This document shows positions 1-63,367 of a DNA stretch of 63,367 nucleotides, piece by piece (the first letter of the stretch is position 1; every line of letters starts with the position of its first letter). Under the pieces are notes generated by a model. It did no database searches, was not told where the DNA came from, and saw only the letters and a list, made by a program, of their open reading frames with translations. The DNA is from an uncultured Candidatus Saccharibacteria bacterium. Lineage in GTDB: Bacteria; Patescibacteriota; Saccharimonadia; Saccharimonadales; Saccharimonadaceae. The DNA is taken from contig CAYXCA010000001.1 in NCBI GenBank assembly GCA_964463545.1, positions 1 through 63,367 on the forward strand, written 5' to 3'. Made by a program: the position numbers and the translations under genes.

Positions 1-224
1 TATCAGTGCCCTTATGTACCTTTTTATGCATTGACTTAACTAGCAATCGAAGTTCAATCAATTGCTATGTTCCGTCTTACAATTTTTTCATCGTTGTCTT
101 AAATTGTTAATCGAAATTCTGGTGCGCTGTAACCCCAAGCTTTGATAAAAGTTTGATAGATTACCTCGCATGATTTCTATCGTAATACAGAGGTTGCTCT
201 TCGCAACTTGTTTAACTGTTACTC

Positions 225-390
225 AGTATATCGCACCCATTTCGCAAAGTCAACACTTTTTTTGAAGATTTTTCGACTTTTTTGGATGTTTTTTGAATGA
301 CAGGTGTAAAATGTTACGATTCAAGAGTGTTAAATGTCTATTTTTTACACTCTATGCTTTCATAGTAGCACAGTCTAACAAAAATGTCAA
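225..390 (-). promoter_or_regulatory. Two tandem sigma70 promoters firing leftward out of the window (possible rRNA operon P1/P2)
   Basis: Minus strand reads TTGACA-17nt-TACTAT (362-390) and TTGACT-17nt-TATACT (225-253), followed by ORF-free sequence to the window edge. The rRNA assignment is inference only. Confidence 0.6.
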
Positions 391-465
391 TAGTTTTTAT
401 GGTTAATTTTGCAGAAATTGTCAAATGTTGCCGCCCAAAAGTATATATCATGCGCCGAATAACGC

Positions 466-495
466 TTAAACCCAGGACCGATGTCCTGGGTTTAA
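466..495. terminator. Hairpin, likely terminator of the 507-1322 gene
   Basis: TTAAACCCAGGAC-CGAT-GTCCTGGGTTTAA, perfect 13-bp stem just past the stop codon. Confidence 0.7.
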
Positions 496-506
496 AAAGT
501 CATAGG

Positions 507-1322
507 CTATCGCTGGCGCATTGCACAGAACCGATCGTTGAGGTCGTTAATGTTTTTTAATGCATTAGCGTCAAGCGTACCATATATTGCACTATTCGAT
601 CCGCCAAATTTCTGATTAAGTTCCTGAATGGCATCCATAATGATATGCTCGTATCTTCTCAACTCGCAAAATCTCGGGTCATCACAGGTGACCGCATAAA
701 GATATCTACGGTTGATCTCCGAATCGCCAATCAAAATGTCCTGACGGATCAGCGCTTCCATGGCGTATGGATCGTTATTCAGTATCTGTAGAGCAGGTTC
801 CTTGTTGGAGGTTTCAAGCATAAAACAACGACTATAGCCGTAATCGAGCTGCTCCTCCTCACTCAATGCGAGATACTCATCGCGAGTAACAGTCTTGTCG
901 TTCGAGTAACTCGTGATCTTATACACTGGCCAATATGCATCACGGTATTCGGGCAATAACTGGAATTTTTCATCCTCAATATAATTACCGCGCCCATCCG
1001 TTGCTTTGCCGTTCAAATCGTCAAGTGCCGGAACATCAAAGATGAAGCCTCGCAGTTTCTCCTTGTTAACCCAATAGGTTTTGAGGAGAGCCTCCATATC
1101 GCTACATCTTCGCCTGCGCTGTAATTCCTCGCCTTTGACCAGTAGAGCAATAATGTGTTGCCGATTTTTTGCAGATAGAGCCTGTTGATATTCGCCAGGC
1201 GCCATCAACTCCAATGTCGTCATCATTGCCCTTGCACCTTCGAAAAACGCTTTTGCCGTTTTTGAATTAGGGTCACGTAAAGCCTCTCTGGTAATGCCAC
1301 TGAAACAAATTTTGTCCATCAT
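507..1322 (-). CDS. Hypothetical protein (271 aa)
   Basis: Long ORF with AGGAGG Shine-Dalgarno, own promoter (TTGACA-17-TAACAT, ~1543-1571) and terminator; family not recognised. Confidence 0.7.
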   Translation of the reverse strand: MMDKICFSGITREALRDPNSKTAKAFFEGARAMMTTLELMAPGEYQQALSAKNRQHIIALLVKGEELQRRRRCSDMEALLKTYWVNKEKLRGFIFDVPALDDLNGKATDGRGNYIEDEKFQLLPEYRDAYWPVYKITSYSNDKTVTRDEYLALSEEEQLDYGYSRCFMLETSNKEPALQILNNDPYAMEALIRQDILIGDSEINRRYLYAVTCDDPRFCELRRYEHIIMDAIQELNQKFGGSNSAIYGTLDANALKNINDLNDRFCAMRQR

Positions 1323-1613
1323 ATTAATGAACCTCCTTTTTCTGCGCTGCTCGCGCTATTTTTATTTTGCGCAACAGGGTTATTACGCAAATGAGTCGCT
1401 CCTACACGAAGTAACTGATTTGCGTAATAACAGCAGAGAGGCTCAATATTATAGCCTATAGACTTTTAAGATACTAATGGGTGTCTGGTATCGCGAGTGC
1501 GATACCAGTATTTTTAGGGTAAAAATACTCCCTATGTTTCATATGTTATCATGGAGTTTGACTTTTGTCAACACTATTTCATAAAATTATGAAACTTAGT
1601 TTCAGACTCCACT

Positions 1614-1835
1614 CTATATGTCTAATACAGTACTAAGGCAGCGGAGGGGGATACCGATATAACGATTGCTACCTGCAGAGGGGCTAACAGTAGTACTAAA
1701 ACCCAACCAATGGGCTACTGCGGTAGTTGAACTTGCATGTGATGAAGAATAGTTACCGCCAAGTCCAGCACCGCCAAAAGTACTACTAGCAGTTCTATTC
1801 ATCACGAAGCCCCCGCTGCGCACGAAGTGGTACAA
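1614..1835 (-). other. Silent cassette C: C-terminal variable segment of a FISUMP-like protein
   Basis: Reads FVRSG...GNYSSS...VSPSAGSNRYIGIPLRCLSTVLDI*; no RBS or N-terminal domain; shares DNA anchors with the cassettes at 1930 and 32042. Confidence 0.7.
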
Positions 1836-1929
1836 TTTTTCATTTTTGTACTACTTTGGTAATGGATTTAACAGGGGGGGGTAGAAGCAAAGTCGTACTG
1901 GTACAAATTTGATTTTTTGTACCAGTAGC

Positions 1930-2163
1930 GTGCGCAGCGGAAACATGAACTTACCTGGTGTTAGCGGTGCTACTTTTAGGAATGCTAGTATTAACGGCTA
2001 TGACTGGTCATCGCGCATGTCATCTACTCGTCACGATGGTGCCACGATCCCTAGCGCCCATAACCTCGACTTCTATGAATCTGTAGTTCATCCATCAGTT
2101 GGCCCAGGTGAGCGTTATCGCGGTTTTCCCCTCCGCTGCCTTAGTACTGTATTAGACATATAG
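1930..2163 (+). other. Silent cassette A: C-terminal variable segment of a FISUMP-like protein
   Basis: Reads VRSG...GYDWSSR...AHNLDF...RYRGFPLRCLSTVLDI*; about 77% nt identical to 32042-32257 by hand alignment. Confidence 0.75.
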
Positions 2164-2699
2164 AGTGCATCATACTCGTAAATTTCAGCGTTTTGGAAGT
2201 TGGGAATATCTTGTGGCAGAGTTTTGGTCAAGATAGATGCAAGACGTTTCATTACGCCACTAGACGTGACAACAAGAATTTTGGCATTCTGAGGGTGAGA
2301 TTTTGATAAATCTAGAAGAAACGCCGTAGCACGGGCGTGAAACTCGCGAATTGGCTCCACTTCAAAAGCGCCCGAGTTAAGTTTTATGTCAAGAAAGTCA
2401 ATTTTATTATCGAATAGTTCATACATTGGGCGACCCTGAAATTGGCCAACGTTGCGTTCCTTGAGGGCATCAGAATAGATAATTGGGGAGTTCGGCGCTA
2501 CAATTTGAGCGGTTTTGGCGGCACGTTGAAGGGGAGAGGAATAGACAGCGTCAAATTCTAAACCTAGTTCTGTAATTTTGTCGCGGAGAGTTTTGGCTTG
2601 TTTGACACCATTAGCGTTGAGCGGAATATCGGCCCAACCCATAAGAGTCCCTTTTGCGTTCCAATCGGTTTCACCATGGCGGACGAGATAAAGTTTCAT
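2115..2699 (-). CDS. Histidine phosphatase family protein
   Basis: LVRHGETDWN motif, YSSPLQRAAKTA and LKERNVG; its last ~17 codons lie within cassette A and the inverted repeat. Confidence 0.9.
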   Translation of the reverse strand: MKLYLVRHGETDWNAKGTLMGWADIPLNANGVKQAKTLRDKITELGLEFDAVYSSPLQRAAKTAQIVAPNSPIIYSDALKERNVGQFQGRPMYELFDNKIDFLDIKLNSGAFEVEPIREFHARATAFLLDLSKSHPQNAKILVVTSSGVMKRLASILTKTLPQDIPNFQNAEIYEYDALYMSNTVLRQRRGKPR

Positions 2700-2707
2700 A
2701 AGAACCC

Positions 2708-3280
2708 TTAAACTATAATATCACCTTCAGAATTATCACCAATGGCGCGAAAACGATTGTTCCATGGCTTAATAGGCGAGCCATCAAGGCTACATGAATA
2801 TATTAGATAGCCTTGTTTCTTATCTGGGGTATCCTCAGCAGTATATTCCTCACGCAGAGGCATAAACTTATCGTACAAAGACACAGCCGGACGACCAGGA
2901 AAGTTCGTAGTATCAATACGAAAGTACTTATACTTCTTAAGCCGACGACAATACTCAATAGTGTCCTGCAAAACCTGTTGGCCAAAATGATGACGACGAA
3001 ACTCAGGTAAAATCGCAAACCAATCCATCCAAATTGATTCCTCCTGATCATAACCAGCCTCGTCTATGTCAAAAGTAAAGACGCCAGTCGCCCCAATTAA
3101 GGCATCTTCATAATATATCAACCAAGAAACATTACTGGCGTCATCCGGGAAAAGTGGTTTAGCAAGGTAGTCTTCATCCGCATCTTCGTTGGGCCAGATA
3201 TAATGTTGAATATCTAGTGCGAGTTGAATATTATCAGCACTAACTTTTTTATAAACTAATTCTCCAGTGTAGCTCTGCAT
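2708..3280 (-). CDS. GNAT family N-acetyltransferase
   Basis: WFAILPEFRRHHFGQQVL (motif A) and AVSLYDK. Confidence 0.8.
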   Translation of the reverse strand: MQSYTGELVYKKVSADNIQLALDIQHYIWPNEDADEDYLAKPLFPDDASNVSWLIYYEDALIGATGVFTFDIDEAGYDQEESIWMDWFAILPEFRRHHFGQQVLQDTIEYCRRLKKYKYFRIDTTNFPGRPAVSLYDKFMPLREEYTAEDTPDKKQGYLIYSCSLDGSPIKPWNNRFRAIGDNSEGDIIV

Positions 3281-3282
3281 GT

Positions 3283-3936
3283 TTAGGCTTTTTTGATAAC
3301 TTTATGATTACCATTAACGATATAAACATCGCCGTCGTTTAGAATGATCGGTTCGGCATTAATTTTGGCAACCTGCTCTTGGTAGAACTTGGTGATTGCT
3401 TTACGCTCGGGGCGATTAGCGTGCGGGACGACATATTCGTCGATCAAACCTAAGCCATCAACGACAGATTCTATACCATAATAAGCACCGACTTCTTCTA
3501 CTTTCAAATCGTCGCGTTCATAAACCTCGATATCTCTTGATGCCACCATGGCACCAGCACTGTGGCCAGCGTAAACAGTGATATCTTCCTCAAGGCGTTG
3601 GCGCAAAATACTATCCATTCCACTGACTATGAGCGCGGTGGCCAAGAGAAAAACGTTTCCACCCATAGAGTAAATTAAACCTGGGTTATAATCTGTAACG
3701 AATTCTCTGAGTTCATCTGGATCTTTAGGGAAATATTCGCGTAAATCGAGTTCTTGAGCCTGAAAACTAGCCTGCTGCAGAATGTTTAGTTTTTCGTTAA
3801 CACGCTCGGCACGGGCCTCAGGTGCCTTATAGTCACGCGCATTAGTAATAAGCAGAGTTTTGCGGTTTTCGCCAACCAGTTCGCGCAAATCGGCGGCAAA
3901 GTTGCCTAAATCTTGGCTAGAGAGAAAGAGTTTCAT
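3283..3936 (-). CDS. Peptidase S51 (peptidase E-like)
   Basis: MGGNVFLL, YAGHSAGA nucleophile elbow, GLGLIDEYVVPH. Confidence 0.85.
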   Translation of the reverse strand: MKLFLSSQDLGNFAADLRELVGENRKTLLITNARDYKAPEARAERVNEKLNILQQASFQAQELDLREYFPKDPDELREFVTDYNPGLIYSMGGNVFLLATALIVSGMDSILRQRLEEDITVYAGHSAGAMVASRDIEVYERDDLKVEEVGAYYGIESVVDGLGLIDEYVVPHANRPERKAITKFYQEQVAKINAEPIILNDGDVYIVNGNHKVIKKA

Positions 3937-3940
3937 TATC

Positions 3941-6412
3941 TTATTTTCCTTTCACTAATGCTTTAAGTTTTTCGTGGACGCCGGCGGAATCTTTGGCGAT
4001 GAGCGCCAGACGCGCATCAATGTCGGTATGAGCAATTTTGAGCGTGCGGGCGAGAACTGGATTATCGGCCATTTGATCGAAGAAAGCGTAGAATTTCTTA
4101 GCTTCATCAGGCGTGCGGATGGCACTCGCCGTACAACGCGGATAATCTTCGACTGACTTTTCACCAGTGAGTTTTTCGATATAACCCCAGTGCGTGACCA
4201 GCCAATCTAGAGCACGGTCGCGTGTACGGAAATTACGCACCAAATGAACAAAGAGAAAAAGATGATCTTGCGAGCGCACAATCTTGGGCTGTTCAAGCAA
4301 GGCAAGCAAACGATCCAAATTTTGCGGCCGTTTAGCAACGTCGGCGAGCGTATATAGTATATCATCCTTAATTTCAGGGTCGGCTTCGGTCGGATAGCGC
4401 TGAAGCCAATCATCAAACACTTGATCTTCGTCAAAGTAGAGTTTGGCCGTTAAAATCGCAGTACGTAGTTCGGGGTTAATTTGCGTAAAATCTTCCTGAT
4501 ACATCTTGGCTAAATGGCGCAAAACTGGTTCATATTCGCAATAATAGGCGATTCCGAGCAAAATTCGACGTTTTGTGGTTGAATCTGTATCATGTAATAC
4601 AGAAAAGTCAATACTATCGAACTGGTCTTGCAGGAGTTGACGTAGATAGGCTTTGTAATCATCTGCGGCCGGGGTTTCGGGCGGACAGAAAAGTTTGAGA
4701 TCAGAAATCAACATTAGTATAATATTCCAAACTGCGGGCGAAGGTTCATGAATGAACTTAGGCAAAAGATCGAACAAAGATGCCGAAGCGACATCGGGAG
4801 TTTTAGCAAGCAACTCACGATCAATCAGCAGGCGCAGTTTTTGCTCGCTCGATAGTTGGTCATACTCGGCAATCTTGGCCTGAAAATCTGTATCATTGAG
4901 GTTGAGCAAATAGTGACCCGACATATCGTCGGTAATTTCTGGCAAAGGCCAAGTAGTATCGTCGGTCTGGCCAGTAATAAGAAAACGATGTTGCCCCCAG
5001 TCATTCCCCTGCCGCTGCAAAACCGGATAGCCCGGCTGAGTGATCCAGGCATGCATAAAATCTTTAATATCAAAATCAGCGTATGGCTGGAGCGAAGCCC
5101 ACAAATCGTCACCCACAGTATTGCAATATTTATAATGGTCGAAATAATCACGCAGGCCTTGGTCAAATTTCTCTTCATCCATCAGCCGGATAAGCATAAA
5201 AATCAAGTGTGCGCCTTTGGCATAGACAATGGCACTGTCGAACAAAGTCGCGATTTCAGCAGGACTATGCACGGCTTGTTGCACCGCCTGCACGCCCGGA
5301 AGACAATCGCGCTGGAACGCCGCAAGACAATAACCAGTGAAGAAATCTTGCCAGATATTAAAATCGGGATAGAGTGCATCCGTGGCAAAATACTCGATAA
5401 CGCTTGCAAAAGATTCGTTAAGCCAAAGGTCGTCCCACCACTGCATGGTAACGAGATCGCCAAACCATTGGTGCGAAAGTTCATGTGTGACGGTGAGGGC
5501 AATACTTTGTTTGGTTTCTAGGCTAGCGGTTTTGTCGGCGAGCATCATGGATTCGCGATAAGTGACTAAGCCCCAGTTTTCCATGGCGCCAGCCTCAAAA
5601 TCGGGCAGCGCGACTTGATCAAGTTTAGGCAAGGGATACTTCTCTTGAAACTTCTCATCATAATATTCGAGTGCACGGGCGGCAGTATCATTAGCAAATA
5701 ACAATGATTCGATCGGCTGATTAAGTGCACAATATGAACTAACTTTGACGCCGTTTTTATTCACCGTGGAAACACTTTGTAAAGGTCCGGCCACCCAGGC
5801 AAGCAGATAGGTAGACATACGTGGAGTGGTTTCAAACTCAAAACTACCGCTGGTTTGCTGGATAACTGGTGTATTGGCTAGCACTACGTCGCAAGACGGA
5901 TCATAATCTGGCAGAATAATTCGAAGGTCAAAAGTAGCCTTGGCGGCTGGTTCATCAACGCAAGGAAAGGCTTCACGCGCATAGTGCGATTCAAATTGCG
6001 TGGCCACTAAACGTTGCTCCTTGCCATTGAAGTCATAGGTGGAAAGATAACAACCCTGCATGTTATGGCTAAGCGCACCGCTAAAATTGATTTTGAGAGT
6101 AAGATGATTGTTGTCCTGACATTCATCCAGAAGAGCACGCATTTCATCTGTAACAGGAATTATGATAGCGCCATCCTCGTATGTGTAATCACAAGCCATG
6201 TAACTATATTCAGCCGAGAGATCGTCGTAATCCATCCACTGCGGGCGCCATTCGATTTTTTCAATTTCGAGATTAACGGCATGGAGTTTTATTCTATCAC
6301 CATGCAAAGTTCCATAAATTTCTACTTTGCCTTTGAACCGCTCGGTGTCGCGCCAGAGGTATTCTTCAAGATTGTAATGATTAGGGGTAAAATAGTCGAG
6401 AAATCTTTCCAT
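3941..6412 (-). CDS. pepN: M1 family aminopeptidase N
   Basis: ATQFESHYAREAFPCVDEP, GAMENWG, HELSH-x18-E zinc motif; start moved to ATG 6412 (MERF), just downstream of TGTTATAAT. Confidence 0.92.
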   Translation of the reverse strand: MERFLDYFTPNHYNLEEYLWRDTERFKGKVEIYGTLHGDRIKLHAVNLEIEKIEWRPQWMDYDDLSAEYSYMACDYTYEDGAIIIPVTDEMRALLDECQDNNHLTLKINFSGALSHNMQGCYLSTYDFNGKEQRLVATQFESHYAREAFPCVDEPAAKATFDLRIILPDYDPSCDVVLANTPVIQQTSGSFEFETTPRMSTYLLAWVAGPLQSVSTVNKNGVKVSSYCALNQPIESLLFANDTAARALEYYDEKFQEKYPLPKLDQVALPDFEAGAMENWGLVTYRESMMLADKTASLETKQSIALTVTHELSHQWFGDLVTMQWWDDLWLNESFASVIEYFATDALYPDFNIWQDFFTGYCLAAFQRDCLPGVQAVQQAVHSPAEIATLFDSAIVYAKGAHLIFMLIRLMDEEKFDQGLRDYFDHYKYCNTVGDDLWASLQPYADFDIKDFMHAWITQPGYPVLQRQGNDWGQHRFLITGQTDDTTWPLPEITDDMSGHYLLNLNDTDFQAKIAEYDQLSSEQKLRLLIDRELLAKTPDVASASLFDLLPKFIHEPSPAVWNIILMLISDLKLFCPPETPAADDYKAYLRQLLQDQFDSIDFSVLHDTDSTTKRRILLGIAYYCEYEPVLRHLAKMYQEDFTQINPELRTAILTAKLYFDEDQVFDDWLQRYPTEADPEIKDDILYTLADVAKRPQNLDRLLALLEQPKIVRSQDHLFLFVHLVRNFRTRDRALDWLVTHWGYIEKLTGEKSVEDYPRCTASAIRTPDEAKKFYAFFDQMADNPVLARTLKIAHTDIDARLALIAKDSAGVHEKLKALVKGK

Positions 6413-6493
6413 ATAATGATTATAACACACGGAAAACTAGGGCTCTAGGAGCCATTACTTTCATTGTAGCATACCATAAGCATTTTGTCAATA

Positions 6494-8098
6494 CTAGATA
6501 ACCCGCGAAACTTCTTCGAGCGTAGTTTCGCCACGCAAGGCGGCAAGAATTCCCTTTTGTTCGAGTGTGAGCATACCGTGGGAACGAGCAGTGTCTTCGA
6601 TGGCGTGAGTATTGATGTCCTTGATATCACCGCGCAAATATGCCTGGATATCTTCAGAAACCACTAACTGTTCCATCAAAACCGTGCGACCTTTGTAGCC
6701 AAACGGAACTTCCTCGCTCTCGACCGGGCGATAGAGTGTAATATCATTTAGGTCGACATCTACACCATAAAGCACGTTGCGAATATAACTTTCCGTGGAA
6801 GTGTCAGGCTTGTAAGGCTCCTTATTATCGGCCAGTTTACGCACCAAGCGCTGTGCTATCAACAGGCGAATTGAACTGGCGAAGATCGGGTTAGTACCGA
6901 TGAGGTCGATCATACGAGCAAAAGCAGCGGAGGTAGAATTGGCGTGGAAAGACGAAAGTACAAGGTGGCCGGTGATAGAAGCCTGAATGGCAGTGCGAGC
7001 AGTATCAGCGTCGCGAATCTCGCCCACCATTACCACGTCTGGGTCAAGACGGAGCACAGAGCGCAGGCCTTCGGCAAACGAAGCGCCGTCATTGGTATGA
7101 ATTGGAATCTGCGTGATACCAGTGATGCCATATTCAATTGGGTCCTCCAAAGTGATAATCTTGCGTTCACTAGTATTGAGAGCGTTAAGAATAGAATAGA
7201 GCGTGGTGGACTTACCGGAGCCCGTCGGACCAACCATGAGCACGAGGCCGCGCGGGTGAGAAATGATTTCTTCGATGGTTTCAAGTTCAGTTGAAGAAAG
7301 TCCAAGTAAGTTAAGGTTAAGTAAGGACTCATCAAAGTTGAACAAACGCAATACTGCATCCTGGCCATACATTGTTGGGACAGTTTCGACACGAAGATTA
7401 AGCAAATGCGAAGAACCATCACGATAAATATCTTGCTGCATATGACCAGACTGCGGATCAGTGGAAGCCGTAGAGATATCGGCACGCGAAGAGAGTTCAC
7501 CCATAATAATGCGGTAGCGATCTTTATCGAGTTGAGCCACCGGGTGCAACATACCATCAACGCGCATGCGAATGCGAATCTCATCGCGCATGTTTTCGAT
7601 ATGGACGTCAGAAGCGCCCAGTTTGTCGGCTTGATCAATGAGAAAGTCGAAAATTTCTTCAGAGGAAACGCGATTGAGTGTGCGACTGACTTCGGCGATT
7701 GTTTCGGAATCACCATCTTGAGCAATTTTAATATCATCATAATGAACCTCTCGTGGCGGATCATAACGCAACATGAAATTTTGGAAGGCAGAATTGGAAA
7801 TCAAGAAGAAACCGACATGCTTGCCATCTTCGGCATAGCGACGGCGCATATCCGGCAAGAGGCTGTTCGGCGTCTGGCTGGTAACCATAAAACGAAAGGG
7901 AGTTTCTTCATCGCCCTTTTGCAATGGAATCATGAAATCTTTGCGCATGGTCTTGACGTCGAGCACGTCTGGGACTAGCGGGATGGTTTCTTCGAACTCA
8001 CGTGTGTCGAGGTATGGCAGACCAAGAATGCGCGCCCGATTACGGGTAGCCTGTTCTTCGTTATCACGCCGTTTGCGCTGAATTTCCGCTTCATCCAT
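6494..8098 (-). CDS. GspE/PilB family type IV pilus assembly ATPase
   Basis: ASDVHIE, RMRVDGML, GPTGSGKSTTL, TLEDPIEY, LRLDPDVVMVGEIRD, TGHLVLSSFH. Confidence 0.92.
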   Translation of the reverse strand: MDEAEIQRKRRDNEEQATRNRARILGLPYLDTREFEETIPLVPDVLDVKTMRKDFMIPLQKGDEETPFRFMVTSQTPNSLLPDMRRRYAEDGKHVGFFLISNSAFQNFMLRYDPPREVHYDDIKIAQDGDSETIAEVSRTLNRVSSEEIFDFLIDQADKLGASDVHIENMRDEIRIRMRVDGMLHPVAQLDKDRYRIIMGELSSRADISTASTDPQSGHMQQDIYRDGSSHLLNLRVETVPTMYGQDAVLRLFNFDESLLNLNLLGLSSTELETIEEIISHPRGLVLMVGPTGSGKSTTLYSILNALNTSERKIITLEDPIEYGITGITQIPIHTNDGASFAEGLRSVLRLDPDVVMVGEIRDADTARTAIQASITGHLVLSSFHANSTSAAFARMIDLIGTNPIFASSIRLLIAQRLVRKLADNKEPYKPDTSTESYIRNVLYGVDVDLNDITLYRPVESEEVPFGYKGRTVLMEQLVVSEDIQAYLRGDIKDINTHAIEDTARSHGMLTLEQKGILAALRGETTLEEVSRVI

Positions 8099-8135
8099 TG
8101 TTTATTATCTTGCCCACTTTATGCTTATGGATATA

Positions 8136-9485
8136 TTATAGCATGGAATTATCGGAATTTTCGAGTTCGGCGAATTTTGCGGTCATAGTAGGGTTACCAC
8201 GGGTGAGTTTTTTAATGGTGAGATCATCCAATTTCTTGTTGGCGGTTTCAAAATTCTTGACGGTCTGGATGAGGGCATCGCGAGTATTCTCGAGTTTTTT
8301 GATGCTCTCTTCGATTTCTTTGATGGCTTTGTTGAAGTTCTTGGTGGCGCGGTCAGAGTTGATGGCAAAACTATCTTTCCATTTGTCGATACGACCTTCA
8401 AAGTTGGTGATGTCGATGTTTTGTTCTTTGATGAGCGCAAGTTCGGCTTTATATTGCAATGAGTTCATTGCGGCGTTGCGCAAGAGCGTAATCATGGTAA
8501 TGAAAAACTGCGGACGAATGACGTACATTTTGTCAAAACCAGACTGGAAAGAAACATCCACAATCCCCTGGTTATAGAGTTCATTATCGGCTTCGAGTAG
8601 AGAAACTAACACGGCATATTCGCAATTTTTCTCGCGACGATCTTTGTCGAGTTCTTTGAAAAAGTGTTCGTTTTTGTGTTTGGTGGCAGTGGTTTCGTTT
8701 TCGTTTTTCATTTCAAACATGATGGAAATAATTTCGTTGCCATGCTCGTCGGTTTCACGATAAATGTAATCGCCTTTGCTACCAGTGGTCTTGGAAACGG
8801 CATTATCTTTTTCAAAATAAGCATGCTGGAAGGCCGTGGGACGCAATTTATTAAACTCAGTTTCGCAATGTTGCTCCAGACTTTCGCCAATCATTTTGGT
8901 AGACATTCTCGCCTTCATGTCTTTGTAATAAGCAATCATTTCGTCTTTACTGCGCAGTTCGGCATCGTGTTGCTCTTTCAGTGAAGTGAGTTGCAATTTT
9001 TGCTCGGTTTCTTTATGCTCGAGTTTGTTTGCGAGTTCGTCGCGCTCTCTTTCGATGGCGGTAACCGCCTTGGTAACGGCAAGTTCCTGCTCAGTCTTGG
9101 AACTGGCGATTTGCGATTCTAACTTGGCAATTGCTTCTGCAGTCTGGGACTGAAGCCTGGAAAGTTCCTCGGAATTTTGGACTTTGAGTTCGGAAATTTT
9201 TTGATTGGCCTGAGATTTGAGTTTGATAATTTCAGAATCTTTGTCCGAAATAGCACGCTGAAGTTCCGATTCTTTGTCGGCCAAAGTTTGTTGGAATTCG
9301 GCGCGCACTTTGGACTCGGCTAATTTGATTTCGTTTTGTTTTTCGCGCTCAGCCACAGCCAACTTTTCGTGCACTTCTTGTTCGATTTCCTGCTTGCTGA
9401 TTTGGTTGAGCAGGCTAGCATATTCACTTTCGTCCACCGAAAAAACTTTGTGGCAATGCGGGCAAGTCAGGTCATGATTCATCAA
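8136..9485 (-). CDS. DUF2130-type coiled-coil protein
   Basis: N-terminal CPHC, long coiled coil, STKMIGESLEQHC, KGDYIYR, SIMFEMKNE. Confidence 0.8.
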   Translation of the reverse strand: MMNHDLTCPHCHKVFSVDESEYASLLNQISKQEIEQEVHEKLAVAEREKQNEIKLAESKVRAEFQQTLADKESELQRAISDKDSEIIKLKSQANQKISELKVQNSEELSRLQSQTAEAIAKLESQIASSKTEQELAVTKAVTAIERERDELANKLEHKETEQKLQLTSLKEQHDAELRSKDEMIAYYKDMKARMSTKMIGESLEQHCETEFNKLRPTAFQHAYFEKDNAVSKTTGSKGDYIYRETDEHGNEIISIMFEMKNENETTATKHKNEHFFKELDKDRREKNCEYAVLVSLLEADNELYNQGIVDVSFQSGFDKMYVIRPQFFITMITLLRNAAMNSLQYKAELALIKEQNIDITNFEGRIDKWKDSFAINSDRATKNFNKAIKEIEESIKKLENTRDALIQTVKNFETANKKLDDLTIKKLTRGNPTMTAKFAELENSDNSML

Positions 9486-9601
9486 AATTCCTCCATTTTT
9501 ATAGTTAGATTATAGCAATTTTTGACTTTTTTGGCTAATTTTGGCGTTTTTCTATTGACTTTTTTGCCCATCTGTGGTATAATGGAATTATAAGAGTGTA
9601 A

Positions 9602-10147
9602 TTGAAAGGAAAAACCATTATTTCCAGGATAACACTCAATACTAAAGATGCGCGATATCAGCGTCATGAACAACTAATTGATACAACTCTTCATGGGATG
9701 CTGGCAAAACGGCGTAGAAATATCCGTCCGTCAGACATCTGTAGAAAAGTTAAAATATCGCGTTCAACATTTTACGCGCATTACAGCGAAGCAAATTTTG
9801 TGGAGCAATATGAACTAAAACTGAAACAAAATTTTTGTGCAAGATTACCAAAATCGAGAGCGCACAAAGAGGTAATTTTCGTGATTTTGCTCAGATTTGT
9901 ACGCGAGCAAAATGGATACTTTGAAGCGACGATGCCAAATGCGAATTTCTGGTTGCTAAAGAGTATTTTTACAGAACTAAGGCCAGCCATTGCAAGCGAC
10001 GTCAAACCAGAATCTTACGATTTTTATGTGCTACAACAAATAGCGTTAGTTGCACGCTGGGTGGAATACGAAAAATGTGCGCCGAGTAAGGTAGATGCCT
10101 ATGCAAAAAAGATGGCATATATGAATGTGATAAGCATGGAAATTTAG
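9602..10147 (+). CDS. TetR/AcrR-like transcriptional regulator
   Basis: HTH signature DICRKVKISRSTFYAHY. Confidence 0.7.
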   Translation: MKGKTIISRITLNTKDARYQRHEQLIDTTLHGMLAKRRRNIRPSDICRKVKISRSTFYAHYSEANFVEQYELKLKQNFCARLPKSRAHKEVIFVILLRFVREQNGYFEATMPNANFWLLKSIFTELRPAIASDVKPESYDFYVLQQIALVARWVEYEKCAPSKVDAYAKKMAYMNVISMEI

Positions 10148-10208
10148 ATATCATTGCTTGATTATGCGGTAAGACGAGTGACGTTTGATTTTGTGATATA
10201 ATTATAGA

Positions 10209-10285
10209 GTACCCGTAGCTCAGCGGATTAGAGCGTCTGTCTTCGGAACAGAAGGTCGCAGGTTCGAACCCTGTCGGGTATACCA
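10209..10285 (+). tRNA. tRNA-Arg (anticodon TCG)
   Basis: Cloverleaf GTACCCG...CGGGTAT-A-CCA; anticodon arm TCTGT-CT-TCG-GA-ACAGA; GGTTCGAACC T arm. Confidence 0.95.
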
Positions 10286-10291
10286 TGAAAT

Positions 10292-11821
10292 TTAGCCCTT
10301 GTTTTTGCGGTAGACTTCCACGCGTTGAGTTAGGAATGTCTTTGTTGCTGTATTCAAAATATTTTCTGGCAACTTTTTGTTATTCGTAATTTGTTCAAAG
10401 AAAGTAGCGTCACCCTCACTCAGATTATCCGTGTCAATAATTATTGTTCCGTCTTCCGAATCAAAACAGAAAAAGTGACCGTCAAAAAGACCGTGATGGT
10501 TATTACATAACCAGACGCCGTTATCGCCGGAGTTTGCAAGCAGATATTTCTTCAAAAATATATCATCTTTGTCGCCCTCAACTTGACAGTCGGAAAGCAT
10601 ACTGGAAAATACTGAGTCTGAATAAATTGAGTCAATTATACTTGAAGCGCTATTCTGGATGTCGGAAACACCCCAGAGATGTGCTGCCTGAAGAATATTC
10701 TCAATTTCGCAGCCACACAAACAACACTTCATAGCAACGCCTTTTTGGCGCAAATTGTTTTTGAAAAGTTCCTGGTTCCTAAGAATATTACGCTCTTTGG
10801 CAGTCCGATATTGCGTATTCTCACGCTGCAGATCCTGCAAAACCTCATCACTGTCTTCGTAGTGAATTTTTAACCCTAACTTTTTGAATAACCCCGTAAT
10901 AGTTTCGGGAAAACCATCAGTAAACTTCACATCACCCTGGCCTAACCTAAAATTCCATTTTTCCGGAGCAAAGAGAAATTCTAATTCTTTATGCTCTCTT
11001 TGAGCAAGTACATTAAGTGTCCAGATTGTGAGAAAACAGTCATACGCTTCAGCCCCAAGAGTTTTGAACGTGTAGATGTAGCGAGTATCTTTAACAGTAG
11101 TCACATGATCATCGGAATCAAAATCAACGCCATCATTACCAATCTTGTAATCTTCATCTATGCACTTGAGATAGGCCGGAGCGTTAGTGGAGTTTTTGCT
11201 CGAAATTTCTTGAAGATCATTACTGAACTTTATGAATGAAGTGTAGCCAATTCCCTGGTGAGATTCGAGCCGGCTGAAGCCTAGAGGAGAGAAGTTCGCA
11301 AAATCAACTTGGTCGATATTTAAAACTTCAAAACCCAACGTCGCAAGTTTTCGATAATTAAAAAGGTTTGACAAGTTGCTTGGGTAAGACTTATTGGTAT
11401 CCAAAAGATAGAAGAAAAGTTTAACATTATTATCCGCGTTCTTGCAGTCAATGTAGTAATCAAAGATTTTGTTGATTCCCTGACAGAGATAAGTATTTGA
11501 ATGATAATCGCTATTGCCATAAGTGTACTTTCCGCCTGTTGCTTCCGCCTCGATTCGTTTATCTTCGTCGAAGCCAGTATTAGAAAGCCCAACGATATAT
11601 TTTAGACGACCATCAATATAAATATCAATCTTTCTGGCGTGAGGACCATTTGGTCGACGTTGAGATTGAATAGTATCGCCATCTAACTTAATCAATTCTA
11701 CGGCAATCTTGACATCTTTAACTTCAATGCCATCCGCTTTGAGTGCGCGCTCAACAACATCTACATAAACCTTTTTATAGGTCTGCCAGTTACATTCAAA
11801 TATTTTTACCAATACATCCAT
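10292..11821 (-). CDS. HNH endonuclease-domain protein, putative restriction endonuclease
   Basis: C-terminal CCLCG...LQAAHL...NGVWLCNNHHGLFD; 11 bp downstream of a DNA methyltransferase gene. Confidence 0.75.
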   Translation of the reverse strand: MDVLVKIFECNWQTYKKVYVDVVERALKADGIEVKDVKIAVELIKLDGDTIQSQRRPNGPHARKIDIYIDGRLKYIVGLSNTGFDEDKRIEAEATGGKYTYGNSDYHSNTYLCQGINKIFDYYIDCKNADNNVKLFFYLLDTNKSYPSNLSNLFNYRKLATLGFEVLNIDQVDFANFSPLGFSRLESHQGIGYTSFIKFSNDLQEISSKNSTNAPAYLKCIDEDYKIGNDGVDFDSDDHVTTVKDTRYIYTFKTLGAEAYDCFLTIWTLNVLAQREHKELEFLFAPEKWNFRLGQGDVKFTDGFPETITGLFKKLGLKIHYEDSDEVLQDLQRENTQYRTAKERNILRNQELFKNNLRQKGVAMKCCLCGCEIENILQAAHLWGVSDIQNSASSIIDSIYSDSVFSSMLSDCQVEGDKDDIFLKKYLLANSGDNGVWLCNNHHGLFDGHFFCFDSEDGTIIIDTDNLSEGDATFFEQITNNKKLPENILNTATKTFLTQRVEVYRKNKG

Positions 11822-11832
11822 ACATTTCTATT

Positions 11833-13716
11833 CTAATAATTTTTTACAATGATTTCAACTCTGTCCTGCCGATTTCTTTTTGTGATTTTAGCATCCTTAA
11901 CTAACTTAAAACCATTTTCTTTGATCCACTTTAACAAACGAGTGTTAGAAAGGCCATTGCGATCCATCATATTCGATAGCATGAATTTTATACCACGCCG
12001 ATTCAGTCGGTCTAAGAAATCTAGCAATTCTTGCTCCTGATCATCATCCCAGCCGTTAAAACCGCGTTTACCATCATTATATGCTCCACAAGAAATGAGA
12101 TATGGTGGGTCACAATATACAAAACTATCGTCTTCTATCGTACCTTCAAAATCAAGATAATTCTTGGAGAGAAATTCGATATCAATTTGGTTAGTCCGAT
12201 GATAATACGATACGAGTTTTTCCATCATCGAGCCGTTAAAACTAGAGTTGCCACATGGATTATTAAACTCCAGTTTAGAATTAAAACGGATTTGATGCTC
12301 AAAACCAAAACAAATTAGAAGATATAAATCTAACGGATTTCTTGCCTTTGGTGCTTTGCTATTATAAAGCGACCGAAAGTTGACGTAACTTTCTTTGTTG
12401 GTTTTTTGGAGGTTGTATTTCCTGATAGTTTTTTCAATATACCTAATGGATTCAGTAGAATCGTGTTCCTTTAATGTTTTAAGTAAATCAGAAACCATCC
12501 AGTTGATATCGTTATAAACGACTTTCTTTGCTGGAATATTTAGTGAAACTGTACCGCCACCGCCAAATAAATCATATAATTTGGTTACTTTTGCGGGAGC
12601 ATTTTGTAAAATGAATTCTATTGCGTCACCTTTGCCACCAATGTAATTTAGCGGAGATTGGAAGGTCTTCTGATTCACATCTTTTTCAATATAAAAAAGC
12701 CATTCATAATGTTTCTTATTTTTTGTGTTGGTAGAAATTTCGCGATTGACGGCTCTGGTACTTTTATATTTTACAAAATCAACATCTATGCACTTATAAG
12801 TTCCAGGAACGGCAAAGCGTTTCAGGGCTTTTTCGATGAATTCCTTATCCATCAGACCAGCGTCGCTATAACTAAGAATGATGTGTTTGAATTTTGCTTG
12901 ATCGAGAATTTTTATGAACTCTTTTTGAACATACCCCCGCTTGCTCCAATTGGAAATTTGATTACCATTATCCCTATGGGCTCCGACGCCATGAGTCTGT
13001 GGTCGATCGTTTTTAGCAATAGTTTCCAAAGTATGATATTGGCTAACATATTGCGTTGTTGTATATGGTGGGTCGAGATAAAGAATATCGCCGCTAATTT
13101 CGGTAATCAAAGCCTCAGAATTACTTTGCCTTACGTCATTTTTGAATTTTGTTTTTTTGTCACTTATTTCTGGACGGATAAAAGTCATAGGTTTGGTGGC
13201 TCTGGGGTCCCAAATTTTTAGAAAAGCAGAGTAAACGCCCGCAACGTTTGATACTTTACTTACGCTTTCCAATAAAGCGGCAATTAAGTATTCTTTTTCA
13301 TCTTCGCTGATTTTGTTGTCTTGCCTCCAATTATCTATGGTGTCACGGATGTAATCGATTTTTTTGGCGTTTTCGTCGGAAAAATACTGTCGGCCAGAGA
13401 TAGTTGGCGCAAACGTCTGATAGCAAAAACCGTTAATGTAATTATGACTATCGCAATTATTGAAATAAGCAAATGGATCAAAACCAAGTTTTTGAAAATA
13501 GTTAGTACTATCTTTTAACTTTGCGCTGCATAAAACGTACGACAAATAAAGATTATCATTTGATATAATTTTGAAACGATCTTTAAAGTAATCTCCCACC
13601 GTCCCAGTGCCCGCAAAAAGATCGCAGAATATCGGCTCATCTTTGTCCAATTCTATACTGGAAATAAGATTATCGAGTTGACCGAGCAGTTTGGTTTTAT
13701 TTCCGATGTATCGCAT
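11833..13716 (-). CDS. Two-domain DNA adenine methyltransferase (M.FokI/Dam-like fusion)
   Basis: Two motif sets: YIGNK/DLFAGTG/LYLDPPY and YIGGK/DLFGGGG/VYCDPPY. Confidence 0.9.
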   Translation of the reverse strand: MRYIGNKTKLLGQLDNLISSIELDKDEPIFCDLFAGTGTVGDYFKDRFKIISNDNLYLSYVLCSAKLKDSTNYFQKLGFDPFAYFNNCDSHNYINGFCYQTFAPTISGRQYFSDENAKKIDYIRDTIDNWRQDNKISEDEKEYLIAALLESVSKVSNVAGVYSAFLKIWDPRATKPMTFIRPEISDKKTKFKNDVRQSNSEALITEISGDILYLDPPYTTTQYVSQYHTLETIAKNDRPQTHGVGAHRDNGNQISNWSKRGYVQKEFIKILDQAKFKHIILSYSDAGLMDKEFIEKALKRFAVPGTYKCIDVDFVKYKSTRAVNREISTNTKNKKHYEWLFYIEKDVNQKTFQSPLNYIGGKGDAIEFILQNAPAKVTKLYDLFGGGGTVSLNIPAKKVVYNDINWMVSDLLKTLKEHDSTESIRYIEKTIRKYNLQKTNKESYVNFRSLYNSKAPKARNPLDLYLLICFGFEHQIRFNSKLEFNNPCGNSSFNGSMMEKLVSYYHRTNQIDIEFLSKNYLDFEGTIEDDSFVYCDPPYLISCGAYNDGKRGFNGWDDDQEQELLDFLDRLNRRGIKFMLSNMMDRNGLSNTRLLKWIKENGFKLVKDAKITKRNRQDRVEIIVKNY

Positions 13717-13802
13717 GTTTCGCCGTCGTTATCATTCAATACATTATACCACGAGAGTTGTTTTGTGGCTTATAGAAAAAATTTATGTTATAATATTATT
13801 AA

Positions 13803-14780
13803 ATGTTTACTTTCATCATAATTCTCTTATTTCTTTGTTTCTTGGGATGGTTGTGTCAATTTGGTAAAGTTGGGATAGGAATTGCAGCGGTAACTTTGTT
13901 ACTCGCATTGCACGCTTGGATGTGCACGAACGTTTCTTGGTATGGCGAGGCAGTGGTTGCACCGCAGATCGTAATGAAGGTTGAGGGCGGATGGTTAGCA
14001 GATGAGGCTGAGCCATTGCTTGGCGAAGAGGTTTATAAGTGCGGCAATGATGAAACTTATTGTGTCACCATCACTGATCACAAAATTTATGCTCAACAAT
14101 ATGATGGCTCGCCGGATATTAAAATCAAAGTTGAGCCGAAGAATGCAACTTTTGCAAAAGCCAAAACTACGCTAAGCGTTAAAAAGGTTGCCGCAGCACG
14201 CAATAGTGATACGCCAGTCTGGTTAAGTGATAGCAATTTTAAGGACGAGATAACCACGCTTGATAAATCTTTTGAATATGTAATTGACGGCGAAAAATTA
14301 CGCATGAATGAACATAGCGAAATTGAGCCAACTAAATATATAATCACGGCTAAAAATAAAGCCGGTTCGACGACTAAAACTTTGATCGTAACAAAATATC
14401 CGCTTTATCATGCTTGCGCACTTTACACGGAAAGTCATCCCGGTAGATTATCAATTGATGATATCAAACTTTGTAAGGAACGTGCGGAATATAGCGAGAA
14501 CAGTGGGTCATCCAGCACGACTACGAACGTTCCAGAATCAAACTCGCCCAGTAATTTGAGTAAGCCGGGCAGTTCATCCACAAATTCTGACTCCGGTTCA
14601 CACTGCTATCACTACGAATTTGGACGCTGCTGGGATGATATTGAGGACGAAGCATACGAAAGTGGTATGCGGGATAAATATTATGGCTATGAAGGTGGTA
14701 ACTATGCCCCACCAAGTGACTGTGTTGGGATTTGTGAAGATATTTATGAGGATGCGTATTATCAGGGGTGGGGGGAATAG
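13803..14780 (+). CDS. Membrane-anchored hypothetical protein
   Basis: Two N-terminal hydrophobic segments, beta-rich middle, Ser-rich linker, Cys/Tyr-rich acidic C-terminus. Confidence 0.7.
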   Translation: MFTFIIILLFLCFLGWLCQFGKVGIGIAAVTLLLALHAWMCTNVSWYGEAVVAPQIVMKVEGGWLADEAEPLLGEEVYKCGNDETYCVTITDHKIYAQQYDGSPDIKIKVEPKNATFAKAKTTLSVKKVAAARNSDTPVWLSDSNFKDEITTLDKSFEYVIDGEKLRMNEHSEIEPTKYIITAKNKAGSTTKTLIVTKYPLYHACALYTESHPGRLSIDDIKLCKERAEYSENSGSSSTTTNVPESNSPSNLSKPGSSSTNSDSGSHCYHYEFGRCWDDIEDEAYESGMRDKYYGYEGGNYAPPSDCVGICEDIYEDAYYQGWGE

Positions 14781-14799
14781 AGTAAAATTCGCTACGCTT

Positions 14800-16555
14800 A
14801 TTCAGTTACACGATTATATTACACAACTCTCAAACAAGCACATTACGAACATTAGAAGAGAACCAAGTTCAGTTACACGATTATATTACACAACTCTCAA
14901 ACACACACATCTTTTATGATAACCCTATCACCGTTCAGTTACACGATTATATTACACAACTCTCAAACTCCTGGGTTATTTCTGTGATTCCTCCGATTGT
15001 TCAGTTACACGATTATATTACACAACTCTCAAACAGTAAGTGTAGCCATTGCCGTCATTGATAGGTTCAGTTACACGATTATATTACACAACTCTCAAAC
15101 TCGGCCCCTTTTTTTGGTCATAAGCAAAGGTGTTCAGTTACACGATTATATTACACAACTCTCAAACAGAAAGCGGCAAATTTAATAAACTAAGTTTGTT
15201 CAGTTACACGATTATATTACACAACTCTCAGACTAGTGTCGCATTGAATGCCATTGTTGTGGCGTTCAGTTACACGATTATATTACACAACTCTCAAACC
15301 ACGCATCTTACCTTGATGGCTGACGCCGTGTTCAGTTACACGATTATATTACACAACTCTCAAACCGCCCCTTACAATAATTTTACTACAGCCCCGTTCA
15401 GTTACACGATTATATTACACAACTCTCAAACATACTATGCTAGAGATTACAAACTTAAATGGTTCAGTTACACGATTATATTACACAACTCTCAAACACG
15501 CTGGCGGTAAAAGAGTCTATTTTTTCAGTTCAGTTACACGATTATATTACACAACTCTCAAACCGCCCCTACAATAATTTTACTACAGCCCCTGTTCAGT
15601 TACACGATTATATTACACAACTCTCAAACACACTTACTTGACCTTGATGGCTGACGCCGGTTCAGTTACACGATTATATTACACAACTCTCAAACACTAC
15701 ACCCCGCTGGCCGTTGAGCAATCAAGTTCAGTTACACGATTATATTACACAACTCTCAAACCAAGGTGGCACGAATATCTTGAGACCACCAGTTCAGTTA
15801 CACGATTATATTACACAACTCTCAAACTACGAAGGCCATTGATTTGCGCTCTCGCGAGTTCAGTTACACGATTATATTACACAACTCTCAAACCAGAGCC
15901 GCAATCTCCCATATACTACTAAAGTTCAGTTACACGATTATATTACACAACTCTCAAACACGATATAAACGAACTTTTATCATATCTGGGTTCAGTTACA
16001 CGATTATATTACACAACTCTCAAACTCCCCGGTGCAAAAAGCACAATATGGGATCGTTCAGTTACACGATTATATTACACAACTCTCAAACACAGGGGTA
16101 GACTAAAGCTAATTTTTTGAAGTTCAGTTACACGATTATATTACACAACTCTCAAACGAAACGCACGCCCCCGCCGAACTTGCCGAAGTTCAGTTACACG
16201 ATTATATTACACAACTCTCAAACCATTTTAACGACCGTCCTTCCAACCCTAGCGGTTCAGTTACACGATTATATTACACAACTCTCAAACATCGTGGTGC
16301 GGCAGTATGGATGGAGTGGTGGTTCAGTTACACGATTATATTACACAACTCTCAAACAAGACATTAAGGGCGGAAATCCGCCGAAAGGTTCAGTTACACG
16401 ATTATATTACACAACTCTCAAACGGTGGGGCTTGAAATTACACGGGAAGTATAGTTCAGTTACACGATTATATTACACAACTCTCAAACGACAAAGTAAT
16501 CATGAATACATTCACGATTGTTCAGTTACACGATTATATTACACAACTCTCAAAC
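14800..16555 (-). CRISPR. Type II-A CRISPR array: 27 repeats (36 bp), 26 spacers (30-31 bp)
   Basis: Plus-strand repeat GTTCAGTTACACGATTATATTACACAACTCTCAAAC. Terminal repeat at 14800 has G>A and the repeat at 15198 has one variant base. Leader lies on the csn2 side; orientation is supported by the tracrRNA anti-repeat. Confidence 0.98.
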
Positions 16556-16648
16556 CTCAAATTAACTTAAGAGTTGTCGGCAACACGACTTTTGCCGATA
16601 CTTCCGTGACTGATTACTATCAATTATACATGAAAAATACAAGAAAAC

Positions 16649-17317
16649 CTAAAGTTCGCACATGTCATTGTCTATAAGGACTCGTGGTATATCGCTTAAA
16701 CTTTTCTTAGGAACGCCTTCTAATAGCAATACGTCGATTTGATGGTTATCTAAATTATGATGAAAGTGTTCAATGTCTTTGTCCGACATATAACAACGAA
16801 GATTAACGAATACAAATAATTTAATATTCGCTAGTTCCGCCATCATACTGACATAATCCGTAAGCAACTCCACAAAATCGTCCTCATCACCAACAATATG
16901 AATGCTCACTGCTTTAGCAACGCTGCCCATCGTAAACTCGTCTGTCGAAACTTCAAATTCATAACCTCCCGCATCCACAATTTCGCTAAAATACTTCACT
17001 ATTTTTGTTTTTAGTTTATTAGTAGTAAGATAAAAATCTTCCGACATAGATGTTTTTAACAATAATTTTAACAAGGTCGTCATGGCGCGCTTGTTATTAA
17101 AATCTAATTTGAGTGGGTTAAAGACAATATCCAAATCTTTATCGAAGTTAAGTGGCTTACCTTCTACGGAAATAGAGATTTCTTTTTCTTCTTCGCTAAT
17201 TGTAAAATCTTTTATGATTTCGCGGAAGAAATTTGGGTTCTCAACCACAAGTTCACAAACATGATTAGTACTATTCCATTCTAGTTCTTGTTCAAAATTC
17301 AAATGGTGTAAAATCAT
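16649..17317 (-). CDS. csn2: CRISPR-associated protein Csn2 (type II-A)
   Basis: 222 aa, between cas2 and the array; KLFVFVNLRCY and IDNDMCEL. Confidence 0.9.
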   Translation of the reverse strand: MILHHLNFEQELEWNSTNHVCELVVENPNFFREIIKDFTISEEEKEISISVEGKPLNFDKDLDIVFNPLKLDFNNKRAMTTLLKLLLKTSMSEDFYLTTNKLKTKIVKYFSEIVDAGGYEFEVSTDEFTMGSVAKAVSIHIVGDEDDFVELLTDYVSMMAELANIKLFVFVNLRCYMSDKDIEHFHHNLDNHQIDVLLLEGVPKKSLSDIPRVLIDNDMCEL

Positions 17318-17634
17318 AGTACGATCATCCTCTCATCGCTTTGAATATTAACAGTATCGGTTTCGCCAACTACAAGTTTCATAGCGGCAAATTGTTTCTC
17401 CGTAACGCTCATGACCTGAACAATTCCTTTTGGTGGACGATTCTTTCGGATATTTAATTCAACTTTATCGACCGAGTGCATATTTAAACAGATCTTTGTA
17501 TATACAGATTCTTGCATCATAATAAAACCCTCATCAATCAAAAATTTTCGGAACCAACGGTAATGGCGCCGGTCCACTGATGTATCAGTCGGAAGATCAA
17601 ACATCACAATTATACGCATAAATCTATAACTCAT
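17314..17634 (-). CDS. cas2: CRISPR-associated endonuclease Cas2
   Basis: MRIIVMFDLP...FRKFLIDEGFIMMQESVY. Confidence 0.96.
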   Translation of the reverse strand: MSYRFMRIIVMFDLPTDTSVDRRHYRWFRKFLIDEGFIMMQESVYTKICLNMHSVDKVELNIRKNRPPKGIVQVMSVTEKQFAAMKLVVGETDTVNIQSDERMIVL

Positions 17635-18502
17635 ACCAACTAACTATTTTTGTTACGTCTTTTTCATTAAGGGCATTAAATACACTGCGCGCATATATGC
17701 CGATTGCATTATTCAAATATTGTTCCGTGTTGTCAATTCTTACTTTGGAATTGAGTAAATTTAAAACCTGCATTTTCTCATCCTTTTCAAATGTCGTAAA
17801 GAAACTATGTTCATATGTAAACCAGTCTATAATCGGTCGAAATGGTTCCATTAAATCAGATCCAAGATTAAAGGGATTCTCAGCATTATCATGCCAGATG
17901 CCTAACTGGGTGAGGTATCCACTTGCAGCAATTTCGCGATTGAAACACGATAGCAGAATTGTATATCCATAATTCAAAATAGCATTACGTATATCACTCA
18001 TGTTACGATAAAAGTCCAACCCAAACAATGAATTAAAATACACTTTAGCGGCATGCCCCTCGCGGTTGGTCCTGTCACCCGGATCAACCTGAGAGGCATA
18101 CCCTCGAATCTGTTCCGCTTTATCCACTTGTCCAGCTTTTTGTAAGGCCATTGCTTGATTAGTAATCTTTAGTTTCGTGATTTCCTGCCAAACTTTTGCC
18201 TTAATGTCGTCACCCCATGCTATTTGTTCACGGATACGGCCACTACTAACATAACTACCGTACATCGGGATAAGTTCCGATGTGGGGTTATGCTGGTTAT
18301 CACAGAAAATAACTTTGATTTTACGCGCGGTTAGTTCCGCAAGAAGGTAGGCCGTAATTGATATAGCCGTAGTTTCGCACATAAGTACAGAAATATCATC
18401 AAGGAATATGCGTTTTTCGTCATCTTCACTACGCACCACGAGCGAACCCATTTTATAATCGAGTTTGCTACGCTTTGAAATTACAACCACCCGCCAAGAC
18501 AT
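17624..18502 (-). CDS. cas1: CRISPR-associated endonuclease Cas1 (type II)
   Basis: MSWRVVVI, NREGHAAKVYF, LNYGYTIL, GIWH, FNLGSDLMEPFRP. Confidence 0.96.
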   Translation of the reverse strand: MSWRVVVISKRSKLDYKMGSLVVRSEDDEKRIFLDDISVLMCETTAISITAYLLAELTARKIKVIFCDNQHNPTSELIPMYGSYVSSGRIREQIAWGDDIKAKVWQEITKLKITNQAMALQKAGQVDKAEQIRGYASQVDPGDRTNREGHAAKVYFNSLFGLDFYRNMSDIRNAILNYGYTILLSCFNREIAASGYLTQLGIWHDNAENPFNLGSDLMEPFRPIIDWFTYEHSFFTTFEKDEKMQVLNLLNSKVRIDNTEQYLNNAIGIYARSVFNALNEKDVTKIVSWYEL

Positions 18503-18503
18503 A

Positions 18504-21500
18504 CTATTTTTTATCCTGTTTGCTGGTTTTAGGCTGAACGGTTTTTAAGTCTATGACTTCTTCATATAAACCAGTAGGAGATTGGTTAACGAGATATAGC
18601 CTGTCATAATTAAAGAGTTTATCATTGCTCATTCTTATCCGTCCCACACTATCTCCGCAACCAATTGCATTCAACTTGGCATTTTGAGCCTTGCAGGCGA
18701 ATATGAAGAAAAACTGACCAAGTGTTAGACACTGTTGCTTTAAATCTAATTCTAAGAACTTACTCCTACTCTGTGTTATTTTTTCAACTCCACTACCCAG
18801 TTCCGGATATTTAGAATATACTTTGAGTTTTTTACAAAACATATCGTAGAGCCGCAAGTTCCGCTCCTCATCCACTTCGTCGTTTTTCGTGTCAACTTCA
18901 TATTTATTCTTTGAGAGTTTGTCTTTAGCACAGACGTTATAAATTCTCCTCAAATAACTATTGAAGTCTGATGGAAACTTCGCCTGGACAGCATGAAGAT
19001 ACCCATTTTTCACATCAGAATCTTTGTTCGAAATAGAAAGCAATAATTCATCTGCTTTTATTAGTGACTTGATTTTTATTATTGGCAAAATAACTTTTGC
19101 ACTATCATAATTTTCTGTCACATATTTTTTAATATTATCTTTTGCAATAATCGGGACTTGGATAATTCGGCGTTGTGTATTGCCTTTTTTATCCTTACAT
19201 TCAATAAGCGCAAAGTGTGCACCTTTCAACGAGTTATATCCGCCATATTTTTTCGGATCGAGGCGCTTTTGCTGTTTGATTTTTAGCAAACCATCAGAAT
19301 TTTTGCTTTTACCAACGAGTTGAAGGTCAGAAATTTCTCTACTTTCGATATAGTTCATCCTCGTCCAAATCACATCATTACGCTTCATGGCACTGCTGAT
19401 AGTCTTGATACTATCAGCATAGTTCCAGCCTTTGACCTCTGGGTAAATAGTTTCTTCGCCATTGGCTTTGGTATACTTTTGAGAACCGCGGAAGATTCTT
19501 TCTGGCCGAATGGAGTACTCTTTACCTTCGCGGCGCTTAATCCATTCATATGGATTGTCGGTAAAAGTTTCATTCATAACATTACCGACCACGATGTTAA
19601 GGTAAGCATCTTTAGCATGATGTAAATCATTTATATCACGAACTTTAATAAATTCGTATCTGCCCTGCTCATAAACATTGCCGTCCCGGTCTTTTTTGTC
19701 GCCACCCATTAAGTGGCGGAATTCTGAAACCTGTCCGGCCTTTACCATGACAATTTTTGTGTCTGGATAAGCGCGCTTTAGCAAATCACGAATTGCTTTG
19801 ACCGACTGACTGGTTTCGACCAACTGCCTCGCAATAAAACTCCCCAGTTCATCATTCGTAAGTGGTGTAGCACGAATTAATCTTTCGTACTTCTCTTTCG
19901 TAATAAGTCCAGTTCGACACCATGCGGCCCACGTTCCATGCATCTTGTTGCGAATAGAATCACTGATTGGGTAAGTATTTGTCTTCTCACGATTTAGATT
20001 CGCTTTAATTAGCACAAGATTACGAGTGATGCTATCGTCCTTAGTCCTAGAGCGCGGATAAATATGATCGATGTCGTAGAGTTGAGAGTTATTTAGTTCC
20101 TCAATGTCAATTGGTTCACCAGAATAAGCACACTTTCCCATCTGCGAGAAATAGAGAAAAAGTTTCTTGCTTTGTAGATCGCGATCTTCGTATCCATCAA
20201 GTTCTTTCAAAATAGTCTTCGCGTCGTCAGTCTTAATGGCTTTTAACTTCATTTCTAAATCTTTTTTACGCGCTAGAGTATATTTGCCTTTAGATTTTTC
20301 ATCTTCTCCGCGCGTAACTTCTAGAAAGATTTTGGCTGGCGTATAATCAAGATTTTTAACTAACTCATTTACAATTTTGATAGTTTGCCAGACTGAGCGC
20401 TTGACTGCCGGAGAACAGTACAATTTTTCGACGTCAGGATAACTTACCTTTCTGGATGCCGGACGCTTGGCTTCATTATATTCATCAACAACTTTTCCAA
20501 AGCCAACTTCTTGCCCTAACAATTCCATTAAATTTTTATTATCTTCCCATAGCCAATCAAGAATCGTGCGATTATTAACCGTAATTCCATTTAAGAATCT
20601 TGCCGACATACGGCCCCAATCTTTGTATGAGAGTCTGCTCAGGAGATCTGCGGTTTTATCGTCGCAATCTAGTTCTTCCTGAATGTTTTTCTTGAGCATA
20701 GATTTTTCGTCGCCAAGAACCGTGATAGATTCAATAACTTGTTCAAGTTTATCTGATGGATATTTTTTCTCAAAGTTTGCTCCGAGTATGCGCGAAAAAT
20801 CTTGGTAAGTTTGATATTTTGGGAGAACCTTAATTTCATTAGTACCGCTCAACTCGTCACTAGCCGCAATAAAACTGTTTTCTTTGCACCATTTCTCTAA
20901 CTTTCTCAGTGTAATGCTGCCTTTGATCTCACCGTTTTTATAGCCACGCTCAAAGATTTCTTGTTTTAGTTTATTATCGATCCGATGTCCGTTAATTTTA
21001 AGATTATTAAGTTCGCTAAGAACCATATATTTCTGATAAATTAACGAACATTTTGGTAAAACATCTTCGCCGAAAAGATAAGTACATTCGTTAGTCATAC
21101 GACGAATAAAGTTTTTAGCACGACTATCTTTATTAACAAGTTGGTCAAAATTCCACGGATAGACCAATTCAGAAATTTCTTCATCAGCCCAAGAAAATTC
21201 ACTGCCGTTCTCATTAACAAGGTTGCCGTCATTATCGTATTTTCGTTTTACGATTGGTCCACAGTAGTACGGAATGCGAAAACTATGAATTTTCATAATT
21301 TTCTTGGCTTTAGTATTATAAGTTTCGCCTTCACCTGACACAACTTCAGCAAAACTTGGAAAATCTCGCTGCAACTTTTCGAGAATAATTTTAAGTTCAT
21401 TGGCATGAAGTTGCATAGGGATTGTGCCTTTGGCTTGGCCACGTTGCTTAGGTAATAATAATGGCGAAGTAGATTTTTCGCTAGTATCAGTACGGTCGAG

Positions 21501-22769
21501 TAGTTCGTCGACTACTGATAGAAGTTCCGGCGATGTATTTGATCTGATTTCTTCTAATAGTTTATGCAAATATTTATTAAAATCTTCCTGACCGATGTTT
21601 TTGCTAGCCCTGCGGCCGTTTTTATCTTCCGTGTAGGCCTTACCTATATATGCGTTATAACTCGGATTTTTCTCATCATAAAGTTTAACCTTAAATAACT
21701 GACGGTAAAGTTCCTGATGTGGCTTAAAGACTTTCTTCAGCCTTTGCAAGTCGTCTTCATGCTGGATGTAGTTTGCAACCATTGCGTCGGAAATCATTTT
21801 GTGGCTACCTAGCAGATTGTGCAAAATAACGTAGTCGTAAATGTTTTTCGCGGCAAAAATTAAATCCAAATTATCTGAACCGATTGCTTGCTCAATGTCA
21901 GGCAACTTATCTTCAAAAACTCCCTCACTGAAAGAATATGGGAACTTATCGTCATCCTCGAACGCAAATATCTTTTTTAAATCAACCTTTGAGCCGACAA
22001 GCAGACCGGCTAACTCAAGTTGCCCTTTCGGTGCATCTTCATCAAGAGTATCATCCTCAATATATAAAATTTCTTTGAGTTCTTTTTTCTTGTCAATTTT
22101 GCTCGCCTTTTTTGTGAGTATTGATTCTACTTCACCTGGTATATCTGCGATATTATACCCAGCGTGTTCTGCTTCTTCGCGAAATTCTTCAAAAAGTTCT
22201 TCAAAGTTAATCCCGGAACTATCAATATTGCCGTTTAGCAGAAAATGTCCACGATGCTTTAGAATGTGCTGGATAGCAAGAAAATACAGGCGAATATCAA
22301 AAGATTCGTCTTCTTTTGTATTGATTATTGCCTGACGTAAATGCCAAATCGTGGGATAATTTTTATGAAAATCTTTATCGGTAAAATTGAAATCATTAAA
22401 TAGAGTGTTCTTGGATCCCTTCTGTAATCTTTTATCTTCTTCATAATAAAAACTTTCTTTCAGGCGCTGATAGAATTCTGGATCAACTTTAGAGATTTCA
22501 TCACGAAATAGCATACGCAAGAGTTTTAGACGAGATTTCGCTCGTTCCCCGCGACGACGAGCCGAACGATGCGTGCGGCGCTCAGCGGCAGTATCGGCCT
22601 CGTCGAAAAGGCGAAAACCCCAAAGCGTTTGTTTTTTGGTTTTTGTACCTTTATCACTTTTGATACGGTGGGTGCCTTTCATCAAATTATAGTTTTCATC
22701 CGTTACCGCCCAGCCAACTGAGTTCGTACCGCAATCTAGTCCGATGTAATATGGTTGTTTATTATTCAT
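18504..22769 (-). CDS. cas9: Type II-A CRISPR nuclease Cas9 (~1421 aa)
   Basis: RuvC-I GLDCGTNSVGW, Arg-rich bridge helix, FRIPYYCGP, HNH DIDHIYPRS, RuvC-III HHAKDAYL; probable start ATG 22769 after GAGGAAG. Confidence 0.97.
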   Translation of the reverse strand: MNNKQPYYIGLDCGTNSVGWAVTDENYNLMKGTHRIKSDKGTKTKKQTLWGFRLFDEADTAAERRTHRSARRRGERAKSRLKLLRMLFRDEISKVDPEFYQRLKESFYYEEDKRLQKGSKNTLFNDFNFTDKDFHKNYPTIWHLRQAIINTKEDESFDIRLYFLAIQHILKHRGHFLLNGNIDSSGINFEELFEEFREEAEHAGYNIADIPGEVESILTKKASKIDKKKELKEILYIEDDTLDEDAPKGQLELAGLLVGSKVDLKKIFAFEDDDKFPYSFSEGVFEDKLPDIEQAIGSDNLDLIFAAKNIYDYVILHNLLGSHKMISDAMVANYIQHEDDLQRLKKVFKPHQELYRQLFKVKLYDEKNPSYNAYIGKAYTEDKNGRRASKNIGQEDFNKYLHKLLEEIRSNTSPELLSVVDELLDRTDTSEKSTSPLLLPKQRGQAKGTIPMQLHANELKIILEKLQRDFPSFAEVVSGEGETYNTKAKKIMKIHSFRIPYYCGPIVKRKYDNDGNLVNENGSEFSWADEEISELVYPWNFDQLVNKDSRAKNFIRRMTNECTYLFGEDVLPKCSLIYQKYMVLSELNNLKINGHRIDNKLKQEIFERGYKNGEIKGSITLRKLEKWCKENSFIAASDELSGTNEIKVLPKYQTYQDFSRILGANFEKKYPSDKLEQVIESITVLGDEKSMLKKNIQEELDCDDKTADLLSRLSYKDWGRMSARFLNGITVNNRTILDWLWEDNKNLMELLGQEVGFGKVVDEYNEAKRPASRKVSYPDVEKLYCSPAVKRSVWQTIKIVNELVKNLDYTPAKIFLEVTRGEDEKSKGKYTLARKKDLEMKLKAIKTDDAKTILKELDGYEDRDLQSKKLFLYFSQMGKCAYSGEPIDIEELNNSQLYDIDHIYPRSRTKDDSITRNLVLIKANLNREKTNTYPISDSIRNKMHGTWAAWCRTGLITKEKYERLIRATPLTNDELGSFIARQLVETSQSVKAIRDLLKRAYPDTKIVMVKAGQVSEFRHLMGGDKKDRDGNVYEQGRYEFIKVRDINDLHHAKDAYLNIVVGNVMNETFTDNPYEWIKRREGKEYSIRPERIFRGSQKYTKANGEETIYPEVKGWNYADSIKTISSAMKRNDVIWTRMNYIESREISDLQLVGKSKNSDGLLKIKQQKRLDPKKYGGYNSLKGAHFALIECKDKKGNTQRRIIQVPIIAKDNIKKYVTENYDSAKVILPIIKIKSLIKADELLLSISNKDSDVKNGYLHAVQAKFPSDFNSYLRRIYNVCAKDKLSKNKYEVDTKNDEVDEERNLRLYDMFCKKLKVYSKYPELGSGVEKITQSRSKFLELDLKQQCLTLGQFFFIFACKAQNAKLNAIGCGDSVGRIRMSNDKLFNYDRLYLVNQSPTGLYEEVIDLKTVQPKTSKQDKK

Positions 22770-22830
22770 AAGGCTTCCTCGCAAATAATTACTATTTACA
22801 TTATAGCACGCACATAATATAATGTAGTCA

Positions 22831-22935
22831 GTTCAATTACACGATTGAATTTACACGACAAGTTCAAATAAGTTAGCATACTATGAATGCTATAGCGAAA
22901 GCGCACTTACGTGAGGCCTATTGTGGGCCTTTTTT
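22831..22935 (+). ncRNA. tracrRNA
   Basis: Anti-repeat GTTCAATTACACGATTGAATTTACACGACAAGTTCAAAT is complementary to the crRNA repeat; followed by short hairpins and an AGGCC...GGCCT-TTTTT terminator; TATAAT at ~22818-22823. Confidence 0.88.
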
Positions 22936-22986
22936 GATGTTTGGTTATGGCAGAATACTTCAAAAATCATATATAATATACTATAT

Positions 22987-24276
22987 ATGTCTAAATCTCA
23001 CACTGATTATCCAAACAAAATTGGCCTGGGGACTGATAACAAAGAATTTTTGTTGGCAAATCATGATATAGTGCTGAACTGGCCGTACAAAGACTGCATG
23101 CTGGAAGGCAAACAGACTAAAGAATCGGCCAAAGGTGAGGAAGTTTTTTATCATCAAACCATCGCAGCGAAAGAAATTGGCGATCTTTTAGCACCAAAGG
23201 TTTTTACAAATTGGCAGTATCACACAATAGCCAAGCGTGCGAACTCCGACACGAATGGACAAGTCCAGTGTGCGGGTTCTGGCACAAATAAGCAAGCCCA
23301 ACGAAATATTGAAATTCCCAGCACAATTACCGCCAAAGATAATTTGATAATAAAAGGCAACAACCTGATTGCACTTCATTCTCTGCGACCGCGTTATGCA
23401 GGCAAGGTGAAACTGATTTATATTGACGTGCCATTCAATACTGGTGATGATAGTTTTTGTTACAACGACAATTTTACTCACTCCACGTGGCTGACTTTTA
23501 TGAAAAACCGTCTAGAAGTGGCCAAAGATTTTTTGACCGATGATGGCTCAATTTTTATCCATGCTGACTGGCACGAGGTGCATTATCTCAAAGTTTTGTG
23601 CGACGAAATTTTGGGACGCGAGAATTTCATTAATGAAATTATTTGGTGTTACACCGGGCCAGGCAGTCCACAGATGCAGCAACTTAATCGCAAACATGAC
23701 ACAATCTTGTGGTACGCTAACGATCCAGATGACTTCACTTTCAACAAAGACGCCGTACGGGTACCGTATACTAGCGCCTATCAATCGATGCGCAAAAGTT
23801 TGAATGCAGGCGATGGTTGGACAGATGAGGACGTAGCGCGGATGCGCGAAAAAGGTCGTGTACCGGATGACTGGTGGAGTGATATTGCCGTGGCAGCACG
23901 AATACCAATTGACGGCAAGAAACGTACTGGCTATATGACAGAGAAGCCGGTTAAACTCATGGAGCGAATTATCAAAATGGCGTCGAACCCGGGCGAAATC
24001 GTACTAGACTTTTTTGCTGGCAGTGGCACCACACCCTACATGGCGGCACAACTCGGACGACAATTTGTCGCCGTAGAACAATTGAACGGTGCACACCGCA
24101 TTATGTTGCAACGTTTGGAAGGTGAAGCGAATTTTATTTCTTGTACACTGGAACATGGCACACAAAACAATTCCGCAGACGAAAAATCACTATATATAAA
24201 TTACTCGGAAATTGACAAATGCAATATTTCTGACACAGACAAAAAAATAAATAAGATTTTCTATGCTGCCGAATAA
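22987..24276 (+). CDS. Type III RM-like DNA methyltransferase (Mod)
   Basis: NLIIKGNNL, KLIYIDVPFNTG (DPPY variant), HSTWLTFMKNRL, EKP, VLDFFAGSGTT; probable start ATG 22987. Confidence 0.85.
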   Translation: MSKSHTDYPNKIGLGTDNKEFLLANHDIVLNWPYKDCMLEGKQTKESAKGEEVFYHQTIAAKEIGDLLAPKVFTNWQYHTIAKRANSDTNGQVQCAGSGTNKQAQRNIEIPSTITAKDNLIIKGNNLIALHSLRPRYAGKVKLIYIDVPFNTGDDSFCYNDNFTHSTWLTFMKNRLEVAKDFLTDDGSIFIHADWHEVHYLKVLCDEILGRENFINEIIWCYTGPGSPQMQQLNRKHDTILWYANDPDDFTFNKDAVRVPYTSAYQSMRKSLNAGDGWTDEDVARMREKGRVPDDWWSDIAVAARIPIDGKKRTGYMTEKPVKLMERIIKMASNPGEIVLDFFAGSGTTPYMAAQLGRQFVAVEQLNGAHRIMLQRLEGEANFISCTLEHGTQNNSADEKSLYINYSEIDKCNISDTDKKINKIFYAAE

Positions 24277-25720
24277 CATCGTGAATAATTTGCGTCATGC
24301 GCCATGGCCGTATCAGGTCGCTGCGCTAAAACGTTGGTTGGAATATATAAATACTCCGCACAAAGAGCCAGTGCAGTTACTGTTTAACATGGCAACTGGC
24401 TCAGGCAAAACTTATATCATGGCGGCATTGATGTTAGATTTGTATCAGCGTGGTTGGCGCAATTTTCTCTTTTTTGTAAATTCAGCCAACATTTTAGAAA
24501 AAACACGTGATAATTTTGTGCATATCAATTCACCAAAATATCTTTTTGCACCAAATATTAAAATTAAAAACAATTTTGTACGCGTGCGCGAAATTCAAAA
24601 TTTTTACGAAAGTGACCCGAACACAATTAATATTCTTTTTACCACCACGCAACGTTTGCACAAAGATTTGAATGTACCACATGAAAATCGAATTTCTTAT
24701 AATGAGTTAGCACAATGCAATATTGTTCTGATCGGCGACGAAGCACATCATAATAATGCCAAAAATAGTTTATACCGACCAACAGCGTTTGGAAATTGGG
24801 AATCGACAGTAGAAAAAATTCAGCAGCAAAATTCCAAAACAATGTTGCTAGAATTTACCGCTACAATGGATTTTGAAGATACAATGATTCAGGAAAAGTA
24901 TCGCGAACGCACATTGTTTCAATATGATCTACGTAAGTTTCGTCAGGATGGTTATAGTAAGGATGTGCTATTATATACAGCGGATGACGATTTGCCGGAA
25001 CGTGAATTGCAAGCGATTATCCTAAGTCAATATCGTAAATATGTGGCACAGAAATATAATATTCTGTTAAAGCCGGTAATAATGTTTAAAAGCCGCACAG
25101 TATACGAAAACAAAGTAAATTTGTCAGATTTTGAACTGCTGATTTTGCATTTGACTGCAGAGAAATTGGAACAAGTTCGCACAGGCGCAAGTGGAATTTT
25201 GCAAAAGGCATTTCAATTTTTCGGTGACAACAATATTAGCATAAAACAACTCTGCCGAGATTTGCAACAAGATTTTTGTCCGGAGAATTTGTTACGCATG
25301 GATGGCGGCCGGCAAATTTCTCGACAAATGCAACATGCGGTAAATACTCTGGAAGCACCGGGAAACAATTATCGCGCAATTTTTGCTGTAGATATGTTAA
25401 AAGAAGGGTGGGATGTGCTAAACTTGTTTGATATTGTGAGGCTCTACGAAACGCATGACGGCAAAACTAAGAACGGAATTTATATTCCAGGAAAAACGAC
25501 AATTTCTGAAGCGCAATTGATTGGTCGTGGCGCACGCTATTTTCCGTTTGTGACGGATAGCAATGTTAATAAATACCGACGTAAATTTGATGATGACCCA
25601 GAAAATGAACTGCGTGTTTTGGAACAATTACATTACCATTCTAAACACGATGTAAAATACATTCAAGAAATTCAGCAGGCTTTGGCCGAAATTGGAATTA
25701 CAGAGTCTGCGAACGAATAA
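24263..25720 (+). CDS. Type III restriction subunit-like DEAD/DEAH helicase, apparently C-terminally truncated
   Basis: FNMATGSGKT, DEAHH, LEFTAT, LKEGWDV, AQLIGRGAR; only 485 aa and no recognisable nuclease domain. Confidence 0.8.
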   Translation: MLPNNIVNNLRHAPWPYQVAALKRWLEYINTPHKEPVQLLFNMATGSGKTYIMAALMLDLYQRGWRNFLFFVNSANILEKTRDNFVHINSPKYLFAPNIKIKNNFVRVREIQNFYESDPNTINILFTTTQRLHKDLNVPHENRISYNELAQCNIVLIGDEAHHNNAKNSLYRPTAFGNWESTVEKIQQQNSKTMLLEFTATMDFEDTMIQEKYRERTLFQYDLRKFRQDGYSKDVLLYTADDDLPERELQAIILSQYRKYVAQKYNILLKPVIMFKSRTVYENKVNLSDFELLILHLTAEKLEQVRTGASGILQKAFQFFGDNNISIKQLCRDLQQDFCPENLLRMDGGRQISRQMQHAVNTLEAPGNNYRAIFAVDMLKEGWDVLNLFDIVRLYETHDGKTKNGIYIPGKTTISEAQLIGRGARYFPFVTDSNVNKYRRKFDDDPENELRVLEQLHYHSKHDVKYIQEIQQALAEIGITESANE

Positions 25721-26315
25721 TTTGCCGAATTGCATCAAATAAATATGGCTTGTAGACAGCAAATTCTAACGGCTCGCCATCCAGAATACAAGAAAAACAG
25801 GTGGAACTAGCGAGTTCGATAATCATGAAGAGCAGTACTTTGGGGTTCTTGATATGGATGCCGCTATGTTCTGCAGCGCGAATTAAACTTTGCAAAATAT
25901 CTATATTATCATTGGTGAAAATTTCGTTGACTTTGTGGTTAAAAAGGCCATACGACAAGTTCTTGGCAATCAACTTTAGAGCATCTTGATTTTGCGAAAG
26001 GATGTCTGTAATATAATCGACAATGAAGATAATTTGGTCTTCAAAATTGACAACTCCAGTCTGACGCAACGTTGCGATCGCCATTTGAAAAAGTTCATTA
26101 GATTTGCGCGTAATAAGTCGCTCTTTTAGGTCATCTTTGTCGCGAAAATAATTATAAAAAGTGCCCTTAGCAATAAAGGCTTGGTCTGTAATGTCTTGAA
26201 TCGATACTGCATCATAACCACGCTGAAGAAAAAGTTGGTAGGCAGCCTCTAAAAGACGATCATAGGTATCAATTTGTTTGCTTTGCCGCCGGCTCATTTG
26301 GCTTTCATTACTCAT
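25698..26315 (-). CDS. TetR/AcrR family regulator
   Basis: LFLQRGYDAVSIQDITDQAFIAKGTFYNYF; divergent from the MMPL operon. Confidence 0.92.
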   Translation of the reverse strand: MSNESQMSRRQSKQIDTYDRLLEAAYQLFLQRGYDAVSIQDITDQAFIAKGTFYNYFRDKDDLKERLITRKSNELFQMAIATLRQTGVVNFEDQIIFIVDYITDILSQNQDALKLIAKNLSYGLFNHKVNEIFTNDNIDILQSLIRAAEHSGIHIKNPKVLLFMIIELASSTCFSCILDGEPLEFAVYKPYLFDAIRQIIRSQTL

Positions 26316-26365
26316 GAGATTATTATACTACATTCTGCAATAAAATAAAGCATAGTTTGTGACAG

Positions 26366-26451
26366 AAAAGTGACTATTGGTCATTTTTATTATTGACAAG
26401 AGATTTTCTCTGATGTAGAATGGTTACTGAAAATTGACTATTGGTCATTTT
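26366..26451 (+). promoter_or_regulatory. sigma70 promoter flanked by two TetR-type operators
   Basis: AAAA(G/T)TGACTATTGGTCATTTT at 26366-26387 and 26430-26451, bracketing TTGACA-17-TAGAAT (26393-26421). Confidence 0.85.
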
Positions 26452-26506
26452 TTGCTAGGAGATTTGGCCAATGGTTAAAGAACAATTATAAAGTTAAAGG
26501 AGAAAA

Positions 26507-28585
26507 ATGAAGAAAATCAGCGAATTCATTTGTAAACATCGCTGGCTAATTGTGATTCTTTCGGGATTATTACTGATTCCAGCGTTGTTTGGCTATATTG
26601 CCACCAAAGTAAACTATGATTTGCTCGTTTATCTGCCGTCAGACATTGAAACCTTGAAAGGGCAAGAAATTTTGACGGATGAATTTGGCATGGGAGCATT
26701 CTCGGTGGCAGTGGTAGAAAATATGCCACAGAAAGAATTACTCCAACTGGAAGAAAAAATCGGGCAAGTGGAGGGAGTAAATCAAGTCCTGACTATGGCA
26801 GATTTGACTGGTACAGCAGTACCAGTAGATTTCTTACCGACGACGGTGCGCGAAAAAATGACACATGATGGCACCCAACTCATGCTGATTACCTTCCATG
26901 ATGGTACGAGTGATGAGAAAACTTTGAACGCGGTGGAAGAAATTCGCAACCTGGCCGGTGAGAGTTGCTTGGTGGGTGGAATGAGCGCAATGGTTTTGGA
27001 TACAAAAATGCTATTTAATAGCGAAACTGTATTGTATGTAAGTATTGCTGTGGGACTATCACTCTTGGTTTTATTGGTTTGTCTAGATTCCTTTGTGGTA
27101 CCATTTCTACTTATCGGTAGTATTGGCGTGGCGCTACTGTTCAATATGGGAACAAATGTTTTCTTGGGTGAGATTTCCTACATTACCAAAGCAATTAGTG
27201 CTGTGCTGCAACTGGGCGTTACGATGGACTTCTCAATTTTCTTGTATCACAAATATGAAGCAGCCAAGAAGACTGAAAAAGACCGTTTGAAGGCGATGAC
27301 GAGTGCGATTCAGGCAACGGCATCAAGTGTGGTGGGAAGTGCACTAACAACCTTTGCTGGTTTCTTGGCACTTTGCACGATGAGCCTGACTTTGGGTACT
27401 GACATCGGCATCGTGATGGCGAAGGGCGTGGTGCTAGGTGTGATTTGCGCAATTACAACTTTCCCGGCCCTATTGCTAGTGTGTGATAAATGGGTAGAAA
27501 AAACCAAGCACCGAGAACTCTTGCCGAAATTTACCGGCGTGAAGAATTTTATCATCAAATACAACAAAGTAATTTTAGCCGTGTTCGCGGTGACATTGGT
27601 ACCAGCATATATCCTGAATACTAAGACAGAAGTTTATTACAAACTAGATTCTTCAATTCCGGCGGACTATGGCTATACCAAAGCAATGACGGCACTGCGC
27701 GAAGATTTTGGGATGGAATCGCAGATGGTAGTATTAGTGCGCGATGAAACTAACACAGCCAAAGTTAATGCGATGACAGGAGAGATTGCAAAAGTAGACG
27801 GAATTGACGCCGTGCTCAGCCCAACTATGTTGGCAAACTATGGTTTGTCGCAAGATTTATTGAGTGAAAAGTTGCGGTCGTTCTTTGAAACTGATGATTA
27901 TACAATGATGTTGATTCTGTCAGATTACAGCATTGCGAGCGATGAACTAAATGCTCAAATTGCCAAAGTGAATGAGATTGTAGATAGTTACGACGAAGGC
28001 GCGATTGTGGCAGGCGAGGGGCCACTGATGAAAGATTTAGTAGAAATCTCCGACCGTGATTTTACAAATGTGAATGTGGTTTCGATTGCGGTAATTTTTG
28101 TAATTATGGCGCTCGTGCTGAAGTCAATTTCTTTGCCGGTAATATTGATGGCAGCGATTGAATTTGCGATTTTCTTAAACCTCGGCTGCGCTTTTGTAAC
28201 TGGAACGGAGATTCCCTTTGTGGCGTCGATTGTGATTGGTACGATTCAACTTGGAGCAACGATTGACTATGCGATTTTGCTAACTACCAAATATCTTGAA
28301 GAACGGCAACACGGTGCAGACAAAAAGCAGGCCGTACGGACGGCGCTGGGGAGTTCAATTCAATCAATCTTTGTCAGTGCGATGTGCTTCTTTGGGGCAA
28401 CAATCGGTGTGGGTGTGATTTCACAAATTGATATGATCGGATCACTATGTACGTTGATTGCGCGCGGAGCAGTGATTAGTATGGTGGTAGTAGTGACGGT
28501 GGTACCAGCCTTGCTGATTACTTTTGACCCAGTGATTCGACGCACGACTTTAGGATTTAACAAACTACCAAAGCGGGTAGACTAG
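26507..28585 (+). CDS. MMPL/RND family transporter
   Basis: Duplicated membrane architecture; LQLGVTMDFSIFL and IQLGATIDYAILL. Confidence 0.9.
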   Translation: MKKISEFICKHRWLIVILSGLLLIPALFGYIATKVNYDLLVYLPSDIETLKGQEILTDEFGMGAFSVAVVENMPQKELLQLEEKIGQVEGVNQVLTMADLTGTAVPVDFLPTTVREKMTHDGTQLMLITFHDGTSDEKTLNAVEEIRNLAGESCLVGGMSAMVLDTKMLFNSETVLYVSIAVGLSLLVLLVCLDSFVVPFLLIGSIGVALLFNMGTNVFLGEISYITKAISAVLQLGVTMDFSIFLYHKYEAAKKTEKDRLKAMTSAIQATASSVVGSALTTFAGFLALCTMSLTLGTDIGIVMAKGVVLGVICAITTFPALLLVCDKWVEKTKHRELLPKFTGVKNFIIKYNKVILAVFAVTLVPAYILNTKTEVYYKLDSSIPADYGYTKAMTALREDFGMESQMVVLVRDETNTAKVNAMTGEIAKVDGIDAVLSPTMLANYGLSQDLLSEKLRSFFETDDYTMMLILSDYSIASDELNAQIAKVNEIVDSYDEGAIVAGEGPLMKDLVEISDRDFTNVNVVSIAVIFVIMALVLKSISLPVILMAAIEFAIFLNLGCAFVTGTEIPFVASIVIGTIQLGATIDYAILLTTKYLEERQHGADKKQAVRTALGSSIQSIFVSAMCFFGATIGVGVISQIDMIGSLCTLIARGAVISMVVVVTVVPALLITFDPVIRRTTLGFNKLPKRVD

Positions 28586-28596
28586 AAAGGAATTTT

Positions 28597-30096
28597 ATGA
28601 AAAAGATTACAAGAAGTTTAACTTATCTCGCAGTAGTGGGCGCGGTGGCGGTGGTGCCAAGTTTGTCTACGCTCTCAGCAGCAGCCTTAAGTCAGGACGA
28701 AACCGTGTATGCCAAATTACAAAATGATGGGAGCGCAAAATATATTTCTGTAACCAAACATTTGATCAATGATTTGAAAGAAAATGAATTGTTTGACGAA
28801 AGTATTTTGAATGAGTTGGAGAATCTGAACGGTTTTGAAAACTTCACACAAGATAACGGCACAATAAAATGGAATGCGAATGGTAAGGATATTTATTATC
28901 GTGGAACGACCGAAAAAGAATTACCAGTACAACTCCAGGCTACATATTATTTGAATGGCGAAGAAAAACCACTGAGTGAGATTTTGAGTAAGAGCGGGCA
29001 AATTGAAATTCGTTTGAAATATACTAACCTCTCTAAGGTGGGCAATATGTATACGCCATTCGTGGTAGCCGTGGCGACAACTTTGGACGAAACCAAAGTT
29101 TCCAATGTGAAAGTGACTAACGGACGCGCAGTAAACAATGGTCGCACAATTGCGATTGCTGGCGTGGCGGCGCCGGGATTATATGAAAGCTTGGGGATCG
29201 AAGATTTACAGGGTAGCGATACGGTGACGATTAGTTATGAAACGGAAAAGTTTGAGCTAGGCGATATATATTCTATTGTGACGCCAAAGTTGCTTGATAG
29301 TGCCGACTTAAAAACTTTCACCGAGTTGGATGATTTGTATGCCAGCAGTAACAAGTTAGCTGTGAGTAGCAAACAATTGGTGGAGGGCACAAACGCGCTC
29401 AAAAGCGGAATTGCCGAGCTGAAAAATGGTATTTTGCAGGCCCAGAAAAAGATACAAAATGCGGAAACTAAAATTGACGCCGCAACTTTGACCAAGATTA
29501 AAACCGCAGCCAGCATCGCAGCCGAAAAACAAGTAGAAGCACAGCGTGAAGTGATTGTTGCCAGTATTAAAACCCAAGTTGAAGGTAACGAAATTTTGAT
29601 GAACGCGTTGAAATTACAAGCGGCAGAAACGTGTAGCGCGCAGATTGGCGGTGCGACTTGCCCCGATGCAAATGTAAAAGCCGTGCAGAACCAGTTGACG
29701 CAAGGCGTGGAAGCCAGCATGGTGGAAAGCTCAATGACTTTAGCCAAGACTACTGCCAAACAAACGGCAGCAGCAACTGCGGAGAATGTGGCCGTGCAGG
29801 TAGCAGAAACCGTACAAAAGACCATGCTTCCGGCAGTATCCGGAGCGTTGGATACGATTCTAGGTGGAGTGGATAAATTAGCCCAGGGAGCAAATGAACT
29901 CAATAATGGTATGGTGCAGTTTGATCGCGAAGGCATCCAAACCTTGAATAATTTCGTAAACGGCAAGGTTAAAGTCACGGCCAACAAAGTGGAACAATTG
30001 GTGCGCTTGGCTGAACAATATGATAACTTTGCTGGCATGGCTAAAGGCGCAACTGGTACGACGAAGTTTGTTCTGATGGTTGAGGGACAAAAGTAA
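28597..30096 (+). CDS. Secreted YhgE/Pip-like coiled-coil partner of the MMPL transporter
   Basis: Signal peptide, DETVY, GKDIYYRG..KELPV, and LxxGxxxL repeats. Confidence 0.75.
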   Translation: MKKITRSLTYLAVVGAVAVVPSLSTLSAAALSQDETVYAKLQNDGSAKYISVTKHLINDLKENELFDESILNELENLNGFENFTQDNGTIKWNANGKDIYYRGTTEKELPVQLQATYYLNGEEKPLSEILSKSGQIEIRLKYTNLSKVGNMYTPFVVAVATTLDETKVSNVKVTNGRAVNNGRTIAIAGVAAPGLYESLGIEDLQGSDTVTISYETEKFELGDIYSIVTPKLLDSADLKTFTELDDLYASSNKLAVSSKQLVEGTNALKSGIAELKNGILQAQKKIQNAETKIDAATLTKIKTAASIAAEKQVEAQREVIVASIKTQVEGNEILMNALKLQAAETCSAQIGGATCPDANVKAVQNQLTQGVEASMVESSMTLAKTTAKQTAAATAENVAVQVAETVQKTMLPAVSGALDTILGGVDKLAQGANELNNGMVQFDREGIQTLNNFVNGKVKVTANKVEQLVRLAEQYDNFAGMAKGATGTTKFVLMVEGQK

Positions 30097-30103
30097 AAAC
30101 ACG

Positions 30104-30132
30104 ATAACTCCCGCCAAAAACGGGAGTTATTT
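30104..30132. terminator. Bidirectional intrinsic terminator
   Basis: ATAACTCCCG-CCAAAAA-CGGGAGTTAT-TTTT between convergent genes. Confidence 0.8.
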
Positions 30133-31782
30133 TTATACCAAATCAGAATTAAGATAGTAATAATATTCCAAAAGTTCGCGCGAATAATTTTTGATGACAG
30201 CCAACTCAGGCTTTTTAGCATCTGACTGATGCGTAGGCACAATGAGCATCCGGGTAATGCCAACCTGCTCGACAAAAGCCGGGTTGTGGCTCACCATAAT
30301 AATCGTACCAGTATAATCTTTGAGGTTTTCGCCAATGATTTTTTGAGTTTCGGGGTCAAAATGGTTAGTAGGCTCATCCAGAATCACCAGGTTAGCACGT
30401 TGTAGCAAAATCTTACACAAAGCGACGCGGGCTTTTTCACCAGGCGAAAGCACAGCCACTTTTTTATAAACATCGTCACCATAGAAGAGGAAATTAGAAA
30501 GCATGCTGCGCAGTTCAGTGTCGGTAAAATCATACGATTGGACATTCTCCAAAATCGTGCGACGCTCATCGAGGATTTCTAGCTCTTGCGCGTAGTAAGC
30601 AATCGTCGTATTGTGGCCAAAGATAATCGAGCCGTCAGTGGGAGTAAGTTCGCCCACAATGAGCTTAAGTAGGGTTGACTTGCCAACACCATTTTCGCCA
30701 ACGATAAGAAACTTCTCACCGCGCGTGAGCGAGAAAGACAAACGGTCATAGAGCTGTGGCCCACCCGGATAGGCAAAGGAAAGATTTTGTACTTCAAGCG
30801 GAGTCTTGCTTCCCTCTTTGGCGGGTGTAATACGCATGGCCACACGAGCGTATTCTTGTTCACGTTCACCGAGCTCAGCTAACTTTTTGGCGAGAACTTT
30901 TTCGCGTTGATGTCCCATACCGATCAAAGCCGTATTGGAACGCTTAGCGGCACGCGCCCGCGCGACAAATTCGCTCAGGCGTTTAATTTCGCGCTCCTGC
31001 TCAGTGATGCGCGCATCCTCAGCGGCTTTTTCTTCAGCATACTGACGGCGGAAGTCACTATAATTACCACGATAAACTTTCATCTTGTGGGTAGTTTTAT
31101 TCACAAAAAGGATTTTGTTGACGACGGTATTAAGAAAATCAATGTCGTGGGAAATCACCAAAACTGTACCTTTGTAGCTACGCAGATAATTCGCCACAAA
31201 TTGCTTGGTTTCGACATCGAGATGATTAGTAGGTTCGTCCAACAAAAGCAAGCCTGCGTTTTCAAATAGCACCCGCGCAAAAGCAACTTTGGATTTTTGC
31301 CCGCCGGAGAGTTCTTTCATCTTCTGGTCAACTAAATCAGAGAGGTGCATTTTGTCCAAAATTTTGAGCAGCTCATAATCAAAATTTGCCAAATCATACG
31401 AATCAATCAAATCTTGAAGTTCAGTAATGCGATCCAGGATAGCATTACTGTCAGGATATTTAGCAAGTTTTTCATATTCAGAGTTAAGTTGTTCTTGAAG
31501 TTCGTCTACTGGGCGACCAGAAGCAACATATTCCCAGACCGTGATATCGTCATGCTCGGGCGGAATAATAATCTCTTGTGGTAAATAGCCAAGACGTTGA
31601 CTACCAAGTTCAATTTTGCCGTCGTCCAGATTTTGCTCACCCAAAATAATGCGAAATAGTGTGGTCTTTCCGGCACCGTTCACCCCAACGATACCAACTT
31701 TGTCGCCGGTTTCGAGATTAAAATTACAGTCATCATAAATGACTTTAGTACCGTACGCTAACTGAAGATGGGTTGCTTTCAT
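30133..31782 (-). CDS. ABC-F family ATPase
   Basis: Two ABC domains (GVNGAGKTT/LSGGQK/LLDEPTNHLD and GENGVGKST/LSPGEK/ILDEPTNH); no membrane segments. Confidence 0.93.
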   Translation of the reverse strand: MKATHLQLAYGTKVIYDDCNFNLETGDKVGIVGVNGAGKTTLFRIILGEQNLDDGKIELGSQRLGYLPQEIIIPPEHDDITVWEYVASGRPVDELQEQLNSEYEKLAKYPDSNAILDRITELQDLIDSYDLANFDYELLKILDKMHLSDLVDQKMKELSGGQKSKVAFARVLFENAGLLLLDEPTNHLDVETKQFVANYLRSYKGTVLVISHDIDFLNTVVNKILFVNKTTHKMKVYRGNYSDFRRQYAEEKAAEDARITEQEREIKRLSEFVARARAAKRSNTALIGMGHQREKVLAKKLAELGEREQEYARVAMRITPAKEGSKTPLEVQNLSFAYPGGPQLYDRLSFSLTRGEKFLIVGENGVGKSTLLKLIVGELTPTDGSIIFGHNTTIAYYAQELEILDERRTILENVQSYDFTDTELRSMLSNFLFYGDDVYKKVAVLSPGEKARVALCKILLQRANLVILDEPTNHFDPETQKIIGENLKDYTGTIIMVSHNPAFVEQVGITRMLIVPTHQSDAKKPELAVIKNYSRELLEYYYYLNSDLV

Positions 31783-32041
31783 TCCATAATTATAGCATGA
31801 TATTTAATATAATAGATATGTGAAGTTAATTTCATGGGACCCAAAGGCAGCCTGAGTTCACTCCTCCGCTCGCTGGCGGTTCTCTCACTAAAGATCGTGA
31901 AGTTCCCCTCTATAATTTCAAAGAAAATGTTGAGGTTTGACGGTTTTGAGCCACGGCTCAAAATATGAGAAGTGAACTTCTTTACCTAACGCACTTTTGG
32001 ACGTTTTTCTGACGGGGTTTCTGCAAGGGTGATAAGCCTTC

Positions 32042-32257
32042 GTGCGCAGCGGGAACGTAAACCTACCTGGTGTTAGTGGTGCTACTTTCAGGAACGCTGG
32101 CATCAACGGCAACGGTTGGTCGTCGCGCGCCTCATCTACTCGCGTCGATGGCGCTGCCATCCCTAGCGGTTACAACCTCGAATTTAATGATTCTGTAGTC
32201 AACCCGTCGAATGGCCCGAACGACCGCTGGCACGGTTTCCCCCTCCGCTGCCTTAGT
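32042..32257 (+). repeat. Silent cassette B: AAC-rich, DGR-template-like copy of the FISUMP tip
   Basis: 72 codons collinear with 1930-2145; same CGTGCGCAGCGG and CCCCTCCGCTGCCTTAGT anchors; many AAC/AAT codons. Confidence 0.75.
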
Positions 32258-32320
32258 GTGCCCGCGGCGGGTGCCGATCTTTTCTATACTTTATAATAAA
32301 ATTGAATATATGTCAAATAA

Positions 32321-32396
32321 TGGTATGCCCGATAGGAGTCGAACCTACGACACCCAGCTCCGGAAGCTGGTGCTCTATCCACTGAGCTACGGGCAC
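32321..32396 (-). tRNA. tRNA-Arg (anticodon CCG)
   Basis: Minus strand GTGCCCGTAGCTCAG...CCAGC-TT-CCG-GA-GCTGG...GGTTCGACTCC...CGGGCAT-A-CCA. Confidence 0.95.
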
Positions 32397-32497
32397 AAAA
32401 AATGGTGAACTGATTTTGCAAAGCAAAATCATCTCTCACTTGCGATTTTTCGAAAAAGAAAAAGACTTTGCAGTCTGTTTCTTTTTACTCAAAATCT

Positions 32498-32574
32498 TGG
32501 TGAGTCGGGTGGGGCTCGAACCCACGACACTCTGCTTAAGAGGCAGATGCTCTAACCAGCTGAGCTACCGACCC
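32498..32574 (-). tRNA. tRNA-Lys (anticodon CTT)
   Basis: Minus strand GGGTCGGTAGCTCAG...TCTGC-CT-CTT-AA-GCAGA...GGTTCGAGCC...CCGACTC-A-CCA. Confidence 0.95.
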
Positions 32575-32624
32575 ATCCGTTATTCATTATACCACTAATC
32601 TCAGAAAAATGCTATAATAAAATC

Positions 32625-33707
32625 ATGGAAATTCGCGAAAATGTGCCAATTGCTAGTTTGACTACCATGCGCCTGGGCGGAAATGCGCGCTATGTGATTA
32701 GCGTTAAAACACCCGAAGAAATAGCGCAAGCGTATGATTTTGCGCGTAAACGCGGGCTGGCGACTTGGGTGATGGGTAGCGGGGCTAACACAATTGGCCA
32801 TGATGAAGGCTTTTCGGGTGTAATTCTTTTGAACGAGATTAAAGGTATTTTCGTTGAGCAAGGCGGAACTTTTGTACCGCTAAAAGATCTTGATAGAACC
32901 ATTCTTGGTGATGAACTAATTCTGAAGGGCATGAGCGGAGAAAATTGGGACGATTTCGTGCGCGTGACGTGTGATTTGGGTTATTCGGGAATTGAAGCAC
33001 TCAGTATGATTCCGGGTACATTAGGCGCGGCACCTGTGCAGAATATCGGTGCCTATGGCCAAGATATTTCTCAAGTGATTGTATCGGTGGAAGCCTATGA
33101 TACTCAAACAAGTGAGATTGTGTCGCTTGATAAGTCTGAAATAAATATGGGCTATCGGCGCACGCGTTTTAATTCTGGCGAGGATGCAGGGCGTTTTGTG
33201 ATTGTGTCCGTTACAGTAAAGTTACACCGTGGAGAATTGCAACGTCCGTTTTATAATTCCCTCGAGCGTTATGTAGAAAAGAATCGCGAAACAAATTTTT
33301 CTCCTAGTAATATTCGCCGGATGATATGCGAAATTCGGAGCGACAAACTGCCCGATCCGAAGGAAGTCGCTAGTGCAGGAAGTTTTTTTAAGAATGTTTT
33401 TGTAGACAAAGCCGGTGCGGATGCAGCCGAGATGAAGGGTATTCCAGTGTGGCGTAGTGCCGATGGCGGTGGCAAGATAAATTCTGGGTGGTTGATTGAG
33501 CAATGTGGGCTAAAAGGCAAAGAACTGTTCGGTTTCAAGGTGAGTGATAAAGCGGCGTTAGTTTTGATTAATGAATCAGCCAAAAGTTATCAAGATTTGG
33601 ACCGAGCACGGCAAACTATTATCGATGCTGTGCGAGAAAAATTTGGTTATACTTTAAACCAAGAACCGGTAGAAATTCCTAGTTTAACAGAGGAGAATTT
33701 AATATGA
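32625..33707 (+). CDS. murB: UDP-N-acetylmuramate dehydrogenase
   Basis: TTMRLGGNA, GSGAN, IPGTLGAAPVQNIGAYG, SAGSFFKN, ALVLIN, QEP. Confidence 0.95.
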   Translation: MEIRENVPIASLTTMRLGGNARYVISVKTPEEIAQAYDFARKRGLATWVMGSGANTIGHDEGFSGVILLNEIKGIFVEQGGTFVPLKDLDRTILGDELILKGMSGENWDDFVRVTCDLGYSGIEALSMIPGTLGAAPVQNIGAYGQDISQVIVSVEAYDTQTSEIVSLDKSEINMGYRRTRFNSGEDAGRFVIVSVTVKLHRGELQRPFYNSLERYVEKNRETNFSPSNIRRMICEIRSDKLPDPKEVASAGSFFKNVFVDKAGADAAEMKGIPVWRSADGGGKINSGWLIEQCGLKGKELFGFKVSDKAALVLINESAKSYQDLDRARQTIIDAVREKFGYTLNQEPVEIPSLTEENLI

Positions 33708-34546
33708 AACTTTTGAATGGATCTGATATTGCTGGATATATGAAACTAAATCAAATGCACCAAGCACAAAGTCTGCGTTCGAATAAAATTCAGCCGAAGT
33801 TGGTCATTATCCGCGATAGCGATAACCCGGTGATCGTGAAATATGTAAATCTTAAAAAACGCTATGGCGAGGATATTGGCGTGGTGGTGGAAGATTGGTT
33901 GCGTGAGGATGTGGCTAAGGCGATTGCAGAGGCCAATGCGGATGAGTCTGTGCATGGAATAATCGTGCAATTACCGCTTAAGGATACAAGCCAAACTGAT
34001 GAAATTGTGAGTAAAATTGCGCCGGAAAAAGATGTAGATGGATTAGCCACATTATATCATGAGATGAATAACGATTCTGAAGATCATGTGTCTGGTGAGA
34101 TATTTGAATCGGCTACGGCGACGGCGATTAACTGGCTGTTGGCGGGATACGATATAAAATTGCAAGGTCAAAAGATTGCTTTGGTGGGGCGCGGACGTTT
34201 GGTGGGCGCGCCACTAGAGCGGATGTGGCGGAATTCGGGCTACGATGTGACGGTGTTCCGCAGCCATAGCAATCTGAACGAACTCAGAGATTTTGACGTG
34301 ATCGTGAGTGCCACAGGTGTGCCGCATTTAATCAAATCAGAAATGGTGAAGTCTGGCGCAGTAGTGGTGGATGCTGGTACCGCTAGTGAAGATGGTGTAT
34401 TGGTCGGAGATGTAGATGAAGGTGTACGTGAGCGCACTGATCTTTTGGCCATTACGCCAAAAGTGGGCGGGGTAGGCCCGCTCACTGTGACAGCGCTATT
34501 TGAACATGTGTTAATAGCAGCTACTGCTGTGCTAAATCGGCAATAA
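33704..34546 (+). CDS. folD: Methylenetetrahydrofolate dehydrogenase/cyclohydrolase
   Basis: HGIIVQLPL, PEKDVDG, GRGRLVGAP, TPKVGGVGPLTV. Confidence 0.93.
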   Translation: MKLLNGSDIAGYMKLNQMHQAQSLRSNKIQPKLVIIRDSDNPVIVKYVNLKKRYGEDIGVVVEDWLREDVAKAIAEANADESVHGIIVQLPLKDTSQTDEIVSKIAPEKDVDGLATLYHEMNNDSEDHVSGEIFESATATAINWLLAGYDIKLQGQKIALVGRGRLVGAPLERMWRNSGYDVTVFRSHSNLNELRDFDVIVSATGVPHLIKSEMVKSGAVVVDAGTASEDGVLVGDVDEGVRERTDLLAITPKVGGVGPLTVTALFEHVLIAATAVLNRQ

Positions 34547-35942
34547 TTGGCGTTTCTTCTTGGCCAAGATGGCGAAAATAAGCCATCGCTAAACCGCCAG
34601 CAATTATAATTCCAAAAATATCAGCAATCGGGGCAGCCCAGAGGATGCCGTTGATATTATTCATCACGCGAGGCAAAATCAGTACGAGCGGCACAAAGAG
34701 AATAATATCACGTGAGAGCGAAACAATAGCGGCGCGCAACGGTTCACCCACGGCTTGAAAGAAAATCGAGATAACTTTGATGCTGCAAGTAAGCGTAATT
34801 AACATCAGAAAGATCCGAAAAGTGAGTGTGGCAAACTGCATGTAGAGTTCGGGATTTTCCGAATTTGAGCCGAAAATATTGATGATAAATTGCGGGCAAA
34901 CTTCAAAGATTACCGTGGCAACCAAACCAACGATGACTGTAGCGGTAATACACTTGCGGAAAGTTTCACGCACGCGGTCAAGCTTGTCAGCGCCGATATT
35001 GAAACCCAAGATTGGCTGTGCACCAATGATAATACCCATGGCAATACTAAGCACAATGGTGAAAACTTTCATACAAATGCCGATGATAGCAAGCGGGTCA
35101 TTGGCACCGTAGACAGACTTAGCCCCATAAATCGCGAGCATTTTATTACAAACCATGGAGATAATGACGATGGAGAGTTGTGTAATAAGAGTAGAGATAC
35201 CGAGCTTGGCAACTGTGCTCACCACTTGTCCAGCTGGTTTGAAGCTAGCAAGTTGCAAACGAAAAGTTTTAGTGCGGAAAAGGTAAATGACGGAAAGCAC
35301 AAGCGTGAGTACTTGGCCAAGAATGGTAGCCCAAGCTGCGCCACGGATTCCCCAGTTCAGAACAAAGATAAAAATCGGATCAAGGATGATGTTGGTGAGA
35401 GCGCCCGCCACAGTAGCAATCATGGCAAAAGCTGGTGCGCCGTCGGCACGAATCACGGAATTAAGCATGTAGCCCAACATATAAATTGGGAAAAATGAAA
35501 TAATAATGTAAAAATACTGCCGAGCATAGATAAGGTTTTCGCCACTAGCGCCAAATAGACCGAGAATCTGGTCACAAAAAGCAAACCCAAGCACTACCAA
35601 AATCACACTAAGGATGAGAGTGATGAGTAGACTACTACCTACGGCATGGTGGGCATTTTTGGTATCCTTGCGCCCTTGGCAAATTGAGAGAAATGCAGCA
35701 GTACCATCACCGAACATGCCGGAAAGTGCCACCGCTACTAGCGTGAGCGGGAAGACGATAGAGGTGGCGGCGTTGCCGACCGCACCAAGTCCAGGCGCAG
35801 TGCCATGACCGATAAAAATTTGATCTACTACATTGTAGAGCGAGGTAATTAATAATGCGAGAATACACGGAATGGAAAATTTCAGCAAAAGTTTGGAGAT
35901 TTTTTCCTTTCCGAGATATTTATTTTCTGTGCTGTCCATCAC
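34521..35942 (-). CDS. MATE family efflux transporter
   Basis: LYNVVDQIFIG, IRADG, NIILDPIFIF..GIRGAAWAT, QPILGFNIGA. Confidence 0.93.
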   Translation of the reverse strand: MMDSTENKYLGKEKISKLLLKFSIPCILALLITSLYNVVDQIFIGHGTAPGLGAVGNAATSIVFPLTLVAVALSGMFGDGTAAFLSICQGRKDTKNAHHAVGSSLLITLILSVILVVLGFAFCDQILGLFGASGENLIYARQYFYIIISFFPIYMLGYMLNSVIRADGAPAFAMIATVAGALTNIILDPIFIFVLNWGIRGAAWATILGQVLTLVLSVIYLFRTKTFRLQLASFKPAGQVVSTVAKLGISTLITQLSIVIISMVCNKMLAIYGAKSVYGANDPLAIIGICMKVFTIVLSIAMGIIIGAQPILGFNIGADKLDRVRETFRKCITATVIVGLVATVIFEVCPQFIINIFGSNSENPELYMQFATLTFRIFLMLITLTCSIKVISIFFQAVGEPLRAAIVSLSRDIILFVPLVLILPRVMNNINGILWAAPIADIFGIIIAGGLAMAYFRHLGQEETPIIADLAQQ

Positions 35943-36357
35943 AAAAATTCCTGTTTAGGGTTTATATTTATAATTGTTTGCCCCTAATTCTCTATACGCT
36001 ATAAAGTTGGGCTTACAAGAAGGGCGTAATTGACGATTATACGCCGCAAGGCTGGGTCAACTTTAGGTATTTTAGCACACTATTTTTGAAAATGGATAGG
36101 TTTGTTGTAAAAATTACAACGGTTCATACGGGTTTTGCCGATTTTTGGCAAGTTTTTATTGATTTTTTGTAGAAACTATGCTATAATTAAGAGATGGGGT
36201 AAATTTCCCAGGCAACTTAGACAATTTGGTATAGAATTTTGTTTTTGTTCAGGCCGAAAGTTGTTTGGTAGTGTTGGTGGCAGGAGTATCCCGCCTCGAA
36301 TACTGCCAAACGGCAGAATACTTGGCGAAAAGCCGAAATTGAAGGAGGTCATAATAA

Positions 36358-37137
36358 ATGACAAAAACAAATGAGAATGTAACTACCGGTGAGAGCGACA
36401 AGGTGGGCGACAAACGTTTTGCTCTCTCACCGGACTCAATCGAGTCGATTGAGGAAATTCCGTCCGCGGAAGATTTGCGTGCGTGTGGCAGGACAAATCT
36501 GCAGCTTATATTAGCGATGGCGGAAAACGCACTATCAACGGATGCCGAAACCTGTCGGGGATGCGCGGATAATGGCTCGCGCGGTTGTTTTGATTCTTGT
36601 CAGACAGCAAAACAGGCTAAAAGGGCCTTACTTGATAGGTATGTCGAAAATTTGCGCGGAGCGTTGAAGACGGCCGAAGAATTACCGATACTGCCCGATT
36701 TACGAGATAAAAATTGGTTGAGCACCAACATCGTAGCGTATGTAGTTTGCGCCTGCGTTGATTATGGCAAATGGTTGGTCCGTTTTGAAGTGAATGGCCC
36801 AGAATTAGTTTCGCACATGGATGGTGACCATCTGATAGATGAGGTATCTTTTGATATTGATCTGTCACACTTTGATGATCCGTATTGCACGAACTGTAGT
36901 AATGATTCATGCCGCAACTTATGGCGTGAGGGCCATACATGCACTTTCAGTTTGCGGTCGCCATACATCCTTACTGCGGACGAGGAAGGGTTCCTCAGCA
37001 CACATCCATATCAGTTGGAAGCATGGTTGCGGGCGTGCGGAAGTATTTCTAAGGAATCGGAAATGTTTGACGACATGAGGACAATACTCGCATGCAAACT
37101 CGAGGATCATGGCAGAAGTTTTATGGCACCAATGTAA
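36358..37137 (+). CDS. Cys-rich hypothetical protein
   Basis: 259-aa ORF with GGAGG SD, own promoter (TTGATT-17-TATAAT) and terminator; CxxC clusters. Confidence 0.65.
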   Translation: MTKTNENVTTGESDKVGDKRFALSPDSIESIEEIPSAEDLRACGRTNLQLILAMAENALSTDAETCRGCADNGSRGCFDSCQTAKQAKRALLDRYVENLRGALKTAEELPILPDLRDKNWLSTNIVAYVVCACVDYGKWLVRFEVNGPELVSHMDGDHLIDEVSFDIDLSHFDDPYCTNCSNDSCRNLWREGHTCTFSLRSPYILTADEEGFLSTHPYQLEAWLRACGSISKESEMFDDMRTILACKLEDHGRSFMAPM

Positions 37138-37153
37138 AATCTATGCTAAATTG

Positions 37154-37186
37154 AATATACCTGGCTATTATGTAGCCAGGTATATT
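37154..37186. terminator. Hairpin between convergent genes
   Basis: AATATACCTGGCTA-TTATG-TAGCCAGGTATATT. Confidence 0.75.
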
Positions 37187-37190
37187 AATA

Positions 37191-39113
37191 TTAGTCACGT
37201 TTAAGCATCACGGTGAAGGCTTCGGACGGGATGTCGATTTTGCCAAAACGTTTCATGCGGGCTTTACCGCGTTTTTGTTTTTCGAGCAATTTAGCCTTGC
37301 GGTCACGGTCGCCGGTGTGAATTTTGACTGTGACATCTTTGCGATAGGCACCGATAGTTTCGCGAGCAATAATCTTGGCGCCAATGGCGGCCTGGAGGGC
37401 CACTTCAAAATTTTGCCGTGGAATAACTTCTTTGAGTTTTTTGGTGATTTCGCGACCCAGTGCATCAGCCTCAGAACGGTGACACATTAAACTCAACGCG
37501 TCGATGCGATTGCCAGCCACGAGAAAATCGAGGCGCACCAAATCTTCGGCACGATAATCCGAAAGTTCGTAATTGAAACTAGCGTAACCGGAAGTAATGC
37601 CTTTGAGTTGATCGTAAAAATCGGTGAGCAAGTTGGCCATGGGCGCTTCAAAATCAATCACGGCGCGATCCTCAATGTAACTGAGATTAGTCTGATGGCC
37701 GCGTTTTTCGTTGATAAGGTTAAGCACACCACCAATCATATTCTGTGGGAGAATAATTTCGCCCTTCACCCACGGTTCGCGAATTTCCTGTACGGTAGAC
37801 TGGTCGGGCAAATCGGCTGCCGAGCGAATGTTGATGTCCTCGCCGTCGGAAGTGGTAACTTCGTAATTGGTGCTGGGGTTGGTGATGACGATATCAAGAT
37901 TAAATTCCCTTTCTAGACGTTCACGAATGATGTCCATATGGAGAAGACCAAGGAAGCCAATACGCAAGCCAAAGCCCAAAATTGGTGAATTTTCTGGCTC
38001 AAAATGTAGGGCAGAGTCGGACATGGCGAGTTTTTCCACGGCGTCTTTGAGGTCTTGATATTGGTCGTTCGACACGGGGAAAAAGCCAGCATAAACAAAG
38101 GGCAGGACGTCTTTATAACCAGGCAAAGGCGCGCTGGCGGGGGCTTTGGCTAAGGTAACCGTATCACCAACTTTGGCTTCGCGCGTGGTTTTGAGATTGG
38201 TGACAATGTAACCAATACTTCCCTCTTCGAGGCTGGCCGTGGGGGTCATTTTGGGAGTGAGTGCGCCGACTTCGAGGGCTAGGCCATTAGTGCCGGCAGC
38301 CATCATGCGAATTTCGGAATTTTTGGGAATGGAGCCGTCGAAAACACGAACGTAAAGGACGACGCCACGGTAATCATCGAAGTAAGAATCGAAGATGAGA
38401 GCCCTAGCACTGTACGAGTTGGCATTTAATATTTCTGGGACCCGTTCGCGCCGGCCTGTCGTTACAGGCGGCTTGCTCACTTCGCTCGCTCCCCGTTGGT
38501 CGCGAAGATTCCCAGAAACATCAACCGCCAACTCGCGCGGGGCGGGGGTTTTATCAATGATCGTGCGGTCGGTTGGAGCGGGGGATCGCTCGATAATTGT
38601 GTCGAGAATTTCGGGAACGCCTTGGCCGGTTTTGCCGGAAGTCAGGATGATTTCTTCGGGTTTGCACCCGAGCAAATTAACAATTTGGGCGGTAACTTTC
38701 TCGACGTCGGCCGCCGGCAAATCAATTTTATTGATCACCGGAATGATATATAGATCTTGTTCCAAAGCCAGATAAACATTTGCTAGAGTCTGCGCTTGAA
38801 TTCCTTGCGTGGCGTCCACCACCAGAACTGCCGTTTCTACTGCCTGCAGCGAACGCGAAACCTCATAAGAAAAGTCCACATGGCCCGGCGTGTCAATCAA
38901 ATTCAAAACGTAGCCCTTCCAGTGCATCTGAACCGGCGCCAGTTTGATTGTAATTCCCTTTTCACGCTCTAGCTCCATGGAGTCAAGCAACTGAGATTTC
39001 ATTTCGCGTTGAGAAACTGTACCGGTGAGTTCCATCATACGATCGGCAATTGTAGATTTGCCGTGATCGATGTGGGCGATAATGCAAAAATTGCGAATTT
39101 TCTCTGGATCCAT
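37191..39113 (-). CDS. lepA: Elongation factor 4 with an in-frame insertion
   Basis: IRNFCIIAHIDHGKST, EREKGITIK, DTPGH, GFLGLLHMDIIRERLEREF, KLLEKQKRGK. Confidence 0.97.
   Translation of the reverse strand: MDPEKIRNFCIIAHIDHGKSTIADRMMELTGTVSQREMKSQLLDSMELEREKGITIKLAPVQMHWKGYVLNLIDTPGHVDFSYEVSRSLQAVETAVLVVDATQGIQAQTLANVYLALEQDLYIIPVINKIDLPAADVEKVTAQIVNLLGCKPEEIILTSGKTGQGVPEILDTIIERSPAPTDRTIIDKTPAPRELAVDVSGNLRDQRGASEVSKPPVTTGRRERVPEILNANSYSARALIFDSYFDDYRGVVLYVRVFDGSIPKNSEIRMMAAGTNGLALEVGALTPKMTPTASLEEGSIGYIVTNLKTTREAKVGDTVTLAKAPASAPLPGYKDVLPFVYAGFFPVSNDQYQDLKDAVEKLAMSDSALHFEPENSPILGFGLRIGFLGLLHMDIIRERLEREFNLDIVITNPSTNYEVTTSDGEDINIRSAADLPDQSTVQEIREPWVKGEIILPQNMIGGVLNLINEKRGHQTNLSYIEDRAVIDFEAPMANLLTDFYDQLKGITSGYASFNYELSDYRAEDLVRLDFLVAGNRIDALSLMCHRSEADALGREITKKLKEVIPRQNFEVALQAAIGAKIIARETIGAYRKDVTVKIHTGDRDRKAKLLEKQKRGKARMKRFGKIDIPSEAFTVMLKRD
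38415..38535. repeat. Nested palindromic element inside lepA
   Basis: CGAGTTGGC/GCCAACTCG, TTTCTGGGA/TCCCAGAAA, TTCGCG/CGCGAA and GCCTGT-CGTT-ACAGGC. Confidence 0.8.
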
Positions 39114-39152
39114 GGTGATAATTATAGCATAATTTGCTATAATTGGTTTATT

Positions 39153-40031
39153 ATGGCAAAGATTATTCTGGCAGTGTCGGGCGGGGTGGACTCAATGGTG
39201 ATGCTGGATATGATTTGTCGCTCAAAAAAATATTCGTCTGGTGATATATCTTTTGAAATTATTGTGGCACATTTTGACCATGGTACGCGACCAAGTTCAC
39301 GGATAGATGCGGAATTTGTGGAGCGCAAAGCCAAGGAATATGGCGTGGAGTTTCGGCTAGGAAGGGGTGAACTCGGCGAGGGTATAGATGAGGCCACGGC
39401 GCGCGCGGCACGGTATGATTTTTTGCATAGCATTGACCCACTTGCCACGGTTTTTACAGCGCACCACCTCGATGATTTGGTAGAAACGGTGACAATTAAC
39501 TTGCTACGTGGCACGGGCTGGCGAGGGTTAGCAGCGCTCGCCAGTCCGTGTGTGCGGCGGCCGTTTTTGGAAACGGAAAGGTTTTATGAGCCGATGGACA
39601 AAGCAGCAATTATGGAATACGCCGCCAAACGCCGGCTGGAGTTTCGGGAAGATCCGACTAATTCATCCGACGAATATTTGCGCAACCGAATACGTCACCA
39701 GATGAATAATTTTTCGCTGAACTTTGAACAAAAACTGGAAATTTATCGGCTATGGCAAAGGCAAAAACGATTGAGATCCGAGGTTGATCAACTGGTGGTA
39801 AGTTTGCTACCGGAAAAAGATATACCTTGGCAACGGGCATGGTTCAAAGACCTAGAAGCAAATGTGGCACTAGAATTGCTCCGGGCGGGGGCGCTGCGCG
39901 CAGGAATTTCTGCCACGCGTCCGCAGTTGGAAGATTTTCGCCAGGCGATTATCAACTATGCTCCAGGGAAATATTTTAATCTGCCTGGGGATAAACTAAT
40001 AAGATTAAACAAGTTAGACTTTGAACTCTAA
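39153..40031 (+). CDS. tilS: tRNA(Ile)-lysidine synthase
   Basis: LAVSGGVDS, AHFDHG, ARAARY, TAHHLDDLVET, EDPTN..YLRNRIR; start moved to ATG 39153. Confidence 0.93.
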   Translation: MAKIILAVSGGVDSMVMLDMICRSKKYSSGDISFEIIVAHFDHGTRPSSRIDAEFVERKAKEYGVEFRLGRGELGEGIDEATARAARYDFLHSIDPLATVFTAHHLDDLVETVTINLLRGTGWRGLAALASPCVRRPFLETERFYEPMDKAAIMEYAAKRRLEFREDPTNSSDEYLRNRIRHQMNNFSLNFEQKLEIYRLWQRQKRLRSEVDQLVVSLLPEKDIPWQRAWFKDLEANVALELLRAGALRAGISATRPQLEDFRQAIINYAPGKYFNLPGDKLIRLNKLDFEL

Positions 40032-41635
40032 CGAGCAACACAGCGAATATTGTAGGCTATTGAACGGTAGGTGGCTCCGGACATAAGTATTTTAGCACCT
40101 GTAGTATCTTCAAAATTAACCTGCAAACTGCCAGCATAGTTTACATGAGCCCAAGCGCCAGCCGACCAATAATTGCTGCGGAATTTTGAACCGGTAAACC
40201 CAAGATAATTAGTACCATTAAGACTATACGGTCCGACTTCACCAAGGGGAACAAAATAGAGGGGCTCCTTCACAATATGATAAGTTTTGCCATCAACGCT
40301 ACCAGAAGGCGTTTGGTCCGATATACCATATTTGCCTAAAAGATTCGCATAACTACCAGAGCCGCTGCCAGCCGGCAATTGCCAGCCTTTGGGACAGATA
40401 CTACTTGGCACCGGCGAATCAGCATTGGAGTACAGAATTCCGGCACCAGCCGTGGCGGAGCCAAAGTCGTAAAAATTGCCCATCAAATAGTGTTCATCAT
40501 ATTGTCCACCGATGCAAATGTTACCATTCCATTGCTCACACTTTACAGCAACAAGTTCTTGATCAATAGTCGTACCATTGGACAATTTCCAACTTCCAGC
40601 CACAGCCGTATAACCAGGTCGCCAATTAGCATCGTCGCTAACATCTACGAGCCCAGCAGCAGTACACTGTGATGGTCCCAGTTGCTGATTACCACAGACC
40701 CTAAAATAAAGCGGCACGGCTGACACCCATTTGCCAAAATCATAGGATAACCTACTGGTATTGCCTTGACCACCACCAACATATGTAAGGGTTTGCATGG
40801 GCGGATATTGCGAACTTTGGTTCCAATCAGTATTAATATCGGAATCAGCCGCTTGTAATCCTGCAGTAGTTATGTCCAAGTCTAGATTTTGAGTCATCCA
40901 GCATCTGTCGTCCAATAATTTAGTTACCCAATAACTCTTACCATCACGAGTGTCGATTAGTTGCTTCGTAGTTCCGGTCTGAGTTTTATTACAGATCGTA
41001 GAACTCATATCCTGCATAAAAGTTAAGTCATTGAAGCCGGTGATTTCCTTAGGGTTTGCAATTACTGATATAACTATTTCATTAGTATATGCTCCGGCTG
41101 GTAGATCCGTTGACGCTTTGACACCGATAGCAAAATCATAGGTAATGCTTGATTCCGCAGCGATATTGGTTTTATTTACAACTTCAGTCATGACGGTGCT
41201 GATGGGCCTATATATCGAATCGTTAGTCAAACCATCCTCACTAAGACTATAACCCCAGGTATTATTGCTAAAACTGTTTTGAGTTACCGCTTGGGAAACT
41301 GCAGTAATTTCTGCTGTGTTCGACATGCTGGTTGACTTGAGATTGGAGCCATCTTTGCTATGAATCATAATTTTATATCCACTACTATTATTAGTAGAAA
41401 CATTGAGCCTTGAAACCGCCTTATTAAAAACGCCCGCCGAGGTCGGCACAATTTCCACATCAATACGTGGACTGATGGCAATAGAAATATTTGGAGTCAT
41501 GGTAGTTTGACGGCTAATTAACGGTTTTGCAGTGGTAGTTTCCCCGGTGGAGTCAGCATATGATAGTTCTCTTTTCATAAATAATAGCCCGAACAGTAGA
41601 CCACATAACCCGATGCCAATATATTTTACCCTCAT
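40028..41635 (-). CDS. Secreted/surface protein with a FISUMP (Fib_succ_major-like) C-terminal domain
   Basis: Signal peptide; LIDTRDGKSYWVTKLLDDRCWMTQNL, GNFYDF, SICPKGWQLP, PLYFV, NYWSA, NIRCVAR*. Confidence 0.85.
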   Translation of the reverse strand: MRVKYIGIGLCGLLFGLLFMKRELSYADSTGETTTAKPLISRQTTMTPNISIAISPRIDVEIVPTSAGVFNKAVSRLNVSTNNSSGYKIMIHSKDGSNLKSTSMSNTAEITAVSQAVTQNSFSNNTWGYSLSEDGLTNDSIYRPISTVMTEVVNKTNIAAESSITYDFAIGVKASTDLPAGAYTNEIVISVIANPKEITGFNDLTFMQDMSSTICNKTQTGTTKQLIDTRDGKSYWVTKLLDDRCWMTQNLDLDITTAGLQAADSDINTDWNQSSQYPPMQTLTYVGGGQGNTSRLSYDFGKWVSAVPLYFRVCGNQQLGPSQCTAAGLVDVSDDANWRPGYTAVAGSWKLSNGTTIDQELVAVKCEQWNGNICIGGQYDEHYLMGNFYDFGSATAGAGILYSNADSPVPSSICPKGWQLPAGSGSGSYANLLGKYGISDQTPSGSVDGKTYHIVKEPLYFVPLGEVGPYSLNGTNYLGFTGSKFRSNYWSAGAWAHVNYAGSLQVNFEDTTGAKILMSGATYRSIAYNIRCVAR

Positions 41636-42049
41636 AGTATGACTCCTCTATTTAGTTAATCGATTAATCTTGCGATGTCGCTATTTATCAACTTAGGCTT
41701 TCCAAAACCATAAGGTCGTTTAGGTCATAAAGGAATAACCTCTATAACAAAAAGCGACACCGCAAGGTGTCTTACTACCATTCGCAACCTGCGCAAAAAT
41801 TCGTTAGGACGAATTAGGAACAGTTACTATGCGATGCCGCTTATCTTATCCCTAAAAATAAGTGCCCTAATTTTTTGCGCGGATTAAAATAGTATTAAAT
41901 ATACCACCAAAATATGGTTGCGTTTGTAGTAAGACAATTCTATTATATCACAGAACCATAAACATGAAGAATTCTAGTTTTGGTAATTGCCTCCTTGTTA
42001 GACTAATTGTGGCATGTTATAATCAGGGCAGATTTAAGTGGAGTTGAAT

Positions 42050-42886
42050 ATGATTACTAAAGCGATTATTCCAGTGGCGGGTTGGGGTACACGGAGATTG
42101 CCGATTACGAAGATTATTGAGAAGTCGATGTTGCCGGTAGGTAATCGTCCTCTGGTGGATTATTCCGTGCAGGAGTTGATTAAGGTGGGCGTGAAGGATA
42201 TTTATATGATTATCTCGAACGTAGAGCCTTGCCAGGTGAAGGCGTTTTATCAGAAAAATACCGCGCTCGACCAGTATCTAATTGATCGAGGCAAAGAAGA
42301 CCGTTTGCAACTGGCACACACCCTGCCGGATGATGTGAAGATTCATTATATTCAGCAGGATCCGGCCGGAAAATACGGCACGGCGATTCCGATTGCCATG
42401 GCAGTGGAAGAATATAATATTAGTGAGCCGGTGCTGGTGTTTATGGGTGATGATTTTATCTGGAACCCAGAGGGGGAGTCGGCTAGCGATTCATTGATTG
42501 CAGCGATGCAAGGTGAGAATGAGTCGGTGATTTTAGGCGTAGAGGTGCCACGCGACCAGGTGGAAAAATATGGGGTGCTTTCGGCAAAAAATGGGCGATT
42601 GACGGGCGTTGTGGAGAAGCCAAGTGTAGACGAAGCGCCATCAAATCTGATTAACGTGAGCAAATATATCATGTCGCCAGAGTTGTTGCAAGAGATCGTG
42701 CGTTATACCAAGGAGAATGATTTTGGGCCAAAAGATCAGGAATATGTGGTGACCGATCCGATTGACGATTATATCAAGAAAGGCGGGGTGATGCGTGTGG
42801 CGCCAACCTCTGGTGAATACTTGGATGGAGGGAGCGTTGAAGGGTGGCTGCATGCTAATAATGTAGTTTGTGAGTATCAAAAATAG
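42050..42886 (+). CDS. UTP-glucose-1-phosphate uridylyltransferase-like nucleotidyltransferase
   Basis: ITKAIIPVAGWGTRRLPITK..KSMLPV, VVEKP....APSNL. Confidence 0.88.
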   Translation: MITKAIIPVAGWGTRRLPITKIIEKSMLPVGNRPLVDYSVQELIKVGVKDIYMIISNVEPCQVKAFYQKNTALDQYLIDRGKEDRLQLAHTLPDDVKIHYIQQDPAGKYGTAIPIAMAVEEYNISEPVLVFMGDDFIWNPEGESASDSLIAAMQGENESVILGVEVPRDQVEKYGVLSAKNGRLTGVVEKPSVDEAPSNLINVSKYIMSPELLQEIVRYTKENDFGPKDQEYVVTDPIDDYIKKGGVMRVAPTSGEYLDGGSVEGWLHANNVVCEYQK

Positions 42887-42944
42887 TGTTCGGATACGCG
42901 ATTTGATATTCACTTGGTGATATATTTGTGGTATAATTATTCTT

Positions 42945-44555
42945 ATGACGAAGCAAAGTTCAGAAATCAGTTATCAAGCAGCAATCGGGCAAGTGATTGC
43001 ACGGTTGCGTAGTGAGAAAGGCTGGACGCAGACACAACTTGCAGAGATGATTGGCAGCAGTCAATCAGCGATTCACCGTATCGAGAAGGGCGGACAGAAT
43101 ATATCTCTAGATTTGGTTCAGAAGTTGTCGCAGGCGCTTGGTGGGCAAATTCTCTCTGTTAATGATACGGTTTCACAGAGTTATCGCATTCATGGTGGTA
43201 AGGAATTGCATGGCGAGGCCGTGATAAATACCAGTAAAAATGCCGCGGTAGCGTTGCTGTGTGCATCAATGCTAAATTCTGGCACTACAACTTTGAAGCA
43301 TGTGGCCAGAATTGAGGAAGTTTTCCGAATTATTGAAGTTTTGGAATCTTTGGGTGTAAAATGCCGTTGGATCAATGATAACCGTGATCTGGAAATTATA
43401 TCACCAGACGAATTGAACATAGCAAATATTGATGTTGAGGCAGCCCGCAAAACTCGCTCGATTTTGATGTTTATGGGGCCACTTTTACATAAATTTAAGA
43501 AGTTTCGGCTACCGTACGCGGGGGGCTGTACACTGGGTACACGAACAATTGAGCCACATCTTAGAGCGCTGAGGGCGTTTGGGCTAAAGGTTGATGCCAC
43601 ATCTTGTAGCGGTTTTTATGAAGCCACGGTAGCGCCGGATAAGCCGACATTGAAGCCAGACTTCAATGATATGCCGCAAAATATTGACCAAGTAGGGCCG
43701 AAGTTCCCGGCCAAACGCATAGTTTTGATTGAGCGAGGTGACACTGTGACCGAAAATGTATTGATGGCGGCAGCGTTATATCCCGGAGAAACTACGATTG
43801 TGGGAGCATCATCAAATTATATGGTGCAAGATTTGTGTTTCTTTTTGGAAAAACTAGGTGTGAGGGTGCGCGGAATTGGTTCGACAACTTTGAAAGTGAC
43901 AGGCTGCGCGAATATCGACAAAAACGTGGAATACTCGCCAGCAGAAGATCCGATTGAGGCAATGTCGTTCATCGCCGTGGCGTTGGTAACGCAGTCGAAA
44001 TTGACAATTCGGCGTGCGCCGATTGAATTTTTGGAAGTGGAACTGGAAGTTTTGAAGAGTATGGGAGCGAAGATTGAGCGTTCGCCAGAATATTATAGTG
44101 CTAATGGCCGCACAAGGCTAGTGGACTTGAAGATTTTTAAGTCGGAGTTGGTAGCACCAATGGATAAAATTGCACCGATGCCATTTCCTGGACTAAACAT
44201 TGATAACTTGCCTTTCTTCGGCGTGATTGCGGCAACGGCCAAAGGACGCACGTTGATTCACGACTGGGTGTTTGAGAACCGTGCAGTATATTTGACTTAT
44301 CTAGAGAATTTGAACGCCAAAGTTGAACTCTTGGACGCACATCGAGTTTATATTGAAGGACCAACGAACTGGCGAGCAGCGGAACTGGTGGCACCACCGG
44401 CCTTGCGCCCGGCGGTAGTAGTGATGATTGCAATGTTGGCGGCACCGGGGACTTCGATTTTGCGCAACATCTACTCAATTAACCGCGGGTATCAGGACTT
44501 TGCCGAGCGCTTGAATAGATTGGGAGCGGATATTCAGCCACTGAGTGGGGTTTAA
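42945..44555 (+). CDS. murA: XRE-HTH fused UDP-N-acetylglucosamine 1-carboxyvinyltransferase
   Basis: N-terminal HTH (WTQTQLAEMIGSSQSAIHRIEKG); SKNAA, AGGCTLGTR, PFPG, VFENR, INRGY. Confidence 0.92.
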   Translation: MTKQSSEISYQAAIGQVIARLRSEKGWTQTQLAEMIGSSQSAIHRIEKGGQNISLDLVQKLSQALGGQILSVNDTVSQSYRIHGGKELHGEAVINTSKNAAVALLCASMLNSGTTTLKHVARIEEVFRIIEVLESLGVKCRWINDNRDLEIISPDELNIANIDVEAARKTRSILMFMGPLLHKFKKFRLPYAGGCTLGTRTIEPHLRALRAFGLKVDATSCSGFYEATVAPDKPTLKPDFNDMPQNIDQVGPKFPAKRIVLIERGDTVTENVLMAAALYPGETTIVGASSNYMVQDLCFFLEKLGVRVRGIGSTTLKVTGCANIDKNVEYSPAEDPIEAMSFIAVALVTQSKLTIRRAPIEFLEVELEVLKSMGAKIERSPEYYSANGRTRLVDLKIFKSELVAPMDKIAPMPFPGLNIDNLPFFGVIAATAKGRTLIHDWVFENRAVYLTYLENLNAKVELLDAHRVYIEGPTNWRAAELVAPPALRPAVVVMIAMLAAPGTSILRNIYSINRGYQDFAERLNRLGADIQPLSGV

Positions 44556-44763
44556 GCAATAGCGGCTTGAAATATAGCGCAAGCGGTTTAGATTTAAGCA
44601 GAGCGAGATGCATGATTTTACGGAACACATCATGCATGTGCTTGTTAATTTAGAAAAATTTGTTATATGCTGGCTCTACGCAGGCGCTCGCGCAAGAAAA
44701 ACGCGTATTCTTGTCGACCCTTGCGGGTAACAATGCTATAATAAAATTACAAAGGAAGGTAAT

Positions 44764-45840
44764 ATGGCAAAAAAGACTACAAAAGCAGAAACAGCAGCGG
44801 AAGATTCCGGCAAGAAACAGGCACTCGACCTTGCGATTGCACAAATCACAAAACAGTTTGGCGATGGTTCAATTATGAAATTAGGTGAAACACAGAAAAT
44901 CGACGTGGAACTTTTGCCATCTGGTTCCCTCTCGCTTGATTTGGCGCTGGGCGGCGGATACCCAAAGGGGCGTATTATTGAGATTTATGGCCCAGAATCT
45001 TCGGGCAAAACTACTTTAGCATTGCATGCGATTGCTGAGATTCAGAAGCAAGGCGGGCAAGCAGCGTTTATTGACGCAGAGCATGCACTAGACCCGGCCT
45101 ATGCTAAGAAAATCGGTGTGGATACGGATAACTTGTTTATTTCCCAGCCAGACAACGGCGAACAGGCGCTAGAAATTTGTGAAACTTTGGTGCGCTCGGG
45201 TGCGGTGGACCTAATCGTGGTAGACTCTGTGGCGGCTTTGGTGCCACAGGCCGAGATTGATGGTGACATGGGTGATGCGCAGATGGGGTTGCAGGCGCGT
45301 TTGATGTCACAGGCAATGCGTAAGTTGACAGGTATTATCTCAAAATCTAAGGCAACGGTGATCTTTATTAATCAGATTCGGATGAAGATTGGCGTGATGT
45401 TTGGTAACCCAGAAACAACAACCGGTGGTAATGCGTTGAAGTTTTATGCTTCGGTGCGCATGGACATTCGTAGGATAGGGCAAATCAAAGAAGGTGACAG
45501 CATCTCGGGCAACCGCACCAAAGTGAAAATTGTGAAAAATAAGATTGCAGCGCCATTCCGCACAGCCGAGTTTGACATTATGTACAACGAAGGCATCAGC
45601 AAGACGGGTGATGTACTTGATTTAGCAATTCAGAAGGGCATTATTGAGAAGGCCGGTGCATTCCTGAAATACAAAGGCGAAACCATCGCACAGGGTCGCG
45701 AAGCCGCCAAAGCGTTGCTGAAGTCAAATGCAGAATTGTTGGCAGAGATTGACCAGAAAGTGCGCGAGGCAGCCCATCTCACAGGCGGTGCGGATGAAAT
45801 CATGCCGGAAGCCGATACGGCCGAGCCTGATGCGGAATAA
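44764..45840 (+). CDS. recA: Recombinase A
   Basis: [44 protein letters not shown]. Confidence 0.99.
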
Positions 45841-45858
45841 AATATATAATATATAGGT

Positions 45859-46767
45859 GTGGGGATGCTCAAGATTGAGTCTTTGGAACCAGAAGCCGAG
45901 TTTGCCGATGACACGAGCGATGCGGACGAGGTTGATAAGGTTAACGAGATAGACGAAGCCGATAGCGATGAAGTAGCCGAGATGGATGCTTTGGCTGCGA
46001 AGCGAAGACGTGAAGCGGAAATGATTTACGGCGCCGCTGAGGATGTGGCTGGCCCAGTGGGTAATTTGGCCGGATTGATGAATGATTCAGAATATTACAC
46101 GGTAACCAAAATGACTCCTGGGGTACGTGACCCAAATCGTGTGAATATCTTTTTGGATGGACATTTTGCGTTTTCGCTTGACGTGACTCAAGTGGTTGAA
46201 GCAGGGATAAAAATAGGCTACCACGTTACGACCAAGCGACTGGAAGAGTTGCGCCAGATGTCGGAGTTTGGCAAGTTGTATCAACGCACTTTGGAATGGG
46301 TGCTGACTAGGCCACATTCGGTGCGCGAAACGCGAGATTATCTGCGTCGGCGACAGATTAAACGTAGACAACTAAATCGTCAGCGGGCAAGAGAAGAAAA
46401 GCGACCGCTAGCAGAAATTGAAGACGACGTGATGCAACTGGTGATTGCGCGGTTGATTGAGAAAAAATATCTGAATGACCAAAAATTTGCGGAGTTTTAT
46501 GTGGAGAATCGCTATGTGCGGCGTGGAATCAGCCACAAACGTCTACGAATGGAACTACAGAAAAAAGGCGTGAGTTCTGACCTGATTTCTGCCACCATGG
46601 CAAAGGTGCAACGCGATGAGGGCGAGGAGATATTCAAGGTAATTGCCAAAAAGCGTAGAAAATATAATGACTTCCAACTGGTGGGATATTTGGTGCGACA
46701 GGGGTTTAATTTTCAGCAAGCCAAAGAAGCCGTTGAAGCCGCCAAAGAGCAGGAAGAGCAGATTTAG
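45859..46767 (+). CDS. recX: RecX family regulator with an acidic N-terminal extension
   Basis: Directly after recA; RPHSVRE, YLNDQKFA, LRMELQKKGV, YLVRQGF; start uncertain. Confidence 0.85.
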   Translation: MGMLKIESLEPEAEFADDTSDADEVDKVNEIDEADSDEVAEMDALAAKRRREAEMIYGAAEDVAGPVGNLAGLMNDSEYYTVTKMTPGVRDPNRVNIFLDGHFAFSLDVTQVVEAGIKIGYHVTTKRLEELRQMSEFGKLYQRTLEWVLTRPHSVRETRDYLRRRQIKRRQLNRQRAREEKRPLAEIEDDVMQLVIARLIEKKYLNDQKFAEFYVENRYVRRGISHKRLRMELQKKGVSSDLISATMAKVQRDEGEEIFKVIAKKRRKYNDFQLVGYLVRQGFNFQQAKEAVEAAKEQEEQI

Positions 46768-46799
46768 TGTATATACATTGTATGGACAATGTATATACA
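46768..46799. terminator. AT-rich 14-bp hairpin between convergent genes
   Basis: TGTATATACATTGT-ATGG-ACAATGTATATACA. Confidence 0.55.
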
Positions 46800-46815
46800 A
46801 ATTACATACAATGTA

Positions 46816-47421
46816 TTACGGCCGTTCTTGATCCTCTGTGCGAGATTCGGTGGCAAAATCTGGTTCACGGAAAGGATTGACAAAACTTGGGACAAAATCG
46901 GTTTTGCCAGTTTTGGCTTTTGAGGTGGGCTTCTCGGTTTCTTCCTTGATAATAATCTTGTAGTCATTCACCTCTTCAATGCGACTCCGTGCGATTGTAA
47001 GTTCTGGGTCAAGAAAAGCCTTGATAAATGGACGTTGAACAATCAGTTGCTGCACCTGCCAGGTTGACGGCTCCACAGTAAAGTCACTAACTTTGCCGAG
47101 TTTGGCACCTTGTTTAGATTCAACTTTAAGACCAACTAGATGAAAATTAAGATCTAAGACGTTTTTGATGCGGATAATTTCGTCTGGTTCCACAAATTCA
47201 TCGGCCGAATCGACGATCATGCCCAGCCGAGAGAATTCGCGCACACTATCCATGGGAAGAATTTCACCAACTTCTTTGCCAACAAGTGGACCTTCAACTC
47301 GGCAGGCGATAATTTTAAGATCATCTGGGTCAATAATCAATTCGCTAACGTTAGCAATACGTCCGCCAACGTGAAGGCTAAGAACCGGGCAACCAAGTAA
47401 GCGTGTGCTATTGAATAACAT
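46816..47421 (-). CDS. Tandem PRC-barrel domain protein
   Basis: LLGCPVLSL.VGGRIANVSELIIDP and LVGLKVESKQGAKLGKVSDF. Confidence 0.8.
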   Translation of the reverse strand: MLFNSTRLLGCPVLSLHVGGRIANVSELIIDPDDLKIIACRVEGPLVGKEVGEILPMDSVREFSRLGMIVDSADEFVEPDEIIRIKNVLDLNFHLVGLKVESKQGAKLGKVSDFTVEPSTWQVQQLIVQRPFIKAFLDPELTIARSRIEEVNDYKIIIKEETEKPTSKAKTGKTDFVPSFVNPFREPDFATESRTEDQERP

Positions 47422-47511
47422 ACTATTATTATATCATGCTCCGTAAAAACAATAGCGTTGTTTCGAAAAAGCACAAGCGTATTTTTGTTCAACTCCCTGT
47501 TGCAATATAAA

Positions 47512-49152
47512 CTATTTAATTAGTGGAGGTTGCCAAGAAGCGGGGTAGTCTGGCAGACCAAGCAATGTGGTGATGGTGGCGGCTAGGTTGGCAAGACCTG
47601 GGGCGGAAATTTTGGTGGCGCGATAGCGTTTGGTGTTGGCAGTATTATCGTAAAAAATGCACGGGACAAGGTTACTGGTGTGCGAAGTCTTAGGAACGCC
47701 ATTTTTATCCAGGAGTTCTTCGGCGTTGCCGTGGTCAGCCGTTATAATCATCATACCACCAAGATTGTCAACTTTTTTGGCGAGGCGCGCCAGTTGAAGG
47801 TCAATAGCCTCAAGCGCAACAATTGTGGGCTCAAGTTCGGCGAAATGCCCCACCATATCACCACCCGGATAGTTGATGCGAACAAACTTAAATTGGTCAA
47901 GCTTCTCCAGAGCAATGTCTGTAATCTCGGCGGACTTCATCCACGGGCGCGTATTGAAAGGCTGCAAATCGGACGGAACTTCAATTTGCTCTTCTTTGGG
48001 GGCCTTTTTGTAACTGTTACCGTTGAAATAATAAGTGATATGGCCAAATTTGACGGTTTCGGAAATGGCGAGTTGAGAGATTTTGTTTTGGCCGAGAAAA
48101 ACGTTAAGCGGAAATTCGATTTTGATCGGTGGAACCAAGATATTTTTGGGGATGTGCTTATCAGAATCGTATTCGGTGAGGCCAGCAAAGTAGACGTCTG
48201 GCACCTGGCCGCGGTCGAATTTGTCAAAATTCGGGTCGTCGAAAGCGCGTGCGATTTCGACGGCGCGGTCGGCACGGAAATCATAGTAGATGAAAGCGTC
48301 ACCATCATCGACCGTGCCGACCGCCCGCGGCTGGCGGCAGCCAGACGTCTTGGCGCGCTCAGCGCGAGCGCTGAGCGCGCTGCTGGCTCCAGTGTTCTCA
48401 ACCACGATGAATGCGGGTAAGTACTGATCTTGCACTTCCGGATTTTCGCGGCGCAAAGTCTGCACTGCTTCGCTGGCAGACTTAAACTGGCGCGGGGCGA
48501 TGCCGTGCACCATCATGTCCCAGCCCAATTTAACCATGCCCCAATCATTTTCGTAACGATCAGCCGTGGCGACCATGCGCCCCGCGCCAGATGCGATGCG
48601 AAAATCCGCGTCTTTAAATTTTGCGCAGAATTTTTCGATGCGCTCAATATATTTTGGCTCGGACTGTGGAGCCACATCACGCCCGTCAAAAACACAGTGA
48701 ATGCGAATTCTGCGCACACCCTCATCATAGGCGCGTTGAATCATTTGCTCGAGGTGTTTGATATTGCTATGGACGCCGCCATCGGAAAAAATACCACAGA
48801 AATGCAGAGTACCACTGCTAACGCTCAACCATTTCATGGCGCCCTTCCAGGCTTTGGACTGCCAAATATCGCCAGTGGCAAAGGCGGCTTCGATGCCGGC
48901 AATTCCCTGCTTGATGATTTGACCAGAGCCAATTGCGTTATGCCCCACTTCGGAATTCCCCATTTGCCCAGGCATAATGCCAACTGCTTCACCCGAAGCG
49001 AGCAAAGGAATATTGAGATAATTTGCTATAGCCTGATCAAGAAATTCGGTATGTGCCTGCCGCACGGCGTTACCGCTGCGAGCAGTGCGCAGACCAACAC
49101 CGTCTAAAATTGCTAAAACAATAGGGCCATCATAATGTAGATTGTTTTTCAC
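47512..49152 (-). CDS. gpmI: 2,3-bisphosphoglycerate-independent phosphoglycerate mutase
   Basis: ILDGVG, GQMGNSEVGH, SDGGVHS, DGRD, FRADRA, DMVGH, TADHGNAE. Confidence 0.96.
   Translation of the reverse strand: MKNNLHYDGPIVLAILDGVGLRTARSGNAVRQAHTEFLDQAIANYLNIPLLASGEAVGIMPGQMGNSEVGHNAIGSGQIIKQGIAGIEAAFATGDIWQSKAWKGAMKWLSVSSGTLHFCGIFSDGGVHSNIKHLEQMIQRAYDEGVRRIRIHCVFDGRDVAPQSEPKYIERIEKFCAKFKDADFRIASGAGRMVATADRYENDWGMVKLGWDMMVHGIAPRQFKSASEAVQTLRRENPEVQDQYLPAFIVVENTGASSALSARAERAKTSGCRQPRAVGTVDDGDAFIYYDFRADRAVEIARAFDDPNFDKFDRGQVPDVYFAGLTEYDSDKHIPKNILVPPIKIEFPLNVFLGQNKISQLAISETVKFGHITYYFNGNSYKKAPKEEQIEVPSDLQPFNTRPWMKSAEITDIALEKLDQFKFVRINYPGGDMVGHFAELEPTIVALEAIDLQLARLAKKVDNLGGMMIITADHGNAEELLDKNGVPKTSHTSNLVPCIFYDNTANTKRYRATKISAPGLANLAATITTLLGLPDYPASWQPPLIK
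48331..48388. repeat. GC-rich palindromic element inside gpmI
   Basis: Perfect GCGCGCTCAGCGC-GA-GCGCTGAGCGCGC (48353-48380) plus CTGGC-GGCA-GCCAG. Confidence 0.8.
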
Positions 49153-49235
49153 GAAATTCCTCTTGACAAATTAAAGTGTTTGTGCTAATATGTAGACATA
49201 AACCGCACGAAAGACTGACGGTTCTGTCTGTAGTG

Positions 49236-50333
49236 TTATGGGAGCGGGACCTGTTGTGTGATGCAGTGAATATTACCACCACCCAGCAAAATCTCACGTG
49301 CGTAAATTGGCTCAATGACCTTATCCGGGAAAAGTGATTGCAAAGTATCAATCGCCGCTTGATCATGCGGATCGTTAAAGACTGGCAAAATGACCGCACC
49401 GTTACAGTTATAATAATTGATATAACTAGCAGGCAAACGATCGCCCGGGCGGCGCGGGAAAGTTCCCTCTACTACGTCCACGCCTTTGGACTCTTCTTCG
49501 GTAATCAAAATTGGGTTTGGCACATGAATTTTGATGATTTCGATTGGTCGCCCCTTAGCATCGGTCTGCTGGCTTAGATAATCGTAAGCCATTTGCGAAC
49601 GCTCGTGCTGTGGATCATCGGGGTTATCTTCCCAGGCCAGCACAACTTTGCCTGGAGCAACCCACTGGCAAATGTTGTCAACGTGACCATTAGTATCTTC
49701 GTCCATGTAAATACCTTTTGGGATCCAAAGGACTTTTTCGGCACCAAGATAGGCTTTGAGGGTTTCTTCAATTTGTTCTTTGGTCATCTCGGGGTTACGT
49801 CCTGGGTCGAGCAAGGTTTCTTCCGTAGTCAATATAGTGCCCTCACCGTCACTATGAATTGAACCGCCCTCAAGCACAAAATCGGTGAGATGATAATAAT
49901 CGACAGCCTCAATCGCAGCCATTTTAGGTGCGATGTAATCGTCTTGATCCCAGGGGAAATAAAGTCCATTAACAAGGCCGCCATAAGCGTTAAATTTCCA
50001 GTCTATTGCGCGCATGCTGCCGTAACCATCTACCACGAATGTGGCACCAGTGTCACGGATCCAAGAATCGTTATTGCTAATCTCAACAATTTGCACGTTT
50101 GGCATGTTCATTTCGAGCAAGTGAAGATATTGGGACTTATTAACACCAACCACAACTGGTTCGTATTTGGCAATGGTCTGGATAACTTCTTTGAAAGCCG
50201 CTTGACCGTATTCGGCGTTAAAGCGCCAGTTGTCTTCGCGCTCCGGCCAGAGCAAATAAGTGCAACGGTGACGAGCGAGTTCGGACGGCATATAAAAACC
50301 GTCGGCCTTGGGTGTGCTATTTGTTATGCGCAT
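49236..50333 (-). CDS. aguA: Agmatine deiminase
   Basis: WPEREDNW, DSWIRDTG, FNAYGG, LEGGSIHSDGEGT, DTNGHVDN, GGGNIHCITQQ. Confidence 0.95.
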   Translation of the reverse strand: MRITNSTPKADGFYMPSELARHRCTYLLWPEREDNWRFNAEYGQAAFKEVIQTIAKYEPVVVGVNKSQYLHLLEMNMPNVQIVEISNNDSWIRDTGATFVVDGYGSMRAIDWKFNAYGGLVNGLYFPWDQDDYIAPKMAAIEAVDYYHLTDFVLEGGSIHSDGEGTILTTEETLLDPGRNPEMTKEQIEETLKAYLGAEKVLWIPKGIYMDEDTNGHVDNICQWVAPGKVVLAWEDNPDDPQHERSQMAYDYLSQQTDAKGRPIEIIKIHVPNPILITEEESKGVDVVEGTFPRRPGDRLPASYINYYNCNGAVILPVFNDPHDQAAIDTLQSLFPDKVIEPIYAREILLGGGNIHCITQQVPLP

Positions 50334-51777
50334 TGAGAGTTTCCTCCTTTTGAGTTGATTTTAGATTTTTGCCATCTTTGACATTCATAACCATGAATTC
50401 ACCGATGACGACCGCGATACAAGCGCCGACAATCAACGGCCAGTTATATTCAAACATTTCGAGATTGAACTCTGGGAAGAGCGTGAAGAAGAGGGCGATT
50501 AGCAGAAGCACAAACGGAACGATACCAAAAAGCGCAATCTTAAACTTGCCACCGTTGATCCAATAGCCGTTTTTGACCTGGGGGCCTTTTTTATGTAACT
50601 TGAGAAAAGCCATAAACATAGGAAGGTAGGCCAGCAAAAGACAAACCAAACTCAGCGAGAAGAAAGTCCAGAAAAGGTTGGAAACTTCCGGGAAGAATTC
50701 CGCAACGATAATACCAGCAACCGAAATTACCAGAGCGACTACTCCCGTCCAGATAGAAATGACATACGGTACACCATCTTTGTTGCGCTTCATCCAAGAT
50801 TTAGGGAAAGCACCGTCTTCGGCCGCATAGGCAATCACGGAATTGACGCCAAAGTTCCAGGAGGAAATATTAGCAATCAAAGTGTAGATAAATAGACCAC
50901 CGACAATAACGATAATAGCCTTGATCACGCCAGCCGAAACGCCAATAGTCGTGAGGAGGATATCATAACTATCCAACAAGCCAGAGTCGGTCGGAATTTG
51001 GTCAAGCGGAATAGCAACACCGATACCAAAGGATGCCAAAAGATAAAAGACGGCAATTAAAACACCGCCAAGAATAACGGCCTTAGGAATTTCTTTCTTG
51101 GGGTTCTGCATATCGCCCGCAAAAGTCGAAACCACTTCGAACCCGAGCATATTAAAGATAATCAGCGCTACGAAACCTAAACCGGTAAAATCAAACTTGC
51201 CGTCGGCTCCAACCATTGGCAGAAGATCGGTCCAACTCTCAATTGGGTTTGCACTACCTTGCGTAATCAAAACGTAAATGCCCAGCGCACCAAGCCCAGC
51301 CATGAAGGCGAATTTAGCAAAAGCGCCAATGTTAGAAAGCCAAGCACTCTGAGAAATTCGCAAAACACCCAGTACAGAAACTAGCACGATATAGAAAACT
51401 TGTATTGCTAAAATAAGTGGCCAAGTCATCTCAAATCCAAGCATTTGCATGAGATAGGTTGTTACGAGATCGGCAAGTGAAGCGATCCAGAGTGGATAAT
51501 TGACCCAGTAGAACCAGGCTACACGGCTAGCCCACTTGGAGCCAAAGGCCTTCTCTACCCAAGTGTACATGCCACCTTCGGATGGATATTGTGTGCCAAG
51601 TTCAGCAGAAATTAAACCATAAGGTACAAAGAAGCCAATAAGCATGATGATCCACCAGAAATATTGAGAATTACCGATGGCGGCAGTTGGCGCCACAGCA
51701 TCGCCCACAAGAATAATACAGACTGTGGCCAAAACGGCACTGAACAGCCTAAATTTATATTTTGGTTTTTTAGGCAT
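50317..51777 (-). CDS. APC family antiporter, probably agmatine/putrescine (AguD-like)
   Basis: About 12 membrane segments; LISAELGT.YPSEGG, GFE; lies between the carbamoyltransferase gene and aguA. Confidence 0.85.
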   Translation of the reverse strand: MPKKPKYKFRLFSAVLATVCIILVGDAVAPTAAIGNSQYFWWIIMLIGFFVPYGLISAELGTQYPSEGGMYTWVEKAFGSKWASRVAWFYWVNYPLWIASLADLVTTYLMQMLGFEMTWPLILAIQVFYIVLVSVLGVLRISQSAWLSNIGAFAKFAFMAGLGALGIYVLITQGSANPIESWTDLLPMVGADGKFDFTGLGFVALIIFNMLGFEVVSTFAGDMQNPKKEIPKAVILGGVLIAVFYLLASFGIGVAIPLDQIPTDSGLLDSYDILLTTIGVSAGVIKAIIVIVGGLFIYTLIANISSWNFGVNSVIAYAAEDGAFPKSWMKRNKDGVPYVISIWTGVVALVISVAGIIVAEFFPEVSNLFWTFFSLSLVCLLLAYLPMFMAFLKLHKKGPQVKNGYWINGGKFKIALFGIVPFVLLLIALFFTLFPEFNLEMFEYNWPLIVGACIAVVIGEFMVMNVKDGKNLKSTQKEETLNAHNK

Positions 51778-52795
51778 CGTGTTCCTCCTTCTGCCTCTTA
51801 ATTTCGTCTAATGCTTCTTGGGCTTTGCCACTGAAGTACAATAATAAACCACGCTGCGCTGTAAGACGGTTCTCGGCTTCATCCCAAGCGATTGAATGTG
51901 GACCATCCAAAACACTATCTGTGACTTCTTCGTTGCGATTGGCTGGAAGACAATGCATAAATTTAACATTAGGGTTGCTAGTCATGGCGAGCATTTCATC
52001 GTTCACCTGATACTTGGGATAAAATTCGCGCATATAGACATCTTTGGGTACTTCCTTGTCGTACAGACCATACCAGATATCGGTATAGATAAAGTCGGCG
52101 CCTTCGAGGTAGGCTGGATTATCCGTAACATGCACACTGCCGCCATACATTTGATTATTGGCGCGACCAATTTTGAGAAAATCATCGCTGAGCCACTTGG
52201 CGGGAGGGCCATACTGGATAAAGTTCATGCCGAGTTTGGTTGTAATCATCATGAGTGAAGCACAAACTTGGGTGCAGTCGCCCACAAATACAACCTTAAT
52301 TTTGTTCAAAGGCTTATCAGCCGGGAGATGGTCGAAGATTGTGATGATGTCGCCGATTTCCTGCGTGGGATGATTATAATCGGACATACCATTGATAACC
52401 GGGACCGATGACCGAGCGGCGAGTTCGAGTACACTTTCGTGGCGATTTACCCGGGCCATAATTAGATCGCACATGCGACTGAGAACCTGAGCAGTGTCAC
52501 CAATTGTTTCGTGCCCACCCAACTGGATGGCGCCTGGAGCAAGGTTTAGCGCATGGCCGCCCAGTTGCTCCATGCCGACTTCAAAAGATACTCGCGTACG
52601 AGTGGACTTTTGTTCAAAAATCATCGCCAAGTTCTTATGAAAAAGAGTTTCGAGAGTGCCGCCAGATTTGATGTAATCACGCACGACCATGGAGGTTTTG
52701 ATAATGTCCATGATTTCTGACTGATCGAAATCGGTCGTATCAATGAAATCTTTATGAGTGGGGGTTTTGTGCGTTAATACATAAGGGTTTTCCAT
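51770..52795 (-). CDS. Putrescine carbamoyltransferase (PtcA/AguB)
   Basis: STRTRVSFE, LGGHETIGDT, NGMSDYNHPTQ, YTDIWYGLY, HCLP; adjacent to aguA; start moved to ATG 52795. Confidence 0.85.
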   Translation of the reverse strand: MENPYVLTHKTPTHKDFIDTTDFDQSEIMDIIKTSMVVRDYIKSGGTLETLFHKNLAMIFEQKSTRTRVSFEVGMEQLGGHALNLAPGAIQLGGHETIGDTAQVLSRMCDLIMARVNRHESVLELAARSSVPVINGMSDYNHPTQEIGDIITIFDHLPADKPLNKIKVVFVGDCTQVCASLMMITTKLGMNFIQYGPPAKWLSDDFLKIGRANNQMYGGSVHVTDNPAYLEGADFIYTDIWYGLYDKEVPKDVYMREFYPKYQVNDEMLAMTSNPNVKFMHCLPANRNEEVTDSVLDGPHSIAWDEAENRLTAQRGLLLYFSGKAQEALDEIKRQKEEHDA

Positions 52796-52912
52796 GCTTA
52801 TATTATAATTTAATCTGGAAATAGTGCATAGTATTGACTTTTTGCACAATGTGTGCTATAATGAAATTATGGGGCGTATGCCGCCAAATATTATGAACGG
52901 GAGGGGTTCAAT

Positions 52913-53470
52913 ATGAATTCAAAAGAGTTTGAATGGGACCTTAAGATTGTGTCGCCCAATGAGGTTCAAACCTTAGCAAAGGGAGTGGCCGAATGTGCGG
53001 ACGAGCAGAAATTTCTCAAGGAGAGAATCGAGAAAGTAAATCAACGTATTGGCTGGCTTGAAGACGAAGGTAGAAAAAAATGTTATCCTACCTACACAGT
53101 CCAAAAGATTAGGTTTAACCTTGATAAAGGCGGAACACGCCAAAATATCGTTTATCAGAAAGGGACCAAACCTTGCGATTTGAACTATGTGGCGTTTATG
53201 GAAGCTTACTTCCGCTGCGTCATCAAGCCAGAGCATAAACGGATTGTGAAGCTGTATGAAGATTATGACAAGAATGAAAATGATTTTCTCTATTTCGTGC
53301 CAAAAATCAATGAACTTGGTGGGGAGATAATCTTCCATCGTCCTTACATCGACGTCGTTTTGCCTGCGCCCGACTCGCTGCAGATGGTGACTTATCCTGA
53401 CTTGGCGTGCAATCAGAGAAACTACAGTGTGCTGGATGCATTAATTAATACAGCAGCAAAGACTTGTTAG
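52913..53470 (+). CDS. Hypothetical protein
   Basis: 185-aa ORF with GGAGG SD, TTGACT-17-TATAAT promoter and downstream hairpin. Confidence 0.65.
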   Translation: MNSKEFEWDLKIVSPNEVQTLAKGVAECADEQKFLKERIEKVNQRIGWLEDEGRKKCYPTYTVQKIRFNLDKGGTRQNIVYQKGTKPCDLNYVAFMEAYFRCVIKPEHKRIVKLYEDYDKNENDFLYFVPKINELGGEIIFHRPYIDVVLPAPDSLQMVTYPDLACNQRNYSVLDALINTAAKTC

Positions 53471-53481
53471 TAATGCATTAC

Positions 53482-53508
53482 TAATCTCGCACTTGATGTG
53501 CGAGATTA
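53482..53508 (+). terminator. Intrinsic terminator-like hairpin
   Basis: TAATCTCGCAC-TTGAT-GTGCGAGATTA-TTCTTT. Confidence 0.7.
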
Positions 53509-53588
53509 TTCTTTGGTCTTCATAGTGATGATACTGTTAAGTTCGAGATGAATTTGAGGAATAAATGTTATATGGTATAATTTGATGC

Positions 53589-54359
53589 ATGAACCCGAAT
53601 CAAATTTCTGCATCAAAAGAAAGTAGCAAATGGGAAATTCTAACAGAGATGTCCGGACAGTATGCTCAAAATCGAGCTGAAATTGATCCGCAGCTCGGAG
53701 AGAAAGTTCACGCGTTGGAAGATTTCTTTTACGATGCGGAAAATTCACCTGCGAATTGCGCAAGACAATTCATGACTGATGCAGTGGGGGCGTGCATCGA
53801 TATAAAGCCTACAACATATTTATATGTAGAATCAGGGCAGGGCTTAAACTTGGAAAAATTGTTAAGCGTTTATAATGATGTCGGGCTAGAGGCTATCGTT
53901 GAAAATCTTGCTACTTTTGATGATCCAACTCCACTGACATATGTGTATGCTGGAAAAGATAAAAAGAATGTTGAGCGGTTGCGCGACGCTTCTCATGTAC
54001 TATATACGAGTAATTCACAGGAAGAATTGGCTCAAAAACATAGGGAAATAGGTAAGTTATTAGGTTATCCAGAAAATGATGTTGAATACTTTACGGAAAC
54101 CATTGGTCAACCAACGGTACATAGTTTTGATGGTTTCAGAACGACGATCAAACATGACCCAGAACATATTGCGGATGATTTTAGACAGTACGAGGCGCCA
54201 ATATATAATGTTATGCAGAAATTTGCACCCAAAGCATATCAAGAGGTTCTAGCTGACCCGGAGCAGGCGAAAATTGATAAGCAAAAGTTGGAACAATTTA
54301 AAAAGCAAAAAACAAATAAATTAAAACAGAACCTTTTAAGTCTTTTTAGACATAAGTAG
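53589..54359 (+). CDS. Hypothetical protein
   Basis: 256-aa ORF; [11 protein letters not shown] motif; TGGTATAAT 7 nt before the ATG. Confidence 0.7.
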
Positions 54360-55410
54360 TTTTTTTGAGATGTTCTTTGGCCTTCATAGTGACAGCGCGG
54401 CCACGCGGCGTGCGTTCGATTAAGCCAAGTTGCAAAAGATATGGCTCGTAATAGTCTTCGATAGTGGCGGCTTCATCACCAGTAAGCGCAGCGATAGTGT
54501 TAAGCCCAACTGGGCGGTCACCGTAATTTTCGAGCATTAGTTGGAGCATATTGCGGTCGGCTGGATCAAGACCAAGGTTATCGATTTCCATCATATTGAG
54601 GGCGTCAGTGGCAAGTCTGACGTCAATAAAACCATCACCATTAACATCGGCATAGTCACGCACGCGCTTAGTCAGGCGGTTGGCAATGCGGGGAGTCAGG
54701 CGCGAACGGGTAGCCAACAGGCTAGTGGCTTCGGGCGCAATGCCAGTGCCAAGCAGGCTAGCAGTACGGTTGATGATGCGCTCAATTTCAGGAATTTGAT
54801 AGTACTCTAGGCGATGGATAAGGCCGAAACGGTCGCGTAGCGGACCGGCCAATGAACCAGTACGCGTAGTGGCACCAATCACGGTAAACTTAGGCAAATC
54901 AAGACGTACAGAACGCGCAGCGGGGCCTTTACCAATGACAATATCGAGTTTGCAATCTTCCATGGCGGAATAGAGAATTTCTTCCACGGCGCGGCGCAGG
55001 CGATGAATCTCATCGATAAATAGGACATCACCATCCTGAAGATTAGTAAGAATGGAAGCGAGATCGCCGGCACGTTCGATGGCGGGGCCGGAAGTAACAC
55101 GGAGATTGGCGCCCATTTCGTGAGCGATGACGTTAGCCATGGTAGTTTTGCCAAGACCAGGGGGACCGTAAAGCAAAACGTGATCGAGCGTGGTGCCATC
55201 ATTACGTTTCTTCACAGCGTCGATAGCGAGTTTAAGATTAGTCTTGAGGCGTTCCTGGCCAATGTAATCAGCAAAGGTTGTGGGACGGAGAGAAACTTCT
55301 TCGGCCTGTTCAGAAATATCACCATCGTTGAGGTTGGTATCTACTAGGCGATGTTGCTCGCGTGGCTCTGTATTGCTAGCCGGCTCGTCGATATTGCGTT
55401 GAATTCCCAT
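54346..55410 (-). CDS. ruvB: Holliday junction branch migration helicase
   Basis: [45 protein letters not shown]. Confidence 0.98.
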
Positions 55411-55594
55411 TGAGATAATTATAGCATAGTTATCATGTTCTACCTTGCCAATTCCCTACTTTTATCATCCTTATGCTTGCCCACTAAGGTGTTTTGTGAT
55501 AGAATGGTGAATGTAGTAAGTAAACTCGTATAAGACTATCTCATTATACGAGTTAGTTTTATACGCACCTTGACAATTCTAGGAGGATAGAAGA

Positions 55595-56833
55595 ATGAGA
55601 AAGAAGATCTTAGTAACTCTATTAACCATAGCACTTAGTGCTTCGATGCTGGGATGTGGCAGTTCACATGACTCATCTACTGATGGGGGAAGTTATGCTG
55701 TAGAAGATACGGTAGATACATCTGTACTTGAACCTGCGGTTCCGGGTGTGGATGTGTATGAAGAACCTACCATGCCTGGTGACACAGAAGAGAGTAGTGT
55801 TGTAGAAACCTATGTAGTTGATGGCTCTAACGCTACTGATATTCCGGACGATGATCCGGGCTTTGGCAGACCACCTGAGGAAGATTGTATTGATTATGGG
55901 GGTAGTGAAGAAGTGGCAGAAGTCAACAATGTTGAAGATATTGAGGGGATAATCGTCGCACAGGAAACTTGGGATAATGTTTCCTCGATTTATTATACTA
56001 TCTATGCGATCGACCCTGTAACCGGCGCTTCAAGAATGTTGAATCAGTTTGCATATAGGGATATCAATAAATTCGATTCAGATTACATACGGACGCCGGC
56101 AGGATCTAGCCCTGGTTTTAGATTATTCGGAAATTTTAGCGACATTTTTTCGAGTGACTACACTAAAGCTGCGGTAACCAAGACCTTTGTTGGTAACGGT
56201 GAAAGTCATGCCGGTTGGTTGGATGCCAATGGAAATTTCTTTGACGTAACCATAGCATTGGGCGAACAGGCGCAGAGTGATTTTGATGCGCTTGTTAGGT
56301 ACTGCGCGGTTGGGTTTCAAAATGATATTTTTATCTATGCATCAATAGATGATAGAAACCGTGTTCAACACTACTATGGTGTTGCCGTAGATGATATTGC
56401 CCCTGGGGCATCCTGGGAAATTAGCGCTTCCGATAGAATGATTGCTACAGATTATGACACCTGGCACTGGTTAATGAGTTATTATAGACCAACTTGTTGG
56501 CTTGACGACGATCGGGTCCTTGTCGAGAGAATAGAGAATGGCGGCAATAAGGCTAAATGCCGTATTGCCACAGTCAGCACTCGGGCAATCGAGCAATATC
56601 TACCTGGAGAAGACACCAATAATAATTGGAATGCCGTAGCAAGTCCTGATGGAACCAAGGTCGCCTTCTTTTCGCAACGAGTTGGCGGTGAAGACATTAA
56701 TATATATACGGCGTCCATTTCTGGCGACAATCCAACAAAACTGGAGCCTGATTTTAACCTTTCTTTCGCTCCAGGCTCAAAAGCAATGCCCATTAGCAAT
56801 GGAGATTTTTGCTATATCCTGGAATGGAGATAA
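55595..56833 (+). CDS. Lipoprotein with acidic linker and TolB/PD40-like C-terminus
   Basis: Lipobox-like MLGC; SPDGTKVAF and NIYTASISG. Confidence 0.7.
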   Translation: MRKKILVTLLTIALSASMLGCGSSHDSSTDGGSYAVEDTVDTSVLEPAVPGVDVYEEPTMPGDTEESSVVETYVVDGSNATDIPDDDPGFGRPPEEDCIDYGGSEEVAEVNNVEDIEGIIVAQETWDNVSSIYYTIYAIDPVTGASRMLNQFAYRDINKFDSDYIRTPAGSSPGFRLFGNFSDIFSSDYTKAAVTKTFVGNGESHAGWLDANGNFFDVTIALGEQAQSDFDALVRYCAVGFQNDIFIYASIDDRNRVQHYYGVAVDDIAPGASWEISASDRMIATDYDTWHWLMSYYRPTCWLDDDRVLVERIENGGNKAKCRIATVSTRAIEQYLPGEDTNNNWNAVASPDGTKVAFFSQRVGGEDINIYTASISGDNPTKLEPDFNLSFAPGSKAMPISNGDFCYILEWR

Positions 56834-57019
56834 CTCTTCGCCCTATCCTTGCACATTACAAAGAAATGAAGCCAGTTTTCTATATGAAAGCTGGCTTTAA
56901 ATTTTTGATGAGCAGGTGGAACTATTTTGACTTTCCAACGTTGCTCGTAATGATGTGAGAAGACGCAAATCTGCGCCTGAGCTATATAAATTGGCTCAAA
57001 TAGAATTGTTTGACTGATA

Positions 57020-57364
57020 TTATCTTCGAATATAGAAACTTTCCGCATAAGCCGTGTCGCGTTTCTGTTCTTCTGTTTTTGGCCGTCTGCTCATTTTAGC
57101 TGCTGTATTTATTTCCTTCACAAGCTTTGCCATTTTTTCTTCAAATTCTTTACGCGACAGAAGGTTAATCTTTAAGTCATAAATGAGCTCACCAATTCTC
57201 ATGTAGTCGCCAAAACAAGTTAAGCCATGCTCAAGACCATCCGGTAATTTGATTTTATATTCCCCATTATTATAATCTTGTAAGCAGTCCTGGCACTCAT
57301 CATGACTTGAATCTGTTATCGGCAACACCTTTTTACAAATTGGACAATACATCTTAGACGCCAT
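57020..57364 (-). CDS. Small zinc-ribbon-like hypothetical protein
   Basis: CPIC...CQDC; AAGGAG SD upstream of ATG 57364. Confidence 0.55.
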   Translation of the reverse strand: MASKMYCPICKKVLPITDSSHDECQDCLQDYNNGEYKIKLPDGLEHGLTCFGDYMRIGELIYDLKINLLSRKEFEEKMAKLVKEINTAAKMSRRPKTEEQKRDTAYAESFYIRR

Positions 57365-57479
57365 AAAAATCACTCCTTTGTTTTTATAAAGGTATTATGT
57401 CTCACTTCCTATTAATGTGCAGTGTTTTTATATTACATCAAATGCTTTGATTAGGCAATCATAAGGGGTTACTTTGTAA

Positions 57480-60400
57480 CTAAGTCGTCTGAGAGTTCAT
57501 TCTATCAACCTCAGCAGCATGCCGAGCCCATTCCTCAAACGCAATTCTCTGTTGCCTGTTGGGACCGCTACCGCCACCAATCCAAGTACCATCTTCTCTC
57601 CAACCAGTCGGTACGGGCGCTCTTCTGTGAGGAACTACTAATTTATCACCTGCGTTCTCGAGGACTTGGAACTTACCGAATTCCTTCTCGTAATCAGCTG
57701 TTGTTTTGCCAGTATTAGCGGATAGCCAATCGTCTCTGCGCATTTCATAATCGGCTTGACGTAATTTATTAAGTGTTTCTAATCGCTCTTTTTGGATACT
57801 ACCAGCATAGCGCGGATCGGTCAAAGCCTTGGTTGCCATGTCGGCGTAAGTATGTAGAGCTGCTCTGGTCGTGGCGTCAGTATTAAATGAACCGTCAGCG
57901 AGAGCTTTCTCAATACTACGGTACCAGCTATCACCCATTCCGCCAATTGTAGCCTGTGTTACCTTCCCTGAGCCAGCCATCGCGTAATCACTTGCACTTT
58001 TGATATCTTTGTTCGACGCCAAATCGTTCATAAACTTGTAGCCGCCAGTATCTTTACCTTTGATGCTTGCCATCCATTTATCGTTATATGAAATATATCC
58101 GCCCAAAGCTCGCATAGCCTCAGAACCCTGCGCCCCAACACCAGTTGTACCGTAGGCATGGTTACGCATTGATTCTATCATTAATGACTGACCCGTATCG
58201 CCTTTACCCATCAGCAACGAAGCTAACGCTTTTGCCCTAATCATCTTTGTTTCGTTAGTTGGGTCAGCGTCAACCTCCGCTAAAGCCGTTTGGAAGGCAA
58301 GATTAATTTTATCGGGATCCGTCGTATCAAACGCCGGGTCTTGAACCATATTATCCATCGCTTCAGTAACGCGACGTTCCATGTCTTTTCTATCCAGTGT
58401 AGCAAGTGAACGCTGGATAGACTCCTCGTTGATGCTTCCACCATAAAGTTGCGCTTGGTGTTCATCGAGCCGCATTTTGTTGTAGCGAGCTACGGCACCA
58501 TCCATTCGCCTGTTACCGTATTTACCAATAGCTTTGAATAGGCCACCCCTCTCGCTAAGACGATTAAAGAAATCTCGATTACGTTGAGCTGCACGGTACT
58601 GACTTGTCGTGCGAGCACGTTCAACCGCTTCTGATTTCCGAAGTGCACCAGTGGTTTTGTTACTGAGGCCCCTTCCTAGTTGCGAGATGCGGTTGCCAAT
58701 GTTGCCAGCCAGTGCAAGTGAATTGCGAATTAGTGACGGGATAAAGAAGATAGGGACAATCTGTAGCAGCATACCGACAAGATTATACATAAAACTCGTA
58801 TTGTCACTATTTAACATCAAACTTGAAACAAGTTGTCCGCCATAAATACAAGCTGAACACACTGGATATACAAAGAGCAGTGCAGTAAAAAGTTTTTTCC
58901 ATTTCTCAAACAAGCTTTTTGCATTGGGTAGCGAATAACAAATAATTGCTAACGGTGAAATAACCACCATTACTAGAATGCCGGCCTGACGAACAGCTAG
59001 GACCAAGAAAACAAATACTACACTAATGATAGCTCCTAGAGTCACAATCAATACTGGAATCATTACGGCGGCAAGACCCTGAAGCTTAATAGTCACAGCT
59101 ACAGCAATACCAATACCAGTAATACCCACAGCGTTGAATAATGTATTCAGGAATCCGCGCACCACATCACCCGCACTAACCGAACTACTAGGCGAAATTG
59201 TACTTTGTACATCGGTAAGAATACCGCCGATGCTAGCACCAGCTATATTAGAAACATCGATTAGAATCTGACAAATGAAATACGAAAGATTTACCAATAC
59301 TGCCATTATAATAAGACTTGGTAAAAGTTTTTTGATACCATAGTTTGTAATTCCGAAGCCGGTGAGCTGAGAAATAATAACTACTGTCAAAAATATCGCA
59401 AAGGCAATATTAGCAAAATTACGAAAATATGTCCAGGCTTTGTAAGCCGTACTGCTGTCATTAGCCTTATATTCGTCAGGGTCTACCACGAGCCAATTGC
59501 TGGACATCTCTTCCCAGAGTTTATCTGCAGCGCTACCGATGAACTTCATTACTGGACATAATATCCAGCCTAGTGACGAGGCATTATTGAAACATTGTGC
59601 TAAATCATCGTCGCCACTAGATAATGACCCTCCATCAGATGATATGTTGTTTCCAGCACTCCCGCCGCCAGTGGTACCAGCATCATTATCTTCTGGTAAA
59701 TCTTCTACCGCAGCAACATTCATATATGCAGCTACAAACATTTTTGCGTTCCTGGATGTAGGATTAATGTTGTTAAACTCACCGGCAAGCACCTTACAAT
59801 CACCTTCCACTCCCGGCAAAGTAATGCTTCTGGCTGATCCTGGCTCTAGAATTCCATTACCACCAAATTTAGTCCGATAGCTTGTTTTATTGCTGGCCGA
59901 GCCATTCTCATAGGCGTTAACTTCAGCGACATATGGCTGGGAAATATCCCAATAATCCATAGCGTTCAAATTACTGAGATTTGGATCATCTGTAGCAACA
60001 GAAGTGCCATTACAGGCAAAGCCACCATTCCCATCCCCATTAAATAGATATCTTCCGTAAACGATATATTTAGCATCCGCATCAGAGTTCAGAAAGTCAG
60101 CCACGCTAGTTTTACCATTTGTGTAGATTTTTGCTAAGTTACTAAGCAACTTAGACTTGGCATTATCTTTCAATTTCAATCGCGTAGATGTTGCAGCTGA
60201 AGTAACGTAATGCTTGAATTTATCACTATTACCATTTACCCAGGCCTTATAATTATCTTTTACGGTACCAGGTAGCCATTCATTGAATGGAGCTCCATCG
60301 GTCGTGGCTAGTATTGGTACATATGCTGTCGTTGACTCACCATAGGCATTTACAGCCTGAATCTGATAAACCTCCGTATACATTACGAGTGGTTGGCATA

Positions 60401-61034
60401 TTTTTGATTCTTGTGACCATTTTATATTAATGTTTTTCATAGAATCTAAGGTGTGATTAATGTTAATATCGCTCGTGTCACCTTCAAGCCTAATTGGCCC
60501 ATTTTCATCAAAGACCACTTCAATTATCCCGTGGGTGCGTCGGTCTTCAATACTACCATTCGCATCTTCAAAATAGCCCTGTGGCCAAGAATACGAGCCG
60601 CTTATAGTAGCGGAAGCAGACGAGTTGATAATACCATACTCGCATCTAATTTTTCGCTCCGCGCTAGTATCCTTCTCATAAACACCATTAAAAATTTTGC
60701 CGGAACTCAGCATGTCCTCAGTGATCTTACCAGAACCTAGGCTTTTCTTAAAAGCAGTATCACAGGTGATCATGCCATCACTATCGCCTAGCCACTGCCC
60801 AACATAGACTTTAGACTGTCCGAGTTGGGGTATAATTGAATCTATTCCATTACCGATAGCAGTGTCCTGCAACGCATTTCTACTGATACATTCATATGCA
60901 GCAAATGCATAAAGTGCTTCTTGAACTTTGGGTGCGGTATTATATTTTTTTGTAGCTGCAGAAGCGGTTGGCGCCAAAATAGTTGCCAATAGTGTTATCA
61001 CTACAACAAAGGATATCATAAATTTCTTTTTCAT
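57480..61034 (-). CDS. Large secreted/membrane protein with a TrbL/VirB6-like membrane core
   Basis: Signal peptide, ~470-aa extracellular region, LGWILCP..W.YFRNFANI..AVLVNLS..QILIDVSN, SPLAIICYSLP..FEKW, long C-terminal tail. Confidence 0.65.
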   Translation of the reverse strand: MKKKFMISFVVVITLLATILAPTASAATKKYNTAPKVQEALYAFAAYECISRNALQDTAIGNGIDSIIPQLGQSKVYVGQWLGDSDGMITCDTAFKKSLGSGKITEDMLSSGKIFNGVYEKDTSAERKIRCEYGIINSSASATISGSYSWPQGYFEDANGSIEDRRTHGIIEVVFDENGPIRLEGDTSDININHTLDSMKNINIKWSQESKICQPLVMYTEVYQIQAVNAYGESTTAYVPILATTDGAPFNEWLPGTVKDNYKAWVNGNSDKFKHYVTSAATSTRLKLKDNAKSKLLSNLAKIYTNGKTSVADFLNSDADAKYIVYGRYLFNGDGNGGFACNGTSVATDDPNLSNLNAMDYWDISQPYVAEVNAYENGSASNKTSYRTKFGGNGILEPGSARSITLPGVEGDCKVLAGEFNNINPTSRNAKMFVAAYMNVAAVEDLPEDNDAGTTGGGSAGNNISSDGGSLSSGDDDLAQCFNNASSLGWILCPVMKFIGSAADKLWEEMSSNWLVVDPDEYKANDSSTAYKAWTYFRNFANIAFAIFLTVVIISQLTGFGITNYGIKKLLPSLIIMAVLVNLSYFICQILIDVSNIAGASIGGILTDVQSTISPSSSVSAGDVVRGFLNTLFNAVGITGIGIAVAVTIKLQGLAAVMIPVLIVTLGAIISVVFVFLVLAVRQAGILVMVVISPLAIICYSLPNAKSLFEKWKKLFTALLFVYPVCSACIYGGQLVSSLMLNSDNTSFMYNLVGMLLQIVPIFFIPSLIRNSLALAGNIGNRISQLGRGLSNKTTGALRKSEAVERARTTSQYRAAQRNRDFFNRLSERGGLFKAIGKYGNRRMDGAVARYNKMRLDEHQAQLYGGSINEESIQRSLATLDRKDMERRVTEAMDNMVQDPAFDTTDPDKINLAFQTALAEVDADPTNETKMIRAKALASLLMGKGDTGQSLMIESMRNHAYGTTGVGAQGSEAMRALGGYISYNDKWMASIKGKDTGGYKFMNDLASNKDIKSASDYAMAGSGKVTQATIGGMGDSWYRSIEKALADGSFNTDATTRAALHTYADMATKALTDPRYAGSIQKERLETLNKLRQADYEMRRDDWLSANTGKTTADYEKEFGKFQVLENAGDKLVVPHRRAPVPTGWREDGTWIGGGSGPNRQQRIAFEEWARHAAEVDRMNSQTT

Positions 61035-62587
61035 TTGCTAATCTCCTTTAATGACGAATTATACATATGGTCCTTTGCACCAGCTTCAATAACAAAATAA
61101 TTTCCAAAGCCATCAACTTTGCTGTTTTCAATTGTGTTTTCTGTGCAGCTACTTTCTTTTTCTCTGTCCTTAGACAGCAAATTACAAACATAATTTTTAT
61201 TATCGTCTTGATTTAAGACATGCAAAAACGGAGAATTGTCATACAGCGATATGTCTTGACCGTCATATACCCTAATCACCTGTGACTTAGCCATGTCGAA
61301 TAATTGTAATTTATCATCACGGACAACAAGAATGGGGGATTCGGAAAACTCATTGCGGTAAGCCGCATATAGTGCTGTCGGCAATTCATAATAATCTTCT
61401 ACGTCGCATTCAGTAACACTGCTGCCATTGAGCGTTTTTATAGTATATTTTGAACCATCACAAGCTTCAAGTATATACTCTCCGGAATTAGATATAGTTT
61501 CGACCGCTGTATTTTCTTCTGGACTCGTAAGTTTTTCTACTCGCCCATTTTTGATTGTTAAATATTCAACATCATCACCCAAAACTTCTGTCAAGTTAGT
61601 TTCATCCCAATATATTTCACCCTGAGTTGTATAGAGTACTTTGCCGTTTGATAAGTCAACAATATGTGATGGTCCGCCCCAGATATGTACTACGGCGTAG
61701 ATAAATCCATCCATTTTAATCGTGAATGCAGAACAAAAATCATGACACTCGTATACGACATTGTTTTTAATGTCCATAATGTAGCCTCGTTCATCGCCAA
61801 TAGCGTTCGTACTACTTCCACTATCCGTTGCGGCTTCTTGGCTCTTATCTCCAGAATCGTTAACCCTTTCAGTTACTAAAATATAACCGTTGCCGATGTA
61901 TCTACCAACCGAATTTTCTGGAGTGATTTTTTGCATCTTTATATTATAGATATCACCATCAACCATCCAAAAATTATTTTCTGTGTCATAATATGTTGTT
62001 GTATTATCTCCATTAAACGTAAAGATAGCCTTACCGGCGCGGTTAATAATTGATGTTTCGGTGACATGACCCTCTGAACCAAGTTTTATGACTGCATATT
62101 CGCCATAAAACCTCCCAGCTTCTAAAAAACGTGCATCAATTAACAAGGAGCCATTTTCCGCGTTGGCGTATCCATAATTTCCGTCCACACTCACTGGAAT
62201 TGGCGCGGTTTTATCAAAAATGATGTCAGTATTTACTGTGCCGATACGAGTACTATAATCGGCGTTATTACTGTCAAAACTTGACATTACCACCAAAACT
62301 ACTACACATATCACTGCAAAAGCAGCTAAAATTATCCCACCAATAATAAATGGTCGTTTATTATGTTTGGGTTTTTGACTGCCGGCATTCAGGATAATAT
62401 CACCAGCCTCGTTATTAAAAGTTTGCGTGGGATGGTTAGAAAAATATGGATGCGAAAGAACAGTCGATGGCTGCGCGGGAGTGTTAGTATTAGCACTAGC
62501 TTCGGGTTGAATTGGCTGAGGCGTAAAAATCGCCTGGCGACTACCACCAGCACTGCTATTATTCTGGTTGCTTTGGTTTGGATCCAT
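61031..62587 (-). CDS. Single-pass membrane protein with WG-like repeats
   Basis: Low-complexity N-terminus, one membrane segment, GNYGYANAENGSLLIDARF...FYGEYA. Confidence 0.65.
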   Translation of the reverse strand: MDPNQSNQNNSSAGGSRQAIFTPQPIQPEASANTNTPAQPSTVLSHPYFSNHPTQTFNNEAGDIILNAGSQKPKHNKRPFIIGGIILAAFAVICVVVLVVMSSFDSNNADYSTRIGTVNTDIIFDKTAPIPVSVDGNYGYANAENGSLLIDARFLEAGRFYGEYAVIKLGSEGHVTETSIINRAGKAIFTFNGDNTTTYYDTENNFWMVDGDIYNIKMQKITPENSVGRYIGNGYILVTERVNDSGDKSQEAATDSGSSTNAIGDERGYIMDIKNNVVYECHDFCSAFTIKMDGFIYAVVHIWGGPSHIVDLSNGKVLYTTQGEIYWDETNLTEVLGDDVEYLTIKNGRVEKLTSPEENTAVETISNSGEYILEACDGSKYTIKTLNGSSVTECDVEDYYELPTALYAAYRNEFSESPILVVRDDKLQLFDMAKSQVIRVYDGQDISLYDNSPFLHVLNQDDNKNYVCNLLSKDREKESSCTENTIENSKVDGFGNYFVIEAGAKDHMYNSSLKEISK

Positions 62588-62631
62588 GTTCTTTATATTA
62601 TAACATAAGCCTTTTATTTTAGGTGGAAGTT

Positions 62632-63228
62632 TTACATGTATTTTTGTACGTAATTGACGAGCGTATTGCGATGAACATGTAAACTATTTGCAATAAAAGT
62701 GTGTGAATTACCCAAATTTCGTAATTCTCTAATCGTATTTTCTTGTTGATAGAGTTTACAATATTTTTTGCCGGAAGTGCCGCGCGGTCTACCTAAAACC
62801 ATGCCAGCGGCTTGCTTGCGATGTAATGCTTCTTTGGTGCGCTGAGAAATTAAGTTGCGTTCAATTTCTGCAGACAAACCAAAAGCAAAAGCCAAAACTT
62901 TGCTCTGAATATCATCACCCAGCCGATAGCCGTCCTTCACGGTCCATACGCGGCAACCTTTAGTCATGCAGAGGTTAAGAATTTCCATGATCATAAAAAG
63001 CGACCGCCCAAGCCGCGAAATTTCCGAACAAATAATTAAATCGCCTGTTTCTACGCGTTGTAACAATTTACCTAATTCACGTTTGTCATAATTTTTTGTG
63101 CCGCTAATTGTTTCACTAATCCAACCGTCAATTTTGGTGTTCTCGCGCTGGCAAAAGTTTTCGATTTCAAACCTTTGGTTCTCTACCGTTTGTTTGTCGC
63201 TGCTCACCCGAATGTATCCATAAATCAT
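62632..63228 (-). CDS. Serine recombinase/DNA invertase, Mpi-like
   Basis: YGYIRVSSDKQTVENQ (catalytic Ser), SRLGRS, FAFGLSAEIERNLISQRTKEAL, LGRP, C-terminal HTH. Confidence 0.92.
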   Translation of the reverse strand: MIYGYIRVSSDKQTVENQRFEIENFCQRENTKIDGWISETISGTKNYDKRELGKLLQRVETGDLIICSEISRLGRSLFMIMEILNLCMTKGCRVWTVKDGYRLGDDIQSKVLAFAFGLSAEIERNLISQRTKEALHRKQAAGMVLGRPRGTSGKKYCKLYQQENTIRELRNLGNSHTFIANSLHVHRNTLVNYVQKYM

Positions 63229-63367
63229 AATGACTCCTGATTAATTTTGCACATATTATACGACCATTTATTATTGGCGGGATAACAATAATCGTTGTTG
63301 TCATTGTTATAAGTATCGTTGTAATATTGTGGCGTAATAATACAGCAGCAAAAATGCAAAGCAGATT

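What the first reader, a model, noticed from the sequence alone, without database searches (positions are those of the whole stretch)
1610..32257. Family of silent FISUMP-tip cassettes with fixed DNA anchors: candidate surface-protein diversification system
Seen: three start-less reading frames (1614-1835 minus, 1930-2163 plus, 32042-32257 plus) all begin with CGTGCGCAGCGG (VRSG) and end with CCCCTCCGCTGCCTTAGT (PLRCLS), with variable sequence between. They correspond to the YFV...WS...RC tail of the full-length FISUMP protein at 40028-41635. Cassettes A and B align without gaps over 72 codons with 50 mismatches by hand count: 17 codons differ synonymously, 18 non-synonymously, and there are no stops. 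Known: silent-cassette gene conversion (Neisseria pilS/pilE, Borrelia vlsE), shufflons and DGRs all swap or mutate C-terminal ligand-binding tips. Inference: these are donor cassettes for an expressed adhesin-like gene elsewhere. The FISUMP gene here lacks the anchors, so it is a paralogue and not the direct acceptor.
Basis: partly seen in the sequence, partly recalled or inferred. Interest (0 to 1): 0.9.

Follow-up and report, generated by a model that had tools for sequence, protein, structure and literature searches.

The report
Multi-template mutator with silent cassette library
This tiny bacterial genome holds 118 start-less spare tips for one protein gene, six scattered template repeats and one reverse transcriptase; the enzyme likely writes mutated tips from the templates and the spare tips are likely copied into the gene, joining two ways of varying a predicted surface protein.

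Summary
The three cassettes are real but are not all the same thing. Window 32041-32257 is the template repeat of a diversity-generating retroelement (DGR); 1614-1824 and 1929-2163 are two of 118 silent tips in this 0.96-Mb genome, likely a Saccharibacterium. One DGR-type reverse transcriptase with an Avd-fold partner lies on another contig. Six dispersed templates each carry a covarying 5' leader and a shared 3' tail. The best template/tip pair differs at 11 of 11 sites, all template adenines. One full-length FISUMP-like gene carries the anchor, and its contig breaks inside the tip. Related full-length copies have 99% identical scaffolds but about 50% identical tips; one tip is 99% identical to silent cassettes and does not fit any template found. 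117 of 118 cassettes are in frame without stops, and identical tips sit between unrelated flanks. Best reading: a multi-template DGR plus gene conversion from a genome-wide cassette library. The direction of copying is inferred, not observed. The scan reported silent DGR cassettes before in two other genomes; the dispersed templates and the match between expressed tips and cassettes are tested here. Not found in nine literature searches.

The parts
1614..1824 (-). Silent cassette A: start-less tip VRSG...PLRCLSTVLDI*, ending in the target gene's own 3' tail
   Evidence: (c2)
1825..1928 (.). Spacer of the divergent cassette pair with two TGGTACAA...TTGTACCA-type palindromes; 23 of 23 such palindromes in the genome lie within 200 bp of a cassette 5' end
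1929..2163 (+). Silent cassette B: same length class as the window template but diverged from it without adenine bias (10/39 A, 40/169 other; p=0.47)
   Evidence: (c0)
31841..32000 (+). Conserved 5' leader of the predicted template RNA; covarying helices; no Rfam match
32041..32257 (+). DGR template repeat, one of six; 8 AAC codons; best-matching template of cassettes c57, c5, c87 and of the 5' part of the full-length gene's tip
32258..32283 (+). Template-specific 3' tail (CCGCGG...GGTGCCGATCTTTT): terminator-like stem plus T run; CGATCTTT is complementary to AAAGATCG in the leader
40028..41635 (-). Full-length FISUMP-like paralogue without the anchors, 39% identical to the real target; not part of the exchange system

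Best explanation
One full-length FISUMP-like gene, six dispersed template repeats, one DGR-type reverse transcriptase with a predicted Avd-fold partner and 118 start-less copies of the gene's last ~70 codons form a likely two-stage diversifier: the enzyme likely rewrites the tip from any template with adenine mutagenesis, and tips are likely copied by gene conversion between the gene and the silent cassettes using the fixed anchors. Shown by sequence: the parts, adenine-specific template/tip pairs, intact cassettes, identical tips at unrelated sites, and different tips on near-identical scaffolds. Inferred: transcription of the templates as stand-alone RNAs acting in trans, cassette-to-gene direction, RecA dependence, surface display and a ligand-binding role.
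For: RT: best PDB hit is the DGR RT 8ub7, E 3.8e-22, next 5e-5. The upstream gene's C-terminal domain aligns to Avd: 4dwl Z 14.8, rmsd 1.8, 106 aligned; 8ub7_B Z 15.5. Adenine specificity: c22 vs template C19 11/41 A and 0/158 other; the ten pairs picked as closest pooled 140/397 A against 4-8% for C, G, T, covering all six templates; G088 11 A/1 other; G014 20 of 20 at A. Six templates share leader and tail; 11 of 23 leader pairs change on both sides, 0/500 shuffles reach this and slid controls give 2-4. The leader model finds 12 copies in G093 (outside the training set) and single copies directly behind the RT in G014 and G016. Cassettes: 117 of 118 in frame, none of these with a stop, against 81 of 110 distinct expected under neutral substitution; all 22 extra profile hits are contig-end fragments, not decayed relics. 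Copying: 12 of 14 identical or 1-nt-different pairs have unrelated upstream flanks, and 4 of 5 pairs with identical 100-nt upstream flanks hold background-level tips. c7 is a mosaic of c5 and c11; the target's tip shares 55 nt, including derived changes, with silent c94. Homology arms at satellite sites match the own-species target 98-100%. Expression site: 13 full-length copies in one cluster, scaffold identity median 99.5%, 13 distinct tips at median 53%. P0002 (scaffold 99.1% to the G088 target) has a tip 99% identical to G088 silent v12 and v30 but only 72% compatible with the best of 10 templates; P0016 is 100% template-compatible.
Against: No RNA or raw DNA reads were laid, so neither expression nor an event in progress was seen. 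Direction cannot be read from identity alone: a tip shared by gene and cassette could have been deposited from the gene, or written by a template missing from the G088 assembly (757 of about 800 kb fetched). P0015 ends in a template tail, so some full-length tips may be assembly chimeras. Only 17 of 118 cassettes have an adenine-only tract of 36 nt or more to a present template, so most cannot be traced to these six. The target's 3' end is not assembled in G000, G088 or G093. The fold of the tip was not established. Identity of arms at contig breaks is partly by construction.
Confidence: 0.72

Rival explanations
1. Multi-template DGR, but the cassettes are a one-way deposit: copies of past expressed tips inserted around the genome and never read back.
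For: Cassettes carry the target's 3' tail, which no template has, so they derive from target DNA. Lack of stops could reflect selection while expressed. Sites turn over: 9 of 28 syntenic sites are empty in G088.
Against: No interior decayed relics and only 1 frameshift in 118. Content is exchanged between fixed flanks. Full-length tips P0002 and P0018 match cassettes (99%, 81%) better than any template allows (72%, 75%).
Confidence: 0.13
2. The cassettes are remote DGR targets rewritten in place by retrohoming, without DNA-to-DNA copying.
For: All keep the GC-rich 3' anchor; several show strong adenine bias to a template (c30, c57, c60, c67). Sequential homing from different templates could by itself make mosaics such as c94.
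Against: Independent random mutagenesis cannot give identical tips at separate loci (14 pairs). Only 2 of 118 share more than 37 nt of the target's 3' flank that holds the hairpin. Start-less copies would gain nothing unless read back.
Confidence: 0.08
3. Assembly or binning artefact: tips of many strains assembled into one bin.
For: 54 contigs; 40 of 108 contig ends carry cassette or flank motifs; the C4 join is probably a collapsed repeat; P0015 looks chimeric.
Against: Contamination 0.42%. Cassettes lie inside long contigs between ordinary genes at 71 sites, each with its own flanks. Independent public contigs of 1.5-2 kb contain cassette-like segments at about single-copy depth (table 8). 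The same anatomy is present in G088.
Confidence: 0.04
4. Shufflon-type inversion system.
For: 44 of 53 adjacent copies are in opposite, divergent orientation.
Against: Copies are dispersed over 71 sites rather than next to the gene; the only tyrosine recombinase found is a XerC/D-like gene on another contig; adenine-specific templates are unexplained. That shufflon segments read convergently next to their gene is recalled, not from a call.
Confidence: 0.01

Closest known systems
Diversity-generating retroelements (Bordetella phage BPP-1 brt/avd/TR; cellular DGRs with remote targets such as Treponema)
   Same: DGR-type RT, Avd-fold partner, AAC-rich template, adenine-specific changes in the C-terminal tip of a target, GC-rich 3' anchor with a downstream hairpin. 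G014 and G016 keep the classical RT-leader-template layout.
   Different: 6-12 different templates dispersed away from one RT, each with its own leader and tail, and over 100 start-less tip copies. In passages of PMC5758913 the maxima are 8 targets and 7 non-adjacent targets, and the terms 'multiple TR', 'two TRs' and 'pseudogene' do not occur.
Silent-cassette antigenic variation (Borrelia vlsE/vls; Neisseria pilE/pilS)
   Same: One full-length site, many start-less cassettes bounded by conserved sequence, segmental mosaics.
   Different: Per the abstract of PMC11499132, vls cassettes are contiguous arrays about 90% identical to vlsE with unidirectional recombination. Here they are dispersed over 71 sites, median 53% alike in the core, also exchanged among silent sites, and fed by an RT mutator. 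pilS details are recalled.
Shufflons (R64 Rci/sfx)
   Same: Interchangeable C-terminal tips in inverted pairs.
   Different: No dedicated recombinase near the gene, no clustering, divergent orientation. Family features recalled.

Membership tests
DGR | DGR-class reverse transcriptase | tested here: met
   C4:41501-42778; RVT_1; best PDB hit DGR RT 8ub7, E 3.8e-22
DGR | Template/variable repeat pair differing at template adenines | tested here: met
   11 of 11 at A; G014 20 of 20; G088 11 of 12
DGR | Accessory Avd | tested here: met
   Predicted C-terminal domain, Z 14.8-15.5 to Avd chains; Avd-like 2gsc and 2rld rank first. No sequence-level hit. N-terminal domain not assigned.
DGR | Variable repeat at the 3' end of a protein-coding target | tested here: met
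   C24:1-1515 runs into the tip; complete relatives end in ...PLRCLSTVL
DGR | C-type-lectin or Ig fold of the variable domain | tested here: inconclusive
   Single-sequence model failed, pLDDT 33; no PDB or PHROG hit; FISUMP match below cut-off
DGR | IMH/IMH* and downstream hairpin | tested here: inconclusive
   GC-rich 3' anchor shared, tails differ between template and target, and a perfect stem follows the RT-proximal tip; function untested
DGR | Retrohoming activity through an RNA intermediate | not testable with these tools
   No RNA holder listed
Silent-cassette gene conversion (vls/pilS type) | Single expression site plus start-less intact cassettes | tested here: met
   One full-length anchor-bearing gene; 118 cassettes, 117 in frame without stops
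Silent-cassette gene conversion (vls/pilS type) | Segmental sharing between cassettes and expression site | tested here: met
   55 nt shared with c94; P0002 99% to v12/v30, P0018 3' half like v35
Silent-cassette gene conversion (vls/pilS type) | Unidirectional silent-to-expressed transfer | tested here: inconclusive
   Direction not observable; silent sites themselves also receive copies
Silent-cassette gene conversion (vls type) | Contiguous cassette array | tested here: not met
   71 dispersed sites
Shufflon | Dedicated recombinase and clustered invertible segments at the gene's 3' end | tested here: not met

The most novel reading that the evidence does not exclude
A germline-library-plus-hypermutation system in an ultra-small bacterium: a single RT serves a family of free-standing template RNA genes in trans, selected tips are stored in over 100 silent slots, and both feed one surface adhesin by templated rewriting and gene conversion. 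This would be a bacterial analogue of V-gene conversion plus somatic hypermutation, with heritable memory of past variants.
Probability: 0.6. Interest if true: 0.95.

Novelty: new variant of a known kind. Interest (0 to 1): 0.86.

Why it matters
In the classical DGR one template fixes every non-adenine position, and each round overwrites the last variant. Several templates plus a cassette library would remove both limits: different scaffold lengths, recombinants and stored past variants. A 0.96-Mb genome spends 2.6% of its DNA on this, which points to strong selection on one predicted surface protein and makes a candidate for how gut Saccharibacteria recognise hosts or evade phage or antibody. 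The portable leader-template-tail unit would be a natural trans-acting, multiplexed DGR RNA of interest for directed evolution. It also explains why these assemblies break at this gene and why adjacency-based DGR screens (PMC8144416, passage) would miss it.

Tried and rejected
Structure of the target tip: single-sequence AlphaFold failed, so no fold search was run on it; PDB and PHROG sequence searches were blank; the Atlas gave no answer. Rfam: no match to the template unit. Whole-unit folding of the window template is not better than shuffles (z -0.92); the structural case rests on leader covariation only, the 'further pair types' measure there was below the shuffles, and one G088 template without a leader was left out of that alignment (15 of 16). 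The long-range AAAGATCG/CGATCTTT pairing is invariant, so it is untested by covariation. No sigma-70-like site was found upstream of the leader on its strand. No RNA holder listed. In one search parts of the RT-proximal tip have no cover in runs X3 and X4 while the flanks are covered; a part without cover is not counted as evidence. The second RT (C17) has retron-like context and no cassette link. Serine recombinases (6 hits) were not tied to the system. Window cassette B shows no adenine bias to the window template. Paul et al. 2017 on CPR DGRs could not be read; it and supplements of the survey papers, which I did not open, may bear on novelty.

Full report
Observation. Both anchors occur three times in the window and never that often in shuffles. 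The gene at 40028-41635 lacks the anchors.

Scale. The window is contig C1 of a 961-kb, 95% complete, 0.4% contaminated assembly. It holds 122 anchor-bounded copies and two more with a changed 3' anchor. Six of these 124 share a distinct 3' tail and are AAC-rich (mean 7.2 versus 1.2 AAC codons): C1:32042 (the window's third copy), C4, C10, C19, C27, C36. The other 118 mostly end in the tail STVLDI*, have short open frames upstream, and lie at 71 sites; 44 of 53 neighbouring copies are divergent pairs. Genomes that carry complete units of the same kind are mostly titled Candidatus Saccharibacteria, so the taxon is inferred from relatives.

It is a DGR. An RT at C4:41501-42778 has the Bordetella DGR RT as best solved relative. 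The gene in front of it has a predicted C-terminal four-helix domain that aligns to Avd. The tip next to the RT differs from template C19 at 11 positions, all template adenines; cassettes with significant adenine bias exist for all six templates (the pairs were picked as closest). The same holds in G088 and G014. RT relatives occur in 19 of 24 genus genomes searched.

Templates are separate, structured units. All six carry a leader motif 138-166 nt upstream (6 of 7 genome hits). An alignment of 15 leaders from G000 and G088 gives 23 pairs, 11 with changes on both sides, above all 500 shuffles and the slid controls; relatedness can inflate the shuffle control. A model of the leader finds 6 copies here, 9 in G088 (both training genomes), 12 in G093, 8 in G070 and 6 in G045, and one directly behind the RT in G014 and G016; 14 of 80 relatives have any. 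So the classical RT-leader-template unit likely gave rise to free-standing template genes. Four of the six could be tested for synteny with G088 and all four keep a template there at 81-90% identity, whereas silent cassettes at syntenic sites are 47-72% alike and 9 of 28 testable sites are empty (intervals up to several kb, so 'occupied' is lenient).

The target. One full-length gene carries the anchor, C24:1-1515, with an N-terminal hydrophobic segment; the contig ends 75 nt into the tip. The orthologue also ends at a contig break just before the tip in G088 and G093. Synteny (gyrA followed by a C48-like gene in G014; flank followed by a C48-like gene in G088) suggests that the target really lies convergent with the RT and that the C4 join is a collapsed repeat; this is inference. 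Its tip start fits the window template at adenines only for about 50 nt and then follows the C19 type. Two satellite sites carry 140- and 87-nt arms identical to the target; the orthologous arms in G088, G093 and G070 match their own target at 98-100%. In public contigs of the same study the arm runs into a tip start with 0 (X1), 4 (X2) or 1 (X4) other letters; the arm is shared by three sites, so the locus is not resolved.

The cassettes are maintained and exchanged. 117 of 118 are in frame and none of these has a stop, against 81 of 110 expected under a neutral model. Non-adenine differences to the nearest template are 56% synonymous versus 31% expected in 9 pairs, though part of this may have arisen on the template. 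A DNA profile finds no interior relics. Fourteen pairs are identical or differ by 1 nt; 12 have unrelated upstream flanks, and 4 of 5 pairs with identical upstream flanks hold unrelated tips. Independent mutagenesis cannot give this, so DNA is copied between anchors. RecA is present; the only tyrosine recombinase found is XerC/D-like.

The expression site varies through both routes. Clusters of full-length homologues show scaffolds 99% identical with 13 of 13, 5 of 5 and 3 of 3 distinct tips of 57-69 residues (15 of 22 members of the largest cluster were listed, fragments and P0015 left out). Against G088 (55 cassettes, 10 templates in 757 kb): P0016 is fully template-compatible; P0002 is 99% identical to silent v12 and v30, whose upstream flanks share only a few bases with the target, and 72% compatible with the best template; P0018 and P0019 match cassettes at 81% and 79% versus 75% and 73% template compatibility. 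P0015 ends in a template tail and may be an assembly chimera, which is the main caveat.

Distribution. I verified start-less cassettes only in G088; some matches elsewhere are full-length paralogues.

Literature. Nine searches (listings with abstract starts) gave no description of silent cassette libraries or multiple dispersed templates for one DGR. I saw passages of PMC5758913, PMC8867640, PMC8144416 and PMC11661182 and the abstract and outline of PMC11499132; no supplements. Paul et al. 2017 was not available. Two earlier notes of this scan report DGR-linked silent cassettes in other genomes; they are unchecked AI notes and I used them as agreement only.

Verdict. A real feature and a bona fide DGR by RT, Avd fold and adenine rule, with an architecture not found in my searches: many remote templates, one target and a maintained cassette library that works like vls/pilS without being a member. 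Confidence in the two-stage mechanism 0.72; interest 0.86.

Noticed in passing
window 18504-22784 (-): Cas9 gene (REC, HNH, RuvC, PI domains) in this small genome.
   Followed up: no
L001:1333-2623 (G000:C17): Second RT, retron-like, directly behind an HTH-like gene.
   Followed up: partly
L002:2112-2660; L003:1592-2107; L004:2193-2594 and 15431-15868: Recurrent small ORFs, one with a CdiA_C Pfam hit, beside the RT, the target and elsewhere; similar ORFs lie beside the RT in several relatives.
   Followed up: no
G000:C4:44309(-) and C53:1150(+): A shared motif (CGTTGCGC...CATTCC.CTTATG) lies upstream of both arm-bearing satellite sites and nowhere else in G000; similar sequence precedes arms in relatives. 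Candidate cis-element.
   Followed up: partly
L034, L035, L036 starts; G000:C4 about 43700: A copy of the template-tail motif (CCGCGG...GTGCCGAT) lies downstream of the target's 3' flank, followed by conserved sequence facing the RT.
   Followed up: no
window 32321-32574; L007 downstream of the template: The window template is followed by two tRNA genes; the C10 template is followed by tRNA-like sequence (not scanned).
   Followed up: no
G000 divergent pairs: Spacers between divergent cassettes fall into a few recurring length and palindrome families (16-18, 103-123, 145-167, 275, 344-364 nt), suggesting duplication of two-slot modules.
   Followed up: partly
L081:10116-10561 (G088:C2): One G088 copy has the template tail but no leader and no AAC codons: possibly a template overwritten or truncated.
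   Followed up: no
window 62632-63228 (-); window 42945-44555 (+): Small serine resolvase gene; HTH fused to an EPSP-synthase/MurA-family domain.
   Followed up: no
G000:C31:3209-4603 and C19:9454-10731; G067: Two more anchor-less FISUMP-like paralogues; G067 has 32 matches to the full-length protein, a gene-family expansion rather than short cassettes.
   Followed up: no
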